Shown here in pieces: positions 1 through 64,000 of a DNA stretch of 64,000 bases. The position numbers and the translations under genes were made by a program. How positions within the stretch are numbered: the first letter of the stretch is position 1; the number at the start of each line of letters is the position of its first letter. This DNA comes from Polyangiales bacterium (GTDB lineage Bacteria; Myxococcota_A; Polyangia; Polyangiales; Polyangiaceae), in the NCBI GenBank assembly GCA_038231275.1, contig JBBRLQ010000010.1, positions 128,001 through 192,000 on the forward strand, given 5' to 3'. The notes beneath the pieces are model-generated. The model did no database searches and was not told the origin of the DNA. It saw only the letters and a program-made list of their open reading frames with translations.

Positions 1-105
1 CCCGGACGCATGCCCGACGGACCCGTGTACCTCGACGGATTCGGCTACTCCGACACGGGACAGCTCGAGACGGTGACCGCGGTGTTCGTCCCCGCAGGCG
101 GATAG
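1..105 (+). CDS. 3' end of a gene running in from the left (hypothetical protein, partial)
   Basis: Frame 1 is open from base 1 (PGRMPDGPVYLDGFGYSDTGQLETVTAVFVPAGG) to TAG at 103-105, with GC3-rich codons. Confidence 0.6.
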   Translation, partial: PGRMPDGPVYLDGFGYSDTGQLETVTAVFVPAGG

Positions 106-132
106 TTGTCATACAAATTGGTAATACAACTT
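104..132. promoter_or_regulatory. AT-rich tandem GntR/FadR-like operator-shaped sequence
   Basis: TTGTCATACAA (106-116) followed by AATTGGTAATACAACTT (116-132); outer inverted repeat AGTTGT/ACAACT. Confidence 0.35.
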
Positions 133-140
133 TGAGGCGT

Positions 141-971
141 TCAGCTCGGCGTGCAGCCCTTGCCGAAGCACACCTCGAGCACCGCGTGCAGCTCGACGCC
201 GTTGGGCGCGACGCCGTTCTGTCCGTGCAAGAAATCGAAGAAGCCGGCGCCGCGCACCGTGACGGTCAGCGCGGGATATTGCGGCGACGACGTGACGTTC
301 AGCTGCGCGTCGACCTCGGAGCGCGCGCGAGAGATGAAGCACGCCCACGGCCCGCTCGGCGCGCACGGAGGGTAGGGGACCTCGACGATCATCGTGTGCG
401 CGCCGTCGCTCACGACCATGTGATAGTCGCTGTCGGTCTCGAGCTTGATCATCGCGAGGGTGACGTCCTTCAGCTCCCACATGCTGTCCTCGACCGGAGC
501 CGATCGCCCCGCGCCGCCGCCGGCCGAGGGGATGGCGACGAGCGACGCGATCGTCGTGCTCTTGGGGACGAGGCTGACGCTCGCTGCGCCGGGATCGGTC
601 CCGGTCTTGATGTCCCATCGCTCGCTGCCGCACGCGCCGCCGTTCTTCTTGTAGGCGCCGGGACCCGGGCACGTCATCGGGCCACTTCCGCTGGTTCCGC
701 TGGTTCCGCTGGTTCCGCTGGTTCCGCTGGTTCCGCTGGTTCCGCTGGTTCCGCTGGTTCCGCTGGTTCCGCTGCTCCCGCCGCTCGCGCCCGAAGTGCC
801 GCTCGCGCCCGATGCGCCGCTGCTTCCCGACGCCGCGCCGCTGGTTCCGCTGGTTCCGCTGGTTCCGCTCGCCCCATCGCCGTCGGGGGCGGACGTAGGC
901 GACGACGACGCGCTCGCTCCGCAGGCGGCCACCGCAAACGCGAGGAGCGAGACGAAAATGCGGTGCGTCAT
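141..971 (-). CDS. Lipoprotein with SGT-repeat linker and uncharacterised C-terminal 'CGxERW/ExDxDxH/GFFD/ELHAVL' domain
   Basis: ATG at 971; lipobox AVAAC; Ser/Gly/Thr linker; C-terminal domain paralogous to the N-terminal part of 18197..19816. Confidence 0.8.
   Translation of the reverse strand: MTHRIFVSLLAFAVAACGASASSSPTSAPDGDGASGTSGTSGTSGAASGSSGASGASGTSGASGGSSGTSGTSGTSGTSGTSGTSGTSGTSGTSGSGPMTCPGPGAYKKNGGACGSERWDIKTGTDPGAASVSLVPKSTTIASLVAIPSAGGGAGRSAPVEDSMWELKDVTLAMIKLETDSDYHMVVSDGAHTMIVEVPYPPCAPSGPWACFISRARSEVDAQLNVTSSPQYPALTVTVRGAGFFDFLHGQNGVAPNGVELHAVLEVCFGKGCTPS
686..870. repeat. 9-bp tandem repeat (TTCCGCTGG)n encoding (SGT)n
   Basis: About 9 perfect copies at 686-774 and 3 more at about 838-870, in frame within 141..971. 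Confidence 0.95.
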
Positions 972-1193
972 GGGAGGATTGCGTGCGCGACGTTGCACCC
1001 GCGAGATGTCCGGGTTGCAGCCCAACGATCAGACAATCCTCGCAGAAAAGGCCGGATCGCGAGGTCCCAAGCGGCGCCGCCCCGCTGCCGGTTGCCGATT
1101 CGGACATGGCCGTTGGAAAATTCCGGGAGTGCCCAACTCGGCGCGCGCGTGGGATGTGGCGTTCACCACTTCATCGCACACGAGGCACATCCC

Positions 1194-2288
1194 ATGACGC
1201 TCCGCATCTCCACGCACGTTCGCTCGCTCGCTCTCGTCGGTTTCGGTTTCGGCACGTTGGCGCTCGCGGCCTGCTCCGGCGGCGCTTCGTCGCAGGACGG
1301 CGCGCAGGCCTCCGACGAGGCGCTCCGAGGCCACCATGCGAACGTCCTCATCTCGGACCAGTTCAACAACCGCGTCATCGAGGTCGATTCGCGTCACCAC
1401 GTGGTGTGGTCGTTCGGCGACGGGTCGAGCGTCGCAGGCCCCACGTCGATCGTCGCGCCCAACGACGCCGAGCGCATCGGCGACTACACGCTCATCTCGG
1501 CCACCGGTGCGCCCGCCGGCAGCGAGCCCTCGTGCACCGACGCGTGCGCCGACAACCGCGTCCTCATCGTCGATCGCTACGGCAGCATCGTGTGGCAGTA
1601 CGGCAAGGCGGGTGTCACCGGAGCCAGCAAAAATGAGCTGAACGCGCCGGTCGCCGCGACGTACCTCCCGAACGGCCACGTCCTCATCACCGATCAGGGC
1701 AACGCGCGCGTCATCGAGGTCGACGGCTCCGAGATCGTGTGGCAGTTCGGCACCACCGGCACGACCGGCACCGACGCGAACCAGCTGAACAATCCGAACA
1801 GCGCCGAGCTCCTCCGCAACGGCAACGTCCTCGTCGCCGACGAAGGCAATAACCGCGTCCTCGAGATCGACCACAGCCACCACGTCGTGTGGTCGTACGG
1901 CGACCCCGCGAATACGACGCTCCTCAGCGGCCCCGCCTTCGCGAGCCGCCTCCCCAATGGCAACACGCTCATCTCGGACTCCGGCAACAACCGCATCGTC
2001 GAGGTCACGCGCGGCGGCCAGATCGCCTTCACGTTCGACACGAGCGCCCGCTCCGGCAGCGTCGCGGCGCCCAACCCGACCCGCGCGATGCGCCTCAAGA
2101 GCGGCAACACGCTCATCAGCGATCAGAACAATCACCAGGTCATCGAGGTCGATCACACGGGCAAGATCGTCTTCACGCAGGGAGCGATCGGCGTCGCGGG
2201 CAAGGGCTTCGACAAGCTGAACGCGCCGTACGACGCCAAGGTCATCGGGGACTTCACGGGCATCACCGATCCGTTCGCGGCGTACTGA
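1194..2288 (+). CDS. Lipoprotein with NHL-like/beta-propeller repeats
   Basis: ATG at 1194; lipobox LAAC; repeated NG(N/H)xLI(S/T/A)DxxNNRVIEVD...VVW units. Confidence 0.85.
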   Translation: MTLRISTHVRSLALVGFGFGTLALAACSGGASSQDGAQASDEALRGHHANVLISDQFNNRVIEVDSRHHVVWSFGDGSSVAGPTSIVAPNDAERIGDYTLISATGAPAGSEPSCTDACADNRVLIVDRYGSIVWQYGKAGVTGASKNELNAPVAATYLPNGHVLITDQGNARVIEVDGSEIVWQFGTTGTTGTDANQLNNPNSAELLRNGNVLVADEGNNRVLEIDHSHHVVWSYGDPANTTLLSGPAFASRLPNGNTLISDSGNNRIVEVTRGGQIAFTFDTSARSGSVAAPNPTRAMRLKSGNTLISDQNNHQVIEVDHTGKIVFTQGAIGVAGKGFDKLNAPYDAKVIGDFTGITDPFAAY

Positions 2289-2364
2289 TAATTCCGAGCA
2301 GAACGGAAAAGTGAAGTAGGTCACCGTAGACAAACGGCGGGGTTCTGGTTACAGAGGTCGGGTT

Positions 2365-2910
2365 TTGAAGAAAACCGCCCTCCTCTCTCTCCTCTTCTAT
2401 GGTCTGGCCGCGTCGGCCGCCTCGTTGGGCTGCGGCTCCGCGCCCGAGCAGGAGAGCGTTTCTTCCGGGGACGACGCGCTGCGCGCCCACGCGCACGCGC
2501 CGATCCCGGAGGTGCTCCAGTACGTCGGCGCCTACGAGGGGGGCGGGACCGTTTCCGCACTGGAGCTTCGGCGCGACGGGACCTTTACGGCGACGATCGA
2601 TGGCGCGCGGTGTAGCGGTCGGTACGAGGGGCCCCACGCGCCGACGACCGCGGTGAAGATCGCGTTCATCGCGCACGGTGAGGCGTTCTCGGCCACGGTG
2701 CCGGAGTGGTCGGAGAAGCAGCGTCTCGTCGTCACGCGCGCGGGCCACGTCGAGACGGTGACGTCGGCGTGGAAAGCAGGGTCGGAGCAGATCTGCGACG
2801 ACAGCGGCGGCGCGTGGACGGACGACGATCCCGATCCCGCGACGGGCCTCTACTGCGTCTGCGCGTCGCCCCTGCAGTACATCCCGAGCCTCGGCGGCTG
2901 CACGCGCTGA
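2365..2910 (+). CDS. Hypothetical lipoprotein with Cys-rich C-terminus
   Basis: TTG start after GAGG; signal peptide with SLGC; C-terminal CDDSGG..W..YCVC..GGC. Confidence 0.75.
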   Translation: MKKTALLSLLFYGLAASAASLGCGSAPEQESVSSGDDALRAHAHAPIPEVLQYVGAYEGGGTVSALELRRDGTFTATIDGARCSGRYEGPHAPTTAVKIAFIAHGEAFSATVPEWSEKQRLVVTRAGHVETVTSAWKAGSEQICDDSGGAWTDDDPDPATGLYCVCASPLQYIPSLGGCTR

Positions 2911-2938
2911 GCGTCGACGACGCGGGCGCTCGCGTTTC

Positions 2939-3916
2939 TCAGAACGTGCCCGTGAGCGACACGCTGCCGCCGCCCGGAACCGGCGCGGCGCCCACCCACA
3001 CGACGCGCCCCTCGGCGTCCCTGCGGTGGAGGTGCGGAACGAGCACGCCCACCGCGGCGCCGGCGAACGCGCCTGCGATGACGTCGGTCGGAAAATGCGC
3101 GCCCGCACGTACGCGCTCGATGCTGACTCCCGCGGTGAGGACCGTGGCCGCGGCGAGCGTGACCCACGGACGCCATGAGCGCGGCGAGCGTCGGAACGCG
3201 AGGTACGTGGCGGTTGCACCCGCGGCGGCGGTCATCGCGGCGTGCCCGGAGAAGAAGGAGAGCGACGCGTCGGTGTCGCTGATCGACGGGGATTTGTCGG
3301 CTCCACCGAACTGCGCGTCGAGCTTTGCCTGCTCGCTGTAGGCGCGCGGCCGGGGGCGACGCACGGCGACCTTGGAGATGTCCGTCAAGACGAGCGTGAG
3401 CGAGAGCGACTCGGCGTAGAGCACGAGATCGACAATCGCGGCGTCTACGCCGTCGCGTACGCCGGAGAGGACGGGGTCGAGGACCGCGTAGCCCATCGCG
3501 AGGTAGATGCCGACGTTGGAAATGGTGCCGGCGTTGGGATCGATCGTCTGCGTGACTGCGCCGCGATCGATCGACAAGAGCACGCTGGGATCGGCGGGGC
3601 GCTGCGGGCGAATCTCGCCGGTCGTCAGAATCAGCTCGTTCACGCCGGCGAAGCCCGCGGTCACCGCGATGAACGTGCAATCGAAAATCGGGTCGACCCT
3701 GAAGTGTTGATCGTCGGGCTCGCTCGCGGGCGGCACCGGGCTCGGCGAGGGCGTCGCGGGAGATGCGGGGCTCGTCGGAGCGGTCGTGGGGGCGGCTGTA
3801 TCCGAGGGAGCCGTCGGGACGGACGGATCTTGGGCCGCCGACGTCGCCGCGGAGAGGAGCGTCGCCAACGTCATCGCGGCGCCGCGGGCGGCCGCTCGAA
3901 CACGCACTCCGGACAT
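2939..3916 (-). CDS. PAP2-family phosphatase
   Basis: Motifs KVAVRRPRP, SFFSGH and RVRAGAHFPTDV; hydrophobic helices; N-terminal signal and Pro-rich linker. Confidence 0.9.
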   Translation of the reverse strand: MSGVRVRAAARGAAMTLATLLSAATSAAQDPSVPTAPSDTAAPTTAPTSPASPATPSPSPVPPASEPDDQHFRVDPIFDCTFIAVTAGFAGVNELILTTGEIRPQRPADPSVLLSIDRGAVTQTIDPNAGTISNVGIYLAMGYAVLDPVLSGVRDGVDAAIVDLVLYAESLSLTLVLTDISKVAVRRPRPRAYSEQAKLDAQFGGADKSPSISDTDASLSFFSGHAAMTAAAGATATYLAFRRSPRSWRPWVTLAAATVLTAGVSIERVRAGAHFPTDVIAGAFAGAAVGVLVPHLHRRDAEGRVVWVGAAPVPGGGSVSLTGTF

Positions 3917-3988
3917 GGACCCTTCTTTCGCCCGCACCCTATCAAATCCCGCGCCCCGTCTGTCGCGCTTTGCGGCACACTACGGCTG

Positions 3989-4678
3989 ATGATGCGCCCT
4001 CGACACGACCCTCGATCCATCGCGCCGCTTTTCGCTGTCGTCCTCGCCGCCGCCGCCGCATGCGGTAGCCCCGCGGCGCCGCCCGTCGTCCCGCCCGTCC
4101 CGACTTCGCCAGTCCCGACGGCCTCCGCGCCGCCGATCGCGTCGGTGCCCGTTCCGTCGACGTCAGCGCCAGCACCTTCCGCGTCTGCGCCGGTCATCGC
4201 GACGCCGCCTCCCGGCCGCATGCTCGCCGTCGGCAAGACCGAGTACGAAGCGCGCCTCAAGGGATTGGGGCTCGATATCCGGAACCTCCCGCGCCTCGCC
4301 ACGATGGACGCGCAGAAGCGCCGGCTGGTGATGGACTACATCGCCGAGGCGACCGGTGCAGACTGCACGGATTGCCACGCCAGCGAGGAAGACTTCAAGG
4401 CGATGACGCCGCGCAAGGCCGTCGCCATGCACATGTGGGACGACTGGACGCGCGGCCTCGTCGCGACGGACGGCAGCCCCATCTTCTGCGACTCGTGCCA
4501 CCACGGCGCGCTCGCCGTCATCGACCACCGCGACACGGAGAAGGTCGCGAAGTGGATGAAGGAGAACATGGTCGCCAAGCTCGCGCGCAAGGACAAGAAG
4601 AAGCAGGCCTGCGAGAATTGCCACGGCGATCCGTTCGACAACAACTTCCTCGAGAAGTGGCGGAAGACTACGCGCTGA
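3989..4678 (+). CDS. Triheme c-type cytochrome lipoprotein (resembles the reaction-centre cytochrome c subunit family)
   Basis: Lipobox AAAC, Pro-rich linker, three CxxCH motifs (CTDCH, CDSCH, CENCH), each with an upstream Met. Confidence 0.8.
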   Translation: MMRPRHDPRSIAPLFAVVLAAAAACGSPAAPPVVPPVPTSPVPTASAPPIASVPVPSTSAPAPSASAPVIATPPPGRMLAVGKTEYEARLKGLGLDIRNLPRLATMDAQKRRLVMDYIAEATGADCTDCHASEEDFKAMTPRKAVAMHMWDDWTRGLVATDGSPIFCDSCHHGALAVIDHRDTEKVAKWMKENMVAKLARKDKKKQACENCHGDPFDNNFLEKWRKTTR

Positions 4679-4718
4679 GTGGAGCGAAGCGCAGCGGAGC
4701 GAAAACGATCCTGACGGA

Positions 4719-4749
4719 AGGGCCTGACCGGCTTTTCAGGTCAGGCCCT
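4719..4749. terminator. Hairpin between convergent genes
   Basis: AGGGCCTGACC / GGTCAGGCCCT 11-bp stem overlapping the desaturase stop codon. Confidence 0.5.
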
Positions 4750-5868
4750 GACCGGCCGTCCGAGCTCTCGCAGGTGCGTGAAGTGCGAGAGGAGCGCGCT
4801 CCGCAGCGTCCCGTGGCTGCGCCGCCGCACGCCGTGCTTGGCCGCGACGTCGGCGACGATGACCGCGAGCGCCGGATAGTGAACGTGGCAGACCTTCGGG
4901 AAGAGGTGATGCTCGACTTGGAAGTTCAGCCCGCCCATGAACCATGAGGCGACGGCGTTGTCGGCGGCGAAGTCGACGCACGTCGCGAGCTGATGCACGG
5001 CCCAGTCGCTCTGGATCAAACCGTCGGCCGGCGCCGCGGGAAACTCGGCCTCGCCGGTGCAGTGCGCGAGCTGGAACACCGTCCCCAGCGTCGCCCCGAG
5101 CGTGAACGCCGCGACGAAGTGGAAGAGCAGGACGTAGAGCAGCGGGTGGAACAGCGCAGGGATGACGATGGCCCACCCGACGAAGAAGATCTTCCACGCG
5201 ACGAAGCCCACCATCGCCGCGCGCCCCGGCTTGGGCAGCTTGTGCAGACCGATGAGCCCTCGTGCGACGATCACGAAGTCGTCGAAGAAGACCCACTTGG
5301 GGAGGAGGAACCCGTAGAGCGCCCACAAGTAGACGTGCTGGAAGCGATGCCACGGGCGCCGCCGCTGCTCGGGCGACAGCCGCGCGAGGACCCCGAAGTC
5401 GAGATCGTAGTCGACGCCCGCGACGTTGGTGAACGTGTGGTGAAAGACGTTGTGCTTGGGGCGCCAGATGAACGAGCAGACGCCCATCACGTCGAGCGTG
5501 GCCCCGAAGACATGGTTGATCCACGCGTGCCGCGACATCGCGCCATGGTTGGCGTCGTGCTGGACGCTCATCCCGACCGCCGCGACCGACAAGCCGAGCG
5601 AGATCGCTGCGAGCATCGCCTGCCACGCGCTGGCAGCCGCGAAGACGAGAACCGCCCACGAGCCGATGAACCACGCGAGGATGATCGCGGTCTTCAGGTA
5701 CATCCGCGGGGAGTCGCGTCGGGCTTGCCCGCGTCCCTCGAAGTGCGCGTCGACCGCGACTTGAAGCTCGCGCGAGAAGTCTCCTCGCTCGCCGAACCTG
5801 ACGCGAGGCAATCCGACGGTAGCCGCCACTCGTTGAACATTACGATGCGACCGAGGCTCTGCCGTCAT
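4741..5868 (-). CDS. Membrane fatty-acid (acyl-CoA) desaturase
   Basis: His boxes HDANH, HNVFHH and QVEHHLFP; ATG at 5868. Confidence 0.92.
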   Translation of the reverse strand: MTAEPRSHRNVQRVAATVGLPRVRFGERGDFSRELQVAVDAHFEGRGQARRDSPRMYLKTAIILAWFIGSWAVLVFAAASAWQAMLAAISLGLSVAAVGMSVQHDANHGAMSRHAWINHVFGATLDVMGVCSFIWRPKHNVFHHTFTNVAGVDYDLDFGVLARLSPEQRRRPWHRFQHVYLWALYGFLLPKWVFFDDFVIVARGLIGLHKLPKPGRAAMVGFVAWKIFFVGWAIVIPALFHPLLYVLLFHFVAAFTLGATLGTVFQLAHCTGEAEFPAAPADGLIQSDWAVHQLATCVDFAADNAVASWFMGGLNFQVEHHLFPKVCHVHYPALAVIVADVAAKHGVRRRSHGTLRSALLSHFTHLRELGRPVRA

Positions 5869-5988
5869 TGTTTGACCACGACCGTACGCTTTCCGCGCCC
5901 GGCTGGACCTGGATTTGATACCCAGCGGCCCGTCCGTGCGTACTCTAGCTGTTCCAGGAGCGAGAATAACGCGAGCACCGGGGAATCG

Positions 5989-7299
5989 ATGGGTCATCAC
6001 GCCGAGAGGGTCACGGAGCGCACGAATCGCGCGGTGAAGGGGACGACGCCGGCGTCCCTCGCAGAGTTTCTGCGCGTCCGGGCCGCCACCGAAGCGCTCG
6101 CCGCGCCGCTGTCGGCGGAGGACCAGACCCTCCAAGCCGCGCCCGAGTGCAGTCCCACCAAATGGCATCGCGCGCACACGACCTGGTTCTTCGAGACGTT
6201 CCTCCTCGCGCCGCGGGGGATCGCGCCGCTCCACCCCGAGTGGGCGACGCTCTTCAACTCGTACTACGTGGCCGTCGGGCCGCGCGGCGCCAGGACGAAG
6301 CGAGGGATGCTCTCGCGCCCGTCGTCTGCGGAGATCGGAGAGTATCGGCGCGCGGTCGATGGCCGCGTCGTTCGCTTGCTCGAGTCCGCGGGCGACGACG
6401 AGCTGAGCGAGATCGAAGGCGTGATCGCGCTGGGCCTCGCGCACGAAGAGCAGCACCAGGAGCTGCTCCTCACGGACATTCGTTGGGCGCTGCACGACAA
6501 CCCGCTCTTGCCGGCGTATCGGCAGCTCGGCGCCCCGCCACATGATGCGCGCGCATCGAAGCTCTCGTTCCAGATGCTCGAAGGAGGGCTACGCGAGATC
6601 GGCCTCTCGGAAGGGACCGAGTTCCGCTTCGACAACGAGGAGCCGCGGCACAGCGTGTTCGTCGAGCCGTTCGCGCTCGGGCGCCGGCTGGTGACTGTCG
6701 GCGAGTGGAAGGCCTTCGCCGACGCGGGCGGCTACGACGACGCGCTCCTTTGGCTGTCGGATGGCTTCGACTGGGCGCGCGCGAACGACGTCCACGCGCC
6801 GATGTACGCCACCCGCGACGGCGGCGCGCTCGTGTCGTTCGGCCTCGGCGGCGCGCGCGAGCTCCACGACGATGAGCCGCTCGCGAACGTCAGCTTCTAC
6901 GAGGCCGACGCGATCGCGCGCTTCATGGACGCGCGCCTGCCGACGGAGGCGGAGTGGGAGGTCGCGGCGCTCACCACCAACGCCGATCCCCGCGCGGGGA
7001 ATTTCGTCGGGGACGATCTGCTCTCTCCGCGATCCGCCGGCGGCGAGGGGGTGACGCAGCTCTACGGTGATGCGTGGGAATGGACCAGCTCGGCGTACGC
7101 GCCCTATCCAGGATTTCGCACTCGCGCCGGGGCCGTTGGCGAGTACAACGGGAAGTTCATGGTGAACCAGCTCGTCCTCCGCGGCGGATCGTGCCTCACC
7201 CCTCGAGGCCATGTGCGCGCCAGTTACCGCAATTTCTGGCATCCGCATACGCGGTTCCAGACGACCGGCGTGCGGCTCGCGCGCGCGGGGGACCGTTGA
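5989..7299 (+). CDS. egtB: Ergothioneine biosynthesis sulfoxide synthase EgtB
   Basis: SPTKWHRAHTTWFFE, HEEQHQELLLTD, FGE-sulfatase-like C-terminus (GEYNGKFM, YRNFW). Confidence 0.95.
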   Translation: MGHHAERVTERTNRAVKGTTPASLAEFLRVRAATEALAAPLSAEDQTLQAAPECSPTKWHRAHTTWFFETFLLAPRGIAPLHPEWATLFNSYYVAVGPRGARTKRGMLSRPSSAEIGEYRRAVDGRVVRLLESAGDDELSEIEGVIALGLAHEEQHQELLLTDIRWALHDNPLLPAYRQLGAPPHDARASKLSFQMLEGGLREIGLSEGTEFRFDNEEPRHSVFVEPFALGRRLVTVGEWKAFADAGGYDDALLWLSDGFDWARANDVHAPMYATRDGGALVSFGLGGARELHDDEPLANVSFYEADAIARFMDARLPTEAEWEVAALTTNADPRAGNFVGDDLLSPRSAGGEGVTQLYGDAWEWTSSAYAPYPGFRTRAGAVGEYNGKFMVNQLVLRGGSCLTPRGHVRASYRNFWHPHTRFQTTGVRLARAGDR

Positions 7300-8276
7300 G
7301 CGCGTCGCCCCAGGGGAACGTCGCGCACGACGAGGTCGCGGAGGCGGTCCTGCGCGGGCTGACGGCGCCACGCAAATCGCTGCCGCCGTTCTTGTTCTAC
7401 GACGCGCGCGGGTCGGCGCTCTTCGAGGACATCACCGAGCTCCCGGAGTACTACCTGACGCGCACCGAGCGCGGGATCTTGGTGGACGACGCCGATCGCA
7501 TCGTGGCGGCGATCCTCCGGAGCGCGCGCGGCCCCGTGGCCGTCCTCGAGCTCGGCGCCGGCACCGCGACGAAGACCGACATCCTTCTCCAGGCGTTCGC
7601 GCGGGCCCGCAAGGACGTGCACTACTTCCCGGCCGACGTCTCACCGACGCCGCTCGACGTCGCCCGCGCGCGCATCGCCTCCACGCTGCCACAGATTCGC
7701 GTGTCGCCCATCGTCGGGACCCACGACGACGCGCTCCAGCGCATGAGGGAGTGGGAGGGCGAGCTCGCCGTATTTTTCCTGGGAAGCTCCATCGGAAACT
7801 ACGCGGACGACGACGCCGTCGCGCTGATCGCGGAGGTACGCGGCGCGATCGGACGGCATGGCTCGCTGTTGCTCGGCGCCGATCGGACCAAGTCGCTCGA
7901 CGTCCTGCTGCCGGCCTACGACGATCCGGCCGGCGTCACCGCGGCGTTCAACCGCAACGTGCTCGTTCGCATCAACCGCGAGCTCGGGGGCGATTTCGAT
8001 CCGGCGTCGTTCCGTCACGTCGCGATCTGGAACGAAGGGACGAGCGCGATCGAGATGCACCTCGAGAGCGTCGTCGCACAGCGCGCGCACGTTGCCGCGC
8101 TCGGCCTGACCGTCGACTTTGCGCGAGGTGAGCGCATCCATACCGAGTCGAGCCACAAATACACGGAGCGCCACGTGGCGGAGCTCCTCGAGGCCGCGGG
8201 GCTCAGGTCCGAGTCGGCGTTCGAGGACGCACGGCGCTGGTTCTCCTTGCACCTCGCGCGCGCGCTCTCCGCGTAA
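7296..8276 (+). CDS. egtD: L-histidine N-alpha-methyltransferase EgtD
   Basis: FYDARGSALFEDITELPEYYLTRTE, ELGAG, LGSSIGN, IHTESSHKY; TTG start overlaps the egtB stop. Confidence 0.95.
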   Translation: MSASPQGNVAHDEVAEAVLRGLTAPRKSLPPFLFYDARGSALFEDITELPEYYLTRTERGILVDDADRIVAAILRSARGPVAVLELGAGTATKTDILLQAFARARKDVHYFPADVSPTPLDVARARIASTLPQIRVSPIVGTHDDALQRMREWEGELAVFFLGSSIGNYADDDAVALIAEVRGAIGRHGSLLLGADRTKSLDVLLPAYDDPAGVTAAFNRNVLVRINRELGGDFDPASFRHVAIWNEGTSAIEMHLESVVAQRAHVAALGLTVDFARGERIHTESSHKYTERHVAELLEAAGLRSESAFEDARRWFSLHLARALSA

Positions 8277-9837
8277 CGGCTCCCGCCGCGACGAGGACGC
8301 CGAAGACGCCCGCCCAACTCGGCGCGTCGTTTCGCGAAGGTCCAACGCTGCAGCCCGACGAGGCTCCGGGCGGAGCATCGACGCCGCCACCGCCACCGCC
8401 GCCGCCGCCGCCCGCGCCGTTGCCCGATGAGCCACCGGCGCCGCCGTCGTCACCGGGAACGCCCGCGTCGAGCGACGCGCCGGGCGGCACGACCATGAGG
8501 TGAACCTTGAGGAGACCATCGGCCGGCGTGTCGGTGAACCACGCGACGCCGTCCTCGACCAGATCGAACGCGAGCGTCGTGTCGCCGACGGTCTTCGTGT
8601 CGAGCGCGAGGGCGAAGCGGCCCACCGCGCCGGGCGCGACGTCGGCGGCGATCGTCGAGACGCGCGTAGGGGAGAGCCAAGACGCGTCGGCGAACGGCGA
8701 GGGCTTGTCGCGCGGGAGCGGCGCGAGCTTCGTGGTGCCCGCCTTCCACGGCTTGGTGCCCGTGTTCGTGACCTCGACGTACCCGGTGACGGCATCCCCC
8801 TGATGAACGGCGAGCGCGCTCGGCGCGGCGGGGAACGACTGGTCCTTCAGCTCGGCGCGGTAGTCCGGCAGGACGACGTCGATCTTCACCTCGAGCTGGT
8901 TGTCCGCGGGTCCGCCCTGACCGGAGTCGCTGAACCACGCGGCACCCTCTTGTACGACGCCGAAGAACTCGTCGTGCGTCCCGGTCGCTTGCGGCGCGGC
9001 GAGGTCGAACGTGAACTTGTACGTCCCGCCCGGCGGGACCGTTCCCTTCACGGCGGCGGGGCGGCTCGGCGAGAGCCACGACGCGTCGGCGAACACGCTC
9101 TTTCGCTCGCGCGCCTGCGTCGTCGCGAGGCGCGTGTTCGAGTCCCACGTCTTCGTGCCGACGTTCTTCAGCTCGATGAACGACGGAAGGACCTGCCCCT
9201 CCGCCATCGTCAGCGCCGTCGCCGCGGGCGGAAAGCTCTGGCTCACGAACGCCGCAGCGTAGGGGGGCGCCGCTCCGTAGGCTGCGAGCACCGCCTTCGC
9301 GTACGCGATGCGCTGCGACTGCACGCACGTGCCGCAGCCTTCGAAGTCGGTCTGGAAGACGACGGTCGCGTCGGTCACGTTCGTCGTCTGACGGAGCTTC
9401 GCGAGGCCGTAGCCGGAGAACGTGGAGAGCTCGTACCAAATGAAATCGAGCTGGAGGCCGAGGCTCCACACGGACTGGCCGTGCTGGTTCGCGTACGCGG
9501 TGGCGTTGTCGGTGCTGCCGGTGTCCCAGCGTCCGCCGACCGACCATTGCGCGATGCCGCGCCCTGGTCCGCCGGGCTGCACGGCAGTGGGGCTCGAGCC
9601 CGACTCCTGATCCAGGTTGCCGACGATGCCCGCCGCCTGAAAATTCGTGAGCCCCTTTCCGACGAAGTACTGGTAGACGGCCTTGTCGTTGGTGAAGAGG
9701 TAAGGCGTCAGCGCCGCCTCGCCTTCGACGGCGTTCTCGTTCCCGGGCGCCCCGCCCGAGTCGCCGCAGCCCGCGAGCGTCACGACGAGGCCGAGCGTCG
9801 CAAGAGTCGCCAAGAAAGGTGCGCGCAAGAGGAGCAT
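8203..9837 (-). CDS. Secreted phage-tail-tip-lysozyme-like protein with two NBR1-type Ig-like domains and a MYXO-CTERM-like anchor
   Basis: AAGIVGNLDQES, GIAQW, QLDFIWYEL, FEGC; two KNxGTKxW...F Ig-like repeats; GCSV-hydrophobic-RR tail; LAGC lipobox. Confidence 0.8.
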   Translation of the reverse strand: MLLLRAPFLATLATLGLVVTLAGCGDSGGAPGNENAVEGEAALTPYLFTNDKAVYQYFVGKGLTNFQAAGIVGNLDQESGSSPTAVQPGGPGRGIAQWSVGGRWDTGSTDNATAYANQHGQSVWSLGLQLDFIWYELSTFSGYGLAKLRQTTNVTDATVVFQTDFEGCGTCVQSQRIAYAKAVLAAYGAAPPYAAAFVSQSFPPAATALTMAEGQVLPSFIELKNVGTKTWDSNTRLATTQARERKSVFADASWLSPSRPAAVKGTVPPGGTYKFTFDLAAPQATGTHDEFFGVVQEGAAWFSDSGQGGPADNQLEVKIDVVLPDYRAELKDQSFPAAPSALAVHQGDAVTGYVEVTNTGTKPWKAGTTKLAPLPRDKPSPFADASWLSPTRVSTIAADVAPGAVGRFALALDTKTVGDTTLAFDLVEDGVAWFTDTPADGLLKVHLMVVPPGASLDAGVPGDDGGAGGSSGNGAGGGGGGGGGGVDAPPGASSGCSVGPSRNDAPSWAGVFGVLVAAGAVTRRARARGARRTSAVRPRTPTRT

Positions 9838-9849
9838 GGCGACGCCCTA

Positions 9850-9865
9850 CGCAATGCGTGTGCCC
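9850..9865 (-). promoter_or_regulatory. sigma54 -24/-12 promoter-like box
   Basis: GGGCACACGCATTGCG; -12 C is 14 nt before ATG 9837. Confidence 0.55.
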
Positions 9866-10014
9866 CGCTCAAAGGGCCTATTTTTGCCGCGGATTGACGT
9901 GGTTCACCGCGGAACCACCCGCCGGTCCTCGCGAGCTGCGCGCGAGGGCGCGCGATCGATCGCGCCGGTCGCGAAGGGGACAGGATGCCTCGGCGGGCGC
10001 GCCTTCTCGCTCCG

Positions 10015-10030
10015 TGGCACATTGGCTGCA
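10015..10030 (+). promoter_or_regulatory. sigma54 -24/-12 promoter-like box
   Basis: TGGCACATTGGCTGCA upstream of ATG 10079. Confidence 0.6.
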
Positions 10031-10078
10031 CCGCGCACGGCGCCGCTCGCAGTCCAACCAGGGCGCCGAGGAAAATCG

Positions 10079-11764
10079 ATGGGATCCGCAGCCACGACGA
10101 CGCGCGCGCCGCTCCGAGGGCTCCTCGTGCCGCTCGTGCTCACGGCGATCCTGTCGCTCGATTGCTACGGGACGAGTGGCGGCGGGGATACGGCGGGGCA
10201 GCCCGGCGCGCCTGCGGTGGCGCCGACGCTCACGCCGACGCGCCGGCTTCGTCGTCTGAGCCGCCGCGAGTACGACAACGTCGTCCGCGATCTCCTCGGC
10301 GACACGTCGCATCCCGCGCGGGCGTTCGTCGCCGACGCGTACGCCAACGGCTACGACAACGGCTCGGCGGGCCTCGCGGTGCAGTCCGATCAGGTCGCGT
10401 CGTACCAAGCCGCCGCCGAGTCGCTCGCCGCCGCCGCCGTCGCGCGTGACCTGGGCCGACTCATTGGCGGGTGCGACGTCGCCACGATGGGCGCCGACGG
10501 CTGCGTGGATGCGTTCTTCGACGCCTTCGCCGCGCGCGCGTTCCGTCGCCCGCTCTTCGCTCCCGAAAAGCAGCGCCTGCGCGACGTCTTCCACGCCGAG
10601 CTCGCCGCGGGCAGCGATTTCGTCACCGGCGTGCGCACGCTGATCGAGGTCGTCCTCCAGTCGCCGCAGTTCTTGTACCGCGAGGAGCTCGGACCGATCG
10701 GCGCGCTTGGATCGCCGGGAAAATCCTTGAGGCTCAGCGACTGGGAAATCGCGTCCGAGCTCTCGTTTCTGCTCACCGGCTCATCGCCCGACGACGCGCT
10801 CTGGTCCGCGGTGCAAAATGGTCGATTCACGACCGACGACGATCGCCGTCGCGAGGCGGCGAGGCTCGTGGCGACTCCCGGTGCGAAGGAAGCGCTCAGG
10901 ACGTTCTTGCACGCGTGGCTCGGCACCGACCGGCTCGTCGATCTGAGCAAAGATCCCGCCGCGTACCCTGCCTTCGACCTGACCACCGCGGCGTCGATGC
11001 GCGGCGAGCTCGATCGCGTCTACGACGACGCGCTCGCGGCGCCCGACGGATCCCTTCGTCGCCTCTTCACGTCGAGCGCGTCGTACGTCGACGACGCGCT
11101 CGCCCCCGTCTACGGGCTTCCGCTCGCCGGCGGCAGCGCCGATTTTCGGCCGGTCGCGCTCGATCCTGCGCTCCGGCGGGGCGTGCTCACGCGCGCCGGC
11201 TTCCTCGCGGTCCACGCGGACACTGACGGCTCCGGACCGATCGCGCGCGGCGTGTTCGTGCTCGGCGCGATCATGTGCGCAGCGCCCGCGCCGCCGCCTC
11301 CCAACGTCCCGCCCGCCGTTCCTGCGGGCGATCCGAGCGCGCAGAACCTCACGACGCGCCAGCGATTCGAGCGCCACGTGTCCACGCCCTTCTGCGCGAG
11401 CTGCCACACCCGCATCGACGGCATCGGCTTCGGCTTCGAGCAGTTCGACGCGATCGGCGCCCTCCGGTCCATCGAGCGGGGACAACCGGTCGACACGAGC
11501 GGCGCCGTCGTCGGCACCGGCGAGGTCGACGGCGCCTTCGTCGGCGCGTCCGAGCTCGACGCCAAGCTCGCCGGGAGCAAGGTGCTGAGCGACTGCTACA
11601 TGCGGCAGGCGTACCGGTTCGCGATGGGGCAAGTCGAGCCGGACGGAACCGATCCGACGCGCCTCGCGGGCGGATTTTCGTCCGACGCGCGTCTGGTCGA
11701 TCTCTTCCTCGCGATCGTCGCCGATCCGGTGTTCGTGACGCGCACCTTCGAGGCGCGACCATGA
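10079..11764 (+). CDS. DUF1592/DUF1588/DUF1595-type (PSD/PSCyt) heme c protein
   Basis: RRLSRREYDNVVRDL, LQSPQFLYR, PIARG, CASCH, GFGFEQFDAIG. Confidence 0.9.
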   Translation: MGSAATTTRAPLRGLLVPLVLTAILSLDCYGTSGGGDTAGQPGAPAVAPTLTPTRRLRRLSRREYDNVVRDLLGDTSHPARAFVADAYANGYDNGSAGLAVQSDQVASYQAAAESLAAAAVARDLGRLIGGCDVATMGADGCVDAFFDAFAARAFRRPLFAPEKQRLRDVFHAELAAGSDFVTGVRTLIEVVLQSPQFLYREELGPIGALGSPGKSLRLSDWEIASELSFLLTGSSPDDALWSAVQNGRFTTDDDRRREAARLVATPGAKEALRTFLHAWLGTDRLVDLSKDPAAYPAFDLTTAASMRGELDRVYDDALAAPDGSLRRLFTSSASYVDDALAPVYGLPLAGGSADFRPVALDPALRRGVLTRAGFLAVHADTDGSGPIARGVFVLGAIMCAAPAPPPPNVPPAVPAGDPSAQNLTTRQRFERHVSTPFCASCHTRIDGIGFGFEQFDAIGALRSIERGQPVDTSGAVVGTGEVDGAFVGASELDAKLAGSKVLSDCYMRQAYRFAMGQVEPDGTDPTRLAGGFSSDARLVDLFLAIVADPVFVTRTFEARP

Positions 11765-13116
11765 GCCGCATGTCCTTCGGCCGCCGCAAGCTCCTCATGG
11801 CCCTCGCCGCGGTGCCCGCGACGGCGTCGTTCGCGCGCACGCTCCTCGCAGGGCCGCCGCCGCCGGGCACGCCACCGGACAAGCGGCTCGTCCTCGTCAT
11901 GCAGAACAACGGCACGCAGCAGGCGAAATTTTGGCCAGGCGCGACCATGAGCTCGCCGATCCTCGATCATCTGTTCGTCGATGCGGCGACCGGCCAGGAC
12001 AACGGTCTCAAGGCGAAGACGACCATCGTGAAGGGCGTGTACGTGCCCAACGACGGCAACGGCACGAACGGAAATCAGCACGACATGGGCTTCGCTCGCA
12101 TGTTCACCGGCGCCAAGCTGACGGCGCTCGGCGGGCAACCATGGGGAGGCGCAGCGTCGGTGGACCAGCTCGTCGCGCGCGCGTGGAACGTCGACACGCT
12201 CACGCTCGCCGTGCTGGCGTCGCAGACCGAGCCGCACCCCAAGCCGGGCTTCGATCACCGAGAGTCGTTCTCGTACCTAGGCCCTGCGACGCTCAAGCAC
12301 CCGCGCAAGGATCCGCGCGCGATCTTCGACTACCTGTTCCCGCCAAGCGGCGCGGGGCAGAACGATCCGGCGGTGGCGCGCCGTCGCGCGAGCGTCCTCG
12401 ACGCGGTCGCGGGAAACCTCGGCGACGTCTCGGCCCGCCTCGGCGCCGACGAGCGAGCGAAGCTCGACTACCACCTCTCCGCCATTCGCGACGTCGAGCG
12501 GCGCGTCACCAACACCTGCGGAATCCCCGACGGGCGCCCGCCGGATTACCTCGCACTCGACGGGACCGCCGAGGTGAGCACCGACGCGTACATCACGCGC
12601 ATGGTCGACGACATGATCGATCTGCTCGTCCTGTCCATGAAGTGCGGCATCAGTCGCATCGCGACGCTGCAGCTCGGGTACGGCGGCGGAAAATGGCGCT
12701 TCGGGTGGCAGGGCATCAACCTGAACTGCCACGACGGCGTCGCGCACCTCGACACGTCGGACGGCGGGAGCAGCGCCGTCAACACCGAGCGCGTCGTCCT
12801 CATGAACCAGTACTACGCGAGCCGCGTCGCCAAGCTCGCCACGCAGCTCGACGCGATCCCGGAGGGCAGCGGCACGATGCTCGACAACACGCTGCTCGTC
12901 TGGGCGAACGAGCTCGGGCGCGGCGATCACAACCAGGAGAACGTGCCGATCGTGCTCATCGGCAAGGCCGGCGGCGCGCTGCCCAAGGGCGGGCGCGTGA
13001 TCGACGCCGGGCGTCAGCCGTTCAACCGCCTCGGCTGCACCATCCTCCGCGCGATGGGGCAGCCGGCGGCGGGCTTCGGCGACGTGCCGGACTGCGGCGT
13101 CTTCCACGGTTTGTAA
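11761..13116 (+). CDS. DUF1552-family protein (Tat-like signal)
   Basis: ATGA overlap with the upstream gene; GRRKLL signal; SVDQ, KLDYHLSAIRDVE, EGSGTMLDNTL. Confidence 0.9.
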   Translation: MSRMSFGRRKLLMALAAVPATASFARTLLAGPPPPGTPPDKRLVLVMQNNGTQQAKFWPGATMSSPILDHLFVDAATGQDNGLKAKTTIVKGVYVPNDGNGTNGNQHDMGFARMFTGAKLTALGGQPWGGAASVDQLVARAWNVDTLTLAVLASQTEPHPKPGFDHRESFSYLGPATLKHPRKDPRAIFDYLFPPSGAGQNDPAVARRRASVLDAVAGNLGDVSARLGADERAKLDYHLSAIRDVERRVTNTCGIPDGRPPDYLALDGTAEVSTDAYITRMVDDMIDLLVLSMKCGISRIATLQLGYGGGKWRFGWQGINLNCHDGVAHLDTSDGGSSAVNTERVVLMNQYYASRVAKLATQLDAIPEGSGTMLDNTLLVWANELGRGDHNQENVPIVLIGKAGGALPKGGRVIDAGRQPFNRLGCTILRAMGQPAAGFGDVPDCGVFHGL

Positions 13117-13140
13117 CTCCATCCCTCTCCCTCATGCGGG

Positions 13141-13338
13141 TCAGTGACGACCGGAACGCTCGGCGGGCCCCTCTGCACGGCGCATGCGCTCCGCGTCGGC
13201 GGGGCGACGCGCGGGGGCGTCGACCGCGAAGCCCATGACGGAATGGGCACGGGGCGCCCCCGTGGACGTGTTCTCGGCCGCACAGCCCGTCGCCACGATG
13301 CTCACGAAAACGAGACCGACGATCGTGATGGTGTTCAT
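13141..13338 (-). CDS. Small putative lipoprotein (65 aa)
   Basis: GGGAGG RBS 8 nt upstream; hydrophobic signal ending ATGC. Confidence 0.55.
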   Translation of the reverse strand: MNTITIVGLVFVSIVATGCAAENTSTGAPRAHSVMGFAVDAPARRPADAERMRRAEGPAERSGRH

Positions 13339-13449
13339 GTCTTCATCCTCCCGCGGCGCTTGATTGCGCCTCTCGAAGAGGCAGTCGCCGGCCGGGGAGG
13401 GTGTGAAGAAATAATCGAAAATCCCCCCAAAAATGGGGACGCGACCAGA

Positions 13450-16074
13450 CTACGGTTTTGGTAAGCCGGCGCCGCACCCGAGCGCCTTGCGACGCGCGCG
13501 CGCCGTGTCGGCGCTGACGCTTCGCGGTTTCGCGTTGCCGAACCGCGCGAGGACCCTCGCGTAGGCGTCGCACGCGCCGGGGGTGTCGCTCTTGGCTTCG
13601 AGCGCCCGGCCGAGATCGAGCGCGGCGTGCACGTGCGCGAAGGGGGAGTGGAAGACTCCGCACTCGGCGACCGCGTGCCGCAGGAACGGAAGGGCTTCGT
13701 CGACGCGGTTTGCGAGGAGGTATACGCGTCCCACCTCGCCGTCAGGAATGCCGACGTCGTTCGAAGGGAACCCCATTCCGACTACGACGGGGCTGAGTGG
13801 TACGTACTCCGGGAGAGCTCGGAGCGCCGCGTCGGCCTCGTCGCGGGTCAGCGCGGGCGCGGCGTATGCGTAGATCCAGAGCACGCCGCGAACCGCGCCC
13901 ATCTCGCCACGCGTGGCGATCCATTTCGCGCGCTCTGCCTCCAGACCGCCGGAGCCGCCGCGTCCAAGCCGATACAAGTACGGCCAGAGGTCCACGCCGT
14001 GCGTCAGCGAGCTCTCCGCTGTCCACGAGTCGGCCTGCTCGACGTACGCCGAGGCTGCTGCGCGTGCCCCGGCGAGGTCGCCGGTCTCGAGACGAGCCCC
14101 CACTTGGCGCATGGCGAGCGCGTAGTGGGGCTGCTGCTCGGTTCGCGCCAACGGATCCGCGGCGAGCGTCGCGGCCTCTTTCTCCATGAGGTCGGCCGCT
14201 CGCTCGAAGTCCCCGTCGAGCATCGCGAGCTGCGACTCGAGCTCGGCTGCTGCGATGGCCCGACGTGGCTCGGGCGTGGTGCCGATTGCTTGCGTCGCCG
14301 CCTCGCGAATGACCTGGGGAGAGCGGCTATTGCCCACCTTCGCCCAGAGAAGCCAATACCCCGCGTACCAAGGCGCGCGGTCCGCAGCCCGGCGAATGTT
14401 GCGCTCGAAATCCGCGCAGCGGCCGTCCACCCAATCGGCGAACCCCAGCCAAAGGTACGGATCGCTCGCGCCGACGGAAGTGGCAACGCCGCGCTCGAAC
14501 GCGGCGCGGGCCTCCTCCGTGCGCCCCATCGAGAGCAGCGCCATGCCACGCGTCTCCCAGGATTGGGCGTCGCGCGGGTCGAGCTCTGTGGCGCGCGTGC
14601 TGGGCGCGAGCGACGCGGGGGTTGCGTAGTTCATGATGCCTATCCACATGAAGATCTCGGCGTCGCTGGGGTAGCGTCGCGTCAACGCGTCCAGGCGTCG
14701 CAGCGCCTCCCCGCCGTCGGGCTGTGTGAACTGCAGAACCGGCTCCATGGCCTCCAGGAGGTCGCGGTCCCGCTCGGTCAGCTGTTTGCGGAGGCCCGCG
14801 GCCTTCGCGTACGCGGCGCGTTTTGCCTCCGGGCTCAGCAGCGCGAGACCGGTCATCGCGGTTCGCATGTACGCGGCCGCAAGCCCCGGATCGAGCTCGC
14901 TCGCGCGAATGAAGTGCTGGTTCGCCATCCCGAAGTTGTCGTCGTGCATCATCTCCAGTCCCGCCGCGTATTCGCTCGCTGCCTCGGGCACGGATGTCGG
15001 CGGTGGCGGCAGGTTCACGAGCGTGGTGACGTTCACCGTCACGCTGGGCACCGGCGTCGTCGCGTGCGTGGGGACGGTCGCGCGGAGCCCGAGCGCGATG
15101 GCGAGCGCTGCCGCCACGCCGGAGGTCGCGACGATCCCCAGCCATCGCCGCCCCGCAGGTCGCGCCGTGCCAATCGTGTCGAGCGCCGCGAGCATCTCGT
15201 CCGCCGAGGCGAACCGCTCGTCTGGCGCCTTCCTCAGGCACCTCAGGATCACCCTCTCCAGGGCTTCGTCGAGCCCGTCGAGGCGCCGCGGTTCGTCGCG
15301 CAGGACCGCCGCGAGGATCTCCGCGGTCGTCGCGCCACCGAACGGACGCTCGCCGCTCGCCATCTCGTAGAGGACGACGCCTAGCGAGAACAGATCGCTT
15401 CGCGCGTCGATCGATTTTCCCGCAGCCTGCTCGGGGGACATGTACGCGGGCGTCCCCATCACGCGCCCCTCGTCCGTCGCGGTGTCCTGAAGCGCGAGCG
15501 CGCTCTCGACCTCTCGCACTTTGGCGAGACCGAAGTCGAGGATCTTCACGGTGCCGTCCTTGGCCAGCATGACGTTTTCGGGCTTCAAATCCCGGTGAAT
15601 TACGCCCTTTTCGTGCGCGCCCGCGAGGCCGCGGAGCATCTCGCGCGCGACGCGGATCGCCTCGCTCACGCCGAGCCTTCCCGCCGCGGCGAGGCGCGCG
15701 CGGAGAGACTCTCCCTCGACCAGCTCCATCACGATGAAGACGCGTCCGTCGGCCTCGCCCACGTCGTGGATGGCGGCGAGGTTCGGGTGCGTGATCGCCG
15801 CCGCCGATCGGGCTTCGCGCAGGAGTCGGCTCCTCCGCTCGTCGTCGCCCGCGAGCGACTCCGGCAGCACCTTGATCGCGACCTCGCGACGGAGCTTCGT
15901 GTCGGTCGCGCGGTACACGACGCCCATTCCGCCGGCGCCGAGCTTCGCGTCGATCCGGAACTGCCCGAGCGCTTTCCCGACGAGGCTCGCGGGAGGCGCC
16001 ACGGGCTCGGCCCGCGCGACGTCGCGGATGAACGAGTCGGTCGCGCTCGCGCCGTCTGTCTTCTTCTCGCTCAC
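13450..16074 (-). CDS. Hanks-type Ser/Thr protein kinase with TM segment and TPR-like C-terminus
   Basis: GAGGMG, VAIK, HRDLKPEN, DFGLAK, GTPAYMSPEQ. Confidence 0.93.
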   Translation of the reverse strand: MSEKKTDGASATDSFIRDVARAEPVAPPASLVGKALGQFRIDAKLGAGGMGVVYRATDTKLRREVAIKVLPESLAGDDERRSRLLREARSAAAITHPNLAAIHDVGEADGRVFIVMELVEGESLRARLAAAGRLGVSEAIRVAREMLRGLAGAHEKGVIHRDLKPENVMLAKDGTVKILDFGLAKVREVESALALQDTATDEGRVMGTPAYMSPEQAAGKSIDARSDLFSLGVVLYEMASGERPFGGATTAEILAAVLRDEPRRLDGLDEALERVILRCLRKAPDERFASADEMLAALDTIGTARPAGRRWLGIVATSGVAAALAIALGLRATVPTHATTPVPSVTVNVTTLVNLPPPPTSVPEAASEYAAGLEMMHDDNFGMANQHFIRASELDPGLAAAYMRTAMTGLALLSPEAKRAAYAKAAGLRKQLTERDRDLLEAMEPVLQFTQPDGGEALRRLDALTRRYPSDAEIFMWIGIMNYATPASLAPSTRATELDPRDAQSWETRGMALLSMGRTEEARAAFERGVATSVGASDPYLWLGFADWVDGRCADFERNIRRAADRAPWYAGYWLLWAKVGNSRSPQVIREAATQAIGTTPEPRRAIAAAELESQLAMLDGDFERAADLMEKEAATLAADPLARTEQQPHYALAMRQVGARLETGDLAGARAAASAYVEQADSWTAESSLTHGVDLWPYLYRLGRGGSGGLEAERAKWIATRGEMGAVRGVLWIYAYAAPALTRDEADAALRALPEYVPLSPVVVGMGFPSNDVGIPDGEVGRVYLLANRVDEALPFLRHAVAECGVFHSPFAHVHAALDLGRALEAKSDTPGACDAYARVLARFGNAKPRSVSADTARARRKALGCGAGLPKP

Positions 16075-16140
16075 CGGCCCCCCTTCACGTCGATGCTAGG
16101 GAAGCCGGTCGGCGCGCTCAAGGTCCGTCTCGCGGCGCCT

Positions 16141-16911
16141 TCATGCGCGCGGCGACATCAGCGCGCGGCGGAACAGGTCGACGACCTTCGCGTAGAACGT
16201 CAGCGCGAGCTCCGGATCGTAGCGCGGCCCTTCGTCGCGCAAGAACGCGTGCTGCGCGTCGACCTCGTGCCACGTCATCGCGCAGCCGGCCTCTTCGAGG
16301 CGCGATCGGACCGCCGCGCGCCCGTCTTCGGGAACGTGAGGATCCTGTCGCCCCCACACCATGAAGAGCTCCCCCCGCACGTCGCCCGCGCGCGCCAGCG
16401 AGTCGTCACCGCCGGCGCCGAGCGACGCTTTGTGCAGATCGGTCGCGTAGAAGCACGCGGTCGCGCGCACGTCGGGCTGGAGCGCGGCGCGGAACGCGAG
16501 GTGGCCACCGATGCAGACTCCCATCGCACCGAGCCTGCCTGTGCAGTGCGGTGAGGACGCGAGAAAATCGAGCGCGGCGCGCGCGTCGGCGTCGTAGGCG
16601 GACACGGGCTTGCCGAGTTTGTCGCGGTTGCCGCGGTCCGCGCCGGGCGTGTCGTAGGCGAGCACGGTCCCTGGCGCTTCGAGGTCGTGGAAGATCTCCG
16701 GCACCGCAACGACGAAGCCATGCCCTGCAAGGAGCTGCGCCATTCGGTGGATGGGCCCGGTTCGCTGGAAGATCTCGGAGAAGAGGACGAGCCCGGGGAA
16801 ACGCGTCGCCGCCGCGACCGTCCCGAGGGGAAAGACGGGACGGTAGACGTAGGTGCGCATCGGACCGGACGAGGTCGGGAGATCGACGAACGGGTCTTCG
16901 ACCAGGAGCAT
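16141..16911 (-). CDS. Dienelactone hydrolase family protein
   Basis: SEIFQ, GVCIGG nucleophile elbow, QDPH, HAFLRD. Confidence 0.9.
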   Translation of the reverse strand: MLLVEDPFVDLPTSSGPMRTYVYRPVFPLGTVAAATRFPGLVLFSEIFQRTGPIHRMAQLLAGHGFVVAVPEIFHDLEAPGTVLAYDTPGADRGNRDKLGKPVSAYDADARAALDFLASSPHCTGRLGAMGVCIGGHLAFRAALQPDVRATACFYATDLHKASLGAGGDDSLARAGDVRGELFMVWGRQDPHVPEDGRAAVRSRLEEAGCAMTWHEVDAQHAFLRDEGPRYDPELALTFYAKVVDLFRRALMSPRA

Positions 16912-16984
16912 CGGTCGAGCGTACAGGCTTCGATGGCCGGCGTCGGCGGCTGACGCTCCTACGCGCTCGACGTTCGCATCGCCA

Positions 16985-18070
16985 TTACGGCGCGATGCCG
17001 TCCCCCTGCGCGAGCGCGGACGCGGGCGGCGCCGCGACGAGCTCGAGGATCGGCGCGCCTGCGGTCTTCGCGGCGTCGCGAGGCAGGCCGAGGAGGACGC
17101 GCACGGTCGGTGCGACGTCGGCCAGGCGCCGCGCTCCGACGACGTCGATCGTCCCGCGAGCGCGAACGCCAGCGCCCGCTGCGACGAGCCACACGCGCGC
17201 GGACTCGGGGTAGGCGCCGCCGTGGTTGCGGAAGTCGGCGGCGCGCCCGTGATCGGCGGTGACGAAGACGGCGGTGCGCGCGCCGCGCTCGCCCATGCGA
17301 TCGAGTGTCGCGAACAGATCGGCGAGGACCCCGTCGGCCGCGTGGAGCGAGCGTAGGTATCCTGGCCGGTCGCCGCGGTGCGCGAGCTCGTCCGGCTCGC
17401 CGAGGCCGACGAACAAGAAGCCCGGCCGTTGGTGCTCGAGGTACGACAAGGCAGCGCGCGCCGTGAAGCGATCGGGCCGGAACGCGCCGACGCCCGGCCA
17501 CGGGTTCATCGGCTCGCCGAGGTCGCCGGTCTGCCCGGCCGAGACGAGGACGTCGCCGTGCAACGACGTCGCCGCGCGCTCGATGCACTCCCATGACGCA
17601 AAGACGGCTGCGCCCTGGCCCCGCGCGGCGACCTCATCCGCGAGCGTAGGTATGGCAACGGTGGCGCAGTCGTTGTCGCGACACCCGTCAGGCGTCCGGC
17701 CGGTGAAGATCTCGGTGTAGCCAGGCAGCGACACGTAGTTCGGTCCAGTGGCGCGAACCTCACCGCGCCCTGGTGCGCCGACCACCGCGCCGCGCGTCTG
17801 CGCGATGTCGGTGAGGTACGGCATGTTCATCGGATCGAGCACGTCCTGCCATCGCGCCCCGTCCAAGGTCACGATCACGACCGCTTCGGCGGCGGCCGGT
17901 GTCTCGGCGCTCACTTCGGCCGAGCTTGGAAGCGGGGTTCTGGCGGACGCCGCTTCGATGGGACGCGCGCCCGGTCCAGGCGCGCCGCACGAGAGCAAGA
18001 GCACAAGGAGCGGCGCGATCGGTCCGCGCCACGCGTGTCGTCTCATGGAAGAGAACGATGCAAGTTCCAT
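16985..18070 (-). CDS. Alkaline-phosphatase-superfamily lipoprotein
   Basis: VTLDGARWQD, SLPGY, DELAH, VTADHGR; lipobox LLSC; start could be 18046. Confidence 0.8.
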   Translation of the reverse strand: MELASFSSMRRHAWRGPIAPLLVLLLSCGAPGPGARPIEAASARTPLPSSAEVSAETPAAAEAVVIVTLDGARWQDVLDPMNMPYLTDIAQTRGAVVGAPGRGEVRATGPNYVSLPGYTEIFTGRTPDGCRDNDCATVAIPTLADEVAARGQGAAVFASWECIERAATSLHGDVLVSAGQTGDLGEPMNPWPGVGAFRPDRFTARAALSYLEHQRPGFLFVGLGEPDELAHRGDRPGYLRSLHAADGVLADLFATLDRMGERGARTAVFVTADHGRAADFRNHGGAYPESARVWLVAAGAGVRARGTIDVVGARRLADVAPTVRVLLGLPRDAAKTAGAPILELVAAPPASALAQGDGIAP

Positions 18071-18196
18071 GTGACGGGAGTGCGGCGCGACGCGCAATGC
18101 GCGGTAAACTGTAGGTGCCGCGCAGCGTCACACTACGCTCGCGCCCTCGCCGCAACCGGCGCGCATACGCATACGCTAGAGGCGTCCGGCGTGACG

Positions 18197-19816
18197 TCAG
18201 GGGAACGTGGTGAACAGATCCCCGAGGTCCGTCGCGTTGGCCGCGCCCCTCAGGAACGGCCCGACGCCGAAGATCTCCTGCATCGTGCGCAGCGTGGAGC
18301 TGTGCGAGTACGAGATCGTGTTCGAGTAGCCGTGCCCCTTGGCGTGGGGCGAGAGCACGATCATGCCGATGGGGAAGTCGCCCCCCTCGCTCTCGTCCCA
18401 CGTGACGAACACCGCGCCGCCTTGCGCGTATGAGCTCGACGCGAAGATCTTCGGCAGCTCGTGGGACAGCCACGTGTCGCCGTTCTTCACCGCGTCGCTC
18501 GTCGCGCAGCCGGTCGAGTTGTGCATGTCGTCGCACAGATCCGGCGTGATGAAGTTGTAGCGAGCTACGGTGCCCTGCGCGAGATCGTTCGCGAGCTCGC
18601 TGAACGGGCGCACGTGCTGGATGCACGTCGCCGACGACGACGAGTTCGTGTTCGTCACGTCGTCGAAGAAGACGAAGGGCACGTGCTTCGGCGCGTAGAG
18701 CCCGCTGTTCGTGAGCGGGCACGTCGCGCCGCTGATGCCCTCGGCGTAGGACTTCCAGGAGATGCCGGCCGCGTCGAGCAGCGTGGAGAGGTGGCTCGTC
18801 GTCGACTGATGGTTCGACGACGGGTTGTTGTCGTTCGTGACGCCGAGGTTGCTGCCCGACTCGAGCCAGATGTAGTTCGGCTCGCTGGGGTGAATTCCCG
18901 GCGGGTTCACGTACGCCTCGGTGTGCGAGCCCATCGGCAGGAGGGTCCCGTTGATATAGGGCGCCGATGCACTGCCCTTGATGCTCGACCAGTTGTGGTT
19001 CTCCATGAGGACGATGAACACGGTCTCGATGGCGTGACCGCCGGCGTCGCCGTGACCCGCGTCGCCGTGGCCTGCGTCGCCGTGGCCTGCGTCGATTCCG
19101 CCGCCGTCGTGGCCCCCGTCGGGAACGCCACCGTCGCCCACGTCGCCGCTCAGCGTGCAGCCGAGCCCGAAGCAGAGGTCGAGCACCGCGTGGAGCTCGA
19201 CGCCGTTGGCCGCGCCGCCGCGCTGGCCATGGAGCTTGTCGAAGAAGCCGACGCCGTCGACGCTGATCGGGATGTTCGCCGTCGTGAAGTTGCTGCTCGG
19301 CGTGTACTTGGCGGTGAACGTCGCGCGCGTCTTCGCGATCTCGGCGGCGAACGGGCTGCCGCTCTTCACGCACTTCGGCGAAGGGATCTCGACGTTCATC
19401 GTGTGCTTACCGTCCGAGACGATGAGGTGGATGTCGTTGTCCGCCTCGAGCTTGAACTGCTGCAGCGTCACGTCGGTGAGGCGGAAGACTTGCTCCTCCG
19501 TTGGCGCGATGCGATTCGCCGCGGGGAGCGTCTTCGGCGCAGGGAGCGCGAGGAGCGAGGTGATGGTCGTCGGCTGCGCGATACGGTTCACGATGCCGAC
19601 GTCGGGATCGGTGCCGGTCTTGACGCTCCAGCGCTCGGTGCCGCACCCGCCGACCAGCGCTTCGTCGTCGTCCTCGTCCACGCTCTCGGAGGTGGTGCCG
19701 CCGCAGCCCGCCCAGACTCCGAGCGCACAGCAGAGGAGCACGGACACGGCGACGAGCCATCGCGCGCGCAACGTCTCTGCGACGTCCCATCGGCTAATAA
19801 GGAATGAGCGCTTCAT
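18197..19816 (-). CDS. Lipoprotein: 'CGxERW' domain fused to a phosphoesterase (acid phosphatase/PLC-like) domain
   Basis: IVLMENH, HPSEPNY, YAPKHVPF, DDMH, TWDE, YSHSSTLRT; N-terminal domain paralogous to 141..971. Confidence 0.85.
   Translation of the reverse strand: MKRSFLISRWDVAETLRARWLVAVSVLLCCALGVWAGCGGTTSESVDEDDDEALVGGCGTERWSVKTGTDPDVGIVNRIAQPTTITSLLALPAPKTLPAANRIAPTEEQVFRLTDVTLQQFKLEADNDIHLIVSDGKHTMNVEIPSPKCVKSGSPFAAEIAKTRATFTAKYTPSSNFTTANIPISVDGVGFFDKLHGQRGGAANGVELHAVLDLCFGLGCTLSGDVGDGGVPDGGHDGGGIDAGHGDAGHGDAGHGDAGGHAIETVFIVLMENHNWSSIKGSASAPYINGTLLPMGSHTEAYVNPPGIHPSEPNYIWLESGSNLGVTNDNNPSSNHQSTTSHLSTLLDAAGISWKSYAEGISGATCPLTNSGLYAPKHVPFVFFDDVTNTNSSSSATCIQHVRPFSELANDLAQGTVARYNFITPDLCDDMHNSTGCATSDAVKNGDTWLSHELPKIFASSSYAQGGAVFVTWDESEGGDFPIGMIVLSPHAKGHGYSNTISYSHSSTLRTMQEIFGVGPFLRGAANATDLGDLFTTFP
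19044..19094. repeat. 15-bp tandem repeat encoding a (DAGHG)n linker
   Basis: GCGTCGCCGTG(G/A)CC(T/C), about 3.4 copies. Confidence 0.85.
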
Positions 19817-20052
19817 TCGTCGCGAACAGCGGTGTCACGCGACGCGCGGAGTGGCCAATAAAAACGCAGTGTGGGACGGTCGCTTTCCAGCGCAGGCGGA
19901 GCGATGGTTCCAGCGTAAAAATATATGGACACCACACGCACATCGCCCGCGGCGCCAGGTGTCGCGATTTCCTAGTTGGCTGTCGTGAAATGCCAATTAC
20001 GACGTCGGACCGGCGCGCACACGGACGCATGGTGCGATGTCGGATGGCGCCG

Positions 20053-21843
20053 CTACTCGCGCGGCGCGGGCTCGTCCTCGCGCACGCGCATCTCGAGCGC
20101 GCGCGCCATCGTGCGGTCGGCGGCGCTCGCAGCGAGCATGCTGCTCGCGCGCGCGTCGACGCCGTGCGCGCGCGCGAAGGCGAGCCAGAGTCCTGGGAGT
20201 GGCGGGCGGCACCAACAGATCGGTGGTCCCGGCGGGTGCGGACAGACGTTGGCCTCGACGATACGCGCAGTCGCCTCGGCGAGGGATGCCGCGAACGCGC
20301 CCGCCCGCGCCTGCATGGTGTCGTCGCTCCCAGGGAGCCAACCGAAGATCAAGCACGCTGCGTCGGCCGGCGCGCGTCCGATGACCTCGATCGCCGCCGG
20401 CGTCGGCACGAACGCGCGCGCCTCGGGATCGAGCGCACCGAGGGCGATGGCAAGGCCGGGACGCGTTGCATCGTAGGAATGCTCGCGCTCGAACGTGACG
20501 CGCTCGATGGAGGCGAAGCCCTCGTCATCGGCAGGCGGCTCCAGCGCGCGGATCATCCGAAAGAGGGCGTTCGGAGGAATGGCCGCAGGCTCTTTTCGCG
20601 CGAGCACGGACAGCTCTTCGGGCGAAAGCACACGCCCGAAGTGCTCGAGCATTCGCCCGACGACGTTGAGCTGCGCGTCGGCGAGCTTCGTGTCGAACCA
20701 TACGCAGCGCACGACGGCGCCGTGAGCGTGTGCGACGCGAACGACGTCGTTGCGCGACGCGCGGTCCACGTAGGTGTTGTCGAGCACGATGCGCGTCACG
20801 CCGCGCGCGAGGGACGCGTCGAGCCGCTTCGCGATGCCGCGCAGCGTGCCGCCGAGCGTGTCGCGATTCAGGCGCTCGTATCCCTCTGCGACGCGGGCGA
20901 TCGCCGCGCGCGATTTCCCCGCGCCGGGCACGCCCATCATGACGACGACTTCCGCCGACGCCGCGTGGACGACGGGGCGCGCGACCGGACGACGCAGTGC
21001 GCCGAGCGCCGGGAAGCGCGCGTCGAGTCGGGTGAGCTGGTCTTCGCCAAGGAGGAGCCTCGCCGCGGCGACGATGCGCGCGACCGTGGCGGGCCGACGT
21101 GCTCCGACGACGGGCGCGATCGCAGGGCTCGCCGCGAGGAGGTACGCGAGGAGGACGTCGAGCGGCCCTGCGTCGTCGTGCTCCGCCGCGACGTCGACGA
21201 GGACGGAGTCCCGCGATAGCTTCGCCGCGCGCTCCGGTCCGCCGAACGGCGAATGCGCGAGCACGTCGAAACCGCGCGCGACGCAGGCGGCCACGACCCC
21301 GCCGCGCAGCGCCGCGTCGTCATGCGCCCCGAGGGCGACCTGGACCGCGCCGATCGGCGCAGCGCGGGCGGCCTCGTCGAGCTGCGCGCGCGACACGTTC
21401 GACACTCCGACGCGTCGGGCCAGGCCGCGCTCGACCGCGACGCCCAACGCGCGCGCGCTCGTGAGGATGGACCTTCCCGGATCGGGCGCGTGGAGGAGGA
21501 GGAGATCGAGCGGGCGTCCGCCGAGCGCATCGAAGCTCGCGCGCGCGTCGTCGAGGATGGTCGCCGCGCGCCCATCGGGAATCCACGCCGCTGCTTCGCG
21601 CCGCATGCCGCACTTGGTGACGATTTCCGTGCCCGGTCCCGTCTCGGCGAGGACCCGCGCAACGAGTTGCTCGTTGTGCCCCGCGCCGTCCGCATCGGGC
21701 CCGTATGCGCGCGCCGTGTCGAAGCGAACGATTCCTGCCTCCCGTGCGGCCCGGATCGTCGCCTCGGCCACCCCCGGCGCGACATCGGGCGACGAGAGGC
21801 GCATGCACCCGAGGACGATGCGCGCGGCCGGTGGCGAGCCCAA
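20053..21843 (-). CDS. Aldo-keto reductase fused to a P-loop (AAA_33/PNK-like) kinase and a degenerate HAD-IIIA-like domain
   Basis: AKR motifs FDTARAYG, TKCG, LLHAPD, GVSN; Walker A GVPGAGKS and VLDNT; CPHPPGPPICWCRPPLPG. Confidence 0.8.
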   Translation of the reverse strand: MGSPPAARIVLGCMRLSSPDVAPGVAEATIRAAREAGIVRFDTARAYGPDADGAGHNEQLVARVLAETGPGTEIVTKCGMRREAAAWIPDGRAATILDDARASFDALGGRPLDLLLLHAPDPGRSILTSARALGVAVERGLARRVGVSNVSRAQLDEAARAAPIGAVQVALGAHDDAALRGGVVAACVARGFDVLAHSPFGGPERAAKLSRDSVLVDVAAEHDDAGPLDVLLAYLLAASPAIAPVVGARRPATVARIVAAARLLLGEDQLTRLDARFPALGALRRPVARPVVHAASAEVVVMMGVPGAGKSRAAIARVAEGYERLNRDTLGGTLRGIAKRLDASLARGVTRIVLDNTYVDRASRNDVVRVAHAHGAVVRCVWFDTKLADAQLNVVGRMLEHFGRVLSPEELSVLARKEPAAIPPNALFRMIRALEPPADDEGFASIERVTFEREHSYDATRPGLAIALGALDPEARAFVPTPAAIEVIGRAPADAACLIFGWLPGSDDTMQARAGAFAASLAEATARIVEANVCPHPPGPPICWCRPPLPGLWLAFARAHGVDARASSMLAASAADRTMARALEMRVREDEPAPRE

Positions 21844-21912
21844 GGACAGGGCTTTACCACGGCCGAATTTCCCGGACCACTCGGCGCCGTTCCTGAGCTA
21901 TGAGCCTCCCTC

Positions 21913-22617
21913 ATGAGCCCCCGAATCTCCCCCTTGGCACTCCTCTCCCTCGCGTCCGCCGCCTCGATCGCCCTCGCGACGGCGGCGTGCTCGAGCAGCT
22001 CGTCGTCGGGCGCTTCGCCGGGAGACGGCGGCACCACGACGGACGGTTCGGTGGCGGACACGGGATCGGACACGGCGCCGCCGCAAGACTCGGCAACGTC
22101 GGACGGCGGAGTGGACGCCGCGACGCCTTCGGGAAGCGGCACGATCGCCGGCACCGTCGGCGGCACCAGCTTTGGTCAGGTGTACAGCGCCTTTCTGATC
22201 GGGGCGCCCGACGTCGCGACGGACACGGCGCTCTACCTCGTTGGCGCGCAAGGCGTCGCGTGCTCCGACATCGGCAAGTCGGGCTGGTCGCACACCATCG
22301 CGGGCGGCGTTCAGATCTTCGAGATGATCCTCACGACGTCGACGCCCGCCGGCGGCACGTACACGGTGAGCACCGCGACGGCGCCGCCCGCGGGGAGCGC
22401 GGAGGTGAACTACATCCTCTCCGCCCCGACGCGCAACGAGACGCGCGCGACCGGCGGGACGATCACCCTTACGGCGCTGACGCCGGGCGCCTCGGCCGTC
22501 GGCACGTTCAGCGTACAGTTTCCCAGCAACGTCGGGGACGGAGGAGCCGACGCCGGCGCGAACGCGCTCGACGGCACGTTCGCCGCTGCGTTTTGCGCCG
22601 CCGCCCACGAGCCCTGA
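21913..22617 (+). CDS. Hypothetical lipoprotein
   Basis: Lipobox TAAC, Ser/Asp/Gly linker, beta-rich C-terminal domain. Confidence 0.8.
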   Translation: MSPRISPLALLSLASAASIALATAACSSSSSSGASPGDGGTTTDGSVADTGSDTAPPQDSATSDGGVDAATPSGSGTIAGTVGGTSFGQVYSAFLIGAPDVATDTALYLVGAQGVACSDIGKSGWSHTIAGGVQIFEMILTTSTPAGGTYTVSTATAPPAGSAEVNYILSAPTRNETRATGGTITLTALTPGASAVGTFSVQFPSNVGDGGADAGANALDGTFAAAFCAAAHEP

Positions 22618-22644
22618 AGGCCCGCGACCGGCGGCGTGCGAAAA

Positions 22645-23136
22645 TCAGCGCCCCGAGACCTTCGTCGTCACGGTCGCACGTGTCGCGATGTCCGGCGGGA
22701 GCGAAGGCTCGGTGGCGGCCAGCTCGTAGCCCTTTCGGACGAACTCCTTGCGCGCCTCCCAGTCGTCGGGATCGCGACCGGCCGTGGCGAGCCACTCGCT
22801 CTTGAGGCGCTGGTCGATCCCTTCGTTCCAAACCGGGTCGGCGTTGCCGTACTGCACGCGCGCCGCGTGGCCGTAGCGGTAGAAGACCTCCGCCTCGTTC
22901 CAATCGCCGAGGACCCTGGCGGGATTCGCGTGATTGATGTCAGGCAGGTGCTGCTGCCCGGCGGCCTGCTTCACGGTGTCGGTGAGATCCTGGTTCATCT
23001 CGTGGCCGCCGAGGCCGAGATCATGTTTGGTCTGCGACCAGTCGCGCCGCAGCGCATCGCGCGCGCGCTCCCAAGCGCTGCCGTGAACTTGATCGCTCCA
23101 CCAGGACGGACGCCATGACGATAGGGTTGCCATCAT
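22645..23136 (-). CDS. Trp-rich hypothetical protein (paralog of the N-terminus of 43142..43918)
   Basis: Shared AW..(K/R)(E/D)A.RRDW.QTKHDLG.GGH..NQ...DTV.QA.G block. Confidence 0.8.
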   Translation of the reverse strand: MMATLSSWRPSWWSDQVHGSAWERARDALRRDWSQTKHDLGLGGHEMNQDLTDTVKQAAGQQHLPDINHANPARVLGDWNEAEVFYRYGHAARVQYGNADPVWNEGIDQRLKSEWLATAGRDPDDWEARKEFVRKGYELAATEPSLPPDIATRATVTTKVSGR

Positions 23137-23147
23137 GGACGACAGCT

Positions 23148-23163
23148 AGCGAGTTCCGTGCCA
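23148..23163 (-). promoter_or_regulatory. sigma54 -24/-12 promoter-like box
   Basis: TGGCACGGAACTCGCT; -12 C is 13/16 nt before ATG 23136/23133. Confidence 0.6.
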
Positions 23164-23255
23164 CGCGCCGACTGGGGAATTCCCAGGTATTTCACGCGTC
23201 GGCCTGCAGCCCGCGCGAGGCGCTTCTGTGAGCGTGAGGCGTGCTGGCGCTCGGC

Positions 23256-24419
23256 TCAGGCGTACTTTGCGGGTGCGAAGCCGGCGCCGCCGGCTTGGGA
23301 TGGTCCACTCGTCAGCTTCGGTCTGCTCCCCTGCAAGGACACTGGCGGCGGCGGCGCTCGGGGCAGGTCGATCGTGAAGACACAGCCCTTGCCCGGAAGG
23401 TCCCGGATGCGGAGATTGCCGCGCACCGCCTCTACGGCCTTCAAGCAGATCGAAAGCCCGAGGCCGAGACCGGTTCGGTCGCGTCCCTTCTGCGTGAACG
23501 GGCGCAAGAGCGACTCCGTCTTGCCGGGAGGGAGGCCGCCGCACTGGTCCTCGACGTCGATGAAGACTCGATCGTCCGTGGTCGTCACGCGCAGCAAGAC
23601 CGTCGTGCCCGGCTGCGTGAACTTGAACGCGTTCTGAAGAAGGTTCGTGAGCGCCGCCGCCAGGATCTGACGATCGGCCTCGACCACGACCTCGGGAGGG
23701 ACGGTCGTGACCGCGAACTGCAGGCCGCGCGTCGCCGCGATCATCGAGGCGCCGATCTCCACCTCCTCGAGGACCTCGCACACGGCGATGCGTTCGAGGT
23801 TCTGCATCCCTGCGTCGAGGCGAACGTCGGCGAGGGACGAGTCGATCAGCGAATGAAGGCGGAGCAGGCTCCGCTCGTGGATCGCGCTGGTGCTTCCGCC
23901 CGGCGCGACGACGCCCTTCTTGATGCTCGAGAACGACATGAGCGCGGTGTTTAGAAGGTTGCGCATCTCGTGGGCGAGGACGCCGAGCCGCTCCGTCCCC
24001 GCGTCCAGGATGGCGCGCTCCCGCTGGCGCGAGTACTCCGTGACCGCGCCCGCGATCGCATCGTCGAGGCACAGGTTGAGCGTCTGGAAGTCGGCAGAGT
24101 GGATCGCGGCGTGCCGATCGACGGCGAGCGCCGTCACGACCTGACAGAGATCGCCGTAGTCGTGGACGACCTGCGCGACGGTTAGGCCTTGGTGGAAGAG
24201 ATCGCCACCGTGCTTGCCGGCGCTGTCGTTGATGTCGGCGTGGTCGAGTTTCTCGCCCGACGACGCCTTGCGCAGGGCCTCGCAGAGTTGCTCGAGGAAG
24301 ATCGGCAACCCGTGCGTGAGCTCCACCTCGGTCGCCACCGGAGCGCTTCGTTTGGCAACGCGCGACATCGCCTTCGCGAGGATCTCCTCCCGATGCTTAA
24401 CGATGAACCCCCTGAGCAT
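23256..24419 (-). CDS. Cytoplasmic sensor histidine kinase with RsbRD_N-like N-terminus
   Basis: H box LAHEMRN, N box NLLQNAFKF, EDQCGG, GLGLGL; no TM segment. Confidence 0.9.
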   Translation of the reverse strand: MLRGFIVKHREEILAKAMSRVAKRSAPVATEVELTHGLPIFLEQLCEALRKASSGEKLDHADINDSAGKHGGDLFHQGLTVAQVVHDYGDLCQVVTALAVDRHAAIHSADFQTLNLCLDDAIAGAVTEYSRQRERAILDAGTERLGVLAHEMRNLLNTALMSFSSIKKGVVAPGGSTSAIHERSLLRLHSLIDSSLADVRLDAGMQNLERIAVCEVLEEVEIGASMIAATRGLQFAVTTVPPEVVVEADRQILAAALTNLLQNAFKFTQPGTTVLLRVTTTDDRVFIDVEDQCGGLPPGKTESLLRPFTQKGRDRTGLGLGLSICLKAVEAVRGNLRIRDLPGKGCVFTIDLPRAPPPPVSLQGSRPKLTSGPSQAGGAGFAPAKYA

Positions 24420-24539
24420 ACGGTCGCATAGTAGGCCGCGCGGCAACGAATACAAGCGACCCCGTGCGCAAGGTGTGCACTCCGAGGCCGCGATCGGCAA
24501 GCCCGCGCATTCGCGAGTGATCCACGGTCGCGCCGGGGA

Positions 24540-24980
24540 TTATTTTCCGCCCGCCAGGCCGAACTTCGCGCGGGCGCGATGGTGCGCGGATTGGACGTTG
24601 AGCACCGCGGTCAGCAGATCGTCCATGTCGAAGGGCTTGCGGAGAATGCCCGCGGCGCCGAGGCGCTCTGCGACCGTTCGAAACGACGGATCGGTGAACG
24701 CGGTGATGAGGATCACCGGCGTCGAGACGTGCGCGCGCCGAAGCGCCGCGAGGACACCGAAGCCCGACAAGTTGGGCATCCGAACGTCGGAGACGATGAG
24801 ATCCGGCATGTCGTCCGGAGACCCGATCGCCGCGTCGAGGCGCTCGAGCACCTGGGCTCCGTCGCCGGCTTCGAGGACCACGTAGTCCCCCTGCCGCAGC
24901 GCCGCGGCGATGAGCGCGCGCAGGTCCTCGTCGTCCTCCGCGACGAGGACGAGACGGCCGCGCTCCGGGGGCGCGCTCAC
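24540..24980 (-). CDS. Single-domain response regulator
   Basis: VLVAEDD, VSDVRMP, ITAF, KPF; GTG start. Confidence 0.88.
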   Translation of the reverse strand: MSAPPERGRLVLVAEDDEDLRALIAAALRQGDYVVLEAGDGAQVLERLDAAIGSPDDMPDLIVSDVRMPNLSGFGVLAALRRAHVSTPVILITAFTDPSFRTVAERLGAAGILRKPFDMDDLLTAVLNVQSAHHRARAKFGLAGGK

Positions 24981-25031
24981 TCGGCACCCTTTGCGATCGT
25001 CGTGCTTCCTTGGCGCATGGCGAGCTTCGGC

Positions 25032-25047
25032 TGCAAGCGCGCGGCCA
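25032..25047 (-). promoter_or_regulatory. sigma54 -24/-12 promoter-like box
   Basis: TGGCCGCGCGCTTGCA upstream of GTG 24980. Confidence 0.5.
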
Positions 25048-25067
25048 TCGCAACCGGCCGTCACTTC

Positions 25068-25083
25068 GGGCATCACTCGTGCA
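25068..25083 (+). promoter_or_regulatory. sigma54 -24/-12 promoter-like box
   Basis: GGGCATCACTCGTGCA; -12 C is 15 nt before GTG 25097. Confidence 0.5.
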
Positions 25084-25096
25084 GAGGGATGACCAA

Positions 25097-25531
25097 GTGG
25101 TGACGCTTTCACTCAGCGCGGAGCTCGACGGGATTCACGTCCTGCTCGTCGACGACGAGGTACTCAGTCGCGACATGCTCGCCGTCTTCCTCGGCGACGC
25201 GGGCGCGCAAGTGACCGTCGCGGGAAGCGCCGCGGAGGCGCTCGGCGCGTTCGAGCGGACTCCTCCCGACGTGCTCGTCTCCGACATCGGCCTTCCCCTC
25301 GAGGACGGCTACAGTCTCCTCCGCAGCGTCCGCTCCCGCGAGGCGTCATGCGGCGGCAATGTGGTCGCGGTCTCGATGAGCGGTTACGGACGCGACCCGC
25401 AGCAGGTTCGCTTCGATGGACACCTCACGAAGCCCATCGCCGTCCCAGCGCTGGTGACGATGCTGAGGAGGCTCCTGCGCGACCGGGCTGCAGGTCCCGT
25501 GACCCCGAACGACGAGGAGGGATCGAAATGA
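25097..25531 (+). CDS. Single-domain response regulator
   Basis: VLLVDD, VSDIGLP, HLTKP; start GTG 25097 or 25100. Confidence 0.85.
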   Translation: MVTLSLSAELDGIHVLLVDDEVLSRDMLAVFLGDAGAQVTVAGSAAEALGAFERTPPDVLVSDIGLPLEDGYSLLRSVRSREASCGGNVVAVSMSGYGRDPQQVRFDGHLTKPIAVPALVTMLRRLLRDRAAGPVTPNDEEGSK

Positions 25532-26013
25532 ACGCGAAGGCGAACGAAGGTGCGAACGCGACGGTGACCTCGAATGCCGCGCACACAGTGGCGGTGATCG
25601 AGGGGTTTTACCGAAGGGAAATGTCGGCCGTGGAGAGCTACGAGCGCGTGTTCGGTGCGGCGTCGTTCGACGGGGTCGCCGACGTCCTCCGGCGTTGCCA
25701 AGCCTCCCATCAGCAGCGTGTCGCGCTCCTTCGCGCGCGCCTCACCGAGCTCTCCGCGATCGTGCCGGAGTCGTCCGGGCCTTGGGGAACGCTCGTCGCC
25801 CTCCTCGAGGAGGCCGCGGCGGCCGTGAGCCCCAAGCTTGCCATCGGGATGCTCGAGGAGGGAGAGGATCACGGCCTCGAGGCCTACCACGCGCACCTCG
25901 CCGCGCTGGCGCCGGAGGATCGGCGCCTCGTCGAAGAGCACCTCCTGCCCGCGCAGCTCGAGACCCATCGCGCGATGAGCAACCTGAAGCAAGCTGTGAC
26001 CGACGGCGCCTGA
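25528..26013 (+). CDS. DUF2383 ferritin-like protein
   Basis: EMSAVESY, SHQQRV, SSGPWG, LEEGEDHGL; GAGGAGG RBS; ATGA overlap. Confidence 0.85.
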   Translation: MNAKANEGANATVTSNAAHTVAVIEGFYRREMSAVESYERVFGAASFDGVADVLRRCQASHQQRVALLRARLTELSAIVPESSGPWGTLVALLEEAAAAVSPKLAIGMLEEGEDHGLEAYHAHLAALAPEDRRLVEEHLLPAQLETHRAMSNLKQAVTDGA

Positions 26014-26084
26014 GCTCCACCGACGCGGCGGGCCCGATTCTTGGAATGGTGCTGGCGAACCGTTTTTAAGAGCGAAGGCCAGCC

Positions 26085-27173
26085 ATGAATCAGGACAACA
26101 CGGGCACAAGCCCCCCTGCGTGGGGCGCAAATGCGCCACGCGGGATCGAAAATGCGTCGGCGACAGCGGCGCATCACAAGCGACGCGTGATGGTGTGTCT
26201 CGACCGATCTCCCCGCGGCGAGGTCGGCATTCCTTTCGCCGGCTTCATGGCGCGCGCGCTCCACGCCGAGCTCACGCTGCTGCATGTCCTCCCCTGGCAG
26301 GCGGACGCCGATCCTGCGACGGTCGACGTCCTCGGCTGGGAGATCTCGCGGCGCGAAGCCGAGCAGTACCTCGCGCGGATGCGCGAGAAGGTAGAAGCCG
26401 GTGAGCTCTCGCCCGAGACCGTTCGCGCCGAGCTCGCCCAAGGTCAACCGGCGGAGCGGGTGCTTTCACTCGAGCGCGAGCTCCAGGCCGATCTCACGGT
26501 CCTGGCGCGTCGCGGCGAGGGCGGCAACACCGGATGGAACCTCGGCGCGACCGCGCAGCGCGTGCTCATGAACGCGTCGGGCTCGGTGCTCATCGTGCCG
26601 TCCGACGGCCCGGCGCCCGCCGTGCCGCCCGCGCGCATCCTGGTGCCGCTCGACGGATCGCAGCGCGCCGAGAGCGTGCTCCCGCTCGTGATCGAAGCGG
26701 CGGCGGAGCAGCACGCGGAGGTCTTCTTGGCCCACGTCGTGAGCGAACCGCGGCGCTCCGGTGTCCTCACCGATGGAGAGGACCTCCGCCTCGCGCGCGA
26801 TCTCGCGACGCGCCTTCAGGCGGGGGCAGAGGCGTACCTGGCCGGTGTCCGCGAGCGGATCCTCGGCGGCCTCGAGCGCGTCCAGGTGCGCGTCCTCCGC
26901 CGCGCGGACACCCGTGAGGCGCTGCTGGACCTGGCGCGCGACGAGAAAATCGAGCTCCTCGTCTTGTCGGCGCACGGCATCACGTGCAACGGCGACCATC
27001 CGTTCGGGAGCGTGACGAGCCACGCGCTGGCGCACGCGACGTTGCCCGTGCTCGTGGTCCAGGACATCCGCAGCGGCAACGGCAACGGTAGGCGCTCCGA
27101 TCGGCCGCCGCCGCGGGTTGTCAGTGACGTCGCGCCGAGGCCTGGCCTCTCCAGCAGGACGGAACTGCGTTGA
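26085..27173 (+). CDS. Tandem universal stress protein (two USP domains)
   Basis: VCLDRS...LGATAQRVL...VLIV and ILVPLDGS...SAHG...FGSVT...VLVV. Confidence 0.9.
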   Translation: MNQDNTGTSPPAWGANAPRGIENASATAAHHKRRVMVCLDRSPRGEVGIPFAGFMARALHAELTLLHVLPWQADADPATVDVLGWEISRREAEQYLARMREKVEAGELSPETVRAELAQGQPAERVLSLERELQADLTVLARRGEGGNTGWNLGATAQRVLMNASGSVLIVPSDGPAPAVPPARILVPLDGSQRAESVLPLVIEAAAEQHAEVFLAHVVSEPRRSGVLTDGEDLRLARDLATRLQAGAEAYLAGVRERILGGLERVQVRVLRRADTREALLDLARDEKIELLVLSAHGITCNGDHPFGSVTSHALAHATLPVLVVQDIRSGNGNGRRSDRPPPRVVSDVAPRPGLSSRTELR

Positions 27174-30100
27174 CGACGGAGACGACGACCACGCCCGCGG
27201 CGGGAGCCGTACCGATTGCGACCCGTGACGCGCTCGCGGCGCTCGCCGCCGAGCTGGCCCGCAAGCACCAGCCGCTCAAGCGCGCGCCGCTGCTCACTCC
27301 GCGCCTCGCGAACGTGCCGGTCCTCGCCGCCGCGATCGCGCGGTCGCTACGCGCGTTTCGCGTGCAGAGGCCCGACGACGCCGCGTACCAGAAAGCGGGG
27401 GAGTGGCTCCTCGACAACCACTACATGTGCGAGCGCGCGCTCCGTCAGGTTCGTCGCGAGCTGCCGTCCGGCTTCCGCCGTCACCTTCCGCACGCAGGCG
27501 ACGACACGCTGCCGCGCGTGCTCTACATCGCTCGCGGCCTCGTCCAGGGGACGGCGCTCGAGCTCGACGAGCCGACGCTCCTCGCCTTCCTCGACGAGTA
27601 CCAGAAGCACTCCCCGCTCACCGTCGCCGAGCTCTGGGCGCTGCCGACGCTCCTCCGCCTCGCGATGCTGGAGGTTCTCGTACAGACCTTGGACCGTCTC
27701 CTTCTCGCGCGCGAATCGGCAGAGGCGTGGTGCGACGTGCCCATCGATCCGGCGCTCGGCGTCGAACGGTGCATTCGTGGGCTTCGGCTCCTCGCCGAGA
27801 TCGACTGGAAAGAGATCTTCGGGGCCACCAGCGCAGTCGAGTCGATCCTTCGGCAGGATCCTGCGCAGATCTACACGCGGACGGACTTCGAGACGCGCGA
27901 CGCGTGCCGTAAGGTGGTCGAGCGGCTCGCGTGGGACACCGACGTCCAAGAGGTCGACGTGGCGCGCGCGGCCATCGCCCTCGCGGAGCGGAGCCCGTCC
28001 GACCCGCGGCGCGGTCACGTCGGCACCTACCTCATCGGCCCGAGCTGTGACGAGCTGGAGGCGATCGTTGGTCACCGCCCGCGTGCGCGGATGGAGCGGG
28101 TGCGCCGCGCGTTTTCGAGGCGCCCGACCCTGACCTACCTGGGATCGGTCGCGGGTCTGACCGCGGTCCTCTTCGCCGCGTTCGCCGTGGGCGTAATGGC
28201 GCTCGCTCCGTCCCATGCGATCCTGCTCGCCGCGCTCGCGCTCGTGCCCCTGTCGTCGGTCGCAGTCGCGGTCGTCCACACGCTGCTGCTCACGCTGCTC
28301 GCGCCTCGGACCTTGCCGGAGCTCGATTTTTCTAAGGGAATTCCCGCGGAATTTCGCACCGCCGTCGTCATGCCGGCGCTGATCGCCGCGCCGCGCGACG
28401 TCGACGAGCTGCTGCGGCAGCTGGAGGTGCACTACCTCTCGCATCCCGATCCTGCCCTCGCGTTCGTCCTCCTCGTCGACCACACCGACAGTGACGCGAA
28501 GCCGGACGACGCGGCGCTGCTCGCGCACGCGGAGGCGCGCATCGCGGAGCTGAACGCCGCGCATGTGCCGTCGGGCGCCGGTCCGTTCCACCTCCTCTAC
28601 CGCGAGTCCCGCTGGAACCCCGCCGAGGGGCGCTTCATGGCGTGGGAGCGCAAGCGAGGGAAGCTCGAGGAGTGGAACCGTCTCCTTCGCGGCGACACGA
28701 CGACCAGCTTCGTCCGTCGCTTCGGAGATCCCAAGGGGCTCCTCGGCGTCCGCTTCGTGATCACCCTCGACGCCGACACGCGACTCCCCCTCGGCGCCGC
28801 GAATCGCCTCGTCGGGCTCATGGCGCATCCGCTCAATCAGGCTGTCTTCTCGGCCGATGGGAGGCGCGTCGTCGACGGCTACACGGTGGTGCAGCCGCGC
28901 GTCGAGACGTCGCCGCTCGGCGGTCCGAGCACGTGGTTCAGCCGAATGCGCTCCGGCGACACCGCGATCGACATCTACACGCGCGCCGTCTCCGACGTGT
29001 ACCAGGACCTCTTCGGCGCCGGCATCTACGTCGGGAAGGGCATCTACGACGTCGACACCTTCATGCGGAGCCTCGACGGCCGCGTGCCCGACGACTCGCT
29101 CGCGAGCCACGATCTGTTCGAAGGGTCGTGCGGGCGCGCGGGGCTGGCGACCGACATCGTGCTCTTCGAAGAGTATCCGCATCACTACCTCGCCTTCGCG
29201 CGTCGGCAGCACCGGTGGATCCGCGGCGATTGGCAGCTGCTCCCGTGGCTCGCTTCGCGCGTGCCGGGCCGCGCCGCCGGCGAGCGCGTGCCCAACACGC
29301 TCGGCACGATCGATCGCTGGAAGATCTTCGACAACCTCCGGCGCAGCCTGCTCGCGCCCTCGCTCCTCTCGCTCGTCGTTGCGGGGCTCTTCACGCTCCC
29401 GGAGGTGCTGACCCCCCTCGCGCTCTTGCCGCTGTTCGTTCCGCTGATCCTGACGCTGGTCGTCTGGCGCGGAGGGCCATTGCGCGAGCCGCTCGGACGC
29501 TTCGCCATCGGCGCGCTGTCGTTGCCGCACGACGCGTGCACGGCCATCGACGCGATCGTCCGCGTGCTGGCGCGCCTCCACACGCGCAAGCGCCTCCTCG
29601 AGTGGGTGACGGCGGCCCACACGGCGCAGAGCTTGCGGGACGGCTCGTCCGCGCGCCGCTTCTACTGGGACATGCGCGCGTCGATCGCCCTCGTCGGAGG
29701 GATCGGGGCCGCGCTCCTCGTCGTACGTCCGATCGCCCTCGCGCCCGCCGCGCCGCTCCTCGTCGCGTGGCTCCTGGCGCCCGAGCTCTTGCGACGGGCC
29801 AGCGCGCCTGCGAAGCCGGTCGCGCCGCTCCGTATCGGAGATCGCAAGGTGCTCCGTCGCCTCGCCCGCCGCACGTGGCTCTTCTTCGAGTCGTTCGTCG
29901 GCCCCGGCGATCAGTGGCTCCCGCCCGACAACTTCCAGGAAGAGCCGCGCGGCGCCGTCGCCCACCGCACGTCACCGACGAACATCGGCCTCCTCTTGAT
30001 CGCGGAGCTGTCGGCGCACGACTTCGGGTACATCGGACCGACCGAGCTGTGCCTGCTCTTGCGGCAGTCGTTCGACTCGCTCATGCGGCTCGAGCGGTAC

Positions 30101-33100
30101 GGCGGCCACTGGCTCAACTGGTACGTGACCACCGATCTCGAGCCGCTCTTGCCGCGCTACGTCTCGACGGTCGACAGCGGGAACCTCGCGGCGTCGCTCA
30201 TCACGCTCGCCGGAGGTTGCAAGGACGCGCCGCAGCTGCCGATCCTCGGCGACCGTCGATGGCAAGGCCTGCTCGACACGCTCGGGCTCATCGAGGAGGC
30301 CGCGGAGGCGCTCCCTGGCGGCGCGTCCGCGCTGAAACCTGGAATCACCGCGTTCGCCGAGGCCGCCACCGCCGCCCGCCACTCGCCAACGGGCACGCTC
30401 GCCGCGATCGTCACGCTCGAAGCGACGCAGTTGCCGGAGATCGAGCGCGAGATCGTGACGCTGCTCGACGACAAGACCTCGCGAGCGCGCACGTCGGTGT
30501 CGGTGCTTCGCGAGCTCCGAACGTGGCTCGATCGGTTGCGGAGACAGCTGCACGCGATGCGGCGCGACGCGGAGACGTTCCTGTCGTGGCTCGAACTTGC
30601 CCAGGGCGCCGTGCCGCGCGAGAACGCCGAGCTCGCGAAGCGCCTCGATCCTCGGAGCCTCTCCCTGGACGGCATCCTCGCCGTCGCCGCCGATGTTCGT
30701 GATGTCCTCCTCGCCGAGGAGACGCAGCCCGTGCAGGAGCGTCGTCGCGCGTTCACCGAGGCGATCGCTGCGCTCCACGCCGCGAAGGAGTCTGCCGATC
30801 GGGATCGCGAGGACCTGCGCGCGATCGCCGAGCGCGCCCTCACCGAAGCGCGCGCGATGGACTTCCGCTTCCTCTACGACGCGCAGCGCCGGCTGTTCCA
30901 CATCGGCTACAACGTGACGGCGGCGCGCCTCGACCCGTCGTACTACGACCTCTTCGCGTCCGAGGCGCGCGTGGCGAGCTTCGTCGCCATCGTCCTGAAG
31001 CAGGTGCCGCTCCACCACTGGTTCGCGCTCGGCCGTCCGGTGACGCTGGTGCACGGCGCGGTCACGCTCCTCTCCTGGGGCGCGACGATGTTCGAGTACC
31101 TCCTCCCCAACGTGTTCATGCGGAGCCAAGAGCACACGCTCCTGGCGCAGAGCACCGAGCGCGCGGTGGAGGCGCAGATCGATTACGGCCAAAAATGCGG
31201 CACGCCGTGGGGGATCTCGGAGTCGGGCTTCGCGCAGCTCGACGCGCAGAACACCTACCAGTACCGCTCGTTCGGCGTCCCTGGCCTCGGCATCAAGCGC
31301 GGGCTCGAGGACGATCTCGTCATCGCACCCTACGCGTCGATCCTCGCGGTCGGCCTCCGGCCGCACGACGTCATGACGAACCTCGCGAAGCTCGTTCGCA
31401 TGAACGCGCGCGGGACCTACGGGCTCTACGAGGCGGTCGACTTCCGCTCCTCGGGCACCGAGGGGCTGGCGCCCGAGGAGGACGGGTCGCCCGGGTTCAA
31501 GGTCGTTCGATCGCACATGGCGCACCACCAGGGGATGATCCTGGCGTCGCTGAACAACGCGCTCCACGACGACGTCCTGGTCGAGCGCTTCCACGACAAC
31601 CCCTTGGTGCGCACCGGCGAGCTCTTGCTCAACGAGCGCCTGCCGCCGGTGGACGTCGCCGAGCGTCCGGCGCCCGCGCGGGGCGATGGAGCCGAGCCGA
31701 TCGCCGTCGCGCTCCCGAGCTATCCGGCGTGGACGCCCGAGCTCGGCCTCGCGACCTGCGACGTGACGCTGCTCACGAACGGCCGCCTCACTACGACGGT
31801 GACCGACACGGGCGCCGGCGCGACGCGCTTCGACCACGTCGCCGTCACTCCGCCGAACCGCGACGGCACGCGCGACGTCGCCGGCACGTGGATCTACCTC
31901 CGCGACAAGGAGACGAACGAGGTGTGGTCTGCGACGCCCGCGCCCACGCGACCGCGGCAGGCGACGGATCGCGTGTCCTTCTCGCCGCACAAGGTGGAGG
32001 TGAGCGACCGCCACCTCGGCATCTCGTCGCGCACGGAGATCGCCGTCGGGCAGGTCCACGACGTCGAGGTCCGCTACGTCACGCTGCGAAACGAGGGCGA
32101 CCGGCCGCGGAGGCTCACGGTGACGAGCTACCTCGAGCCGGTGCTCGAGCCCGAGGGCGGGGCGGAGCGTCATCCGGCGTTCTCGCGCCTGTTCGTCGAG
32201 TGCGAGCCGCTCGCGGAGATTCATGGCGTGGCGTGCGACCGCAGGCCGAAGGCGCCGTCCGACGTCATCGCGTCGCTCGTGCACCGCGCTGTGTGGGAGG
32301 GGAGCGACGTGTCGTGGTCGCACGCGGGGACCGATCGGGCCGTGTTCGTTGGCAGGCGCCGCGACGTGCGGTCGCCGGCGATGGGGCGCGGCGAGGGCGA
32401 CGCGCGGGGAGGACCCGCGCTCGATCCGGCGGTGACTCTGACGCTCGACGTGAAGCTCGCCCCGGGCGCGACGGTCGAGGTCGCGTTCGTCACGGCCGTT
32501 GCGCCGGAGCGAGCGGATGCGTTGGAGGCCGCGCGGCGTCTGGGGACGATGCACGCCGTGAGGTGGGCGATCCGCGACGCCGAGCGTGCATGCGCGCGTC
32601 GATTGCAGGCGGCCGGAGTCAGCCCGGAGCTCTACCCCGCGATGGCGCGCCTCGTGTCGCGCCTCCTTTATCCGCTCCCGTTCCTCGGAGCGACCCGCGA
32701 GACGCGTCGCGGCTTCGGCCCCTCGCAGCCGCAGCTATGGGGCCACGGCATCTCCGGAGACGATCCGATCCTGGTCGTCCGCGTCGAGGAACCCGAGGCC
32801 AACTCGCTCCTCGCCGAGGTGCTTGCAACCTACAGGTATCTCCGCGCGTGCGGCGTGTCGATCGAGGTCGTCTTCATCGTCCGCTCGGCCACCAGCTACT
32901 TGGCGGAAGCCTCGGGCACCGTCCGCAATTTCCTCGTGCGCGAAGGGGCCGCGGGGTGGCTGCACCAGCGCGGAGGCCTCTTCGTCCTAGGGACCGATCA
33001 GCTCGCGCACGACGAGGATCGCCGCATCGAGGCGGCCGCGCAGGTGGTCCTCGACGTCGCGCGCGGGCCGCTCGCGGAGCAATGGACACGGCTGCCCGCG

Positions 33101-35674
33101 CTTCCGCCGCCGCTCCCGGCGTTCGCCCCGACCCGCGCGCCCGAGCCGTCGCCCGCGCCCGCGGCGCCCGAGACGAATCGACGCCTCTTGTTTGGACATT
33201 CGCTCGGCGGCTTCACCGACGACGGACGCGAGTACGTGGTCCTCCCCGGGGGAGAGGGCACGCCCGCGCCGTGGTGCAACGTCCTCGCGAACGAGACCTT
33301 CGGCTGCCTGGTGAGCGAGTCGTCGCTCGGCGCGACCTGGTCGGTCAACGCCGGCGAGCATCGCCTCACCCCGTGGCGCAACGATCCCGTGAGCGACGCC
33401 CCGTCGGAGGTCGTGTACCTGCGCGACGAAGAGACCGCGGAGGTCTGGTCGCCGACGCCGCTCCCGGCCGGCCTCGCGGTCGGAGCGCGCGTTCGTCACG
33501 GCGCCGGGTACACCGTCTACGAGCAGACGAGCCATGGCGTCGAGCAGGAGCTGACCGTCTTCGTGGCCGCCGACCGACCCGTGAAGCTCATGCGCTTGCG
33601 CGTGCGCGATGTCCTCGGTCGCCCTCGTCGCTTGACCGCGACGTACTACGTCGAGTGGCTGCTCGGCGTCTCGCGCGCCGATGTACGCACGCGCGTCCTC
33701 TGCGAGGTCGACAGCGAGGCGCGCTGTGTGATGGCGCGATCGGTCTACGACGCCGCGTTCGCGGGACGCGTGGCCTTCGTCGCCGCCGACCGCCCGCACC
33801 ACGGCTTCACGTGCGATCGCACGGAATTTATCGGGCGAAGCGGGGACTACGCGCGGCCGGAAGGTCTGACGCGCTGGGGGCTCGCCGGCACCACTGAGCC
33901 GGGGATCGATCCGTGCGCCGCGCTCCAGGTCCACGTGGACCTGCGCGCCGGCGAGGAGGTCACGCTGTGCTTCGTGCTCGGCGAAGGAAAGGATCGCGCG
34001 GAGGCGCTGGAGCTCGCGCGTCGGTTCCAAGCCCCTGGCAGCGCGGACGAGGCGTTGACGCGCGTGACCGAGCGCTGGGACGAGCTCCTTGGCGCGGTGC
34101 AGGTGAAGACGCCAGAGCCCGCGATGGATCTCATGCTGAACCGCTGGCTCCTCTACCAGAGCCTGTCGTCGCGCTTCTTCGCGCGCGCGGCGTTTTACCA
34201 GTCGAGCGGCGCGTACGGCTTCCGCGACCAGCTGCAGGACGTGATGGCGTACGTCCACTCGGCGCCGCAGATCGTGCGCGCCCACATCCTCCTTTGCGCC
34301 GCGCACCAGTTCGAAGAAGGAGACGTTCTCCACTGGTGGCACCCGCCTGCCGAGGTGGGCGTGCGCACTCGCTGCTCCGACGACTACCTCTGGCTGCCGT
34401 ACGTCACCGCGCACTACGTGGCGGCCACCGGCGACGTCGGTATCCTCGCCGAGGAGGTGCCGTTCCTCCACGCGCCGCCGCTGCGCCCCGACGAAGGGGA
34501 TCGCTACGCGAAGTTCCCGCCGGGAGATGCGCCCGCCACGCTCCTCGAGCACTGCCGCCGCGCCCTCGCGCACGGCTACACCGAGGGGCCTCATGGTCTC
34601 CCCCTCATGGGCAGCGGGGACTGGAACGACGGCATGAACCGCGTCGGCGACGGCGGGAAAGGCGAGAGCGTCTGGCTCGCCTGGTTCCTCTACTCGGTCA
34701 CCGACAAGTTTCTCTTCTTGTGCGAGCGCGCCAAGAGCCGCGAGGACGCCGGCGCCTGGCGTACGCGCGCGCAGCGATTGCGCGCCGCCGCCGAGGCGAG
34801 CGCCTGGGACGGCGCGTGGTACGTCCGCGCCTTCTACGACGACGGAACACCGATCGGCACATCGCGCGCGCGCACGTGCCGCATCGACTCGATCGCGCAG
34901 TCGTGGTCGGTGCTCTCCGGCGCCGCCGAGCCGTCGCGCGCGAAGAGGGCGCTCCGCTCCGCCGAGAGCATGCTCGTGCGCGAGGGCGATCGTCTCGTCC
35001 TCCTCTTGCAGCCACCGTTCGAGGGCGCGCAGCGCGATCCAGGGTACATCCAGGCCTATCCGCCGGGCGTTCGCGAGAATGGTGGACAATACACGCATGC
35101 CGCCGCGTGGCTCGGCTGGGCTCATGCTCAGGTCGGCGACGGCGCTGCGGCCGAGCGCATCTTCCGGCTGCTCGACCCGGTCCACCACGGCGACCGCGAC
35201 GACGCGATCGCGCGCTACCGCGTCGAGCCCTACGTCATCGCCGGCGACGTTTACGACTCCGCGGATCGCGTCGGTCGTGGCGGCTGGACCTGGTACACCG
35301 GCGCCGCGGCGTGGACGTGGCGGCTCGGCGTCGAGGCCATCCTCGGCATCACGCGCGTCGAAGGTGGCGTTCGCGTCGATCCCTGCATTCCCCCTTCGTG
35401 GCCCGGCTTCGAGGCCACCGTGCGCGTGGGCGCCGCGCGCTTGGTGATCCGCGTCGAAAATCCCGATCACGTCGCGCGTGGCGTCGTCACGGTCACCGTC
35501 GACGGGGTGAAGGCGACCTCGAACGTCATCGTCCCTCCGGTCGGCGACGATCGCGAGCACGTCGTGCGCGTGGTCCTCGGCGCGCGCCCGCGGAGCGATG
35601 TTTCGCCGCCGCAGAGCGGACCGCACGTGCCCACTCCAGAGGCGTCGCAGCCCGCGCCGTTCGGCGTGCGCTGA
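27170..35674 (+). CDS. ndvB: Cyclic beta-1,2-glucan synthase (GT84 + glucoamylase-like + GH94 phosphorylase domains)
   Basis: 2834 aa; EWLLDN, WERKRGKL, ITLDADT, SHDLFEG, RWIRGDWQL, RTSPTNIG, WGISES, YQSSGAYGFRDQLQD, GDWNDGMN, RENGGQYTH. Confidence 0.93.
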   Translation: MTTETTTTPAAGAVPIATRDALAALAAELARKHQPLKRAPLLTPRLANVPVLAAAIARSLRAFRVQRPDDAAYQKAGEWLLDNHYMCERALRQVRRELPSGFRRHLPHAGDDTLPRVLYIARGLVQGTALELDEPTLLAFLDEYQKHSPLTVAELWALPTLLRLAMLEVLVQTLDRLLLARESAEAWCDVPIDPALGVERCIRGLRLLAEIDWKEIFGATSAVESILRQDPAQIYTRTDFETRDACRKVVERLAWDTDVQEVDVARAAIALAERSPSDPRRGHVGTYLIGPSCDELEAIVGHRPRARMERVRRAFSRRPTLTYLGSVAGLTAVLFAAFAVGVMALAPSHAILLAALALVPLSSVAVAVVHTLLLTLLAPRTLPELDFSKGIPAEFRTAVVMPALIAAPRDVDELLRQLEVHYLSHPDPALAFVLLVDHTDSDAKPDDAALLAHAEARIAELNAAHVPSGAGPFHLLYRESRWNPAEGRFMAWERKRGKLEEWNRLLRGDTTTSFVRRFGDPKGLLGVRFVITLDADTRLPLGAANRLVGLMAHPLNQAVFSADGRRVVDGYTVVQPRVETSPLGGPSTWFSRMRSGDTAIDIYTRAVSDVYQDLFGAGIYVGKGIYDVDTFMRSLDGRVPDDSLASHDLFEGSCGRAGLATDIVLFEEYPHHYLAFARRQHRWIRGDWQLLPWLASRVPGRAAGERVPNTLGTIDRWKIFDNLRRSLLAPSLLSLVVAGLFTLPEVLTPLALLPLFVPLILTLVVWRGGPLREPLGRFAIGALSLPHDACTAIDAIVRVLARLHTRKRLLEWVTAAHTAQSLRDGSSARRFYWDMRASIALVGGIGAALLVVRPIALAPAAPLLVAWLLAPELLRRASAPAKPVAPLRIGDRKVLRRLARRTWLFFESFVGPGDQWLPPDNFQEEPRGAVAHRTSPTNIGLLLIAELSAHDFGYIGPTELCLLLRQSFDSLMRLERYGGHWLNWYVTTDLEPLLPRYVSTVDSGNLAASLITLAGGCKDAPQLPILGDRRWQGLLDTLGLIEEAAEALPGGASALKPGITAFAEAATAARHSPTGTLAAIVTLEATQLPEIEREIVTLLDDKTSRARTSVSVLRELRTWLDRLRRQLHAMRRDAETFLSWLELAQGAVPRENAELAKRLDPRSLSLDGILAVAADVRDVLLAEETQPVQERRRAFTEAIAALHAAKESADRDREDLRAIAERALTEARAMDFRFLYDAQRRLFHIGYNVTAARLDPSYYDLFASEARVASFVAIVLKQVPLHHWFALGRPVTLVHGAVTLLSWGATMFEYLLPNVFMRSQEHTLLAQSTERAVEAQIDYGQKCGTPWGISESGFAQLDAQNTYQYRSFGVPGLGIKRGLEDDLVIAPYASILAVGLRPHDVMTNLAKLVRMNARGTYGLYEAVDFRSSGTEGLAPEEDGSPGFKVVRSHMAHHQGMILASLNNALHDDVLVERFHDNPLVRTGELLLNERLPPVDVAERPAPARGDGAEPIAVALPSYPAWTPELGLATCDVTLLTNGRLTTTVTDTGAGATRFDHVAVTPPNRDGTRDVAGTWIYLRDKETNEVWSATPAPTRPRQATDRVSFSPHKVEVSDRHLGISSRTEIAVGQVHDVEVRYVTLRNEGDRPRRLTVTSYLEPVLEPEGGAERHPAFSRLFVECEPLAEIHGVACDRRPKAPSDVIASLVHRAVWEGSDVSWSHAGTDRAVFVGRRRDVRSPAMGRGEGDARGGPALDPAVTLTLDVKLAPGATVEVAFVTAVAPERADALEAARRLGTMHAVRWAIRDAERACARRLQAAGVSPELYPAMARLVSRLLYPLPFLGATRETRRGFGPSQPQLWGHGISGDDPILVVRVEEPEANSLLAEVLATYRYLRACGVSIEVVFIVRSATSYLAEASGTVRNFLVREGAAGWLHQRGGLFVLGTDQLAHDEDRRIEAAAQVVLDVARGPLAEQWTRLPALPPPLPAFAPTRAPEPSPAPAAPETNRRLLFGHSLGGFTDDGREYVVLPGGEGTPAPWCNVLANETFGCLVSESSLGATWSVNAGEHRLTPWRNDPVSDAPSEVVYLRDEETAEVWSPTPLPAGLAVGARVRHGAGYTVYEQTSHGVEQELTVFVAADRPVKLMRLRVRDVLGRPRRLTATYYVEWLLGVSRADVRTRVLCEVDSEARCVMARSVYDAAFAGRVAFVAADRPHHGFTCDRTEFIGRSGDYARPEGLTRWGLAGTTEPGIDPCAALQVHVDLRAGEEVTLCFVLGEGKDRAEALELARRFQAPGSADEALTRVTERWDELLGAVQVKTPEPAMDLMLNRWLLYQSLSSRFFARAAFYQSSGAYGFRDQLQDVMAYVHSAPQIVRAHILLCAAHQFEEGDVLHWWHPPAEVGVRTRCSDDYLWLPYVTAHYVAATGDVGILAEEVPFLHAPPLRPDEGDRYAKFPPGDAPATLLEHCRRALAHGYTEGPHGLPLMGSGDWNDGMNRVGDGGKGESVWLAWFLYSVTDKFLFLCERAKSREDAGAWRTRAQRLRAAAEASAWDGAWYVRAFYDDGTPIGTSRARTCRIDSIAQSWSVLSGAAEPSRAKRALRSAESMLVREGDRLVLLLQPPFEGAQRDPGYIQAYPPGVRENGGQYTHAAAWLGWAHAQVGDGAAAERIFRLLDPVHHGDRDDAIARYRVEPYVIAGDVYDSADRVGRGGWTWYTGAAAWTWRLGVEAILGITRVEGGVRVDPCIPPSWPGFEATVRVGAARLVIRVENPDHVARGVVTVTVDGVKATSNVIVPPVGDDREHVVRVVLGARPRSDVSPPQSGPHVPTPEASQPAPFGVR

Positions 35675-35842
35675 CGCTCACCACGCGCCATCTCGACACG
35701 ATTTGTGGCGTTCTGGCCGCGAAATTTGTATGGCGACGGTGACCCCGTGTGCCTCGTGGTGCCACCAAACGAACAAGCTCGAGCACGTTACTTCGGTCTC
35801 ACACATTGATGGATCGGTCTCGATCGATAAGGTCCGCCATCA

Positions 35843-38311
35843 ATGCGTACCCGCCGAATCCTCCTGTCCGTCGCCTCCACCCTCGTCATGACCGCCGGCC
35901 TCGCGTCCTCCGCGAGCGCCGCGCCGAGCGCTCCTGCCGGCGCGCACCCGCGCATCTGGTTGACGGCGCCGACGATGACGGCCCTCCACGCGAACGTCGC
36001 CAAGAGCGGCAGCGCCGCGTCGGCCGTCGTCGCCGAGTGCCAGCACGTCGTCGATCGTCCGGGCGACTACGACCACGCCATCTACGAAGGCTACGGCTGG
36101 GCGTACGCGTCCGCCTCGTGCGGCATGGCGTGGCAGCTCACGAAGAATCCCGCGTTCGCCACCGCGGGCCTCCGCATGTTCAAGGCGCTCCTCGAGGATT
36201 TCACGGTCGTCGGCGACGGCGCGGGCGGCGCGAGCGCCGTGACCCACGACGCCGGCTACGGGATGCGTTACTTCGCGTCGTTCTCGGCGCTCGCCTACGA
36301 CTGGTTCCACGACGCGCCCGGCGCCGACGCGCTCCTCCCGCAGGCGCGCGGCCTCTTCAAGACCTGGGTCGAGTGGTACGAGGCCAACGGCTACCTCAAG
36401 AGCGCGCCCGGCTCGAACTACCAGGCCGGCTATCTCTTCGCCAAGACCATGATCGGCGTCGCGGCGAGCGGAGAGGACGACGGCTCGGCGGCCACCTACT
36501 TCGGCCAGGTCGTCGACCAAATGTTCGCGCAGCAGATCGTCGCCAAGGGCGTGACCGGCGCCGGCGCGCTCGTCGGCGGCGACTGGCCGGAGGGCTGGGA
36601 GTACGGCCCGCTCTGCACGATGGAGTACGCGATGTCGGCGCGCGCGCTCGAAGAGCAAGGCGCGCCGCAGCCGGCGCTCAAGAGCTGGCTGCACGACCTC
36701 GTCGTCAACTACCACTACTCGCTGACGCCCGACAAAGCAGGCTTCTACGCGGGTGGAGACTACGGAACGGCGATCATCAACGCGACGCCGAGCCCGCAGC
36801 CCCTGACTGCAGCGGTCGCCGGCTTCGGCAACGACGAGGCCGCGGGCTGGGCGCAGTTCGTCCGTCCGCTCGCGGCGCCGGCGCACGATCTCAACCTCGT
36901 GTACGACGCCCTCGCCGAGGCGCGCGGGGCGGCGGCGAAGAGCTTCAACGCGACGCCCAGGTCACCGTTTTACGTCGCGACGGGGACGCGCAAGCTCTAC
37001 GCGCGATCGAGCTGGGACAAGGACGCCTTCTGGGCCGTCTTCGTGTCGGCGCCGCGCTTCGCCGTCGACCACCAGCACCTCGACGCGTCCACGTTCGTGC
37101 TCTCGCGCGGGAGCGATTCGCTCGTCGTCGATCCGTCGCCGTACGGATCGCTTTCGACGCTGACCACCAACGCGCTCTCCGTCGACTCGCTGACCGTGCA
37201 GGAGAACTATCGCCCTAGCCAATCCCCGTATTCGCGCGCCGAGCTCGCGTGGGCGCGCGGAACGAAAGGCGGCGTCGTCGCGGGGCGCGCGGCGCTCGAA
37301 GGCGCGTTCGCCGATCCGCAGGGAAATAGCGACGTGCCGTTCGCGCGGCGCGACTGGGTCTTCCTCCCCGAAGGGGAGATCGTCGCGATCGATCGCGTTC
37401 GCACCGACGACCCGGCACGAAAGACGTACCTCCGCTTCCGCTCGCCGTCGTCGTTCTCGCTCGACGGAAGCAACGTCGCCACCGCGACGGTCGGCGCCTC
37501 CCGCCTCGTCGTTCACCCAGTCACGCTGTCGGGCAGCAGCGTCCCTGCGGTCCGCTCGATCAAGGGAGATCCGGGCGCCCCGTGCGACGGGGACAACTTC
37601 GGCGTCTGCACCGCGGCGCGCTTCGACAGCGGCGAATACGCGGTCACGCTCCCGGGGCCGACGATGCTCGCGGTTCACGTGCTCGACGCCCTCGGAACGG
37701 CCGAGGCGGCCGCAGAAGCGATCGCGATCACCGATTCGGCGCTCGTCGGTGCGCGCGTTACGCGCGGCGGCGTTCGGTCGTTCGTCGTCGCGTCGAGCGC
37801 CAAGGACGGCAAGCCCGGCGCGACCCTCGCGTACTCCGCGGCCGGCGACCGCGCCGCGCGCCACGTCGTCTTCGACGCTCCGGAAGACGCGAACGGCGCC
37901 TCCGACGTCACCACGCGCGTGGTCGGCGAGACCTGCGCGGTCTCGATCACCGCGGGCACCGGCCCCAGCGCCTTCGTCGGTCGCCCGCTCGTCTTCAGCG
38001 TCGCGTCGGCCAAGGACGGTTGCGCGACCGCGGTCGACGCGTCGCCTCCGCCGACGACCGACGGCGGCGGGCCCTCGCCCCAGGGCGCGGACGCTTCGGC
38101 GCCCGACCCGAACCCGCTCGGTGGCCCCGCGGGGGGCTCCGACGGCGGCGTCGGCTCGGGCGCGAACGGCGCCGGCGCCAACGGCACCAACAACGGTGGT
38201 GGTGGCTGCAACGTTCCTCCGCGCACCGACGGCGGGCTCGCGGCGCTCTTCCTAGCCACCTTGTCGCTGCTCGTCGTGCGCGTGACCCGCGCGCGCCGCG
38301 CCCGCGCGTGA
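35843..38311 (+). CDS. Secreted heparinase II/III-like polysaccharide-lyase-fold protein with MYXO-CTERM-like anchor
   Basis: Signal peptide, HPRIWL, SNY, EGWEYG, HQHLDASTF..RG; GGGC-hydrophobic-RR tail. Confidence 0.7.
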   Translation: MRTRRILLSVASTLVMTAGLASSASAAPSAPAGAHPRIWLTAPTMTALHANVAKSGSAASAVVAECQHVVDRPGDYDHAIYEGYGWAYASASCGMAWQLTKNPAFATAGLRMFKALLEDFTVVGDGAGGASAVTHDAGYGMRYFASFSALAYDWFHDAPGADALLPQARGLFKTWVEWYEANGYLKSAPGSNYQAGYLFAKTMIGVAASGEDDGSAATYFGQVVDQMFAQQIVAKGVTGAGALVGGDWPEGWEYGPLCTMEYAMSARALEEQGAPQPALKSWLHDLVVNYHYSLTPDKAGFYAGGDYGTAIINATPSPQPLTAAVAGFGNDEAAGWAQFVRPLAAPAHDLNLVYDALAEARGAAAKSFNATPRSPFYVATGTRKLYARSSWDKDAFWAVFVSAPRFAVDHQHLDASTFVLSRGSDSLVVDPSPYGSLSTLTTNALSVDSLTVQENYRPSQSPYSRAELAWARGTKGGVVAGRAALEGAFADPQGNSDVPFARRDWVFLPEGEIVAIDRVRTDDPARKTYLRFRSPSSFSLDGSNVATATVGASRLVVHPVTLSGSSVPAVRSIKGDPGAPCDGDNFGVCTAARFDSGEYAVTLPGPTMLAVHVLDALGTAEAAAEAIAITDSALVGARVTRGGVRSFVVASSAKDGKPGATLAYSAAGDRAARHVVFDAPEDANGASDVTTRVVGETCAVSITAGTGPSAFVGRPLVFSVASAKDGCATAVDASPPPTTDGGGPSPQGADASAPDPNPLGGPAGGSDGGVGSGANGAGANGTNNGGGGCNVPPRTDGGLAALFLATLSLLVVRVTRARRARA

Positions 38312-38318
38312 TCGGACG

Positions 38319-39329
38319 CTAGTCGCCGTCGACCTCGACGCGGTTTCGTCCCTTCGCCTTCGCGCGATAGAGCGCGGCGTCGGCGCGGCCCAGCCACTCG
38401 GCGACGCCGCGATCGTTCGAGCGATCGAGCTCCGCGACTCCGAAGCTCACCGTGACGGGCTCGCCGCGGGCGCCAGGGATCGCCAGCGCCTCTACTGCCG
38501 CGCGCACGCGCTCCATCGCCGCCGCCGCTTGCAGCAGCGACTGCTCGGGCAGGATCACCACGAACTCCTCGCCGCCGTAGCGGTAGTGTCCGTCCCCCTC
38601 GCGCAGCGCGTCACGGATCGTCTGGGCGATGCGCCGCAGGATGTCGTCGCCTTTGAGGTGACCGAATGCGTCGTTGTAGGACTTGAAGTGATCGATGTCG
38701 CACATCGCGAGCGAATACTTGTGGCCGTAGCGCATCACGCGTGACCACAGGTTGCGGAGATCCTCGTCCATCGAGAGGCGGTTCTGCACCTGCGTGAGCG
38801 AGTCGAGGCGCGCGACGCGGAACGAGGCCTCGCTGTCGCGCAGGAGCCTCGCGTTCTTCTCGACGAGCGTCCGGTTTCGCGCGAGGGCGCGCCCGGCGCT
38901 CGCGAGCTGCGCGCGGAGCTCGTCGACGTCGAACGGCTTCGAGTGGTAGTCGTCGGCGCCGGCGTCGATCCCACGCGCGAAGTGGTCGCGATCGTCGAAC
39001 GCGGTCATGAAGATGAAGTAGGTGTAGGTGTCGCCGTCGTCCTGGCTGCGCGTGCGTTGGCACAGTTCCATGCCGTTCATGCGCGGCATCGCCCAGTCGC
39101 TCAGGATGACGTCAGCGCGCTCCAGCTGGTGCAGCTCCCAAGCCTCCATCCCGTCACGCGCGTCGACGCACTGGTACCCGAGCCGCTCCACGGTGCTCCG
39201 CAGCAAGCTTCGCGTGTCGTCGTCGTCGTCCACGACGAGGACGCGAATCGACGACGGGAATGGCGTGAGGATGCGCTGGTCGGCCATACGCTCCGGCTCC
39301 GAGGATAGGGTGGTGTCGCTCGAGTCCAT
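38319..39329 (-). CDS. Response-regulator diguanylate cyclase (REC-GGDEF)
   Basis: SDWAMP; DIDHFKSYNDAFGH; I-site REGD; RYGGEEF. Confidence 0.93.
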   Translation of the reverse strand: MDSSDTTLSSEPERMADQRILTPFPSSIRVLVVDDDDDTRSLLRSTVERLGYQCVDARDGMEAWELHQLERADVILSDWAMPRMNGMELCQRTRSQDDGDTYTYFIFMTAFDDRDHFARGIDAGADDYHSKPFDVDELRAQLASAGRALARNRTLVEKNARLLRDSEASFRVARLDSLTQVQNRLSMDEDLRNLWSRVMRYGHKYSLAMCDIDHFKSYNDAFGHLKGDDILRRIAQTIRDALREGDGHYRYGGEEFVVILPEQSLLQAAAAMERVRAAVEALAIPGARGEPVTVSFGVAELDRSNDRGVAEWLGRADAALYRAKAKGRNRVEVDGD

Positions 39330-39344
39330 GTCGCGCCATGCCTT

Positions 39345-39360
39345 TGCACCGCGCGTGCCG
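39345..39360 (-). promoter_or_regulatory. sigma54 -24/-12 promoter-like box
   Basis: CGGCACGCGCGGTGCA just after the kinase stop; -12 C is 17 nt before ATG 39329. Confidence 0.6.
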
Positions 39361-39364
39361 CAAT

Positions 39365-40432
39365 TCAGCCTCGCGGGAGCTCCAGCGTAAAGACGCAACC
39401 CTTGCCGGGGAGGTCACGCACGGCGATCGTGCCGCCGCTGGCCTGCGCGGCCTTGAGGCAAATGGACAGCCCCAGGCCGACGCCCGTGAGGTCCTTCCCG
39501 CGCTGCACGAAGGGATGGAAGAGCCGCTCGACCGCTCCGGGCGGAAGGCCGCCGCACTCGTCCTCGATGGATAAGCGCACGCGGTCGGCGGTGACCTCGG
39601 TGCTCAGCGTGATCGCGCCTTCTTTGCGCGTGAATTTGCACGCGTTGTGGACGAGGTTGGAGAGCGCCGCGACGAGGATTTGCCGATCGCCGTTGACCCA
39701 CATGTCGCGCGGGGGCAGCGGGGCCGTAAAGCGCAGCCCGCGCGCCTCGGCCTGGAGCGCTGCGCCGATCTCGACCTCTTCGATGAGCGCCGCCACCGAG
39801 ATTCGCTCGACCTGCTCGATGCCGGCGTCGAGGCGAACGTCCGCGAGCGACCGATCGATGAGGTCGCGCAAGCCGGTCAGGCTGCGGTCGAGCACCATGC
39901 CGGTGCTGCCGCCCGCCGAGACGCGCCCGCCCTTGATGCTCTCGAACGCGAGCGTCGCGGTGCTGAGGAGATTGCGGAGCTCGTGGGCGAGGACGCCGAG
40001 GCGGGCGGTGCCTTGTGTGACGAGCACGCGCTCGCGCTGGCGGGCGTACTCGGTCACAGCGCCGGCGATGGCGTCGTCGACGCAGAGGTTGAGGAGCCGA
40101 AAATCCTCGGACGAAATAGGCATGTTCTGCTCGACGGCGATCTCCGTCACCACCTGGCACACGTCGCCGTAGTCCTGGACCACGTGACCGGTGCTGAGCC
40201 CCAGCCGAAAGAGATCGGCCCCGTGCCGCTCCGCGCTCGCGGTCAGCTTCACGTGATCGATCTGCGTCGTCGAACGGGCCAGGCGCAGCGCGTCCCCGAG
40301 CTGGCTCAGGAAAACGGGGATCCCGTTGACGAGCTCCTCTTCGGACGGCGTAGGGCTCGTACGTGTGGCCACCCTCGCGCGCGCCCTCGAGAGGATCGCC
40401 TCTCGGTTCGCGTCGATGAAGTTGGCTAGCAC
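39365..40432 (-). CDS. Cytoplasmic sensor histidine kinase (paralog of 23256..24419)
   Basis: LAHELRN, NLVHNACKF, EDECGG, GVGLGL; GTG start chosen by alignment with the paralog. Confidence 0.9.
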   Translation of the reverse strand: MLANFIDANREAILSRARARVATRTSPTPSEEELVNGIPVFLSQLGDALRLARSTTQIDHVKLTASAERHGADLFRLGLSTGHVVQDYGDVCQVVTEIAVEQNMPISSEDFRLLNLCVDDAIAGAVTEYARQRERVLVTQGTARLGVLAHELRNLLSTATLAFESIKGGRVSAGGSTGMVLDRSLTGLRDLIDRSLADVRLDAGIEQVERISVAALIEEVEIGAALQAEARGLRFTAPLPPRDMWVNGDRQILVAALSNLVHNACKFTRKEGAITLSTEVTADRVRLSIEDECGGLPPGAVERLFHPFVQRGKDLTGVGLGLSICLKAAQASGGTIAVRDLPGKGCVFTLELPRG

Positions 40433-40563
40433 GACGTCAACCTGGGGCTTCGCGAGGTCAATAGCAACAAACCCTTTGGTAATGGGGAACGTCTGCAGCG
40501 CGTGTGGCGCATTTGCGTCCGCACGTGGCGCAACGGCGCTTCGTTCAACCGCTTCGCGTATCC

Positions 40564-40579
40564 GGGCATGGGAGCTGCA
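40564..40579 (+). promoter_or_regulatory. sigma54 -24/-12 promoter-like box
   Basis: GGGCATGGGAGCTGCA; -12 C is 14 nt before in-frame GTG 40592. Confidence 0.5.
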
Positions 40580-40591
40580 AAGCTTTCCGCC

Positions 40592-42523
40592 GTGCTTCAG
40601 AGCCTCCTGACCCGTCTGCGCGCGATACGGAGTGGGCGCCTCTTCAGGCCGGCCAAGCGAACGGCCGCGGCCTTGGCGATCACCTACCTCGTTTACCTGA
40701 TCGGCGTGAACGCGACGCTGCTTCGGCGCCACTTCGATATTCAGGAGCAAGTGCACGTCACGTACACGTCGTGCTGGTCGTGGTTTCCGGGGAAGCTGCG
40801 CGCCCACGGCGTGCGGATCGTCGGAACCGACAGCCACGTCGAGTGGCAGCTCGACGTCGAGCGCGTGAGTCTGGACGTGTCGCTCGTCGCGCTCTTTCAT
40901 CGGCGCTTCCGTGCCTCCGACATCCACGGCAGCGGTCTCTCGATGAAGATGCGGCGGAAGCTCGCTCCGACCGAGGCCACGCCGGCCGTCGTGGCGTCGC
41001 TGCCGCCGATCGCAGGTCACCCCGATCCGCCGATCAAGCCGCCCGTCCCTTCGCCGCCTATCCCCGACGCGGAGTACGATCTCTGGTCAGTGCAGCTCGA
41101 GGACGCTGACGCGGATCCCGTCCGCGAGGTGTGGATCGACGCGTACCACTTCACCGGCGACGCGCGCGCCAGGGGCAGCTTTGTGCTGCGTCCCGTGAGA
41201 ATGGCGTCGGTCGGCCCGAGCACGATCGACGTCCGCAGCGGCGAGCTGCAGATCTACGGCGAGTCCGCGCTCGACGGCCTCACCGGTCGCCTCGACGCGA
41301 CCCTCGCGCCGTTCGATCCGCGCGAGGTCGAGGGGGCGAGCGTCCTTCGAAGCGTGACCGCGGGGGTGCAGGGGGACGGGCACGTTGTCAGCGTGGGGTT
41401 CCTGAAGCACTACGGGGACGCAACGCCGGCGGTCGTGCTCGAAGGCGGCGCCGGCTCGGCGCACGTCGACCTTCGCATCGACGCCGGAGTTCTGGCGGCG
41501 CCCAGCCTCGTGACGCTCGACACCGATCTCCTGCGCGCCGACGCGAGCGACCATCACGTGACGTCGGCGGCGCACGTGGCGTTCATCGTCGACGCGCTCA
41601 CCGGGAGCCCGGAAGCGCGCCTCGCGATCGACCTCTCGCGCGTGACGCTGCATCACGGCGACGCGAAGGAGCCGCTGCTCGAAGCGGCGCGGATCATCGC
41701 CAACGGGCGAAGCGCGGAGGTGGATCTCGTTCGTCCCTTCGGAGACGTCACCGCGTCGCTCGACTGGCCCGACGTCGTTTTCCCCGACCTGCGGCGCCTC
41801 GACGTCTACTTCGGGAAGGGCGCATCCCCGATCCGCGGCGGCACCGGGAGAACACACGGCGAGTTGCACGCGTCGCTCCCCAAGCGTCACGTGACGGGAC
41901 ACGCCGCGGCGACGGCGAGCGGGCTGGTGCTCCACCTCGGCAGCACCGACGCGCGTGGCTCGGTGTCCGCCGACGTCGCGCTTGCCGGTCTCGACCTCGA
42001 CTCGGGGCGGGGAGATGTGTCGGGCAGCCGCATCGACGCGCGCGACGTCGTGCTCTCGAGCGCGCCGAAAGAGCCAGGGTGGTGGGCGAGCGCGCAGCTC
42101 GCGGACGCGCACCTGTCGATCGCACCGGCGCATCTGCGGACGAAGCTGGCCCTCCAGGCGAAGGACGGGCGGCCCATCCTCGAGCAAGGCGTGCCAAAGA
42201 GTCTCGCGAACCTCATTGGCCTCGACGGGCTCCACGGCGGCGCGGCGCTCGCGCTCGGACCTTCGCAGGTCGATCTGACGGGCCTGCGCGTCGAGGGCAA
42301 AGGCGGCGACGTTCGCGCCGAGCTCTACGATCGTGGCGCGAAGACCTATGGCGTCGCGATGGTGAACGCGGGACTGTTGAAGGTCGGCGTCGAGCTCGAG
42401 GGCCATAACACGTCGTTTCGGCTCTTCGCGACCGACGAGTGGTACGCGCACGCCGCCGCGACCGCCGCCGCCGAAGCTGGCCCTGCGAAGGCGACGGGAA
42501 CCACGAAGCAGAGCGCGCTCTGA
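40592..42523 (+). CDS. Membrane-anchored beta-rich hypothetical protein (possibly AsmA-like)
   Basis: Single N-terminal TM segment followed by long alternating beta-strand pattern; start 40568 or 40592. Confidence 0.7.
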   Translation: MLQSLLTRLRAIRSGRLFRPAKRTAAALAITYLVYLIGVNATLLRRHFDIQEQVHVTYTSCWSWFPGKLRAHGVRIVGTDSHVEWQLDVERVSLDVSLVALFHRRFRASDIHGSGLSMKMRRKLAPTEATPAVVASLPPIAGHPDPPIKPPVPSPPIPDAEYDLWSVQLEDADADPVREVWIDAYHFTGDARARGSFVLRPVRMASVGPSTIDVRSGELQIYGESALDGLTGRLDATLAPFDPREVEGASVLRSVTAGVQGDGHVVSVGFLKHYGDATPAVVLEGGAGSAHVDLRIDAGVLAAPSLVTLDTDLLRADASDHHVTSAAHVAFIVDALTGSPEARLAIDLSRVTLHHGDAKEPLLEAARIIANGRSAEVDLVRPFGDVTASLDWPDVVFPDLRRLDVYFGKGASPIRGGTGRTHGELHASLPKRHVTGHAAATASGLVLHLGSTDARGSVSADVALAGLDLDSGRGDVSGSRIDARDVVLSSAPKEPGWWASAQLADAHLSIAPAHLRTKLALQAKDGRPILEQGVPKSLANLIGLDGLHGGAALALGPSQVDLTGLRVEGKGGDVRAELYDRGAKTYGVAMVNAGLLKVGVELEGHNTSFRLFATDEWYAHAAATAAAEAGPAKATGTTKQSAL

Positions 42524-42538
42524 GTGGAGCGAAAGGTG

Positions 42539-43126
42539 TCAGCGCCCGCCGTCGGGGCTCGCGCCTGCGCCGGTGTAGCCGCTGCCGCCCGCGCCGACTC
42601 CCGTGAAGCCGCTGCCGCCGGCGCCGCTGCCTGTGTATCCAGAGTCGCCCGCGGTCACGCCCGTGTAGCCGCTGCCTCCCCCGCCGGCTCCGGTGAAGCC
42701 GTCGCTTGCGTTCGGCGCGACCGGCGCGGCCGCGGCGTCTCGGATTCGAGGAGGCGCGCTCAACGGCGCGCGGGGCGCTGCGTCTGCGACTCCGTTGGAG
42801 GCGCCCGCGTCCGCCGCCGAAGCGCTGAGGCTCACCCCCGGCGCGGCGATGCGCATGGTCGGCGAAGCCGCCGTGATCTTCGGCGACGCAGTGTCCGGCG
42901 CCGTTGCTGACGCGGCCGCCGGGTCCACGGGTGTGGAGGGCACCGGCACGTCGATCGGCACCAGGCGCGGGCCCTCCGTGGCCGGCTCGCTCGAAACATG
43001 GATCGGCACGCTCGTGGTGGCGACGCGACCACCATCGGACTCCACGAGCGCCCGCACGCCCCAGGCGCAGAGAAACGCGCCGACGCAGATCGCTGCGGGA
43101 AGCCATGCTCGTCGTTCGACGCTCAT
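42539..43126 (-). CDS. Membrane-anchored low-complexity protein with C-terminal decapeptide repeats
   Basis: N-terminal TM segment; Pro/Ala linker; 5 x G(Y/F)TGxxxGxS. Confidence 0.65.
   Translation of the reverse strand: MSVERRAWLPAAICVGAFLCAWGVRALVESDGGRVATTSVPIHVSSEPATEGPRLVPIDVPVPSTPVDPAAASATAPDTASPKITAASPTMRIAAPGVSLSASAADAGASNGVADAAPRAPLSAPPRIRDAAAAPVAPNASDGFTGAGGGGSGYTGVTAGDSGYTGSGAGGSGFTGVGAGGSGYTGAGASPDGGR
42551..42700. repeat. 30-bp degenerate tandem repeat, 5 units
   Basis: GTG(T/A)A(G/T)CC cores at 42573, 42603, 42633, 42663 and 42693. Confidence 0.85.
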
Positions 43127-43141
43127 GCGATGCCCCGCCGG

Positions 43142-43918
43142 TTACTTTTTCGGATTCGGAATGCTTTGGCGCTCGACCTCGGCCGCGTACGCCACGTTCC
43201 GCTCCGGTGGATGCTTCAGGTTCGGTGCGCCGATCGCCCCGCTCGTCACGCCGATCTCGTCGTCGAGCTCGCGGTCGCGCTCGGCCTGCTCGCCCGACTT
43301 CTCGTCAAGTACCGTGGCGGCGGCTGCGCCGACCAAGCCGCCGATGATTCCGCCGACGATCGCGCCCGGTGGACCGGCGACCGATCCGATCGTCGCGCCC
43401 GCCACGGCCCCCGCGGCGCCGCCTTCGGCTTGGTGAACGTGCTTCTCTCCCGTCGTCGACTTCGCGTTCACGGTGACTCTCTTTCGGCGAGACTCTGCCT
43501 CGACCTCGTAGTCGTATGCCTGACGAACGTGGCGAACGATCGCGTCCCAGTCGCGGCTGGCCTTGTCTTGCGCCGCGGCCCATTCGGCCCTGAGCTTGCA
43601 CTCGATCTCCGGATCCCATCGCGGGTGCTCGCGCCCGAACTCGCGGTGCGCCCAGTAGCCGAAGCCGAACGAGGGCTCGACGTCGTCCCATACCTGGGCC
43701 GTCGGCGCGTTCGGGACGTCGCGCGGCGGTACCGCCTGACCTCCGCCCGCCTGGAGGACGGTGTCGGCGGCCGCCTGGTTTAGGTCGTGACCGCCGATGC
43801 CGAGATCGTGCTTCGTCTGCTCCCAGTCCCGACGCATCGCTTCCTTCACGAGGTCCCAGGCGGTGCCTTGGACCTCATTCTTCCAACGAGAGGGATGCCA
43901 CTTCGACGTCGTGCTCAT
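43142..43918 (-). CDS. Trp-rich hypothetical protein fused to a glycine-zipper segment
   Basis: AAGGAG RBS; N-terminus paralogous to 22645..23136; GAAGAVAGATIGSVAGPPGAIVGGIIG. Confidence 0.8.
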   Translation of the reverse strand: MSTTSKWHPSRWKNEVQGTAWDLVKEAMRRDWEQTKHDLGIGGHDLNQAAADTVLQAGGGQAVPPRDVPNAPTAQVWDDVEPSFGFGYWAHREFGREHPRWDPEIECKLRAEWAAAQDKASRDWDAIVRHVRQAYDYEVEAESRRKRVTVNAKSTTGEKHVHQAEGGAAGAVAGATIGSVAGPPGAIVGGIIGGLVGAAAATVLDEKSGEQAERDRELDDEIGVTSGAIGAPNLKHPPERNVAYAAEVERQSIPNPKK

Positions 43919-43963
43919 GGGTGTCTCCTTCCCGTTGCGAAAGCGATGCGTGACGTAACGCCG

Positions 43964-44860
43964 CTACGGCTTGGACGACGGTTGGACGACGATCTCGACG
44001 CGCCGGTTGTTCGCGCGCCCCTCGGGAGACGTGTTGTCCGCGATCGAACGGCTCGAGCCGAAGCCCTGCGCCGTGATCCGATCGCTGGCGATGCCGCGCG
44101 TGACCAAGTAGTCGCGGACGGCCTGCGCGCGGTGCTGCGAGAGATCCTGATTGTAGGACGCCGCGCCCTGCGAGTCGGTGTGCCCTTCGACGACCATCTT
44201 CGAGTTGGGGTCCTCTTTCGTGAGCGCGTTGGCGACGTCGTTGAGCTTCATCTGCGCCGCGGGGAGCAGATCCGATTTCGCGGATGCGAAGAGCACGCTG
44301 CCCGAGAGCGTGATCACCATCCCGCGCGTCTCTTGCTTCACGGTGGCAAACTTCGCCAGATCGGCCGCCGCTTGAGCCGCGCGCTTCTCCGCGTCTTCGC
44401 GGCGGGCCTTCTCGGTCGCCAGCGTGGCGGCCTGCGCCTGGAGCACGACGCCCTGGGTGGCGAGCTGCGTTTTGGTCTGCGAGAGCTCGGCGGCGGTGAG
44501 CGCGACGGCCTTACGCTCATCGGCGTGCATCGCCCCGACGACACCTTCCTTCGTCTGGTTCGCCTGCATGGTGCGCGCGCGCACCTCGGCGAGCTCCGCC
44601 TTGCGTGCGGCGACGTAGGCTTGATCGCGCGTGGCCTGCGTGTCGCCGTCCTTCACGAACGCGGCTTCGGCGACGTCGAGCTGCTCGCGCGCGGCGTGGA
44701 CGTCGGCGGGATCGAGCTCCTGCGCGGGGCCCTTGCTCGCGTGCTCGTAGCTGGCGCGCGCAGTGACGAGATCCTGCGGGGGAATGCCGGAAGCGCATCC
44801 GATGATGCCGAACGCGCTGCTGACGGCGACGAGGAGTCCGATATTTCGAAGGGTCTTCAT
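43964..44860 (-). CDS. DUF4398 + OmpA-like peptidoglycan-binding lipoprotein
   Basis: Lipobox IIGC; VEGHTDSQG, NQDLSQHRA, GRANNRRVEI. Confidence 0.92.
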   Translation of the reverse strand: MKTLRNIGLLVAVSSAFGIIGCASGIPPQDLVTARASYEHASKGPAQELDPADVHAAREQLDVAEAAFVKDGDTQATRDQAYVAARKAELAEVRARTMQANQTKEGVVGAMHADERKAVALTAAELSQTKTQLATQGVVLQAQAATLATEKARREDAEKRAAQAAADLAKFATVKQETRGMVITLSGSVLFASAKSDLLPAAQMKLNDVANALTKEDPNSKMVVEGHTDSQGAASYNQDLSQHRAQAVRDYLVTRGIASDRITAQGFGSSRSIADNTSPEGRANNRRVEIVVQPSSKP

Positions 44861-45234
44861 TTGGTGGCTCCCTGGCCGACGTTGGTGGCTTTCTGCGCGG
44901 CTGAGTCAGAGGCCGCCTTATCTACTTCGATCTTCGCGCCCTTCTCACGCGCCTGCGCGATCGCCAGCTCGGCGTCGGCCTTTGCGCGGATGAGGAGGCT
45001 GTCCGCGCGGACGTTGTCCCCGTCGGTGATGGCCTTCTGGGCCTGCGCGATCTGATCTTGTGCGAGCTTCAGGGACAGCTGCGCGGCCGGCACCGAGTTG
45101 GCGCCGAGCTCGCTCGCGCTGCGCTCTGCCGACTGTGCGTCGGCGAGGCGTTGCGTCGGCGGGGCGAAGCTGGCTCCGCACGCCGCGGCGAACGGTACGA
45201 TTAGAGCAAGGGAAAAGAACGTCGATTTGTACAT
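44857..45234 (-). CDS. DUF4398 lipoprotein
   Basis: Lipobox AAAC; RAKADAELA; stop overlaps the start of the OmpA-like gene. Confidence 0.85.
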   Translation of the reverse strand: MYKSTFFSLALIVPFAAACGASFAPPTQRLADAQSAERSASELGANSVPAAQLSLKLAQDQIAQAQKAITDGDNVRADSLLIRAKADAELAIAQAREKGAKIEVDKAASDSAAQKATNVGQGATK

Positions 45235-45296
45235 TTGGGTCCAGTCTCCGGGCGCGCATTTGCGCGCTGCAATAACGCCTCGGTGTGCGCCCGCGC

Positions 45297-45521
45297 TCAC
45301 GACGGCTTGGGGCCGTGGCCGGGTTTGATCTTCTCGATCCATTCATCGATCTGCTTCTCGGCGTCGTCCTTCAGGATGCCGTAGTGCTGCTGGAGCTTGC
45401 CGATGAGGTGCTCCTTCTTCCCTGCGACGTTCTTGAGGTCGTCGTCGGTGAGCTTGGCCCATCGCGACTTCACCTGGCCTGCCAGCTGGTGCCATTCCCC
45501 CTCGATCTGCGTCCAATTCAT
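45297..45521 (-). CDS. csbD: CsbD-family general stress protein
   Basis: MNWTQIEGEW...KLTDDDL...GKLQQHYG; GAGGAGG RBS. Confidence 0.93.
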   Translation of the reverse strand: MNWTQIEGEWHQLAGQVKSRWAKLTDDDLKNVAGKKEHLIGKLQQHYGILKDDAEKQIDEWIEKIKPGHGPKPS

Positions 45522-45572
45522 CTCGGCCTCCTCATCGTGCTCGACCCGTCTCGGTCGCGCGGTACGACCCTA

Positions 45573-45588
45573 AGCACCTTCCATGCCG
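45573..45588 (-). promoter_or_regulatory. sigma54 -24/-12 promoter-like box
   Basis: CGGCATGGAAGGTGCT upstream of csbD. Confidence 0.55.
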
Positions 45589-45626
45589 CGATGCGCTGGA
45601 CGGGTGCGTTTGACGATCGAGTCGCG

Positions 45627-46490
45627 CTAGATCCCGGGAAGCGATGCGCCGAACTCGCGTAGGACCTGGAACGTGCTCGAGATGGTCTCGCCGGCGACGA
45701 CCGGCGGGAGATCGCCGCTGACGCCGCCGAGTATCGCGGTGATGTTGTCCTCGCCGCCGCGCTCCTTCGCGAGCGCGATGAGGCTGTCGCACGCAACGTC
45801 GAGGCGCGGCGCCCACAAGATGGTGCTCGCGATCTCCTGTGCGGTGACCTTGTTGGTGAGTCCGTCGGAGCAGACGAGGAAGCAGTCCCGTTGGCGGAGC
45901 GTGAGCTTGCCGAGGGCCACCTGCACGTCGGCCTTCTGCCCCATGGCCTGGAGGATCACGTTGCGGAACGGCGCGCGCCCTGCCTCCTCGGGCTTGAGCG
46001 TGCCGGCGTCGACGAGGAGCTGCACGTAGCTTTGATCGCGCGTCACCTGCAAGAGCTCGCCGTTGCGCAGGACGTAGGCCCGCGAGTCGCCGACCTCCGC
46101 GATGTACGCGGTCGCGCCATCGAGGACCAGCGCGGTCACCGTCGCGCCCATTCCTTCGCGCCCCGGAACCTGCGAGGCCTCCCACGCGTCGCGGTTCGCT
46201 CGCTCGACGGCGCGCGACAGGAGCGCGTCGCTGTCCTTGCGATCGACGCCAGAGGCCATCGAACGGCAGAGCGACTCGACCACGAGCGCGCTCGCGACCT
46301 CTCCCGCCGCGTGTCCGCCCATCCCGTCAGAGACGGCGAGCAGAACGCCGTGCTCTCCGATTTCGAAGCGCGTGATGGGCGACGTGGTGACGAGGCTGTC
46401 GCCGGTCAGGTCAGCGATGACGAACGCGTCCTCGTTGCGGGCGCGCTTTCCAATGTCGGTCCGGGCACAGACGGTCAGGTTCACGGTCAT
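45627..46490 (-). CDS. PP2C-family Ser/Thr protein phosphatase
   Basis: RARNED, VSDGMGG, VGDSRAY, CSDGL, GGEDNIT. Confidence 0.93.
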   Translation of the reverse strand: MTVNLTVCARTDIGKRARNEDAFVIADLTGDSLVTTSPITRFEIGEHGVLLAVSDGMGGHAAGEVASALVVESLCRSMASGVDRKDSDALLSRAVERANRDAWEASQVPGREGMGATVTALVLDGATAYIAEVGDSRAYVLRNGELLQVTRDQSYVQLLVDAGTLKPEEAGRAPFRNVILQAMGQKADVQVALGKLTLRQRDCFLVCSDGLTNKVTAQEIASTILWAPRLDVACDSLIALAKERGGEDNITAILGGVSGDLPPVVAGETISSTFQVLREFGASLPGI

Positions 46491-46502
46491 GGTCGTTCGA
46501 AT

Positions 46503-46518
46503 TGCACGACTCACGCCA
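46503..46518 (-). promoter_or_regulatory. sigma54 -24/-12 promoter-like box
   Basis: TGGCGTGAGTCGTGCA directly after the kinase stop; -12 C is 14 nt before ATG 46490. Confidence 0.55.
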
Positions 46519-46519
46519 G

Positions 46520-47719
46520 TCAAAAGCCAGGATCGCGCGCGACATCGGCCAGCTGCGGTCGCGGCGCGGGTGCATCGGCACGCCCCATTCGTGCATCACC
46601 GGCGTTCGAGCGCTCGCACGCGTTCTGATCGAGCGAGACCGAGAAACGCTGCGCTCGCAGGCGCGGCGGCGCGTGGGCGGCCGAGAACGCCGTCGGCGGC
46701 GCGATCACGGCGGTGACCGAGACCCAAACCAAAAGTGAGGCTGCGACGAGCGCGCCGAGGTAGCGCGCGCGAGGCCGTGAGAGCTTCCCGATGCGACCGC
46801 TCATCGCTCCGCGAAGCGCGTTGGCCATTTCGGCCGCGCTCGCGAAGCGCTCGTCCGGATTGCACTTGAGCGCGCGCGCGATCACCGCCCAGAGCGCGGG
46901 AGGCGCCGACGCGATCGGAGCGACGTGATCGGCGAGCAGCACGACGGACAGGATCGGCTTGTCGGCGCCCGCGAAGGGGTTCTTCCCGCCGAGCATCTCG
47001 TAGAGGAGGATTCCCATCGCGAAGACGTCGGTGCGAGCGTCCACAGGATGGCCCATCGCCTGCTCGGGCGACATGTAGCTCGGCGTACCGACGACCTCCC
47101 CGCCCATCGTGAGGCCGGCGCCGTCGAAGCGGGACTTCGAGATCCCGAAGTCGAGGAGCTTCGTCGTCATGTGTCCGTCGGGATCGCTCGCGAGAAAGAC
47201 GTTGGCCGGCTTGATGTCGCGATGGACGATCCCCGCCCCGTGCACGTGCGAGAGCGCGGAGAGCAGGTCGAGCGCGATACGGACCGCGTCGACCGGCGCG
47301 AGCTGCTCTTCGGCGTCGATGCGCTCGGCGAGCGTGTGGCCGTGGAGCGACTCGAGGACGAGGGCGAGCCGCCCGTCGGTCTCGAGGAGATCGAACACCT
47401 GGACGACGCCGCGATGCGAGAGGCTCGCCGTCGCGCGCGCCTCTCGACGAAGTCGCGCGTGCTGTCGCGGGCACAACGCCGCGCTCTCGAGAAGAAACTT
47501 GAGCGCGACCTCACCCCCGGTCGCCTCATTGCGCGCGATCCACACCACGCCCATTCCGCCCATTCCCGCTTCACGGAGCAGCGTGTACTTACCGCCAACG
47601 GTCGCGCCTGCGACGAATTTCAGCGGTTTCGACCCAGTGTGACGCGAATGCTGCTCCGGCGTCTCGGGCAGGAGAGAAGGAGAAACATAAGAAGAGGAAA
47701 GTACTGCGGAGGGGCTCAT
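46520..47719 (-). CDS. Hanks-type Ser/Thr protein kinase with TM segment
   Basis: GMGGMG, VALK, HRDIKPAN, DFGISK, GTPSYMSPEQ. Confidence 0.92.
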   Translation of the reverse strand: MSPSAVLSSSYVSPSLLPETPEQHSRHTGSKPLKFVAGATVGGKYTLLREAGMGGMGVVWIARNEATGGEVALKFLLESAALCPRQHARLRREARATASLSHRGVVQVFDLLETDGRLALVLESLHGHTLAERIDAEEQLAPVDAVRIALDLLSALSHVHGAGIVHRDIKPANVFLASDPDGHMTTKLLDFGISKSRFDGAGLTMGGEVVGTPSYMSPEQAMGHPVDARTDVFAMGILLYEMLGGKNPFAGADKPILSVVLLADHVAPIASAPPALWAVIARALKCNPDERFASAAEMANALRGAMSGRIGKLSRPRARYLGALVAASLLVWVSVTAVIAPPTAFSAAHAPPRLRAQRFSVSLDQNACERSNAGDARMGRADAPAPRPQLADVARDPGF

Positions 47720-47733
47720 TTGAGGGAGGACAT

Positions 47734-47749
47734 CGCAACACGCGTGCCG
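47734..47749 (-). promoter_or_regulatory. sigma54 -24/-12 promoter-like box
   Basis: CGGCACGCGTGTTGCG; -12 C is 16 nt before ATG 47719. Confidence 0.65.
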
Positions 47750-47759
47750 TCATCTGCGC

Positions 47760-47775
47760 TGGCACCTCACGTGCA
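47760..47775 (+). promoter_or_regulatory. sigma54 -24/-12 promoter-like box
   Basis: TGGCACCTCACGTGCA upstream of GGAGG and ATG 47800. Confidence 0.6.
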
Positions 47776-47799
47776 GCTCCTCGAGCGTCGGAGGCAACC

Positions 47800-48849
47800 A
47801 TGAGAATCGCTCTCGTCGCGTCGGTCGGGGCTCCCGTCCCCCCATCTAGCCCTGGAGGAGCCGAGGCCGTCATCGCCGAGCTCGCCAAGATGCTCACGCG
47901 CCGCGGCCACGACGTCGTCGTCTACGCCTCCGGCGACTCGCGACCTCTCGCGCGTGCCTGGGCAGACATCGCGTCCTCGCCGGAGCCGTTCGACGTCGTC
48001 CATGCGCACGACGCGGAGGCGCTCGCTCTGCGCGTCGACGCGCGGGTTCCCACGGTCTTGACGGTGCATGACGATCGCGACGAGACGCTGGTCGCGCACT
48101 ACGCGGAGTTTCCCGACGTTTGCTACGTCGCCACGAAGCCCGAGCAGGTCTCGCGCATGCGCGAGCTCCCGTTCAGGGGTGTCATCCCTGTCTGCGTCGA
48201 CGCCGACGATCTCCCTCGGGCAGAAACCCCGGGCGTGCACTGCGCCTTCCTCGGCAAGCTGGACGCGCAGGACGCGCCGCACGTCGCGATCGACGCGGCG
48301 CGCCTCGCGGGCGTTCCCTTGAAGCTGGCGACGCCGGAGTACTCGGCGAGCGCGGAATATTTCTCCGACGAGATGTTGCCGCGCCTCGACGCCGCCGGCG
48401 AGGCGGTGATGTGGCTGGGGAGCCTATCGTCGGGCGAAGAGCTGGTGCTCGTCCGCAAGGCACGCGCGCTGCTGATCCCCTCGGAATCCCCGGATCGCCA
48501 GGTCGCGATCGACGCGATGCTGAGCGGAACGCCGGTCCTCGCGTTCGCCCGCGGTGACGTGCGCGACGTGGTGGATGATGGAGTGACCGGCTTCCTCGTG
48601 CGTGACACCTGCGAGCTCGCCGCGCGGCTTCGCGACGTTGGCAGCCTCGATCGTCGCCGGTGCCGCGCGCGCGCGATCGAGCGCTGGAGCTCGCTGGGCA
48701 TGGCGATCGGGTACGAGAAGATCTACGAGGAGCTCGTCCGGGCACGTCGCCCCCGCGAGGTGATGCCGCGCGTCGCCGCCCCCGCGATGACCGCTGCGCT
48801 CGGCAACAAGCGCTTCAGCGGCCTCTTTTCGCCGCTCTGGGAGGCTTAG
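47800..48849 (+). CDS. Glycosyltransferase family 4 protein (degenerate motif)
   Basis: MRIALVA..VPP..GGAE, GHDVVVYA, AMLSGTPV, DGVTGFLV. Confidence 0.85.
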   Translation: MRIALVASVGAPVPPSSPGGAEAVIAELAKMLTRRGHDVVVYASGDSRPLARAWADIASSPEPFDVVHAHDAEALALRVDARVPTVLTVHDDRDETLVAHYAEFPDVCYVATKPEQVSRMRELPFRGVIPVCVDADDLPRAETPGVHCAFLGKLDAQDAPHVAIDAARLAGVPLKLATPEYSASAEYFSDEMLPRLDAAGEAVMWLGSLSSGEELVLVRKARALLIPSESPDRQVAIDAMLSGTPVLAFARGDVRDVVDDGVTGFLVRDTCELAARLRDVGSLDRRRCRARAIERWSSLGMAIGYEKIYEELVRARRPREVMPRVAAPAMTAALGNKRFSGLFSPLWEA

Positions 48850-49036
48850 GCCGTGCTGCGCCGCCGCCGTCGTGACCCTCGTCCTCTCGGGGATCGCGTG
48901 GCGCTGAAGGTCGGCAGCGGCTTGGGCCTCGGCGCAAGCGGCCGTTTTGAGCGTGTTCGCGCAGCCACCGCGCCACACTGGGGCGTCACTGCGCGAGAGT
49001 GAGTCGATTTTCCATGGCTTCGCGTCAACGCCACAG

Positions 49037-49052
49037 TGGCGTGCTACGTGCA
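49037..49052 (+). promoter_or_regulatory. sigma54 -24/-12 promoter-like box
   Basis: TGGCGTGCTACGTGCA; -12 C is 15 nt before ATG 49066. Confidence 0.55.
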
Positions 49053-49065
49053 ATCTGCACCCGAG

Positions 49066-50163
49066 ATGACGCCTGGCGATGACACCCTCGCGCTCGAGGG
49101 CCGGCTCACGCTCGCCACCGCGACCGAGACGTGGCGACGCCTCCAGGCGCGCCTAAGCGACGTCGGACCGGGCACAAGCCTGGAGCTCGACATGTCCCGC
49201 GTCGAGGCGATCGACGGCGGCACGATGGCGCTCCTCGTCCAGCTGCGCGCCGAGCTCGCCGCGCGCGGTGTGAAGGTCGAGCTGATCGGCGCCCGCGACG
49301 ACGTTCAGGCGCTCATTCATCTCTACAAGGGAGATCTCGCCCCTCGTCGCCGCGCCCGCCCGGCCCACGAGGGCATGCTCGCGCAGATCGGCCGCGGCAC
49401 GATCGACTTCTTCCTGGAGACGCAGAGAATCCTCGGATTCCTCGGCGACATGCTCCTGTCGGCGCTGGGCATCCTGCGCGAGCCGAAGACCGGCAACTGG
49501 AAGGATGTCGTCCCCACGATGGAGCGCGCCGGCGCCAACGCGGTGCCGATCGTCATCCTCATCAATTTTCTGATCGGCTTCGTCATGGCGTTCCAGGGCG
49601 CCAACCAGCTCCGTCAGTTCGGCGCGACCATCTTCGTCGCCGACCTCGTCGGCGTCTCGGTCACGCGTGAGCTCGGGCCGCTCATGACCGCCATCATCGT
49701 GTGCGGTCGCTCCGGCGCGGCGTTCGCCGCCGAGCTCGGCTCGATGCGTGTCTCCGAGGAGATCGACGCGCTGCGCACGATGGGCTTCGGCACAATCCGC
49801 TACCTCGTCCTGCCGCGCGCGCTGGCGCTCGTGCTCGTGATGCCGATCCTCACGCTCATCGCCGATTTCGTGGGAATTCTCGGGGGAATGGCGGTCGGCC
49901 TCCTGAGCCTCGGCCTCACGTTCAGCGGCTACCTCGTCGAGACGCGCAAGGCGGTGGTCCTGTGGGACGTCTCTTCGGGCGTGATCAAGAGCGTCGTCTT
50001 CGCGCTCGCCATCGCGCTCATTTCTTGCCAGCAAGGCTTCGCGACGAGCGGCGGCGCCGAAGGGGTGGGCCGGCGCACCACGTCAGCCGTCGTCGCCACG
50101 CTGTTCTCCCTCATCGTCATCGACGCGGTCTTCACCATGTTCTTTCACTTCTTCCACCTATGA
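49066..50163 (+). CDS. mlaE: STAS-MlaE ABC permease (Mla/Mce family)
   Basis: N-terminal STAS-like LDMSRVEAID; RELGPLMTAII.GRSGAAFAAELGSM.VSEEIDAL. Confidence 0.9.
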   Translation: MTPGDDTLALEGRLTLATATETWRRLQARLSDVGPGTSLELDMSRVEAIDGGTMALLVQLRAELAARGVKVELIGARDDVQALIHLYKGDLAPRRRARPAHEGMLAQIGRGTIDFFLETQRILGFLGDMLLSALGILREPKTGNWKDVVPTMERAGANAVPIVILINFLIGFVMAFQGANQLRQFGATIFVADLVGVSVTRELGPLMTAIIVCGRSGAAFAAELGSMRVSEEIDALRTMGFGTIRYLVLPRALALVLVMPILTLIADFVGILGGMAVGLLSLGLTFSGYLVETRKAVVLWDVSSGVIKSVVFALAIALISCQQGFATSGGAEGVGRRTTSAVVATLFSLIVIDAVFTMFFHFFHL

Positions 50164-50900
50164 ACGCGCCCTTCATCACCGTCAAAGACCTCACGATGGG
50201 ATGGGACGACGTCGTCCTCCAGAAGGACGCGTCGTTCGAGGTCAATCGCGGCGACGTCTTCGCGGTCCTCGGCGGCAGCGGTTGCGGTAAGTCGACCATG
50301 CTCAGGTACATGATCGGGCTCGAGACGCCGCTCTCCGGCACGATCGAGATCGAGGGCGTCGGAACGCCAAACCTCGACGTGGGGCGTCCGCCGTTCGGCG
50401 TCATGTTCCAGTCCGGCGCGCTCTTCGGAGGTCTCACGGTCGAGGAGAACGTCGCCCTCCAGCTCGAACGGTGGACGCCGTTGCCGCCCGACGCCATCGA
50501 CGCCATCGTCCGCGCGAAGCTCCGCCTCGTCGGCCTCGAGGGCGCGGAGGAGAAGCTGCCCGCCGAGCTCTCCGGCGGAATGAAGAAGCGCGCCGCGATC
50601 GCGCGTGCGATGGCCCTGGAGCCGGACCTCCTCTTCCTCGACGAGCCGTCGGCGGGGCTCGATCCGGTGAGCGCCGTGGAGCTCGACGAGTTGTTCGTCA
50701 CGTTGAGCCGGGTCCTCGGCCTCACGCTGGTCGTCGTCACCCACGAGCTCGAGAGCATCTTCCGGATCGCCAACCGCTGCATCCTCCTCGACAAGGAGAG
50801 CAAGTCGATCATCGGGCGCGGCGATCCCAAAGAGCTCCGCGACACGAGCGACGACCCGCGAGTCCACCGATTCATGAACCGCTTGCCGAGGAGTGCGTGA
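50160..50900 (+). CDS. mlaF: MlaF-type ABC ATPase
   Basis: GGSGCGKST, FQSGALF, LSGGMKKR, LDEPSAGLDP, VTHE. Confidence 0.92.
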   Translation: MNAPFITVKDLTMGWDDVVLQKDASFEVNRGDVFAVLGGSGCGKSTMLRYMIGLETPLSGTIEIEGVGTPNLDVGRPPFGVMFQSGALFGGLTVEENVALQLERWTPLPPDAIDAIVRAKLRLVGLEGAEEKLPAELSGGMKKRAAIARAMALEPDLLFLDEPSAGLDPVSAVELDELFVTLSRVLGLTLVVVTHELESIFRIANRCILLDKESKSIIGRGDPKELRDTSDDPRVHRFMNRLPRSA

Positions 50901-51859
50901 TGTCTGCCCACAAGGGTCACTGGAAGCTGGGTCTGTTCGTCGTGGTCGGCTTCGTGCTCGGCCTAACCGCCCTGGTGCTGCTGGGTGCGCAGAGTCTTCA
51001 GAAGGACGTCGTCAAGTACGTGAGCTTCTTCGACGAGTCCGTGCAGGGGCTCGACATCGGCTCGCCGGTGAAGTTTCGCGGCGTGACCGTCGGCAATGTG
51101 TCGGTCATCAAGGTCGCCCCCGATCGCCGGCTGGTCGAGGTGGCCCTCGAGCTCGGCGTGAAAGACCTCGAGGAGATGGGATTGTCGGTGGGCGCCGGGA
51201 AGAAGCTCCGCATCCGCGTGCCAGCCGATCTGAGGGTTCAGCTCGCCTCGCAGGGAATCACCGGCGTCAAATTCCTCCAGCTCGATTTCTTCGATGAGAA
51301 ATCATACCCGCCTCCGGCGCTCCCGTTTCCGACGCCCGAGAACTACATCCCCGCTGCCGTCTCGACGATGAAGAACGTCGAGGACGCGGTCGTCACTGCG
51401 GCGAACCGCTTGCCGCAGGTGGTCGACGCCATCTTGCTCGTCGTCTCGCGCGTCGGCCACATCCTGGACGATCTGGACGAGAAGAAGATCCCGGAGAGCC
51501 TCGCCGCGACGCTCCATCACGCCGATCAGGTGATGGCGAGCTTGAAGGGAGCCGTCGCCGCGATGGACACCGGCGGCCTCTCGAAGCGCGCGCAGGCCGC
51601 GCTCGCCGGGCTCGACGAGACGAACGCGCGCCTGGGGGCGGTCCTGGCGCGGCTCGACGGAGACGCCGGTATCCTCGCGAGCACGCAGCGCGCGACGAGC
51701 GCCATCGGGGACATGGCGACGAGCTCGCGCGGTCTCGGCCAAGAAGTAGAGGAAACCCTGCACGACGTGCAGGACGTGACGGACGCGATCCAACGCGTGG
51801 CCGACGCGCTCGAGCGCGATCCCGACATGCTCCTGAAAGGTCGAGGCAAGCACAAATGA
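50900..51859 (+). CDS. mlaD: MlaD/MCE-domain protein
   Basis: N-terminal TM segment, SVQGLDIGSPVKFRGV, helical C-terminus ending LERDP. Confidence 0.9.
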   Translation: MSAHKGHWKLGLFVVVGFVLGLTALVLLGAQSLQKDVVKYVSFFDESVQGLDIGSPVKFRGVTVGNVSVIKVAPDRRLVEVALELGVKDLEEMGLSVGAGKKLRIRVPADLRVQLASQGITGVKFLQLDFFDEKSYPPPALPFPTPENYIPAAVSTMKNVEDAVVTAANRLPQVVDAILLVVSRVGHILDDLDEKKIPESLAATLHHADQVMASLKGAVAAMDTGGLSKRAQAALAGLDETNARLGAVLARLDGDAGILASTQRATSAIGDMATSSRGLGQEVEETLHDVQDVTDAIQRVADALERDPDMLLKGRGKHK

Positions 51860-52491
51860 ACGCCGTCCGAATTCGCTCTCGTTTTGCTGGTCTCGCGCTC
51901 GTATGCGGCACCACGTTCGGCCTCGCTGGCTGCGCGCTCACGTCGAAGAGCGACTCGATCATCCTCCGCTACTTCAGCCCCGTCAGCACGAGCGCGCGAA
52001 CGAGCGCCGCGGAGTCCGCTGCCCCGCCCACGGCGCCCGAGATCGTGCTCAACCTCGGACGCATAAGCGCCGCGCGCCACCTCCGCGAGAAGATCGCCTA
52101 CCGCGACTCGGCGTACGAGGTCGGCTACTACGACGACCTGCGGTGGACCGACAAACCCGATGCGTACCTGCGACGGGCGCTGCGCGGCGCGTTCTTCGAG
52201 GAGCATCGCGCCCGGCAGCGCGTCTCGGGCTTCGGCCTCGCGCTCGACGTCGACCTCGACGCGTTCGAGGAGGTCAAGGCGCCGCGCCACGCCGCGCGCG
52301 TGGCCGTGACGTGGGCACTGCGTGACGAGCAAGTCGTCCTGGTCCAAGAGTCGTTCGCGATCGAGCGACCGTTCGCCAACGACGCCGAGGCCCCGTCGGC
52401 CCTGGTGGCGTCGCTCTCGGGCGCGCTCGACGAAGCGGTCGCGCGCATCGTCGCCCGCGTCCTCGAGCAAGCCCGTCACGCCGGACCGTGA
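51856..52491 (+). CDS. ABC-type transport auxiliary lipoprotein (PqiC-like)
   Basis: Lipobox LAGC, RWTDKP, LDAFEE; last gene of the Mla-type operon. Confidence 0.8.
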   Translation: MNAVRIRSRFAGLALVCGTTFGLAGCALTSKSDSIILRYFSPVSTSARTSAAESAAPPTAPEIVLNLGRISAARHLREKIAYRDSAYEVGYYDDLRWTDKPDAYLRRALRGAFFEEHRARQRVSGFGLALDVDLDAFEEVKAPRHAARVAVTWALRDEQVVLVQESFAIERPFANDAEAPSALVASLSGALDEAVARIVARVLEQARHAGP

Positions 52492-52498
52492 CCCCGCG

Positions 52499-53917
52499 TC
52501 ACTGGAATCCGTCGCGACCCGGGTTGGTCGCCGTCGGGACCGTCGGCTCCTCGGGCGCCTTGCCCTCGTATTTTTCGAGCCGCCGGTAGAGCGTGCGGCG
52601 GTCGAGGCCGAGCATCTCGGCGGTGCGGGCCTTGTTGCCGCCGAGGAGCGTCAACACGCGCGTGATGTAGCGTCGATCGATCTCGTCGAGTGACACGATT
52701 TGCTGCTCGTCGTCGGCCGCGAGGGCGAAGCGCTCGGGACGGTACGCGTTGATTTTTTCGGGGAGATCCTCGACGACGACCTGGTCCCCACGCGCGAGCG
52801 CGACGGACCGTTCGATCGCGTTCTCGAGCTCGCGTACGTTGCCGGGCCAATTGTACGTGAGCAGCCGCTCGGCGGCTTCCGGCGAGAGGGTGAGGGCCTT
52901 CTTCGCGCCGCGCGCCGCGAAACGCGTGAGGAAGTGCGCGGCGAGCCGGAGCACGTCGCTGTTGCGCTCGCGCAGCGACGGCACTTGAATCTTGACGACG
53001 TTGATCCGGTAGTAGAGATCCTCGCGAAAGCGCCCCTTGTGCACCTCGTCCTCGAGATCGCGATGCGTCGCCGTAACGATGCGTGTGGAGAACGGGACCT
53101 CGGCGTTGCCACCCACGGGACGGACCGTGCGCTCCTGGAGCGCGCGCAAGACCTTGGCCTGCATCTCGACGGGCATCTCGCCGATCTCGTCCAGGAAGAG
53201 CGTGCCGCCGGAGGCCTCGAGGAAGAGGCCCTGGCGCTGCGACTTCGCGTCCGTGAAGGCTCCCCGCGCGTGTCCGAAGAGCTCGCTCTCGAGGAGGTTG
53301 GCGGGCACCGCCGCGCAGTTGATGGCGACGAACGGCCCGTCCCTTTGCGCGCTCGCGGCGTGCACGGCCCGCGCGACGAGCTCCTTGCCGGTGCCGGTCT
53401 CGCCCTGGATGAGGACCGACGCGTCGCTCGGACCGACGCGGCCGATGAGCTCCGTCACCCGCGTCATCACCGCGCTCTCGCCGACGAGGGCCCCCTCGGG
53501 CAGCGCGGTCACGACCTCTTGCCGAAGCCGCTTCACTTCCGAATTGAGCCGATGGTGCTGCGTCGCGCGCGCCACGCTGAGGCCGAGCACCTTGCCGTCG
53601 ACGGGCTTCGTGAGAAAGTCGTACGCGCCGGCGCGCATCGCGGCGATAGCGGAGTCCATGCTGCCGTTCCCCGTCACGACCACGATGGGCACGTCGGGCG
53701 CGGTGCCGAGGATTCTCACGCAGAGCTCGATACCGTCCATCTCGGTCATCCCGAGATCGGTGACGATGACGTCGAAGGGCTCCTTCTTCAGCTTCTCGAG
53801 CGCGTCGTGGGGCGACGTCGTCGTCGTCACGTCGCAGCCCAGTCGCGTGAGGGACGCCTCGAGCAGGTCGCACTGCGCTTGATCGTCGTCCACGACGAGC
53901 ACGCGATTGTCATTCAT
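52499..53917 (-). CDS. sigma54-dependent response regulator (REC-AAA+-Fis HTH), copy A
   Basis: TDLGM, GETGTGKE, ESELFGH, GAFTDA, FLDEIGE, FREDLYYRI, WPGNVREL, HTH. Confidence 0.95.
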   Translation of the reverse strand: MNDNRVLVVDDDQAQCDLLEASLTRLGCDVTTTTSPHDALEKLKKEPFDVIVTDLGMTEMDGIELCVRILGTAPDVPIVVVTGNGSMDSAIAAMRAGAYDFLTKPVDGKVLGLSVARATQHHRLNSEVKRLRQEVVTALPEGALVGESAVMTRVTELIGRVGPSDASVLIQGETGTGKELVARAVHAASAQRDGPFVAINCAAVPANLLESELFGHARGAFTDAKSQRQGLFLEASGGTLFLDEIGEMPVEMQAKVLRALQERTVRPVGGNAEVPFSTRIVTATHRDLEDEVHKGRFREDLYYRINVVKIQVPSLRERNSDVLRLAAHFLTRFAARGAKKALTLSPEAAERLLTYNWPGNVRELENAIERSVALARGDQVVVEDLPEKINAYRPERFALAADDEQQIVSLDEIDRRYITRVLTLLGGNKARTAEMLGLDRRTLYRRLEKYEGKAPEEPTVPTATNPGRDGFQ

Positions 53918-54210
53918 CTGACCCCATCCTTCCCGACGCTGCGGTTGGCTCGAGGTCGCCAAGGCCGCCCCAAGTGAGGCGGTCCTGCAGTTCCGTTCCC
54001 CAATGTGTGGTTCATTTCTCGCTTCAGCGATCCTCGATACCCCAGCGGATCAGTTGCCGCTGCGGTTGGGCGACGACGAGGCTTTCCCCGCGTCGATCGG
54101 CGTTTCCGCGGACGGGAAGCCCGAAGAAACGGGCGATCGTCGCGAGGGCGCGGCGAATTCGGAGAACGACCATGCGCAGCTTCGTGCACCTCGCGTGCCC
54201 AGCGGGCGGC

Positions 54211-54609
54211 TCAGGCGCGAGGACGCTTCAGCAGCCTGCAGATCGTCGCGATCAGGTGCTCGACCTCGATGGGCTTCGTCAGGTGCGCTGCAAATCCCCC
54301 GCTCCCGCGCTTGCTCTCTGGCGCGCGTTCGTAACCGCTGAGCGCGATGACAGGGACGCTTCCGCCTCCCGTCGTCTCGACGGCGCGAATCTCTTCGAGC
54401 AACGCGTACCCGTCCTGGACGGGAAGTCCGATGTCCGAGACGACCAGATCCGGCGCCTCCGCCGTAAACGCTGTGAGCGCCTCGTTGGCCGTCCTTGCCT
54501 GCAAGACAACGGCGCCGTGCTCTTCGAGAACGAATGCGACCATCTCACGCCCGTCGTCGTCATCGTCGACGAGCAGAACGCGAACGCCGGCGAGGTCACG
54601 ATCACGCAT
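54211..54609 (-). CDS. Single-domain response regulator (paralog of 25097..25531)
   Basis: VLLVDDD, VSDIGLP, HLTKPI; GAGG RBS. Confidence 0.88.
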   Translation of the reverse strand: MRDRDLAGVRVLLVDDDDDGREMVAFVLEEHGAVVLQARTANEALTAFTAEAPDLVVSDIGLPVQDGYALLEEIRAVETTGGGSVPVIALSGYERAPESKRGSGGFAAHLTKPIEVEHLIATICRLLKRPRA

Positions 54610-54627
54610 GTCCTCTACATAGCCTAC

Positions 54628-54837
54628 CTATCGCCGGCCGAGGCGTGGCGGATGAGGCGCCGGCTCCGGCGCGTGCGTCGGGTTCGGCGGCGCGTGCAGC
54701 GGTTCGTTCGGTAGGGGCGTCGGGGGAGACGGATCCGGAGGTGGCGGCGGCACCGACGGAGGCCTCGGAGGAGCCGTCGGCGGCGGCGCAGGATTTACGT
54801 TGGGCGACGGGGGATAGGGCGTGAGGGGGTTCGCCAT
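54628..54837 (-). CDS. Small Pro-rich protein (69 aa)
   Basis: MANPLTPYPPSPNVNPAPPP...; ATG lies 14 nt below a sigma54-like box. Confidence 0.45.
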   Translation of the reverse strand: MANPLTPYPPSPNVNPAPPPTAPPRPPSVPPPPPDPSPPTPLPNEPLHAPPNPTHAPEPAPHPPRLGRR

Positions 54838-54849
54838 GAACTGCACTGG

Positions 54850-54865
54850 AGCATGCAGCGTGCCG
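54850..54865 (-). promoter_or_regulatory. sigma54 -24/-12 promoter-like box
   Basis: CGGCACGCTGCATGCT. Confidence 0.55.
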
Positions 54866-55135
54866 GCGTCACCGCAGCCGCCTCGGCCGCGGGCACATCG
54901 GTTGCTTGGCAGGGGAGAGATGATGCGTATCCGGCGACGACTCCAAGCGCTGGTGCTCTCTTGGTTCGGTGTGCCTTCACGCGGAAGGGATGGCTCGATT
55001 CGCGTCCGCCGCAAGCGTCGCTTCCTCTACTGGGCGCGGTGATGCTGCAGCCTCTGAGAGTGCGCGTGTGGCGTGGCGCATTTGCTCGGGCGACGGATCG
55101 GCACGCACGACCGCCTCGACGGGTTCACGATGCGT

Positions 55136-55414
55136 TCACGACGCGAGCATGTCGCGCGGCAGACGCTCAACCGTCCACTGCGCCGCGGCTGCGGCTCGTT
55201 CGCGCGCACGTCGTCGAGTCACCACGAGGATGTCCGCGACGTGGGAGGCGCCGAGCGTCGCGAGCCTGTCTTTGATCCGACGCCCGAAGTCGGTTTCCCT
55301 CTCACCGGGCGTCTGCGCGATCACGACAGTCTCCTGCTTCGACGGCTTCACCAGCCAAAACCACGGGGAGCCGCTCTCGGCAATCACCACCCGCGTTCCA
55401 TTCCTGCGATCCAT
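55136..55414 (-). CDS. Small hypothetical protein (92 aa)
   Basis: MDRRNGTRVVIAESGSPW...; alpha/beta-like pattern; ATG lies 14 nt below a sigma54-like box. Confidence 0.55.
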   Translation of the reverse strand: MDRRNGTRVVIAESGSPWFWLVKPSKQETVVIAQTPGERETDFGRRIKDRLATLGASHVADILVVTRRRARERAAAAAQWTVERLPRDMLAS

Positions 55415-55426
55415 GAGCGCGTCTTC

Positions 55427-55442
55427 AGCAAGCGACATGCCG
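55427..55442 (-). promoter_or_regulatory. sigma54 -24/-12 promoter-like box
   Basis: CGGCATGTCGCTTGCT. Confidence 0.6.
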
Positions 55443-55457
55443 CAGCGGCTCGATGCG

Positions 55458-55473
55458 TGGCACGCGGAGTGCT
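55458..55473 (+). promoter_or_regulatory. sigma54 -24/-12 promoter-like box
   Basis: TGGCACGCGGAGTGCT; -12 C is 15 nt before ATG 55487. Confidence 0.65.
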
Positions 55474-55486
55474 GATTGGCTTCGTC

Positions 55487-55645
55487 ATGGACCCCACCCG
55501 CAAGACCGAGCAAGAGACGTGGCTGGCCAAGATCGAGCGCGCGGTTCAGAGCTTCCGCGTCGCGAGTGAGCAGGCCGTCGGGCGCGCGCAAAGCGAGATG
55601 CCGTCACCCGGACAGAGCCAACCCTCGAATCGAGGCGGGCAATGA
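55487..55645 (+). CDS. Small hypothetical protein (52 aa)
   Basis: MDPTRKTEQETWLAKIERAVQSF...; GC3-rich codons, amphipathic helix, sigma54-like box upstream. Confidence 0.5.
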   Translation: MDPTRKTEQETWLAKIERAVQSFRVASEQAVGRAQSEMPSPGQSQPSNRGGQ

Positions 55646-55722
55646 GCTGCACAATCGCCACAACGTGGCAATTATGTAACTCCGCCGCTGTGTAGTTACG
55701 GAAGGTTGCGCCCGGAATGCGT

Positions 55723-55738
55723 AGGCACTGCAGTTGCT
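55723..55738 (+). promoter_or_regulatory. sigma54 -24/-12 promoter-like box
   Basis: AGGCACTGCAGTTGCT upstream of activator copy B. Confidence 0.6.
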
Positions 55739-55789
55739 TATTCGCTGGGCGGCGCCATAAAAGCGCCACATTCTCTCGAAGGACGACCC

Positions 55790-57204
<1,415 letters not shown>

Positions 57205-57208
<4 letters not shown>

Positions 57209-57963
57209 CGAGCCGCGACGCGGAGTCCGGCGAAGATCACCCCCCCGACGAAGCGGACTACCTTCGCACCGAGTTCCTCGAGCGGATCGCGCACGAGCTG
57301 CGCGGGCCCGCCGGTGTCACGCTGGGGACGCTCGACGAGATGGAGCTCGCGCTGGGCCCCGACGCCGACAAAATCAAGCAGCTGATGGCGATGGCGAGGC
57401 GAGGTGCGCGTCGCGTGCTGCGGACTGCCGAGCGACTGAGCCGCACCGCGCAGCTCGTGGGAGAGCACGTCGAGTGGTCACGCGCGCCGTCGGATCTCAA
57501 GACCGTGCTGCAGCGGGCGGTGCGCGAGGCGGAGCTGACCGAGGCGCGGAGGGGCATCAGCGTCGTCCTCTCGGTTCCCTCGCAGCCCTGCACGGTCGCG
57601 GTGGACGCCCCGTGGCTAGCGGTCGCCGTCATCGAGCTCGTCGTCAACGCGATCGCGCACGCGCGAAAGGTCGTCTCCGTCACCGTCAATCTCGAACCCG
57701 GCGCCGCGGTCATCGCCGTGACCGACGACGGCGTCGGATTCGCGGGTCCCGTGCAAGACCGCTTCGCACCGCCGCGCGATCGACGAGGTCTCGGTCTTTC
57801 GCTCTCGATCGTCAAGGACGTCGCGGTCGCGCACGGAGGGACCCTGTCGGTCGATCCACGCAAGGCCGAAGAGACAACCGAGGCGCGAGGTGCGACCGTT
57901 CGGCTCACTCTCCCCTACGCGGGCGCCACGAGCGCGACGGTGGAGCCGGGACCCCACCTATGA
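57205..57963 (+). CDS. Sensor-less histidine kinase
   Basis: IAHELRGP, ELVVNAI, DDGVG, GLGLSL; ATGA overlap. Confidence 0.88.
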
Positions 57964-58361
57964 ACGACGACGCGCTCCTCCCGTGGCTGGTCGTCGTCGC
58001 CGACGACGACGAGGACACGCGTCTCCTCATGGCATCGTCCTTCCGTCGCGCCGGGTTCGACGTCGCCGAAGCCTCCAACGGCGTGGAGCTGCTCGACTCG
58101 TTCGCGCAAGAGCCAACGCGACGCGTGATGGTCGTCTCGGACATCGGGATGCCGCAAATGGACGGGATCGCCGCCACGAGCGAGGTGCGGAGGAGGGGCA
58201 GGACGACCCCCGTCCTCCTCGTGACGGCCTTCGGCGACGAGCGCACCCTTCGAAGCGCGCGCGACGCCGGGGCCGACAAGGTGCTCCTGAAGCCGCTCGA
58301 CCTCCCCCTCCTCGTTCGAACTGCCATGGAGCTGATGAACGCGCCGCCGCGCGTTGCCTGA
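57960..58361 (+). CDS. Single-domain response regulator
   Basis: VVADDD, VSDIGMP, VTAF, KPL; ATGA overlap. Confidence 0.88.
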   Translation: MNDDALLPWLVVVADDDEDTRLLMASSFRRAGFDVAEASNGVELLDSFAQEPTRRVMVVSDIGMPQMDGIAATSEVRRRGRTTPVLLVTAFGDERTLRSARDAGADKVLLKPLDLPLLVRTAMELMNAPPRVA

Positions 58362-58365
58362 CGCG

Positions 58366-58530
58366 TCACACCGACGCGCGTCTGCCGAACAAGAACGACA
58401 GCCCGGCGAGGACGACGAAGACGACGAAGAGGACCTTCGCGATCCCAGCGGAGTCGGCGGCGATCCCACCGAAGCCCATGACGGCGGCGACGAGCGCGAT
58501 GCAGAAAAAGACGGCGGCCCAGTACAGCAT
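58366..58530 (-). CDS. DUF1328 (UPF0391) small membrane protein
   Basis: [23 protein letters not shown]...[17 protein letters not shown]. Confidence 0.9.
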
Positions 58531-58541
58531 GACGATTCTCC

Positions 58542-59570
58542 TTATCGTTGGTTCAGGGTTGTTCGAGATGACGACGGGAAGACTGCCGTTCGGCCGGTGT
58601 GCCGGGCGTTCAGCTCGGAGGCGACGAGGACGAGCACCGCGGCCGTCGCGAACGCCGCGGCGAGGACGCTCCACGAGCTCACGCGGTGGTCCGCGTGTTT
58701 GTCCTTCGGCGCGGGGGACGCGCTCTTCTTCGGCTTCGGCGCCGGCTTCAGCGCAGCTTCGAAGGCGTCCGCCATCTCGGCGACGTCGGCGAACCGATCC
58801 TCGAGCTTACGTGCGAACGCTCGCGCGAACCACCCGTCGAGTGCGCGGGGCAGCTCCGGGCTCGCCAAGCATGGCCGCACGAAGACGCCGCTCGTGACCG
58901 CGACGCAGACCGCGGGATACGACGGACCGTCGAACGGCAAGCAGCCGAGCAGGCACTCGTAGGCCACCACCGCAGCGGCCCACATGTCCTCGTGCACGCT
59001 CCCGACGCCGCCCTCGACGAGCTGCTCGGGGCTCATGTACGGCCCGGTGCCAACCGTCACCGCGTCGGACTCGCCCCTGGGCTCCTCGCGGGATGACGCG
59101 ACGCCGAAGTCCACGAGCGTGACGCGCGGTTCGTCTTCCGAGCCCGAGAGCATCACGTTGGCGGGTTTGACGTCGCGGTGAACGACACCCTCTGCGTGAA
59201 CCTCGCCGAGCGCCGCGAGGAGCTCACGGATTACGCGGAGCGCGACCGTGTACGCCGGCTTTCCGCCGCTCGCCTCGAAACGATCGGACAGGCTGACGCC
59301 GTCGACGTTCTGCATCACCGCGTACGGCTGCCCGTAATGGTTGCCCGCGCAGACGAGGCGCGCCGCGCGCGAAGTCCGCAGCGCGCCGAGGATCCGCAAT
59401 TCGCGCTCGAAGCGCGCGACCGCCCGCGGATCGCCGAGGAGCTTCGGCAGCATCATCTTGATGGCGACGAGCGCGCCCTCGTGACGGCCGAGCCAAACCG
59501 TTCCCATGCCGCCGCGCCCGAGCAGCCTGAGTAGTTGAATTTTCTCTCCGACGCGGGCGACCGGTTGCAT
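58542..59570 (-). CDS. Hanks-type Ser/Thr protein kinase
   Basis: [34 protein letters not shown]-terminal TM segment; start 59570 or 59576. Confidence 0.9.
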
Positions 59571-59583
59571 CTGCATCGGAGTT

Positions 59584-59599
59584 AGCAGTCCGCGTGCCA
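59584..59599 (-). promoter_or_regulatory. sigma54 -24/-12 promoter-like box
   Basis: TGGCACGCGGACTGCT; -12 C is 15 nt before ATG 59570. Confidence 0.65.
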
Positions 59600-59778
59600 C
59601 TCCCGCCGATCCCGACGATTTGGCTTCATTTAGCTATGATCGCGCGCGTCGACGCCTCCCGCATCCACGCCCCACTGGGGCGGCCGAGCAAGCACGTTTC
59701 TCCAACCGAGCGTGGACGAGCTCCGAGCGCGCGAAGCGTTTGGTGCGCTCGAACCAACGCGCGCGCGCGAGCTCGGCG

Positions 59779-59794
59779 TGGCGCGCATCCTGCA
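59779..59794 (+). promoter_or_regulatory. sigma54 -24/-12 promoter-like box
   Basis: TGGCGCGCATCCTGCA upstream of AAGGAG and ATG 59826. Confidence 0.6.
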
Positions 59795-59825
59795 AAGTAG
59801 GGCTTACAGAAGAAGGAGAGACATC

Positions 59826-60317
59826 ATGCGTTCGATTGCCAATACTGCCGACGATGCGATGGATCAGGTCAAGAGCACGGCCGTTAGCGCCAAGGGGAAC
59901 CTGATGGACTTCGGGACGCAGGCCCTCAAGTTCATCAACACGCTCCGCGTCATGGAAATGCGCAGCGCGGACACGGTGCTCGACCGCATGGGGCTGCAGC
60001 GTCGTGAGAGCGCGCTGCGTCCGTTCATGTGGTTCGCGGCCGGCGGGCTCGCGGTGGGCGCCGTCGCGCTGGTCCTCGCGCCCGAATCCGGGAAGAATCT
60101 GCGGGCGCGCCTCGCGCGGATGCTCGACAAGGGAGTGGAGAAGGCCAAGGACGCCGAGTCGAAGGTGGAGGACGCGATCTCCGACGCCAAGAAGACCGTC
60201 GTCGCGGCCACCCACACAGTCGCCGCGGCCACCCACACAACGGAGGCGCGCGTTCAGCAGGGGGTCGACGATCTCCGCCGGAACAACATCCCCAAGAACG
60301 ATCACGTCATTCGCTGA
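59826..60317 (+). CDS. YtxH-domain protein
   Basis: FAAGGLAVGAVALVLAPESGKNLR; strong RBS. Confidence 0.85.
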   Translation: MRSIANTADDAMDQVKSTAVSAKGNLMDFGTQALKFINTLRVMEMRSADTVLDRMGLQRRESALRPFMWFAAGGLAVGAVALVLAPESGKNLRARLARMLDKGVEKAKDAESKVEDAISDAKKTVVAATHTVAAATHTTEARVQQGVDDLRRNNIPKNDHVIR

Positions 60318-60342
60318 GTCGATCCGCCGGCCGGATCGAAGT

Positions 60343-60377
60343 CGGGGCGCCACCGCGTGTATCGCGGCGGCGCCCCG
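60343..60377. terminator. GC-rich hairpin between convergent genes
   Basis: CGGGGCGCC...CCGCG / CGCGG...GGCGCCCCG. Confidence 0.5.
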
Positions 60378-60424
60378 AGCTCATTTCGTAGCTGGAAGCG
60401 CGCGCGAGAGGCCGCGCTTTTTCA

Positions 60425-60904
60425 TCAGGCCTTGTCGACCATCGTCTTCAGATCGGTCCATTGTTGCGCGACGCGCGCCTTCGCGTCGTCCCAGCCCGTT
60501 GCAGTCACGGTGTCGAGCCCACGGAAGCTGGTCACGAAGGCCTCGCGCTGGGCGTGGACCTGCTTCAGGCTTGCTTCGAGGTCCGTCTTGGCTTTGCCCG
60601 TTTGGGTCTTCGCCTTCGCGTCCAGCCCCTCGATCTTCTTGTCGAGGTCGACGAGATCGGTCGTCACCTTGTGACGAAAGTCCTCGCGCAGCGTGCTGAA
60701 CTTCGCCTGCGCCTCCGCCACCTTCTTGTCGGCCTCCGCCTGCGCGGTGTTCGCCTTGTCGTCGGCCTCGTGCCGGGCGCTCGCGATTTTTTTGTCGGCC
60801 TCGGTCTGGGCGTTGTTCGCCTTCTGCTGCTCGTCGGCCGCCTTATCGCAGCCCATCGCCATGACCATCGAGACGAACGCACCCATGAGAATCGAAGAAC
60901 GCAT
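60425..60904 (-). CDS. Coiled-coil hypothetical lipoprotein
   Basis: Lipobox AMGC; repeated AQ.EADKK; AAGGAGG RBS. Confidence 0.85.
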   Translation of the reverse strand: MRSSILMGAFVSMVMAMGCDKAADEQQKANNAQTEADKKIASARHEADDKANTAQAEADKKVAEAQAKFSTLREDFRHKVTTDLVDLDKKIEGLDAKAKTQTGKAKTDLEASLKQVHAQREAFVTSFRGLDTVTATGWDDAKARVAQQWTDLKTMVDKA

Positions 60905-60944
60905 GTGGAACCTCCTTGACCCGTCAGCGAGTCAGCTCGGGCTT

Positions 60945-60960
60945 AGCAAGGGCCGTACCG
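60945..60960 (-). promoter_or_regulatory. sigma54 -24/-12 promoter-like box
   Basis: CGGTACGGCCCTTGCT just after the TamB stop. Confidence 0.55.
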
Positions 60961-60976
60961 CACCAAGGCGGAGCTC

Positions 60977-63900
60977 TCAGTAGCGGTAGCGCCACACGAC
61001 GTCGGCCATCGAGCTGCCCTGGTCTCCGAACGTCGTCGCGAGCGACCAGTTTCGCAGGAAGCGCCAGTCGATCGTGGCGAACGTGCGGTCGGGGTTGGTG
61101 CCGGGCGGCGGCGTGCCGAGGACGACGGCGATCTGCAGCGAGATGTCCTTCGCGATGCGCAGCTCCACTTCGGGGCGCGGGTTCGCGGAGTCGGTCGTGT
61201 CGACCTTCGTCTCCACGTCGAGGCCGGTGAGGCTGTCGATGCCTTTGCTGAGGCCTCCGCTCGCCAGGCCGCCTGCAGCCGTTCCCGCGCGCGTCGCGCC
61301 GTCGGCGGTGGGCTGCGCGTAAGGAGTCGACGACGAGCCGTCCGCCGTGCCGAAGAGGATGAGCGCGAGGATCTCGTTCTGCGGACGCCCCGGCTCGGAG
61401 CGCAGCGTGACCTTGCCGGTCTTGAGCGGCCCCGAGAAATCCGCGAGCACGCGCGTTCCGTCGGACGCGGTCCAGCCGGCGGTCACGACGACCTCGGGGT
61501 TCGAGGGATCGTCGCCGACGAACGAGACCGTGCCCCTCTCAATTTCGAAGTGCTTGTTCTGGACCTCGAGCGTGCCGCTCTTGAGGCGGATTTGCCCGGA
61601 CATGCGCGTCTTGTCGCTCACGTGGATCTCCGGCGTACCTTCGAGCGCGACACGGAGCGTGCGCCCGCGCTCGATCGCGACGTCTTGGCCAAGGTGAAAC
61701 GCGACGTTCACGCGGGTCGGCGCGCCGGGCGTCGCCTCGGGCTCGCGGAGATCTTCCCCGTCGATCGGCAAGGTGACGAACTGGCCGGGCGCGCGGAACG
61801 TCCCAATTCGCACTTTCTTGGGCTCGTCGAGTGGCTGCACGGCGTGAGGCGACGCGTCGGGGAGACGGACGTGCAGGGTCGGGACTTCGACGTCGATGTT
61901 GGTGATCGACCCATCCGCGGACGACACGGCGACGACTTGCATGTCGCCGTACATGTCTCCCATCTGCACGCCCTGAACTCCGACGGGAATGGGTTTTCCC
62001 TTCGGCACGCGGATCGCGGCGCGCGCCTCGGCGACGCGGAGGCCGTTCAAGCGCGCGACTCCGGCAGCCATGACCATGCCGGAGGTTCCGAACGCCTGGA
62101 CGCCTTCGAGGCGTAAGACGCCGCCCTCGGACAACGTCAGCTTGCCCTGCACGCCGTGGAGCTCCTGGCCCAACGACGTGATCTGGACGGTCGCGTCGTG
62201 GACGGAGACGGTGCCGCTCGCGTGCGCGGCCTCGCCGCCGGCCGGCACCGAGTAGCGCGCGTCGGCGTCGAGCTTTCCCGAGAGATCCGCCACCGCCGGC
62301 TCCACGAACGGAGTCAGCGCCGCGAGCGGAAACGACTGCGCGCGCAACGTCAGGAGCGCAGGCTTCGTGCCGTCGACCTTGGGCACGAGGAGCGCTCCCC
62401 ACGTGACGCCGACGTCCGCGCGCGCGTCGACGAACGAGCCGGGCTGGTCGAGTCGCGCGGCGCCGTGCAGCGCGCCGCCCGCCACCGTCGCGTCGACCTT
62501 CGCGGTCGCGAACCTCGCGGTCCCGATCTCGAGGCCGTCGACGCTCAGGCTCGCCTTCGCGCTCGCGTCGCCATGGAGGTGCGCCACTTCCAGCTGTCCG
62601 CTGATGCGCCCGCGGACCTGGCGATCGGAGAGCGCGGCGACGGCGACGAGAGGGAACCTGTCGAGCTTTGCGTTCGCCGACGCCACCCACGGAGGATCCT
62701 TCTTCGCGTCCGCGCCGACGAAGTCCGTGAGGAGGGCCTCGAGGTGGGCGGTCGCGGCGAGGACCTTGCCCTTCGGCGTACGCGCCTCGAGGGTTGCGTC
62801 GGCGAGGCCCGCCGCATAGCGCGCGACGAGATCCACGTCGAGCTTGTTCGTGATCGGCGCTTGCGGCGACTTCGCGCCGAACATGTGCGCGCTGACGTCG
62901 ACGACCGGCACGAGGACGGTGCCCTGCATCCCGATCGAGGCGGTGACGTCTCCGGCGGCTTTGTCGCCGACGAAGGGGATCGCGCTGAACGGCCGGCGCG
63001 GCAGGAACGCGCGCGCAGAGAAGGGGACGGCGAGCAGCGCGTCGACTGTGTCCGGCGCCGCGGCGATCTCACGGTACGGAAGCGCCGTAGCGCGGGCGTC
63101 GAGGGAGACGAGGATCCCGCGCCGATCGACGACGCGGCCGTCGAGCCCGACGTCGCCGCTCGGTCCGTCGAGGCTCGCGTCGACTTGGAGATCGAAGCCC
63201 TCTAGCCGGCGGCCCTCATTCGAGAGCACGACGGTGCCGTTGGCCGCGCGCGCCGGCGTCACGGTGGCCAGCGTGAGCCCCGACGTCTCGAGCGCTGCGT
63301 GGAAGCTCGGCGCCGAGTCGCTGCCCTTCGCGCGCCAGGCCGACGCGCGGACGCTCAAGTTTCCGCCGACGTCCCCGATGGGGCTGGGACCGGCGTGAGG
63401 CACGAGGAAAGCGAGCTTCGACAGCGCCACTTGCCCCTCGACCTCGACGTCTCCCCAGGCGCTCTTCCACGCATCCGCGCGGAGGGGGCCGTCGCCGGGG
63501 ATCTCGACCCGCGCGTTCTTCACCTCGACGCGCCCGAAGCCCGCCTCGGACGCGCGCGCGCGGACGGCCGCGGCGCGCCCAGCGAAGGTGGCGTCGAGGT
63601 GCGCGTTCGCGTCCTTCGACGCGAAGCCGTCGGCGTGGCGCAGATCCATGGTCAGCGTGCCGTGGACCGCGCGCTCGGTGGCCTTCAAATCGGCGTCCAC
63701 CGTCAGCGCTCCGCCACGAATGCGGTCGGCCATTCCCAAGAGACCGCCGACGAGCGCCAGATCGAGGCCCTTCGTGACGGCGCGCGCCTCCGCCGACGTC
63801 GGACCGCGGCGACCGGAGAGCGTGAGCGGCTCGCCGAGCCCCTTGAGGACGGCGCCGTCGACCTGGATCTCCCCGCCGGCCGCGCGCACCGCATCGACGT

Positions 63901-64000
63901 GAAGGTCGGCGGCGACGCGCCCGCGCCTCGCCGTCACGTTCACATCTCGGATACGGGCTCCGTCGCGCGTGTCGAACACCCCCTGCGCCTGCACGTCGGG
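60977..64000 (-). CDS. tamB: TamB (DUF490) translocation/assembly module protein, 5' truncated by the window edge
   Basis: Over 1000 aa of beta-rich sequence; F.IERGTVSF.GD.P.NP, LRSEP..PQNEILALILFG, C-terminal DVVWRYRY. Confidence 0.85.
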   Translation of the reverse strand, partial: PDVQAQGVFDTRDGARIRDVNVTARRGRVAADLHVDAVRAAGGEIQVDGAVLKGLGEPLTLSGRRGPTSAEARAVTKGLDLALVGGLLGMADRIRGGALTVDADLKATERAVHGTLTMDLRHADGFASKDANAHLDATFAGRAAAVRARASEAGFGRVEVKNARVEIPGDGPLRADAWKSAWGDVEVEGQVALSKLAFLVPHAGPSPIGDVGGNLSVRASAWRAKGSDSAPSFHAALETSGLTLATVTPARAANGTVVLSNEGRRLEGFDLQVDASLDGPSGDVGLDGRVVDRRGILVSLDARATALPYREIAAAPDTVDALLAVPFSARAFLPRRPFSAIPFVGDKAAGDVTASIGMQGTVLVPVVDVSAHMFGAKSPQAPITNKLDVDLVARYAAGLADATLEARTPKGKVLAATAHLEALLTDFVGADAKKDPPWVASANAKLDRFPLVAVAALSDRQVRGRISGQLEVAHLHGDASAKASLSVDGLEIGTARFATAKVDATVAGGALHGAARLDQPGSFVDARADVGVTWGALLVPKVDGTKPALLTLRAQSFPLAALTPFVEPAVADLSGKLDADARYSVPAGGEAAHASGTVSVHDATVQITSLGQELHGVQGKLTLSEGGVLRLEGVQAFGTSGMVMAAGVARLNGLRVAEARAAIRVPKGKPIPVGVQGVQMGDMYGDMQVVAVSSADGSITNIDVEVPTLHVRLPDASPHAVQPLDEPKKVRIGTFRAPGQFVTLPIDGEDLREPEATPGAPTRVNVAFHLGQDVAIERGRTLRVALEGTPEIHVSDKTRMSGQIRLKSGTLEVQNKHFEIERGTVSFVGDDPSNPEVVVTAGWTASDGTRVLADFSGPLKTGKVTLRSEPGRPQNEILALILFGTADGSSSTPYAQPTADGATRAGTAAGGLASGGLSKGIDSLTGLDVETKVDTTDSANPRPEVELRIAKDISLQIAVVLGTPPPGTNPDRTFATIDWRFLRNWSLATTFGDQGSSMADVVWRYRY

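Follow-up and report, generated by a model that had tools for sequence, protein, structure and literature searches.

Sigma-54-type promoter boxes at a fixed short distance from start codons suggest near-leaderless mRNAs in a myxobacterial genome

Are the sigma-54-like boxes that crowd against start codons in this stretch of DNA genuine promoters, and would the mRNAs made from them lack a leader? A preliminary description of the window (i.e., the whole 64-kb stretch analyzed here, from a soil-type myxobacterium) had listed 12 such boxes and interpreted them as a leaderless class coupled to sigma-54 and used largely for signaling genes. All 12 boxes are present, and every distance reported for them is exact (12/12), when the distance is read as one more than the number of bases that separate the C of the −12 GC from the A of the start codon. 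The gaps given below are simply the bases between that C and the first base of the start codon. The start codon is ATG behind 10 of the 12 boxes and GTG behind the other two (25097 and 40592). Two more start-adjacent boxes, absent from the earlier list, were found at 54186 on the minus strand (gap 12) and at 54905 on the plus strand (gap 14). The boxes are as follows, scored with a sigma-54 weight matrix derived from this genome.

9851..9864, minus strand: sigma-54-type box (GG..GC), score 12.5, 13 nt before ATG 9837
23149..23162, minus strand: box, score 14.4, 12 and 15 nt before ATG 23136 and ATG 23133
25069..25082, plus strand: weak box and doubtful member, core pattern matched but score below 8, 14 nt before GTG 25097
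39346..39359, minus strand: box, score 15.7, 16 nt before ATG 39329
40565..40578, plus strand: box and doubtful member, score 11.8, 13 nt before GTG 40592
46504..46517, minus strand: box, score only 8.5, 13 nt before ATG 46490 (PP2C phosphatase, 45627-46490)
47735..47748, minus strand: box, score 15.1, 15 nt before ATG 47719 (Ser/Thr kinase, 46520-47719)
49038..49051, plus strand: box, score 9.2, 14 nt before ATG 49066 (STAS-MlaE, Pfam)
54186..54199, minus strand: box, score 13.2, 12 nt before ATG 54173 (49-aa ORF, 54024-54173)
54851..54864, minus strand: box, score 14.5, 13 nt before ATG 54837 (69-aa proline-rich ORF, 54628-54837)
54892..54905, plus strand: box, score 15.9, 14 nt before ATG 54920 (40-aa ORF, 54920-55042)
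55428..55441, minus strand: box, score 16.0, 13 nt before ATG 55414 (92-aa ORF, 55136-55414; no Pfam match)
55459..55472, plus strand: box, score 15.2, 14 nt before ATG 55487 (52-aa ORF, 55487-55645; no Pfam match)
59585..59598, minus strand: box, score 16.0, 14 nt before ATG 59570 and 8 nt before the in-frame ATG 59576

The genes behind these boxes are of several kinds. The product of 8203-9837 (minus strand) matches Phage_lysozyme2, and its lipoprotein-type signal peptide opens exactly at ATG 9837. Gene 38319-39329 (minus strand) encodes a receiver-GGDEF protein; a nearer ATG, at gap 6 of its box, lies out of frame and yields only 61 aa. In the Ser/Thr kinase encoded at 58542-59570 the Pkinase domain begins at residue 11-13. 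The STAS-MlaE gene heads an Mla operon that extends to 52491, ORF 54628-54837 is followed by a receiver gene (54211-54609, Response_reg), and the 49-aa ORF at 54024-54173 lies upstream of an enhancer-binding protein gene and is paralogous to the ORF at 54920. The Pfam search returned no match for the 163-aa ORF 22645-23136 (minus strand) or for the frame of GTG 40592, which also reaches upstream to 40502. The gene at GTG 25097 encodes a receiver domain and carries AGAGGG 8 nt ahead of the GTG; a leadered mRNA with a ribosome-binding site would be as likely for this gene. Overall, the window holds 10 boxes that score at least 12 and have an ATG 12-16 nt downstream, as compared to 0.2 expected (Poisson P ~ 3×10−14), thus chance is not the explanation for the window.

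The preliminary description had called for a genome-wide comparison of box-to-start distances, and the anticipated peak is present. The core GGCAY-N6-TGC has 506 matches in the 9.28-Mb genome, and an ATG stands at gaps 11, 12, 13, 14, 15, and 16 after 2, 20, 52, 33, 15, and 12 of them, respectively, against about 5.5 per position elsewhere. For gaps 12-15 combined, 120 of the 506 matches are followed by an ATG versus about 22 expected (P ~ 6×10−48), an enrichment of about 5-fold overall that rises to nearly 10-fold at gap 13, the mode. Totaled over matrix score bins, the excess amounts to about 300 sites. The peak appears only with the N6 spacer (GG-N10-GC); it is absent with N4, N5, N7, or N8, and the excess is lost when either G of the GG, or the G or C of the GC, is substituted. 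The flanks of the adjacent-ATG sites read YGGCACG-N4-(T/G)TGC(T/A), and the extended sigma-54 consensus is quoted in PMC12754779 as yTGGCACGrnnnTTGCw. Among 112 aligned sites with gaps 13-16, agreement with this consensus extends to C or T before the GG in 82, G after GGCAC in 77, T or G before TGC in 80, and T or A after TGC in 88.

The canonical N6 spacing is the rarest (506 matches versus 761-903 for the other spacings), which is expected if stray sites are selected against, and 156 of the 176 top-scoring boxes are wholly intergenic, whereas intergenic DNA makes up only 9.9% of the genome. Leaderless-type sites account for 63 of these 176, a share biased upward because the matrix was trained on box-plus-ATG sites (the core-pattern counts are unaffected); the class would take in roughly one third of all strong sigma-54 boxes. 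One rpoN is encoded (Sigma54_DBD match, E = 1×10−64), as a 512-aa ORF with a glutamine/leucine-rich N-terminus and an ARRTVAKYR box. There are 89 Sigma54_activat matches genome-wide, 81 of them with E ≤ 4×10−36, and two are in the window.

Not every box in the window abuts a start codon. The preliminary description had set the near-leaderless genes against others with longer leaders, and this contrast holds: the csbD, GT4, YtxH, 60904, and 55790 genes begin 25-52 nt from their boxes, and a GGAGG-type sequence lies 5-7 nt before each ATG. Those boxes that are located individually, and the two enhancer-binding protein genes of the window, are given here.

45574..45587, minus strand: leadered sigma-54-type box, score 13.8, 52 nt from the csbD ATG (45297-45521), GAGGAGG 6 nt before the ATG
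47761..47774, plus strand: short-leader box, score 11.0, 25 nt from the glycosyltransferase ATG 47800, GGAGG 5 nt before the ATG
60946..60959, minus strand: leadered sigma-54-type box, score 15.1, 41 nt from the ATG of 60425-60904, AAGGAGG before the ATG
52499..53917, minus strand: NtrC-type enhancer-binding protein gene (Response_reg, Sigma54_activat, and HTH_8)
55790..57208, plus strand: NtrC-type enhancer-binding protein gene (Pfam), with a leadered box at 55724-55737

The last of these boxes (score 11.9) lies 52 nt from ATG 55790, with AAGGA ahead of the start. Upstream activator sequences of sigma-54 promoters lie at a distance of ~80-150 bp. When the region 53900-55900 was searched for repeats that could be shared activator sites, only short, chance-like two-copy repeats and no common site were recovered.

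Frame, codon usage, and product sequences argue that the box-adjacent ATGs are real start codons. Among 281 such ATGs, 203 share the frame of a called gene (chance would give one third), and at 120 a codon-usage caller that took no account of the motif picked exactly this start; control distances give 9-13. The called start differs at the remaining 161 sites. The caller used is a crude one with imprecise starts. Codon periodicity sets in immediately behind the box-adjacent ATG. Read straight from that ATG, 116 of 183 products have a signal-peptide-like N-terminus, 30 of the 116 with a lipobox-like motif. For GTG after the core, no clear enrichment was seen genome-wide (12 at gap 13 versus ~7 background), and TTG was flat; the two GTG cases of the window (25097 and 40592) lie outside the genome-wide signal. 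Leaderless mRNAs typically show a strong preference for AUG at the 5′ end.

The preliminary description itself cautioned that such a pattern might arise by chance from high G+C content and from a choice of start codons that took the box into account. The loose pattern GG-N10-GC does occur 197,633 times in the genome, without an ATG peak, a 2-mismatch consensus search of the window gave 56 matches versus 45.7 expected, and single weak sites (25082, 40578, and 49051) could be random. For the class as a whole, chance is ruled out by the distance peak of the stricter core, by the flat spacing controls, and by the starts confirmed without reference to the motif; together with the strong sites of the window, these make a chance origin extremely improbable. 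Alternatively, the sigma-54 promoters could be real and the adjacent ATG only a preference of the initiation region, with translation starting further downstream. A C-A at −1/+1 as a general initiation preference would fit this, as would the called starts that differ, but the excess of in-frame ATGs, the motif-blind starts, and the codon periodicity directly after the ATG all speak against it, and the 116 products open from that very Met with a well-formed signal peptide and a short charged n-region. We consider a downstream start very unlikely.

A further possibility is that the boxes are start-tied DNA or RNA elements other than sigma-54 promoters, either recognized by a different sigma factor or regulator, or standing in for the Shine-Dalgarno sequence inside a longer 5′ UTR that comes from an upstream promoter. 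Position alone would also suit a translational element, and the cluster at 53.9-55.9 kb did not yield shared upstream activator repeats. However, the sigma-54 signature of the boxes is exact, with GG and GC invariant, the N10 spacing strict, and the extended consensus present; a canonical RpoN, DNA-binding box included, is encoded in the genome along with ~81 activators; and the same motif recurs 25-52 nt upstream of Shine-Dalgarno-led genes in the window, which is unlike a start-tied element. Furthermore, the motif has no evident complementarity to the anti-Shine-Dalgarno sequence at the 16S 3′ end. On balance, such an element is an unlikely explanation.

The boxes are most likely genuine RpoN −24/−12 promoters placed at the start codon and giving leaderless or near-leaderless mRNAs. 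Transcription would begin at the A of the start codon or 1-4 nt ahead of it. The fixed box-to-ATG distance of 12-16 nt would leave a leader of a few bases at most and no room for a Shine-Dalgarno sequence, and translation would proceed from the 5′-terminal AUG without one. The 12-16 nt behind the −12 element are part of the promoter and of its melted region, and an SD-like tetramer (GGAG, GAGG, or AGGA) occurs in only 17 of 132 box-to-ATG spacers. Textbook numbering, with the C at −12, puts the transcription start 11 nt past the C; because ATGs are depleted at gap 11 (2 sites) and most frequent at gap 13, initiation may occur 1-2 nt further downstream, or most leaders may be 1-3 nt long and not zero. 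The definition of leaderless quoted in PMC12754779 includes transcription starts at or within ~5 nt of the start codon. C is found at −1 in 68% of 71 box-adjacent sites versus 42-50% at other ATG starts; being only moderately above the general start-codon context of the genome, it is a weaker mark of transcription start than the 68% alone would suggest. For the M. xanthus gene MXAN_1525, a strong transcription start was mapped to −1 by Cappable-seq at each of five time points (Table S2B, PMC8844925), in a supplement that covers only ~70 c-di-GMP genes.

A second promoter type is also found close to start codons. Genome-wide, a TANNNT −10 box precedes the start by 6-9 nt in at least 900 genes. 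TANNNT begins 12-15 nt ahead of 660 of the 5120 called ATG starts and of at least 224 of the 2468 GTG starts; before ATG, the positions −15 to −12 hold 171, 166, 144, and 179 cases, respectively, versus a background of ~17 per position. The ratio of ATG to GTG is 78:7 for sigma-54-led starts and 660:275 for TANNNT-led starts (P = 6×10−6, Fisher's exact test). With a putative sigma-70-type leaderless class this large, sigma-54 would be one of two promoter types that feed a general leaderless mode, and the same translation machinery would serve the far larger sigma-70-type set. The earlier idea of a sigma54-coupled leaderless class is upheld in part: in silico, the boxes behave as sigma-54 promoters 12-16 nt from real ATGs, but the leaderless mode would not be specific to sigma-54. 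Expression of the sigma-54 genes would be controlled almost entirely through enhancer-binding proteins, at the step where the open complex forms.

The class is estimated at roughly 180-300 genes, or ~2-4% of all genes. A signal-peptide-like start was seen in 116 of 183 products (63%), as compared to 2025 of all 7872 called genes and to 31% of the TANNNT class; the class therefore appears to encode mostly exported proteins, lipoproteins, and lytic enzymes. The predominance of signaling genes put forward in the preliminary description is a local effect of the window, since the 60 best-scoring genes genome-wide include ~6-7 signaling proteins, equal to 60 random genes. Genes without a Pfam match are more numerous among the 60 best-scoring (28) than among 60 random genes (18), which is only a trend (P = 0.09).

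Conservation of the start-adjacent boxes is partial. Two genomes of the same genus, G001 and G002 (78-82% identical overall), were compared. The PP2C box (46504) is retained in both as TGGCGTG..GTGCA with 12-13 nt spacing, while the spacer sequence has changed. Likewise, the kinase box (47735) and its 15-nt spacing are kept in G001 with a diverged spacer. G002 retains the MlaE box (49038), followed by a GTG at 13 nt; G001 has lost it. At 45 orthologous loci (of 80; those matched from near residue 1), the MlaE promoter box is absent from most, and a few distant relatives have a GG-N10-TTGCA box 12-14 nt before the MlaE ATG or GTG. When counts at the peak (gaps 12-15) were compared with those off the peak (gaps 22-25), the distance peak was patchy among relatives, being strongest in this genus, with roughly half of the close relatives showing a weak peak or none. 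A control with the pattern read backwards was discarded as unreliable: Desulfobacter gave 43 versus 7 backwards, yet 56 at the off-peak distance.

A broader scenario may be offered tentatively, and we hold it to be possible rather than probable. In some myxobacterial lineages, start-fused sigma-54 promoters might serve as a dedicated route for expressing exported proteins such as lipoproteins, lytic enzymes of the cell wall, and lipases, in which activator-driven opening is the sole control and UTR-based regulation has no part. Such promoters would have been gained and lost repeatedly, and some of the "intragenic" sigma-54 promoters of M. xanthus would be promoters of this kind, lying before starts annotated too far upstream.

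If the boxes are start-placed sigma-54 promoters, activator-dependent transcription and leaderless translation, textbook mechanisms normally treated apart, would be joined in single genes. Leaderless expression would then not be bound to the sigma-70 −10 box, the sole promoter signal in genome-wide leaderless predictions. Ordinary gene callers depend on ribosome-binding sites. Looking for a box followed by an ATG at 12-16 nt is a simple rule that would fix both the start codon and the transcription start of 2-4% of the genes in such genomes and would also flag likely members of the sigma-54 regulon, which is useful for myxobacterial annotation. With products that are chiefly exported proteins and lytic enzymes, the class may offer a lead on how these predatory soil bacteria activate the weapons they secrete. 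The weight of all these points rests on sequence statistics.

Full-text literature searches (subscription journals not covered) did not find a published description of sigma-54-driven leaderless genes. The pairing joins two well-known mechanisms, a sigma-54 promoter and a near-leaderless mRNA. Canonical sigma-54 promoters include glnAp2 and nifH. In M. xanthus, katB/ahpC with PexR are described as canonical sigma-54 promoters with an enhancer-binding protein (PMC12754779). The boxes reported here resemble canonical promoters in the −24 GG and −12 GC, the extended consensus, the strict spacing, and the presence of RpoN and many NtrC-type activators. Unlike the canonical examples, which have 5′ leaders and ribosome-binding sites, about one third of the strong boxes here abut the start codon, with a predicted leader of 0-4 nt. 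Sigma-54 promoters of M. xanthus are reported to be often "intragenic" with long 5′ UTRs and are not called leaderless in the accessible text of that report (PMC9765219).

Sigma-70-type leaderless genes, with a TANNNT −10 box ~10 nt before the start, are described for Actinobacteria and Deinococcus-Thermus (PMC3160421; PMC12340547). Zheng et al. (2011) predicted leaderless genes in 8 of 33 delta-proteobacterial genomes, averaging 15.8% of genes; according to the accessible text, only Pribnow-like signals were searched for, and other leaderless promoters were judged unlikely to be frequent (PMC3160421). The sigma-54 class described here is similar to these genes in having a promoter element close to the start at a set distance, no Shine-Dalgarno sequence, and a preference for ATG. 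It differs in its promoter, which belongs to the unrelated sigma-54 type and requires an activator driven by ATP, and in its GTG starts, which are rare here and common in the TANNNT class of this genome.

The preliminary description had proposed that sigma-54-like boxes (GG-N10-GC, -24/-12) abut start codons so closely that near-leaderless mRNAs would result. A genome-wide distance distribution bears out this placement. In the source genome (9.28 Mb, 69% G+C, 164 contigs), the GGCAY-N6-TGC core has 506 matches on both strands, and ATG follows it at gaps (bases between the -12 C and the A of the start codon) of 11, 12, 13, 14, 15 and 16 in 2, 20, 52, 33, 15 and 12 cases, compared with about 5.5 per position further downstream. 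At gaps 12-15, 120 ATG were observed against 22 expected (Poisson P ~6×10−48). When boxes were scored with a weight matrix, the total excess of box-plus-ATG sites in the whole genome was estimated at about 300.

The peak disappears wholly when the half-sites are placed 1 or 2 nt nearer or farther apart, and substitution of either G of the GG, or of the G or C of the GC, abolishes the ATG excess; C may replace T before the GC, and positions 4 and 5 of the core accept C or T. Across the whole genome, neither GTG nor TTG shows a peak comparable to that of ATG after the core, the loose GG-N10-GC pattern (197,633 matches) shows codon periodicity with no ATG peak, and a reversed control pattern likewise shows codon periodicity only. 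Of five spacings tested, the canonical one is the least frequent (506 matches vs 761-903 for spacings altered by 1-2 nt), and this under-representation suggests that stray RpoN sites are selected against.

All twelve sites named in the preliminary description are present in the window, which covers positions 128,001-192,000 of its contig, and every distance it gave, counted from the -12 C to the A of the start codon (gap + 1), is exact. The two sites with GTG (25097 and 40592) are doubtful; the 25097 GTG has a weak box and AGAGGG 8 nt before it. Boxes scoring at least 12 with ATG at gaps 12-16 number 10 in the window, against 0.2 expected. Two of these ten had been missed in the preliminary description:

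54186, (-) strand: box preceding a 49-aa ORF (54024-54173)
54905, (+) strand: box preceding a 40-aa ORF (54920-55042)

The two ORFs are mutual paralogues, arginine-rich with an N-terminal RIRRxL...FGxPxRG, and a pattern search of the genome found no third copy. In the 53900-55900 stretch, the interval between two divergent NtrC-type activator genes contains six sigma-54-type boxes in 1.6 kb. Among them are two divergent pairs arranged back to back (54851/54905 and 55428/55472), and the boxes precede small ORFs of 40-92 aa and a receiver gene. Further features were observed in the window:

54628-54837, (-) strand: 69-aa ORF after a strong box, very proline-rich and of low complexity, with the receiver gene 19 nt on; possibly a real peptide, possibly the 5′ region of the receiver gene
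27170-35674, (+) strand: 2834-aa protein with a glucoamylase-like and two GH94 domains, a predicted architecture of the cyclic beta-1,2-glucan synthase or phosphorylase type
10079-13116, (+) strand: gene pair with planctomycete-type domains (PSD3, PSD5, PSD4, PSCyt3, then DUF1552/HXXSHH), with a leadered sigma-54-type box at 10016-10029

The aligned sites read YGGCACG-N4-(T/G)TGC(T/A), which matches the published sigma-54 consensus as quoted in PMC12754779. The genome carries a single rpoN (512 aa, with an ARRTVAKYR DNA-binding box), and the sigma-54 interaction domain has 89 matches in it, of which 81 are very strong; two NtrC-type activators are encoded within the window. Among the best-scoring boxes (at least 14), 156 of 176 are wholly intergenic, compared with an intergenic share of only 9.9% of the genome. 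Of these 176, 63 are start-abutting, 69 have the next called start 17-300 nt downstream, 5 fall no more than 16 nt from a start that does not match, and 39 are elsewhere; the start-abutting share leans upward because the matrix was trained on box-plus-ATG sites of this genome. Leadered boxes were found 25-52 nt upstream of genes with GGAGG-type ribosome binding sites (csbD, glycosyltransferase, YtxH, 60904 and the 55790 activator).

A codon-usage model blind to the motif called 7,872 genes, which together account for 90% of the genome. Among 281 boxes of score at least 10 with ATG at gaps 12-15, the ATG opens an ORF of at least 60 aa in 230, is in frame with a called gene in 203 and is the exact called start in 120; at control gaps of 22-25, 32-35 and 42-45, exact coincidences number 13 of 81, 9 of 62 and 11 of 85. 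Third-position G+C periodicity sets in immediately after the box-adjacent ATG. A crude hydropathy rule (K/R within a short initial segment, then a hydrophobic stretch) marked 116 of the 183 start-abutting class products as signal-peptide-like, 30 of the 116 with a lipobox-like motif, compared with 2,025 of all 7,872 called genes (odds ratio 5.0, P = 5×10−26). Since a signal peptide necessarily lies at the true N-terminus, these openings fix the start codon; the 9837 gene is an example in the window. The box-adjacent ATG is the start codon.

Signal-peptide-like N-termini by gene class
Class; signal-peptide-like; share
sigma-54, start-abutting; 116/183; 63%
sigma-54, leadered (score at least 12); 50/142; 35%
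TANNNT-led; 295/940; 31%
SD-like; 588/2,004; 29%
other genes; 1,042/4,693; 22%

The shares of 63% vs 35% and 31% tie the exported-protein bias to the combination of sigma-54 and a start-abutting box, and to neither alone. The earlier view that the class serves largely signalling genes does not extend beyond the window, whose many kinases, receivers and activators gave rise to that impression. Among the 60 best-scoring genes genome-wide, about 6-7 are signalling genes (two kinases, a receiver-GGDEF, an activator, a LuxR-type protein, a phosphatase and a CBS protein), much as among 60 random genes, which include a similar 6-7. In the best-scoring set, 28 genes lack a Pfam match (18 in the random set), and eleven encode lytic or lipolytic enzymes or wall-binding proteins: a C-type lysozyme, GH25, an Rv2525c-like glycosidase, an L,D-transpeptidase, NAGPA and SH3_3, together with two PHB-type esterases, PI-PLC, PLD and a metallophosphoesterase. 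The many housekeeping enzymes of the random set are lacking.

The most likely reading is sigma-54-driven leaderless transcription; it is difficult to account otherwise for the constant distance between box and ATG. RpoN holoenzyme would bind the box, an activator would open the promoter, and the transcript would start at or just before the AUG and be translated as a leaderless mRNA. Textbook numbering, which puts the C at -12, would have transcription begin 11 nt past it. Sites with gap 11 are depleted, however, and the mode is 13, so either initiation takes place slightly beyond that point or leaders usually measure 1-3 nt; the TANNNT class shows a similar spread of 0-3 nt. C occupies position -1 at 68% of 71 sites, compared with 42-50% at other ATG starts, which lends mild support to initiation at the A.

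In this genome the leaderless layout is not, as had been supposed, specific to sigma-54. TANNNT starts at -15, -14, -13 and -12 of 171, 166, 144 and 179 of 5,120 called ATG (total 660; background about 17 per position), and at -13 and -12 of 80 and 144 of 2,468 GTG (total 224; background about 9). These counts indicate that at least 900 genes, more than 10%, carry a sigma-70-type -10 box abutting the start codon; the TANNNT-led classes comprise 658 ATG and 273 GTG genes. The ATG:GTG ratio is 78:7 in the sigma-54 class vs 660:275 in the TANNNT class (P = 6×10−6).

Two genomes of the same genus, 78-82% identical to the source genome in DNA across this region, retain the boxes of the PP2C phosphatase and the 47719 kinase as well as their spacing to the start (12-13 nt and 15 nt, respectively), with a diverged spacer sequence. 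Of these congeners, one retains the MlaE box, with GTG 13 nt after it, and the other has lost it. The nearest relatives of one source-genome protein are from uncultured Polyangiales/Myxococcota, at no more than 70% identity. Distribution was measured as the ratio of cores with ATG at gaps 12-15 to those at gaps 22-25, which is 5.0 in the source genome (120/24) and 4.2 and 2.9 in the two congeners. The ratio is at least 2 in 10 of 21 genomes of the closest-relative set, source genome included; in an even phylum sample it reaches 2 in 15 of 101 genomes and 3 in 6 of 101 (median 1.18). An uncultured 'delta proteobacterium' (7.8 Mb) gave 115/26, and no peak was found in one genome each of Desulfobacter (43/56), Acidobacteriota (33/31) and Eiseniibacteriota (21/39). 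Judged from these sequences, the start-abutting layout is real but patchy, and strongest, among the genomes examined, in the source genus. In an Eiseniibacteriota MAG, a sequence of at least 39 nt with a sigma-54-like core occurs in more than 20 identical chromosomal copies and probably marks a mobile-element terminus.

In the openly accessible full texts searched, among them PMC12754779, PMC3616915, PMC9765219, PMC3160421, PMC4842269, PMC5243855 and PMC8844925, leaderless genes driven by sigma-54 were not found described as a class. A B. japonicum study states that promoters specific to leaderless genes have not been described, and M. xanthus work emphasizes intragenic sigma-54 promoters and long UTRs (PMC9765219). 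Cappable-seq in M. xanthus maps a strong start of transcription to position -1 of MXAN_1525 at each of the five time points (PMC8844925). A 2011 survey sought Pribnow-type signals only, considered other kinds unlikely to be frequent, and predicted TA-led leaderless genes in 8 of 33 delta-proteobacterial genomes, averaging 15.8% (PMC3160421). The large TANNNT class of the source genome agrees with that delta-proteobacterial prediction.
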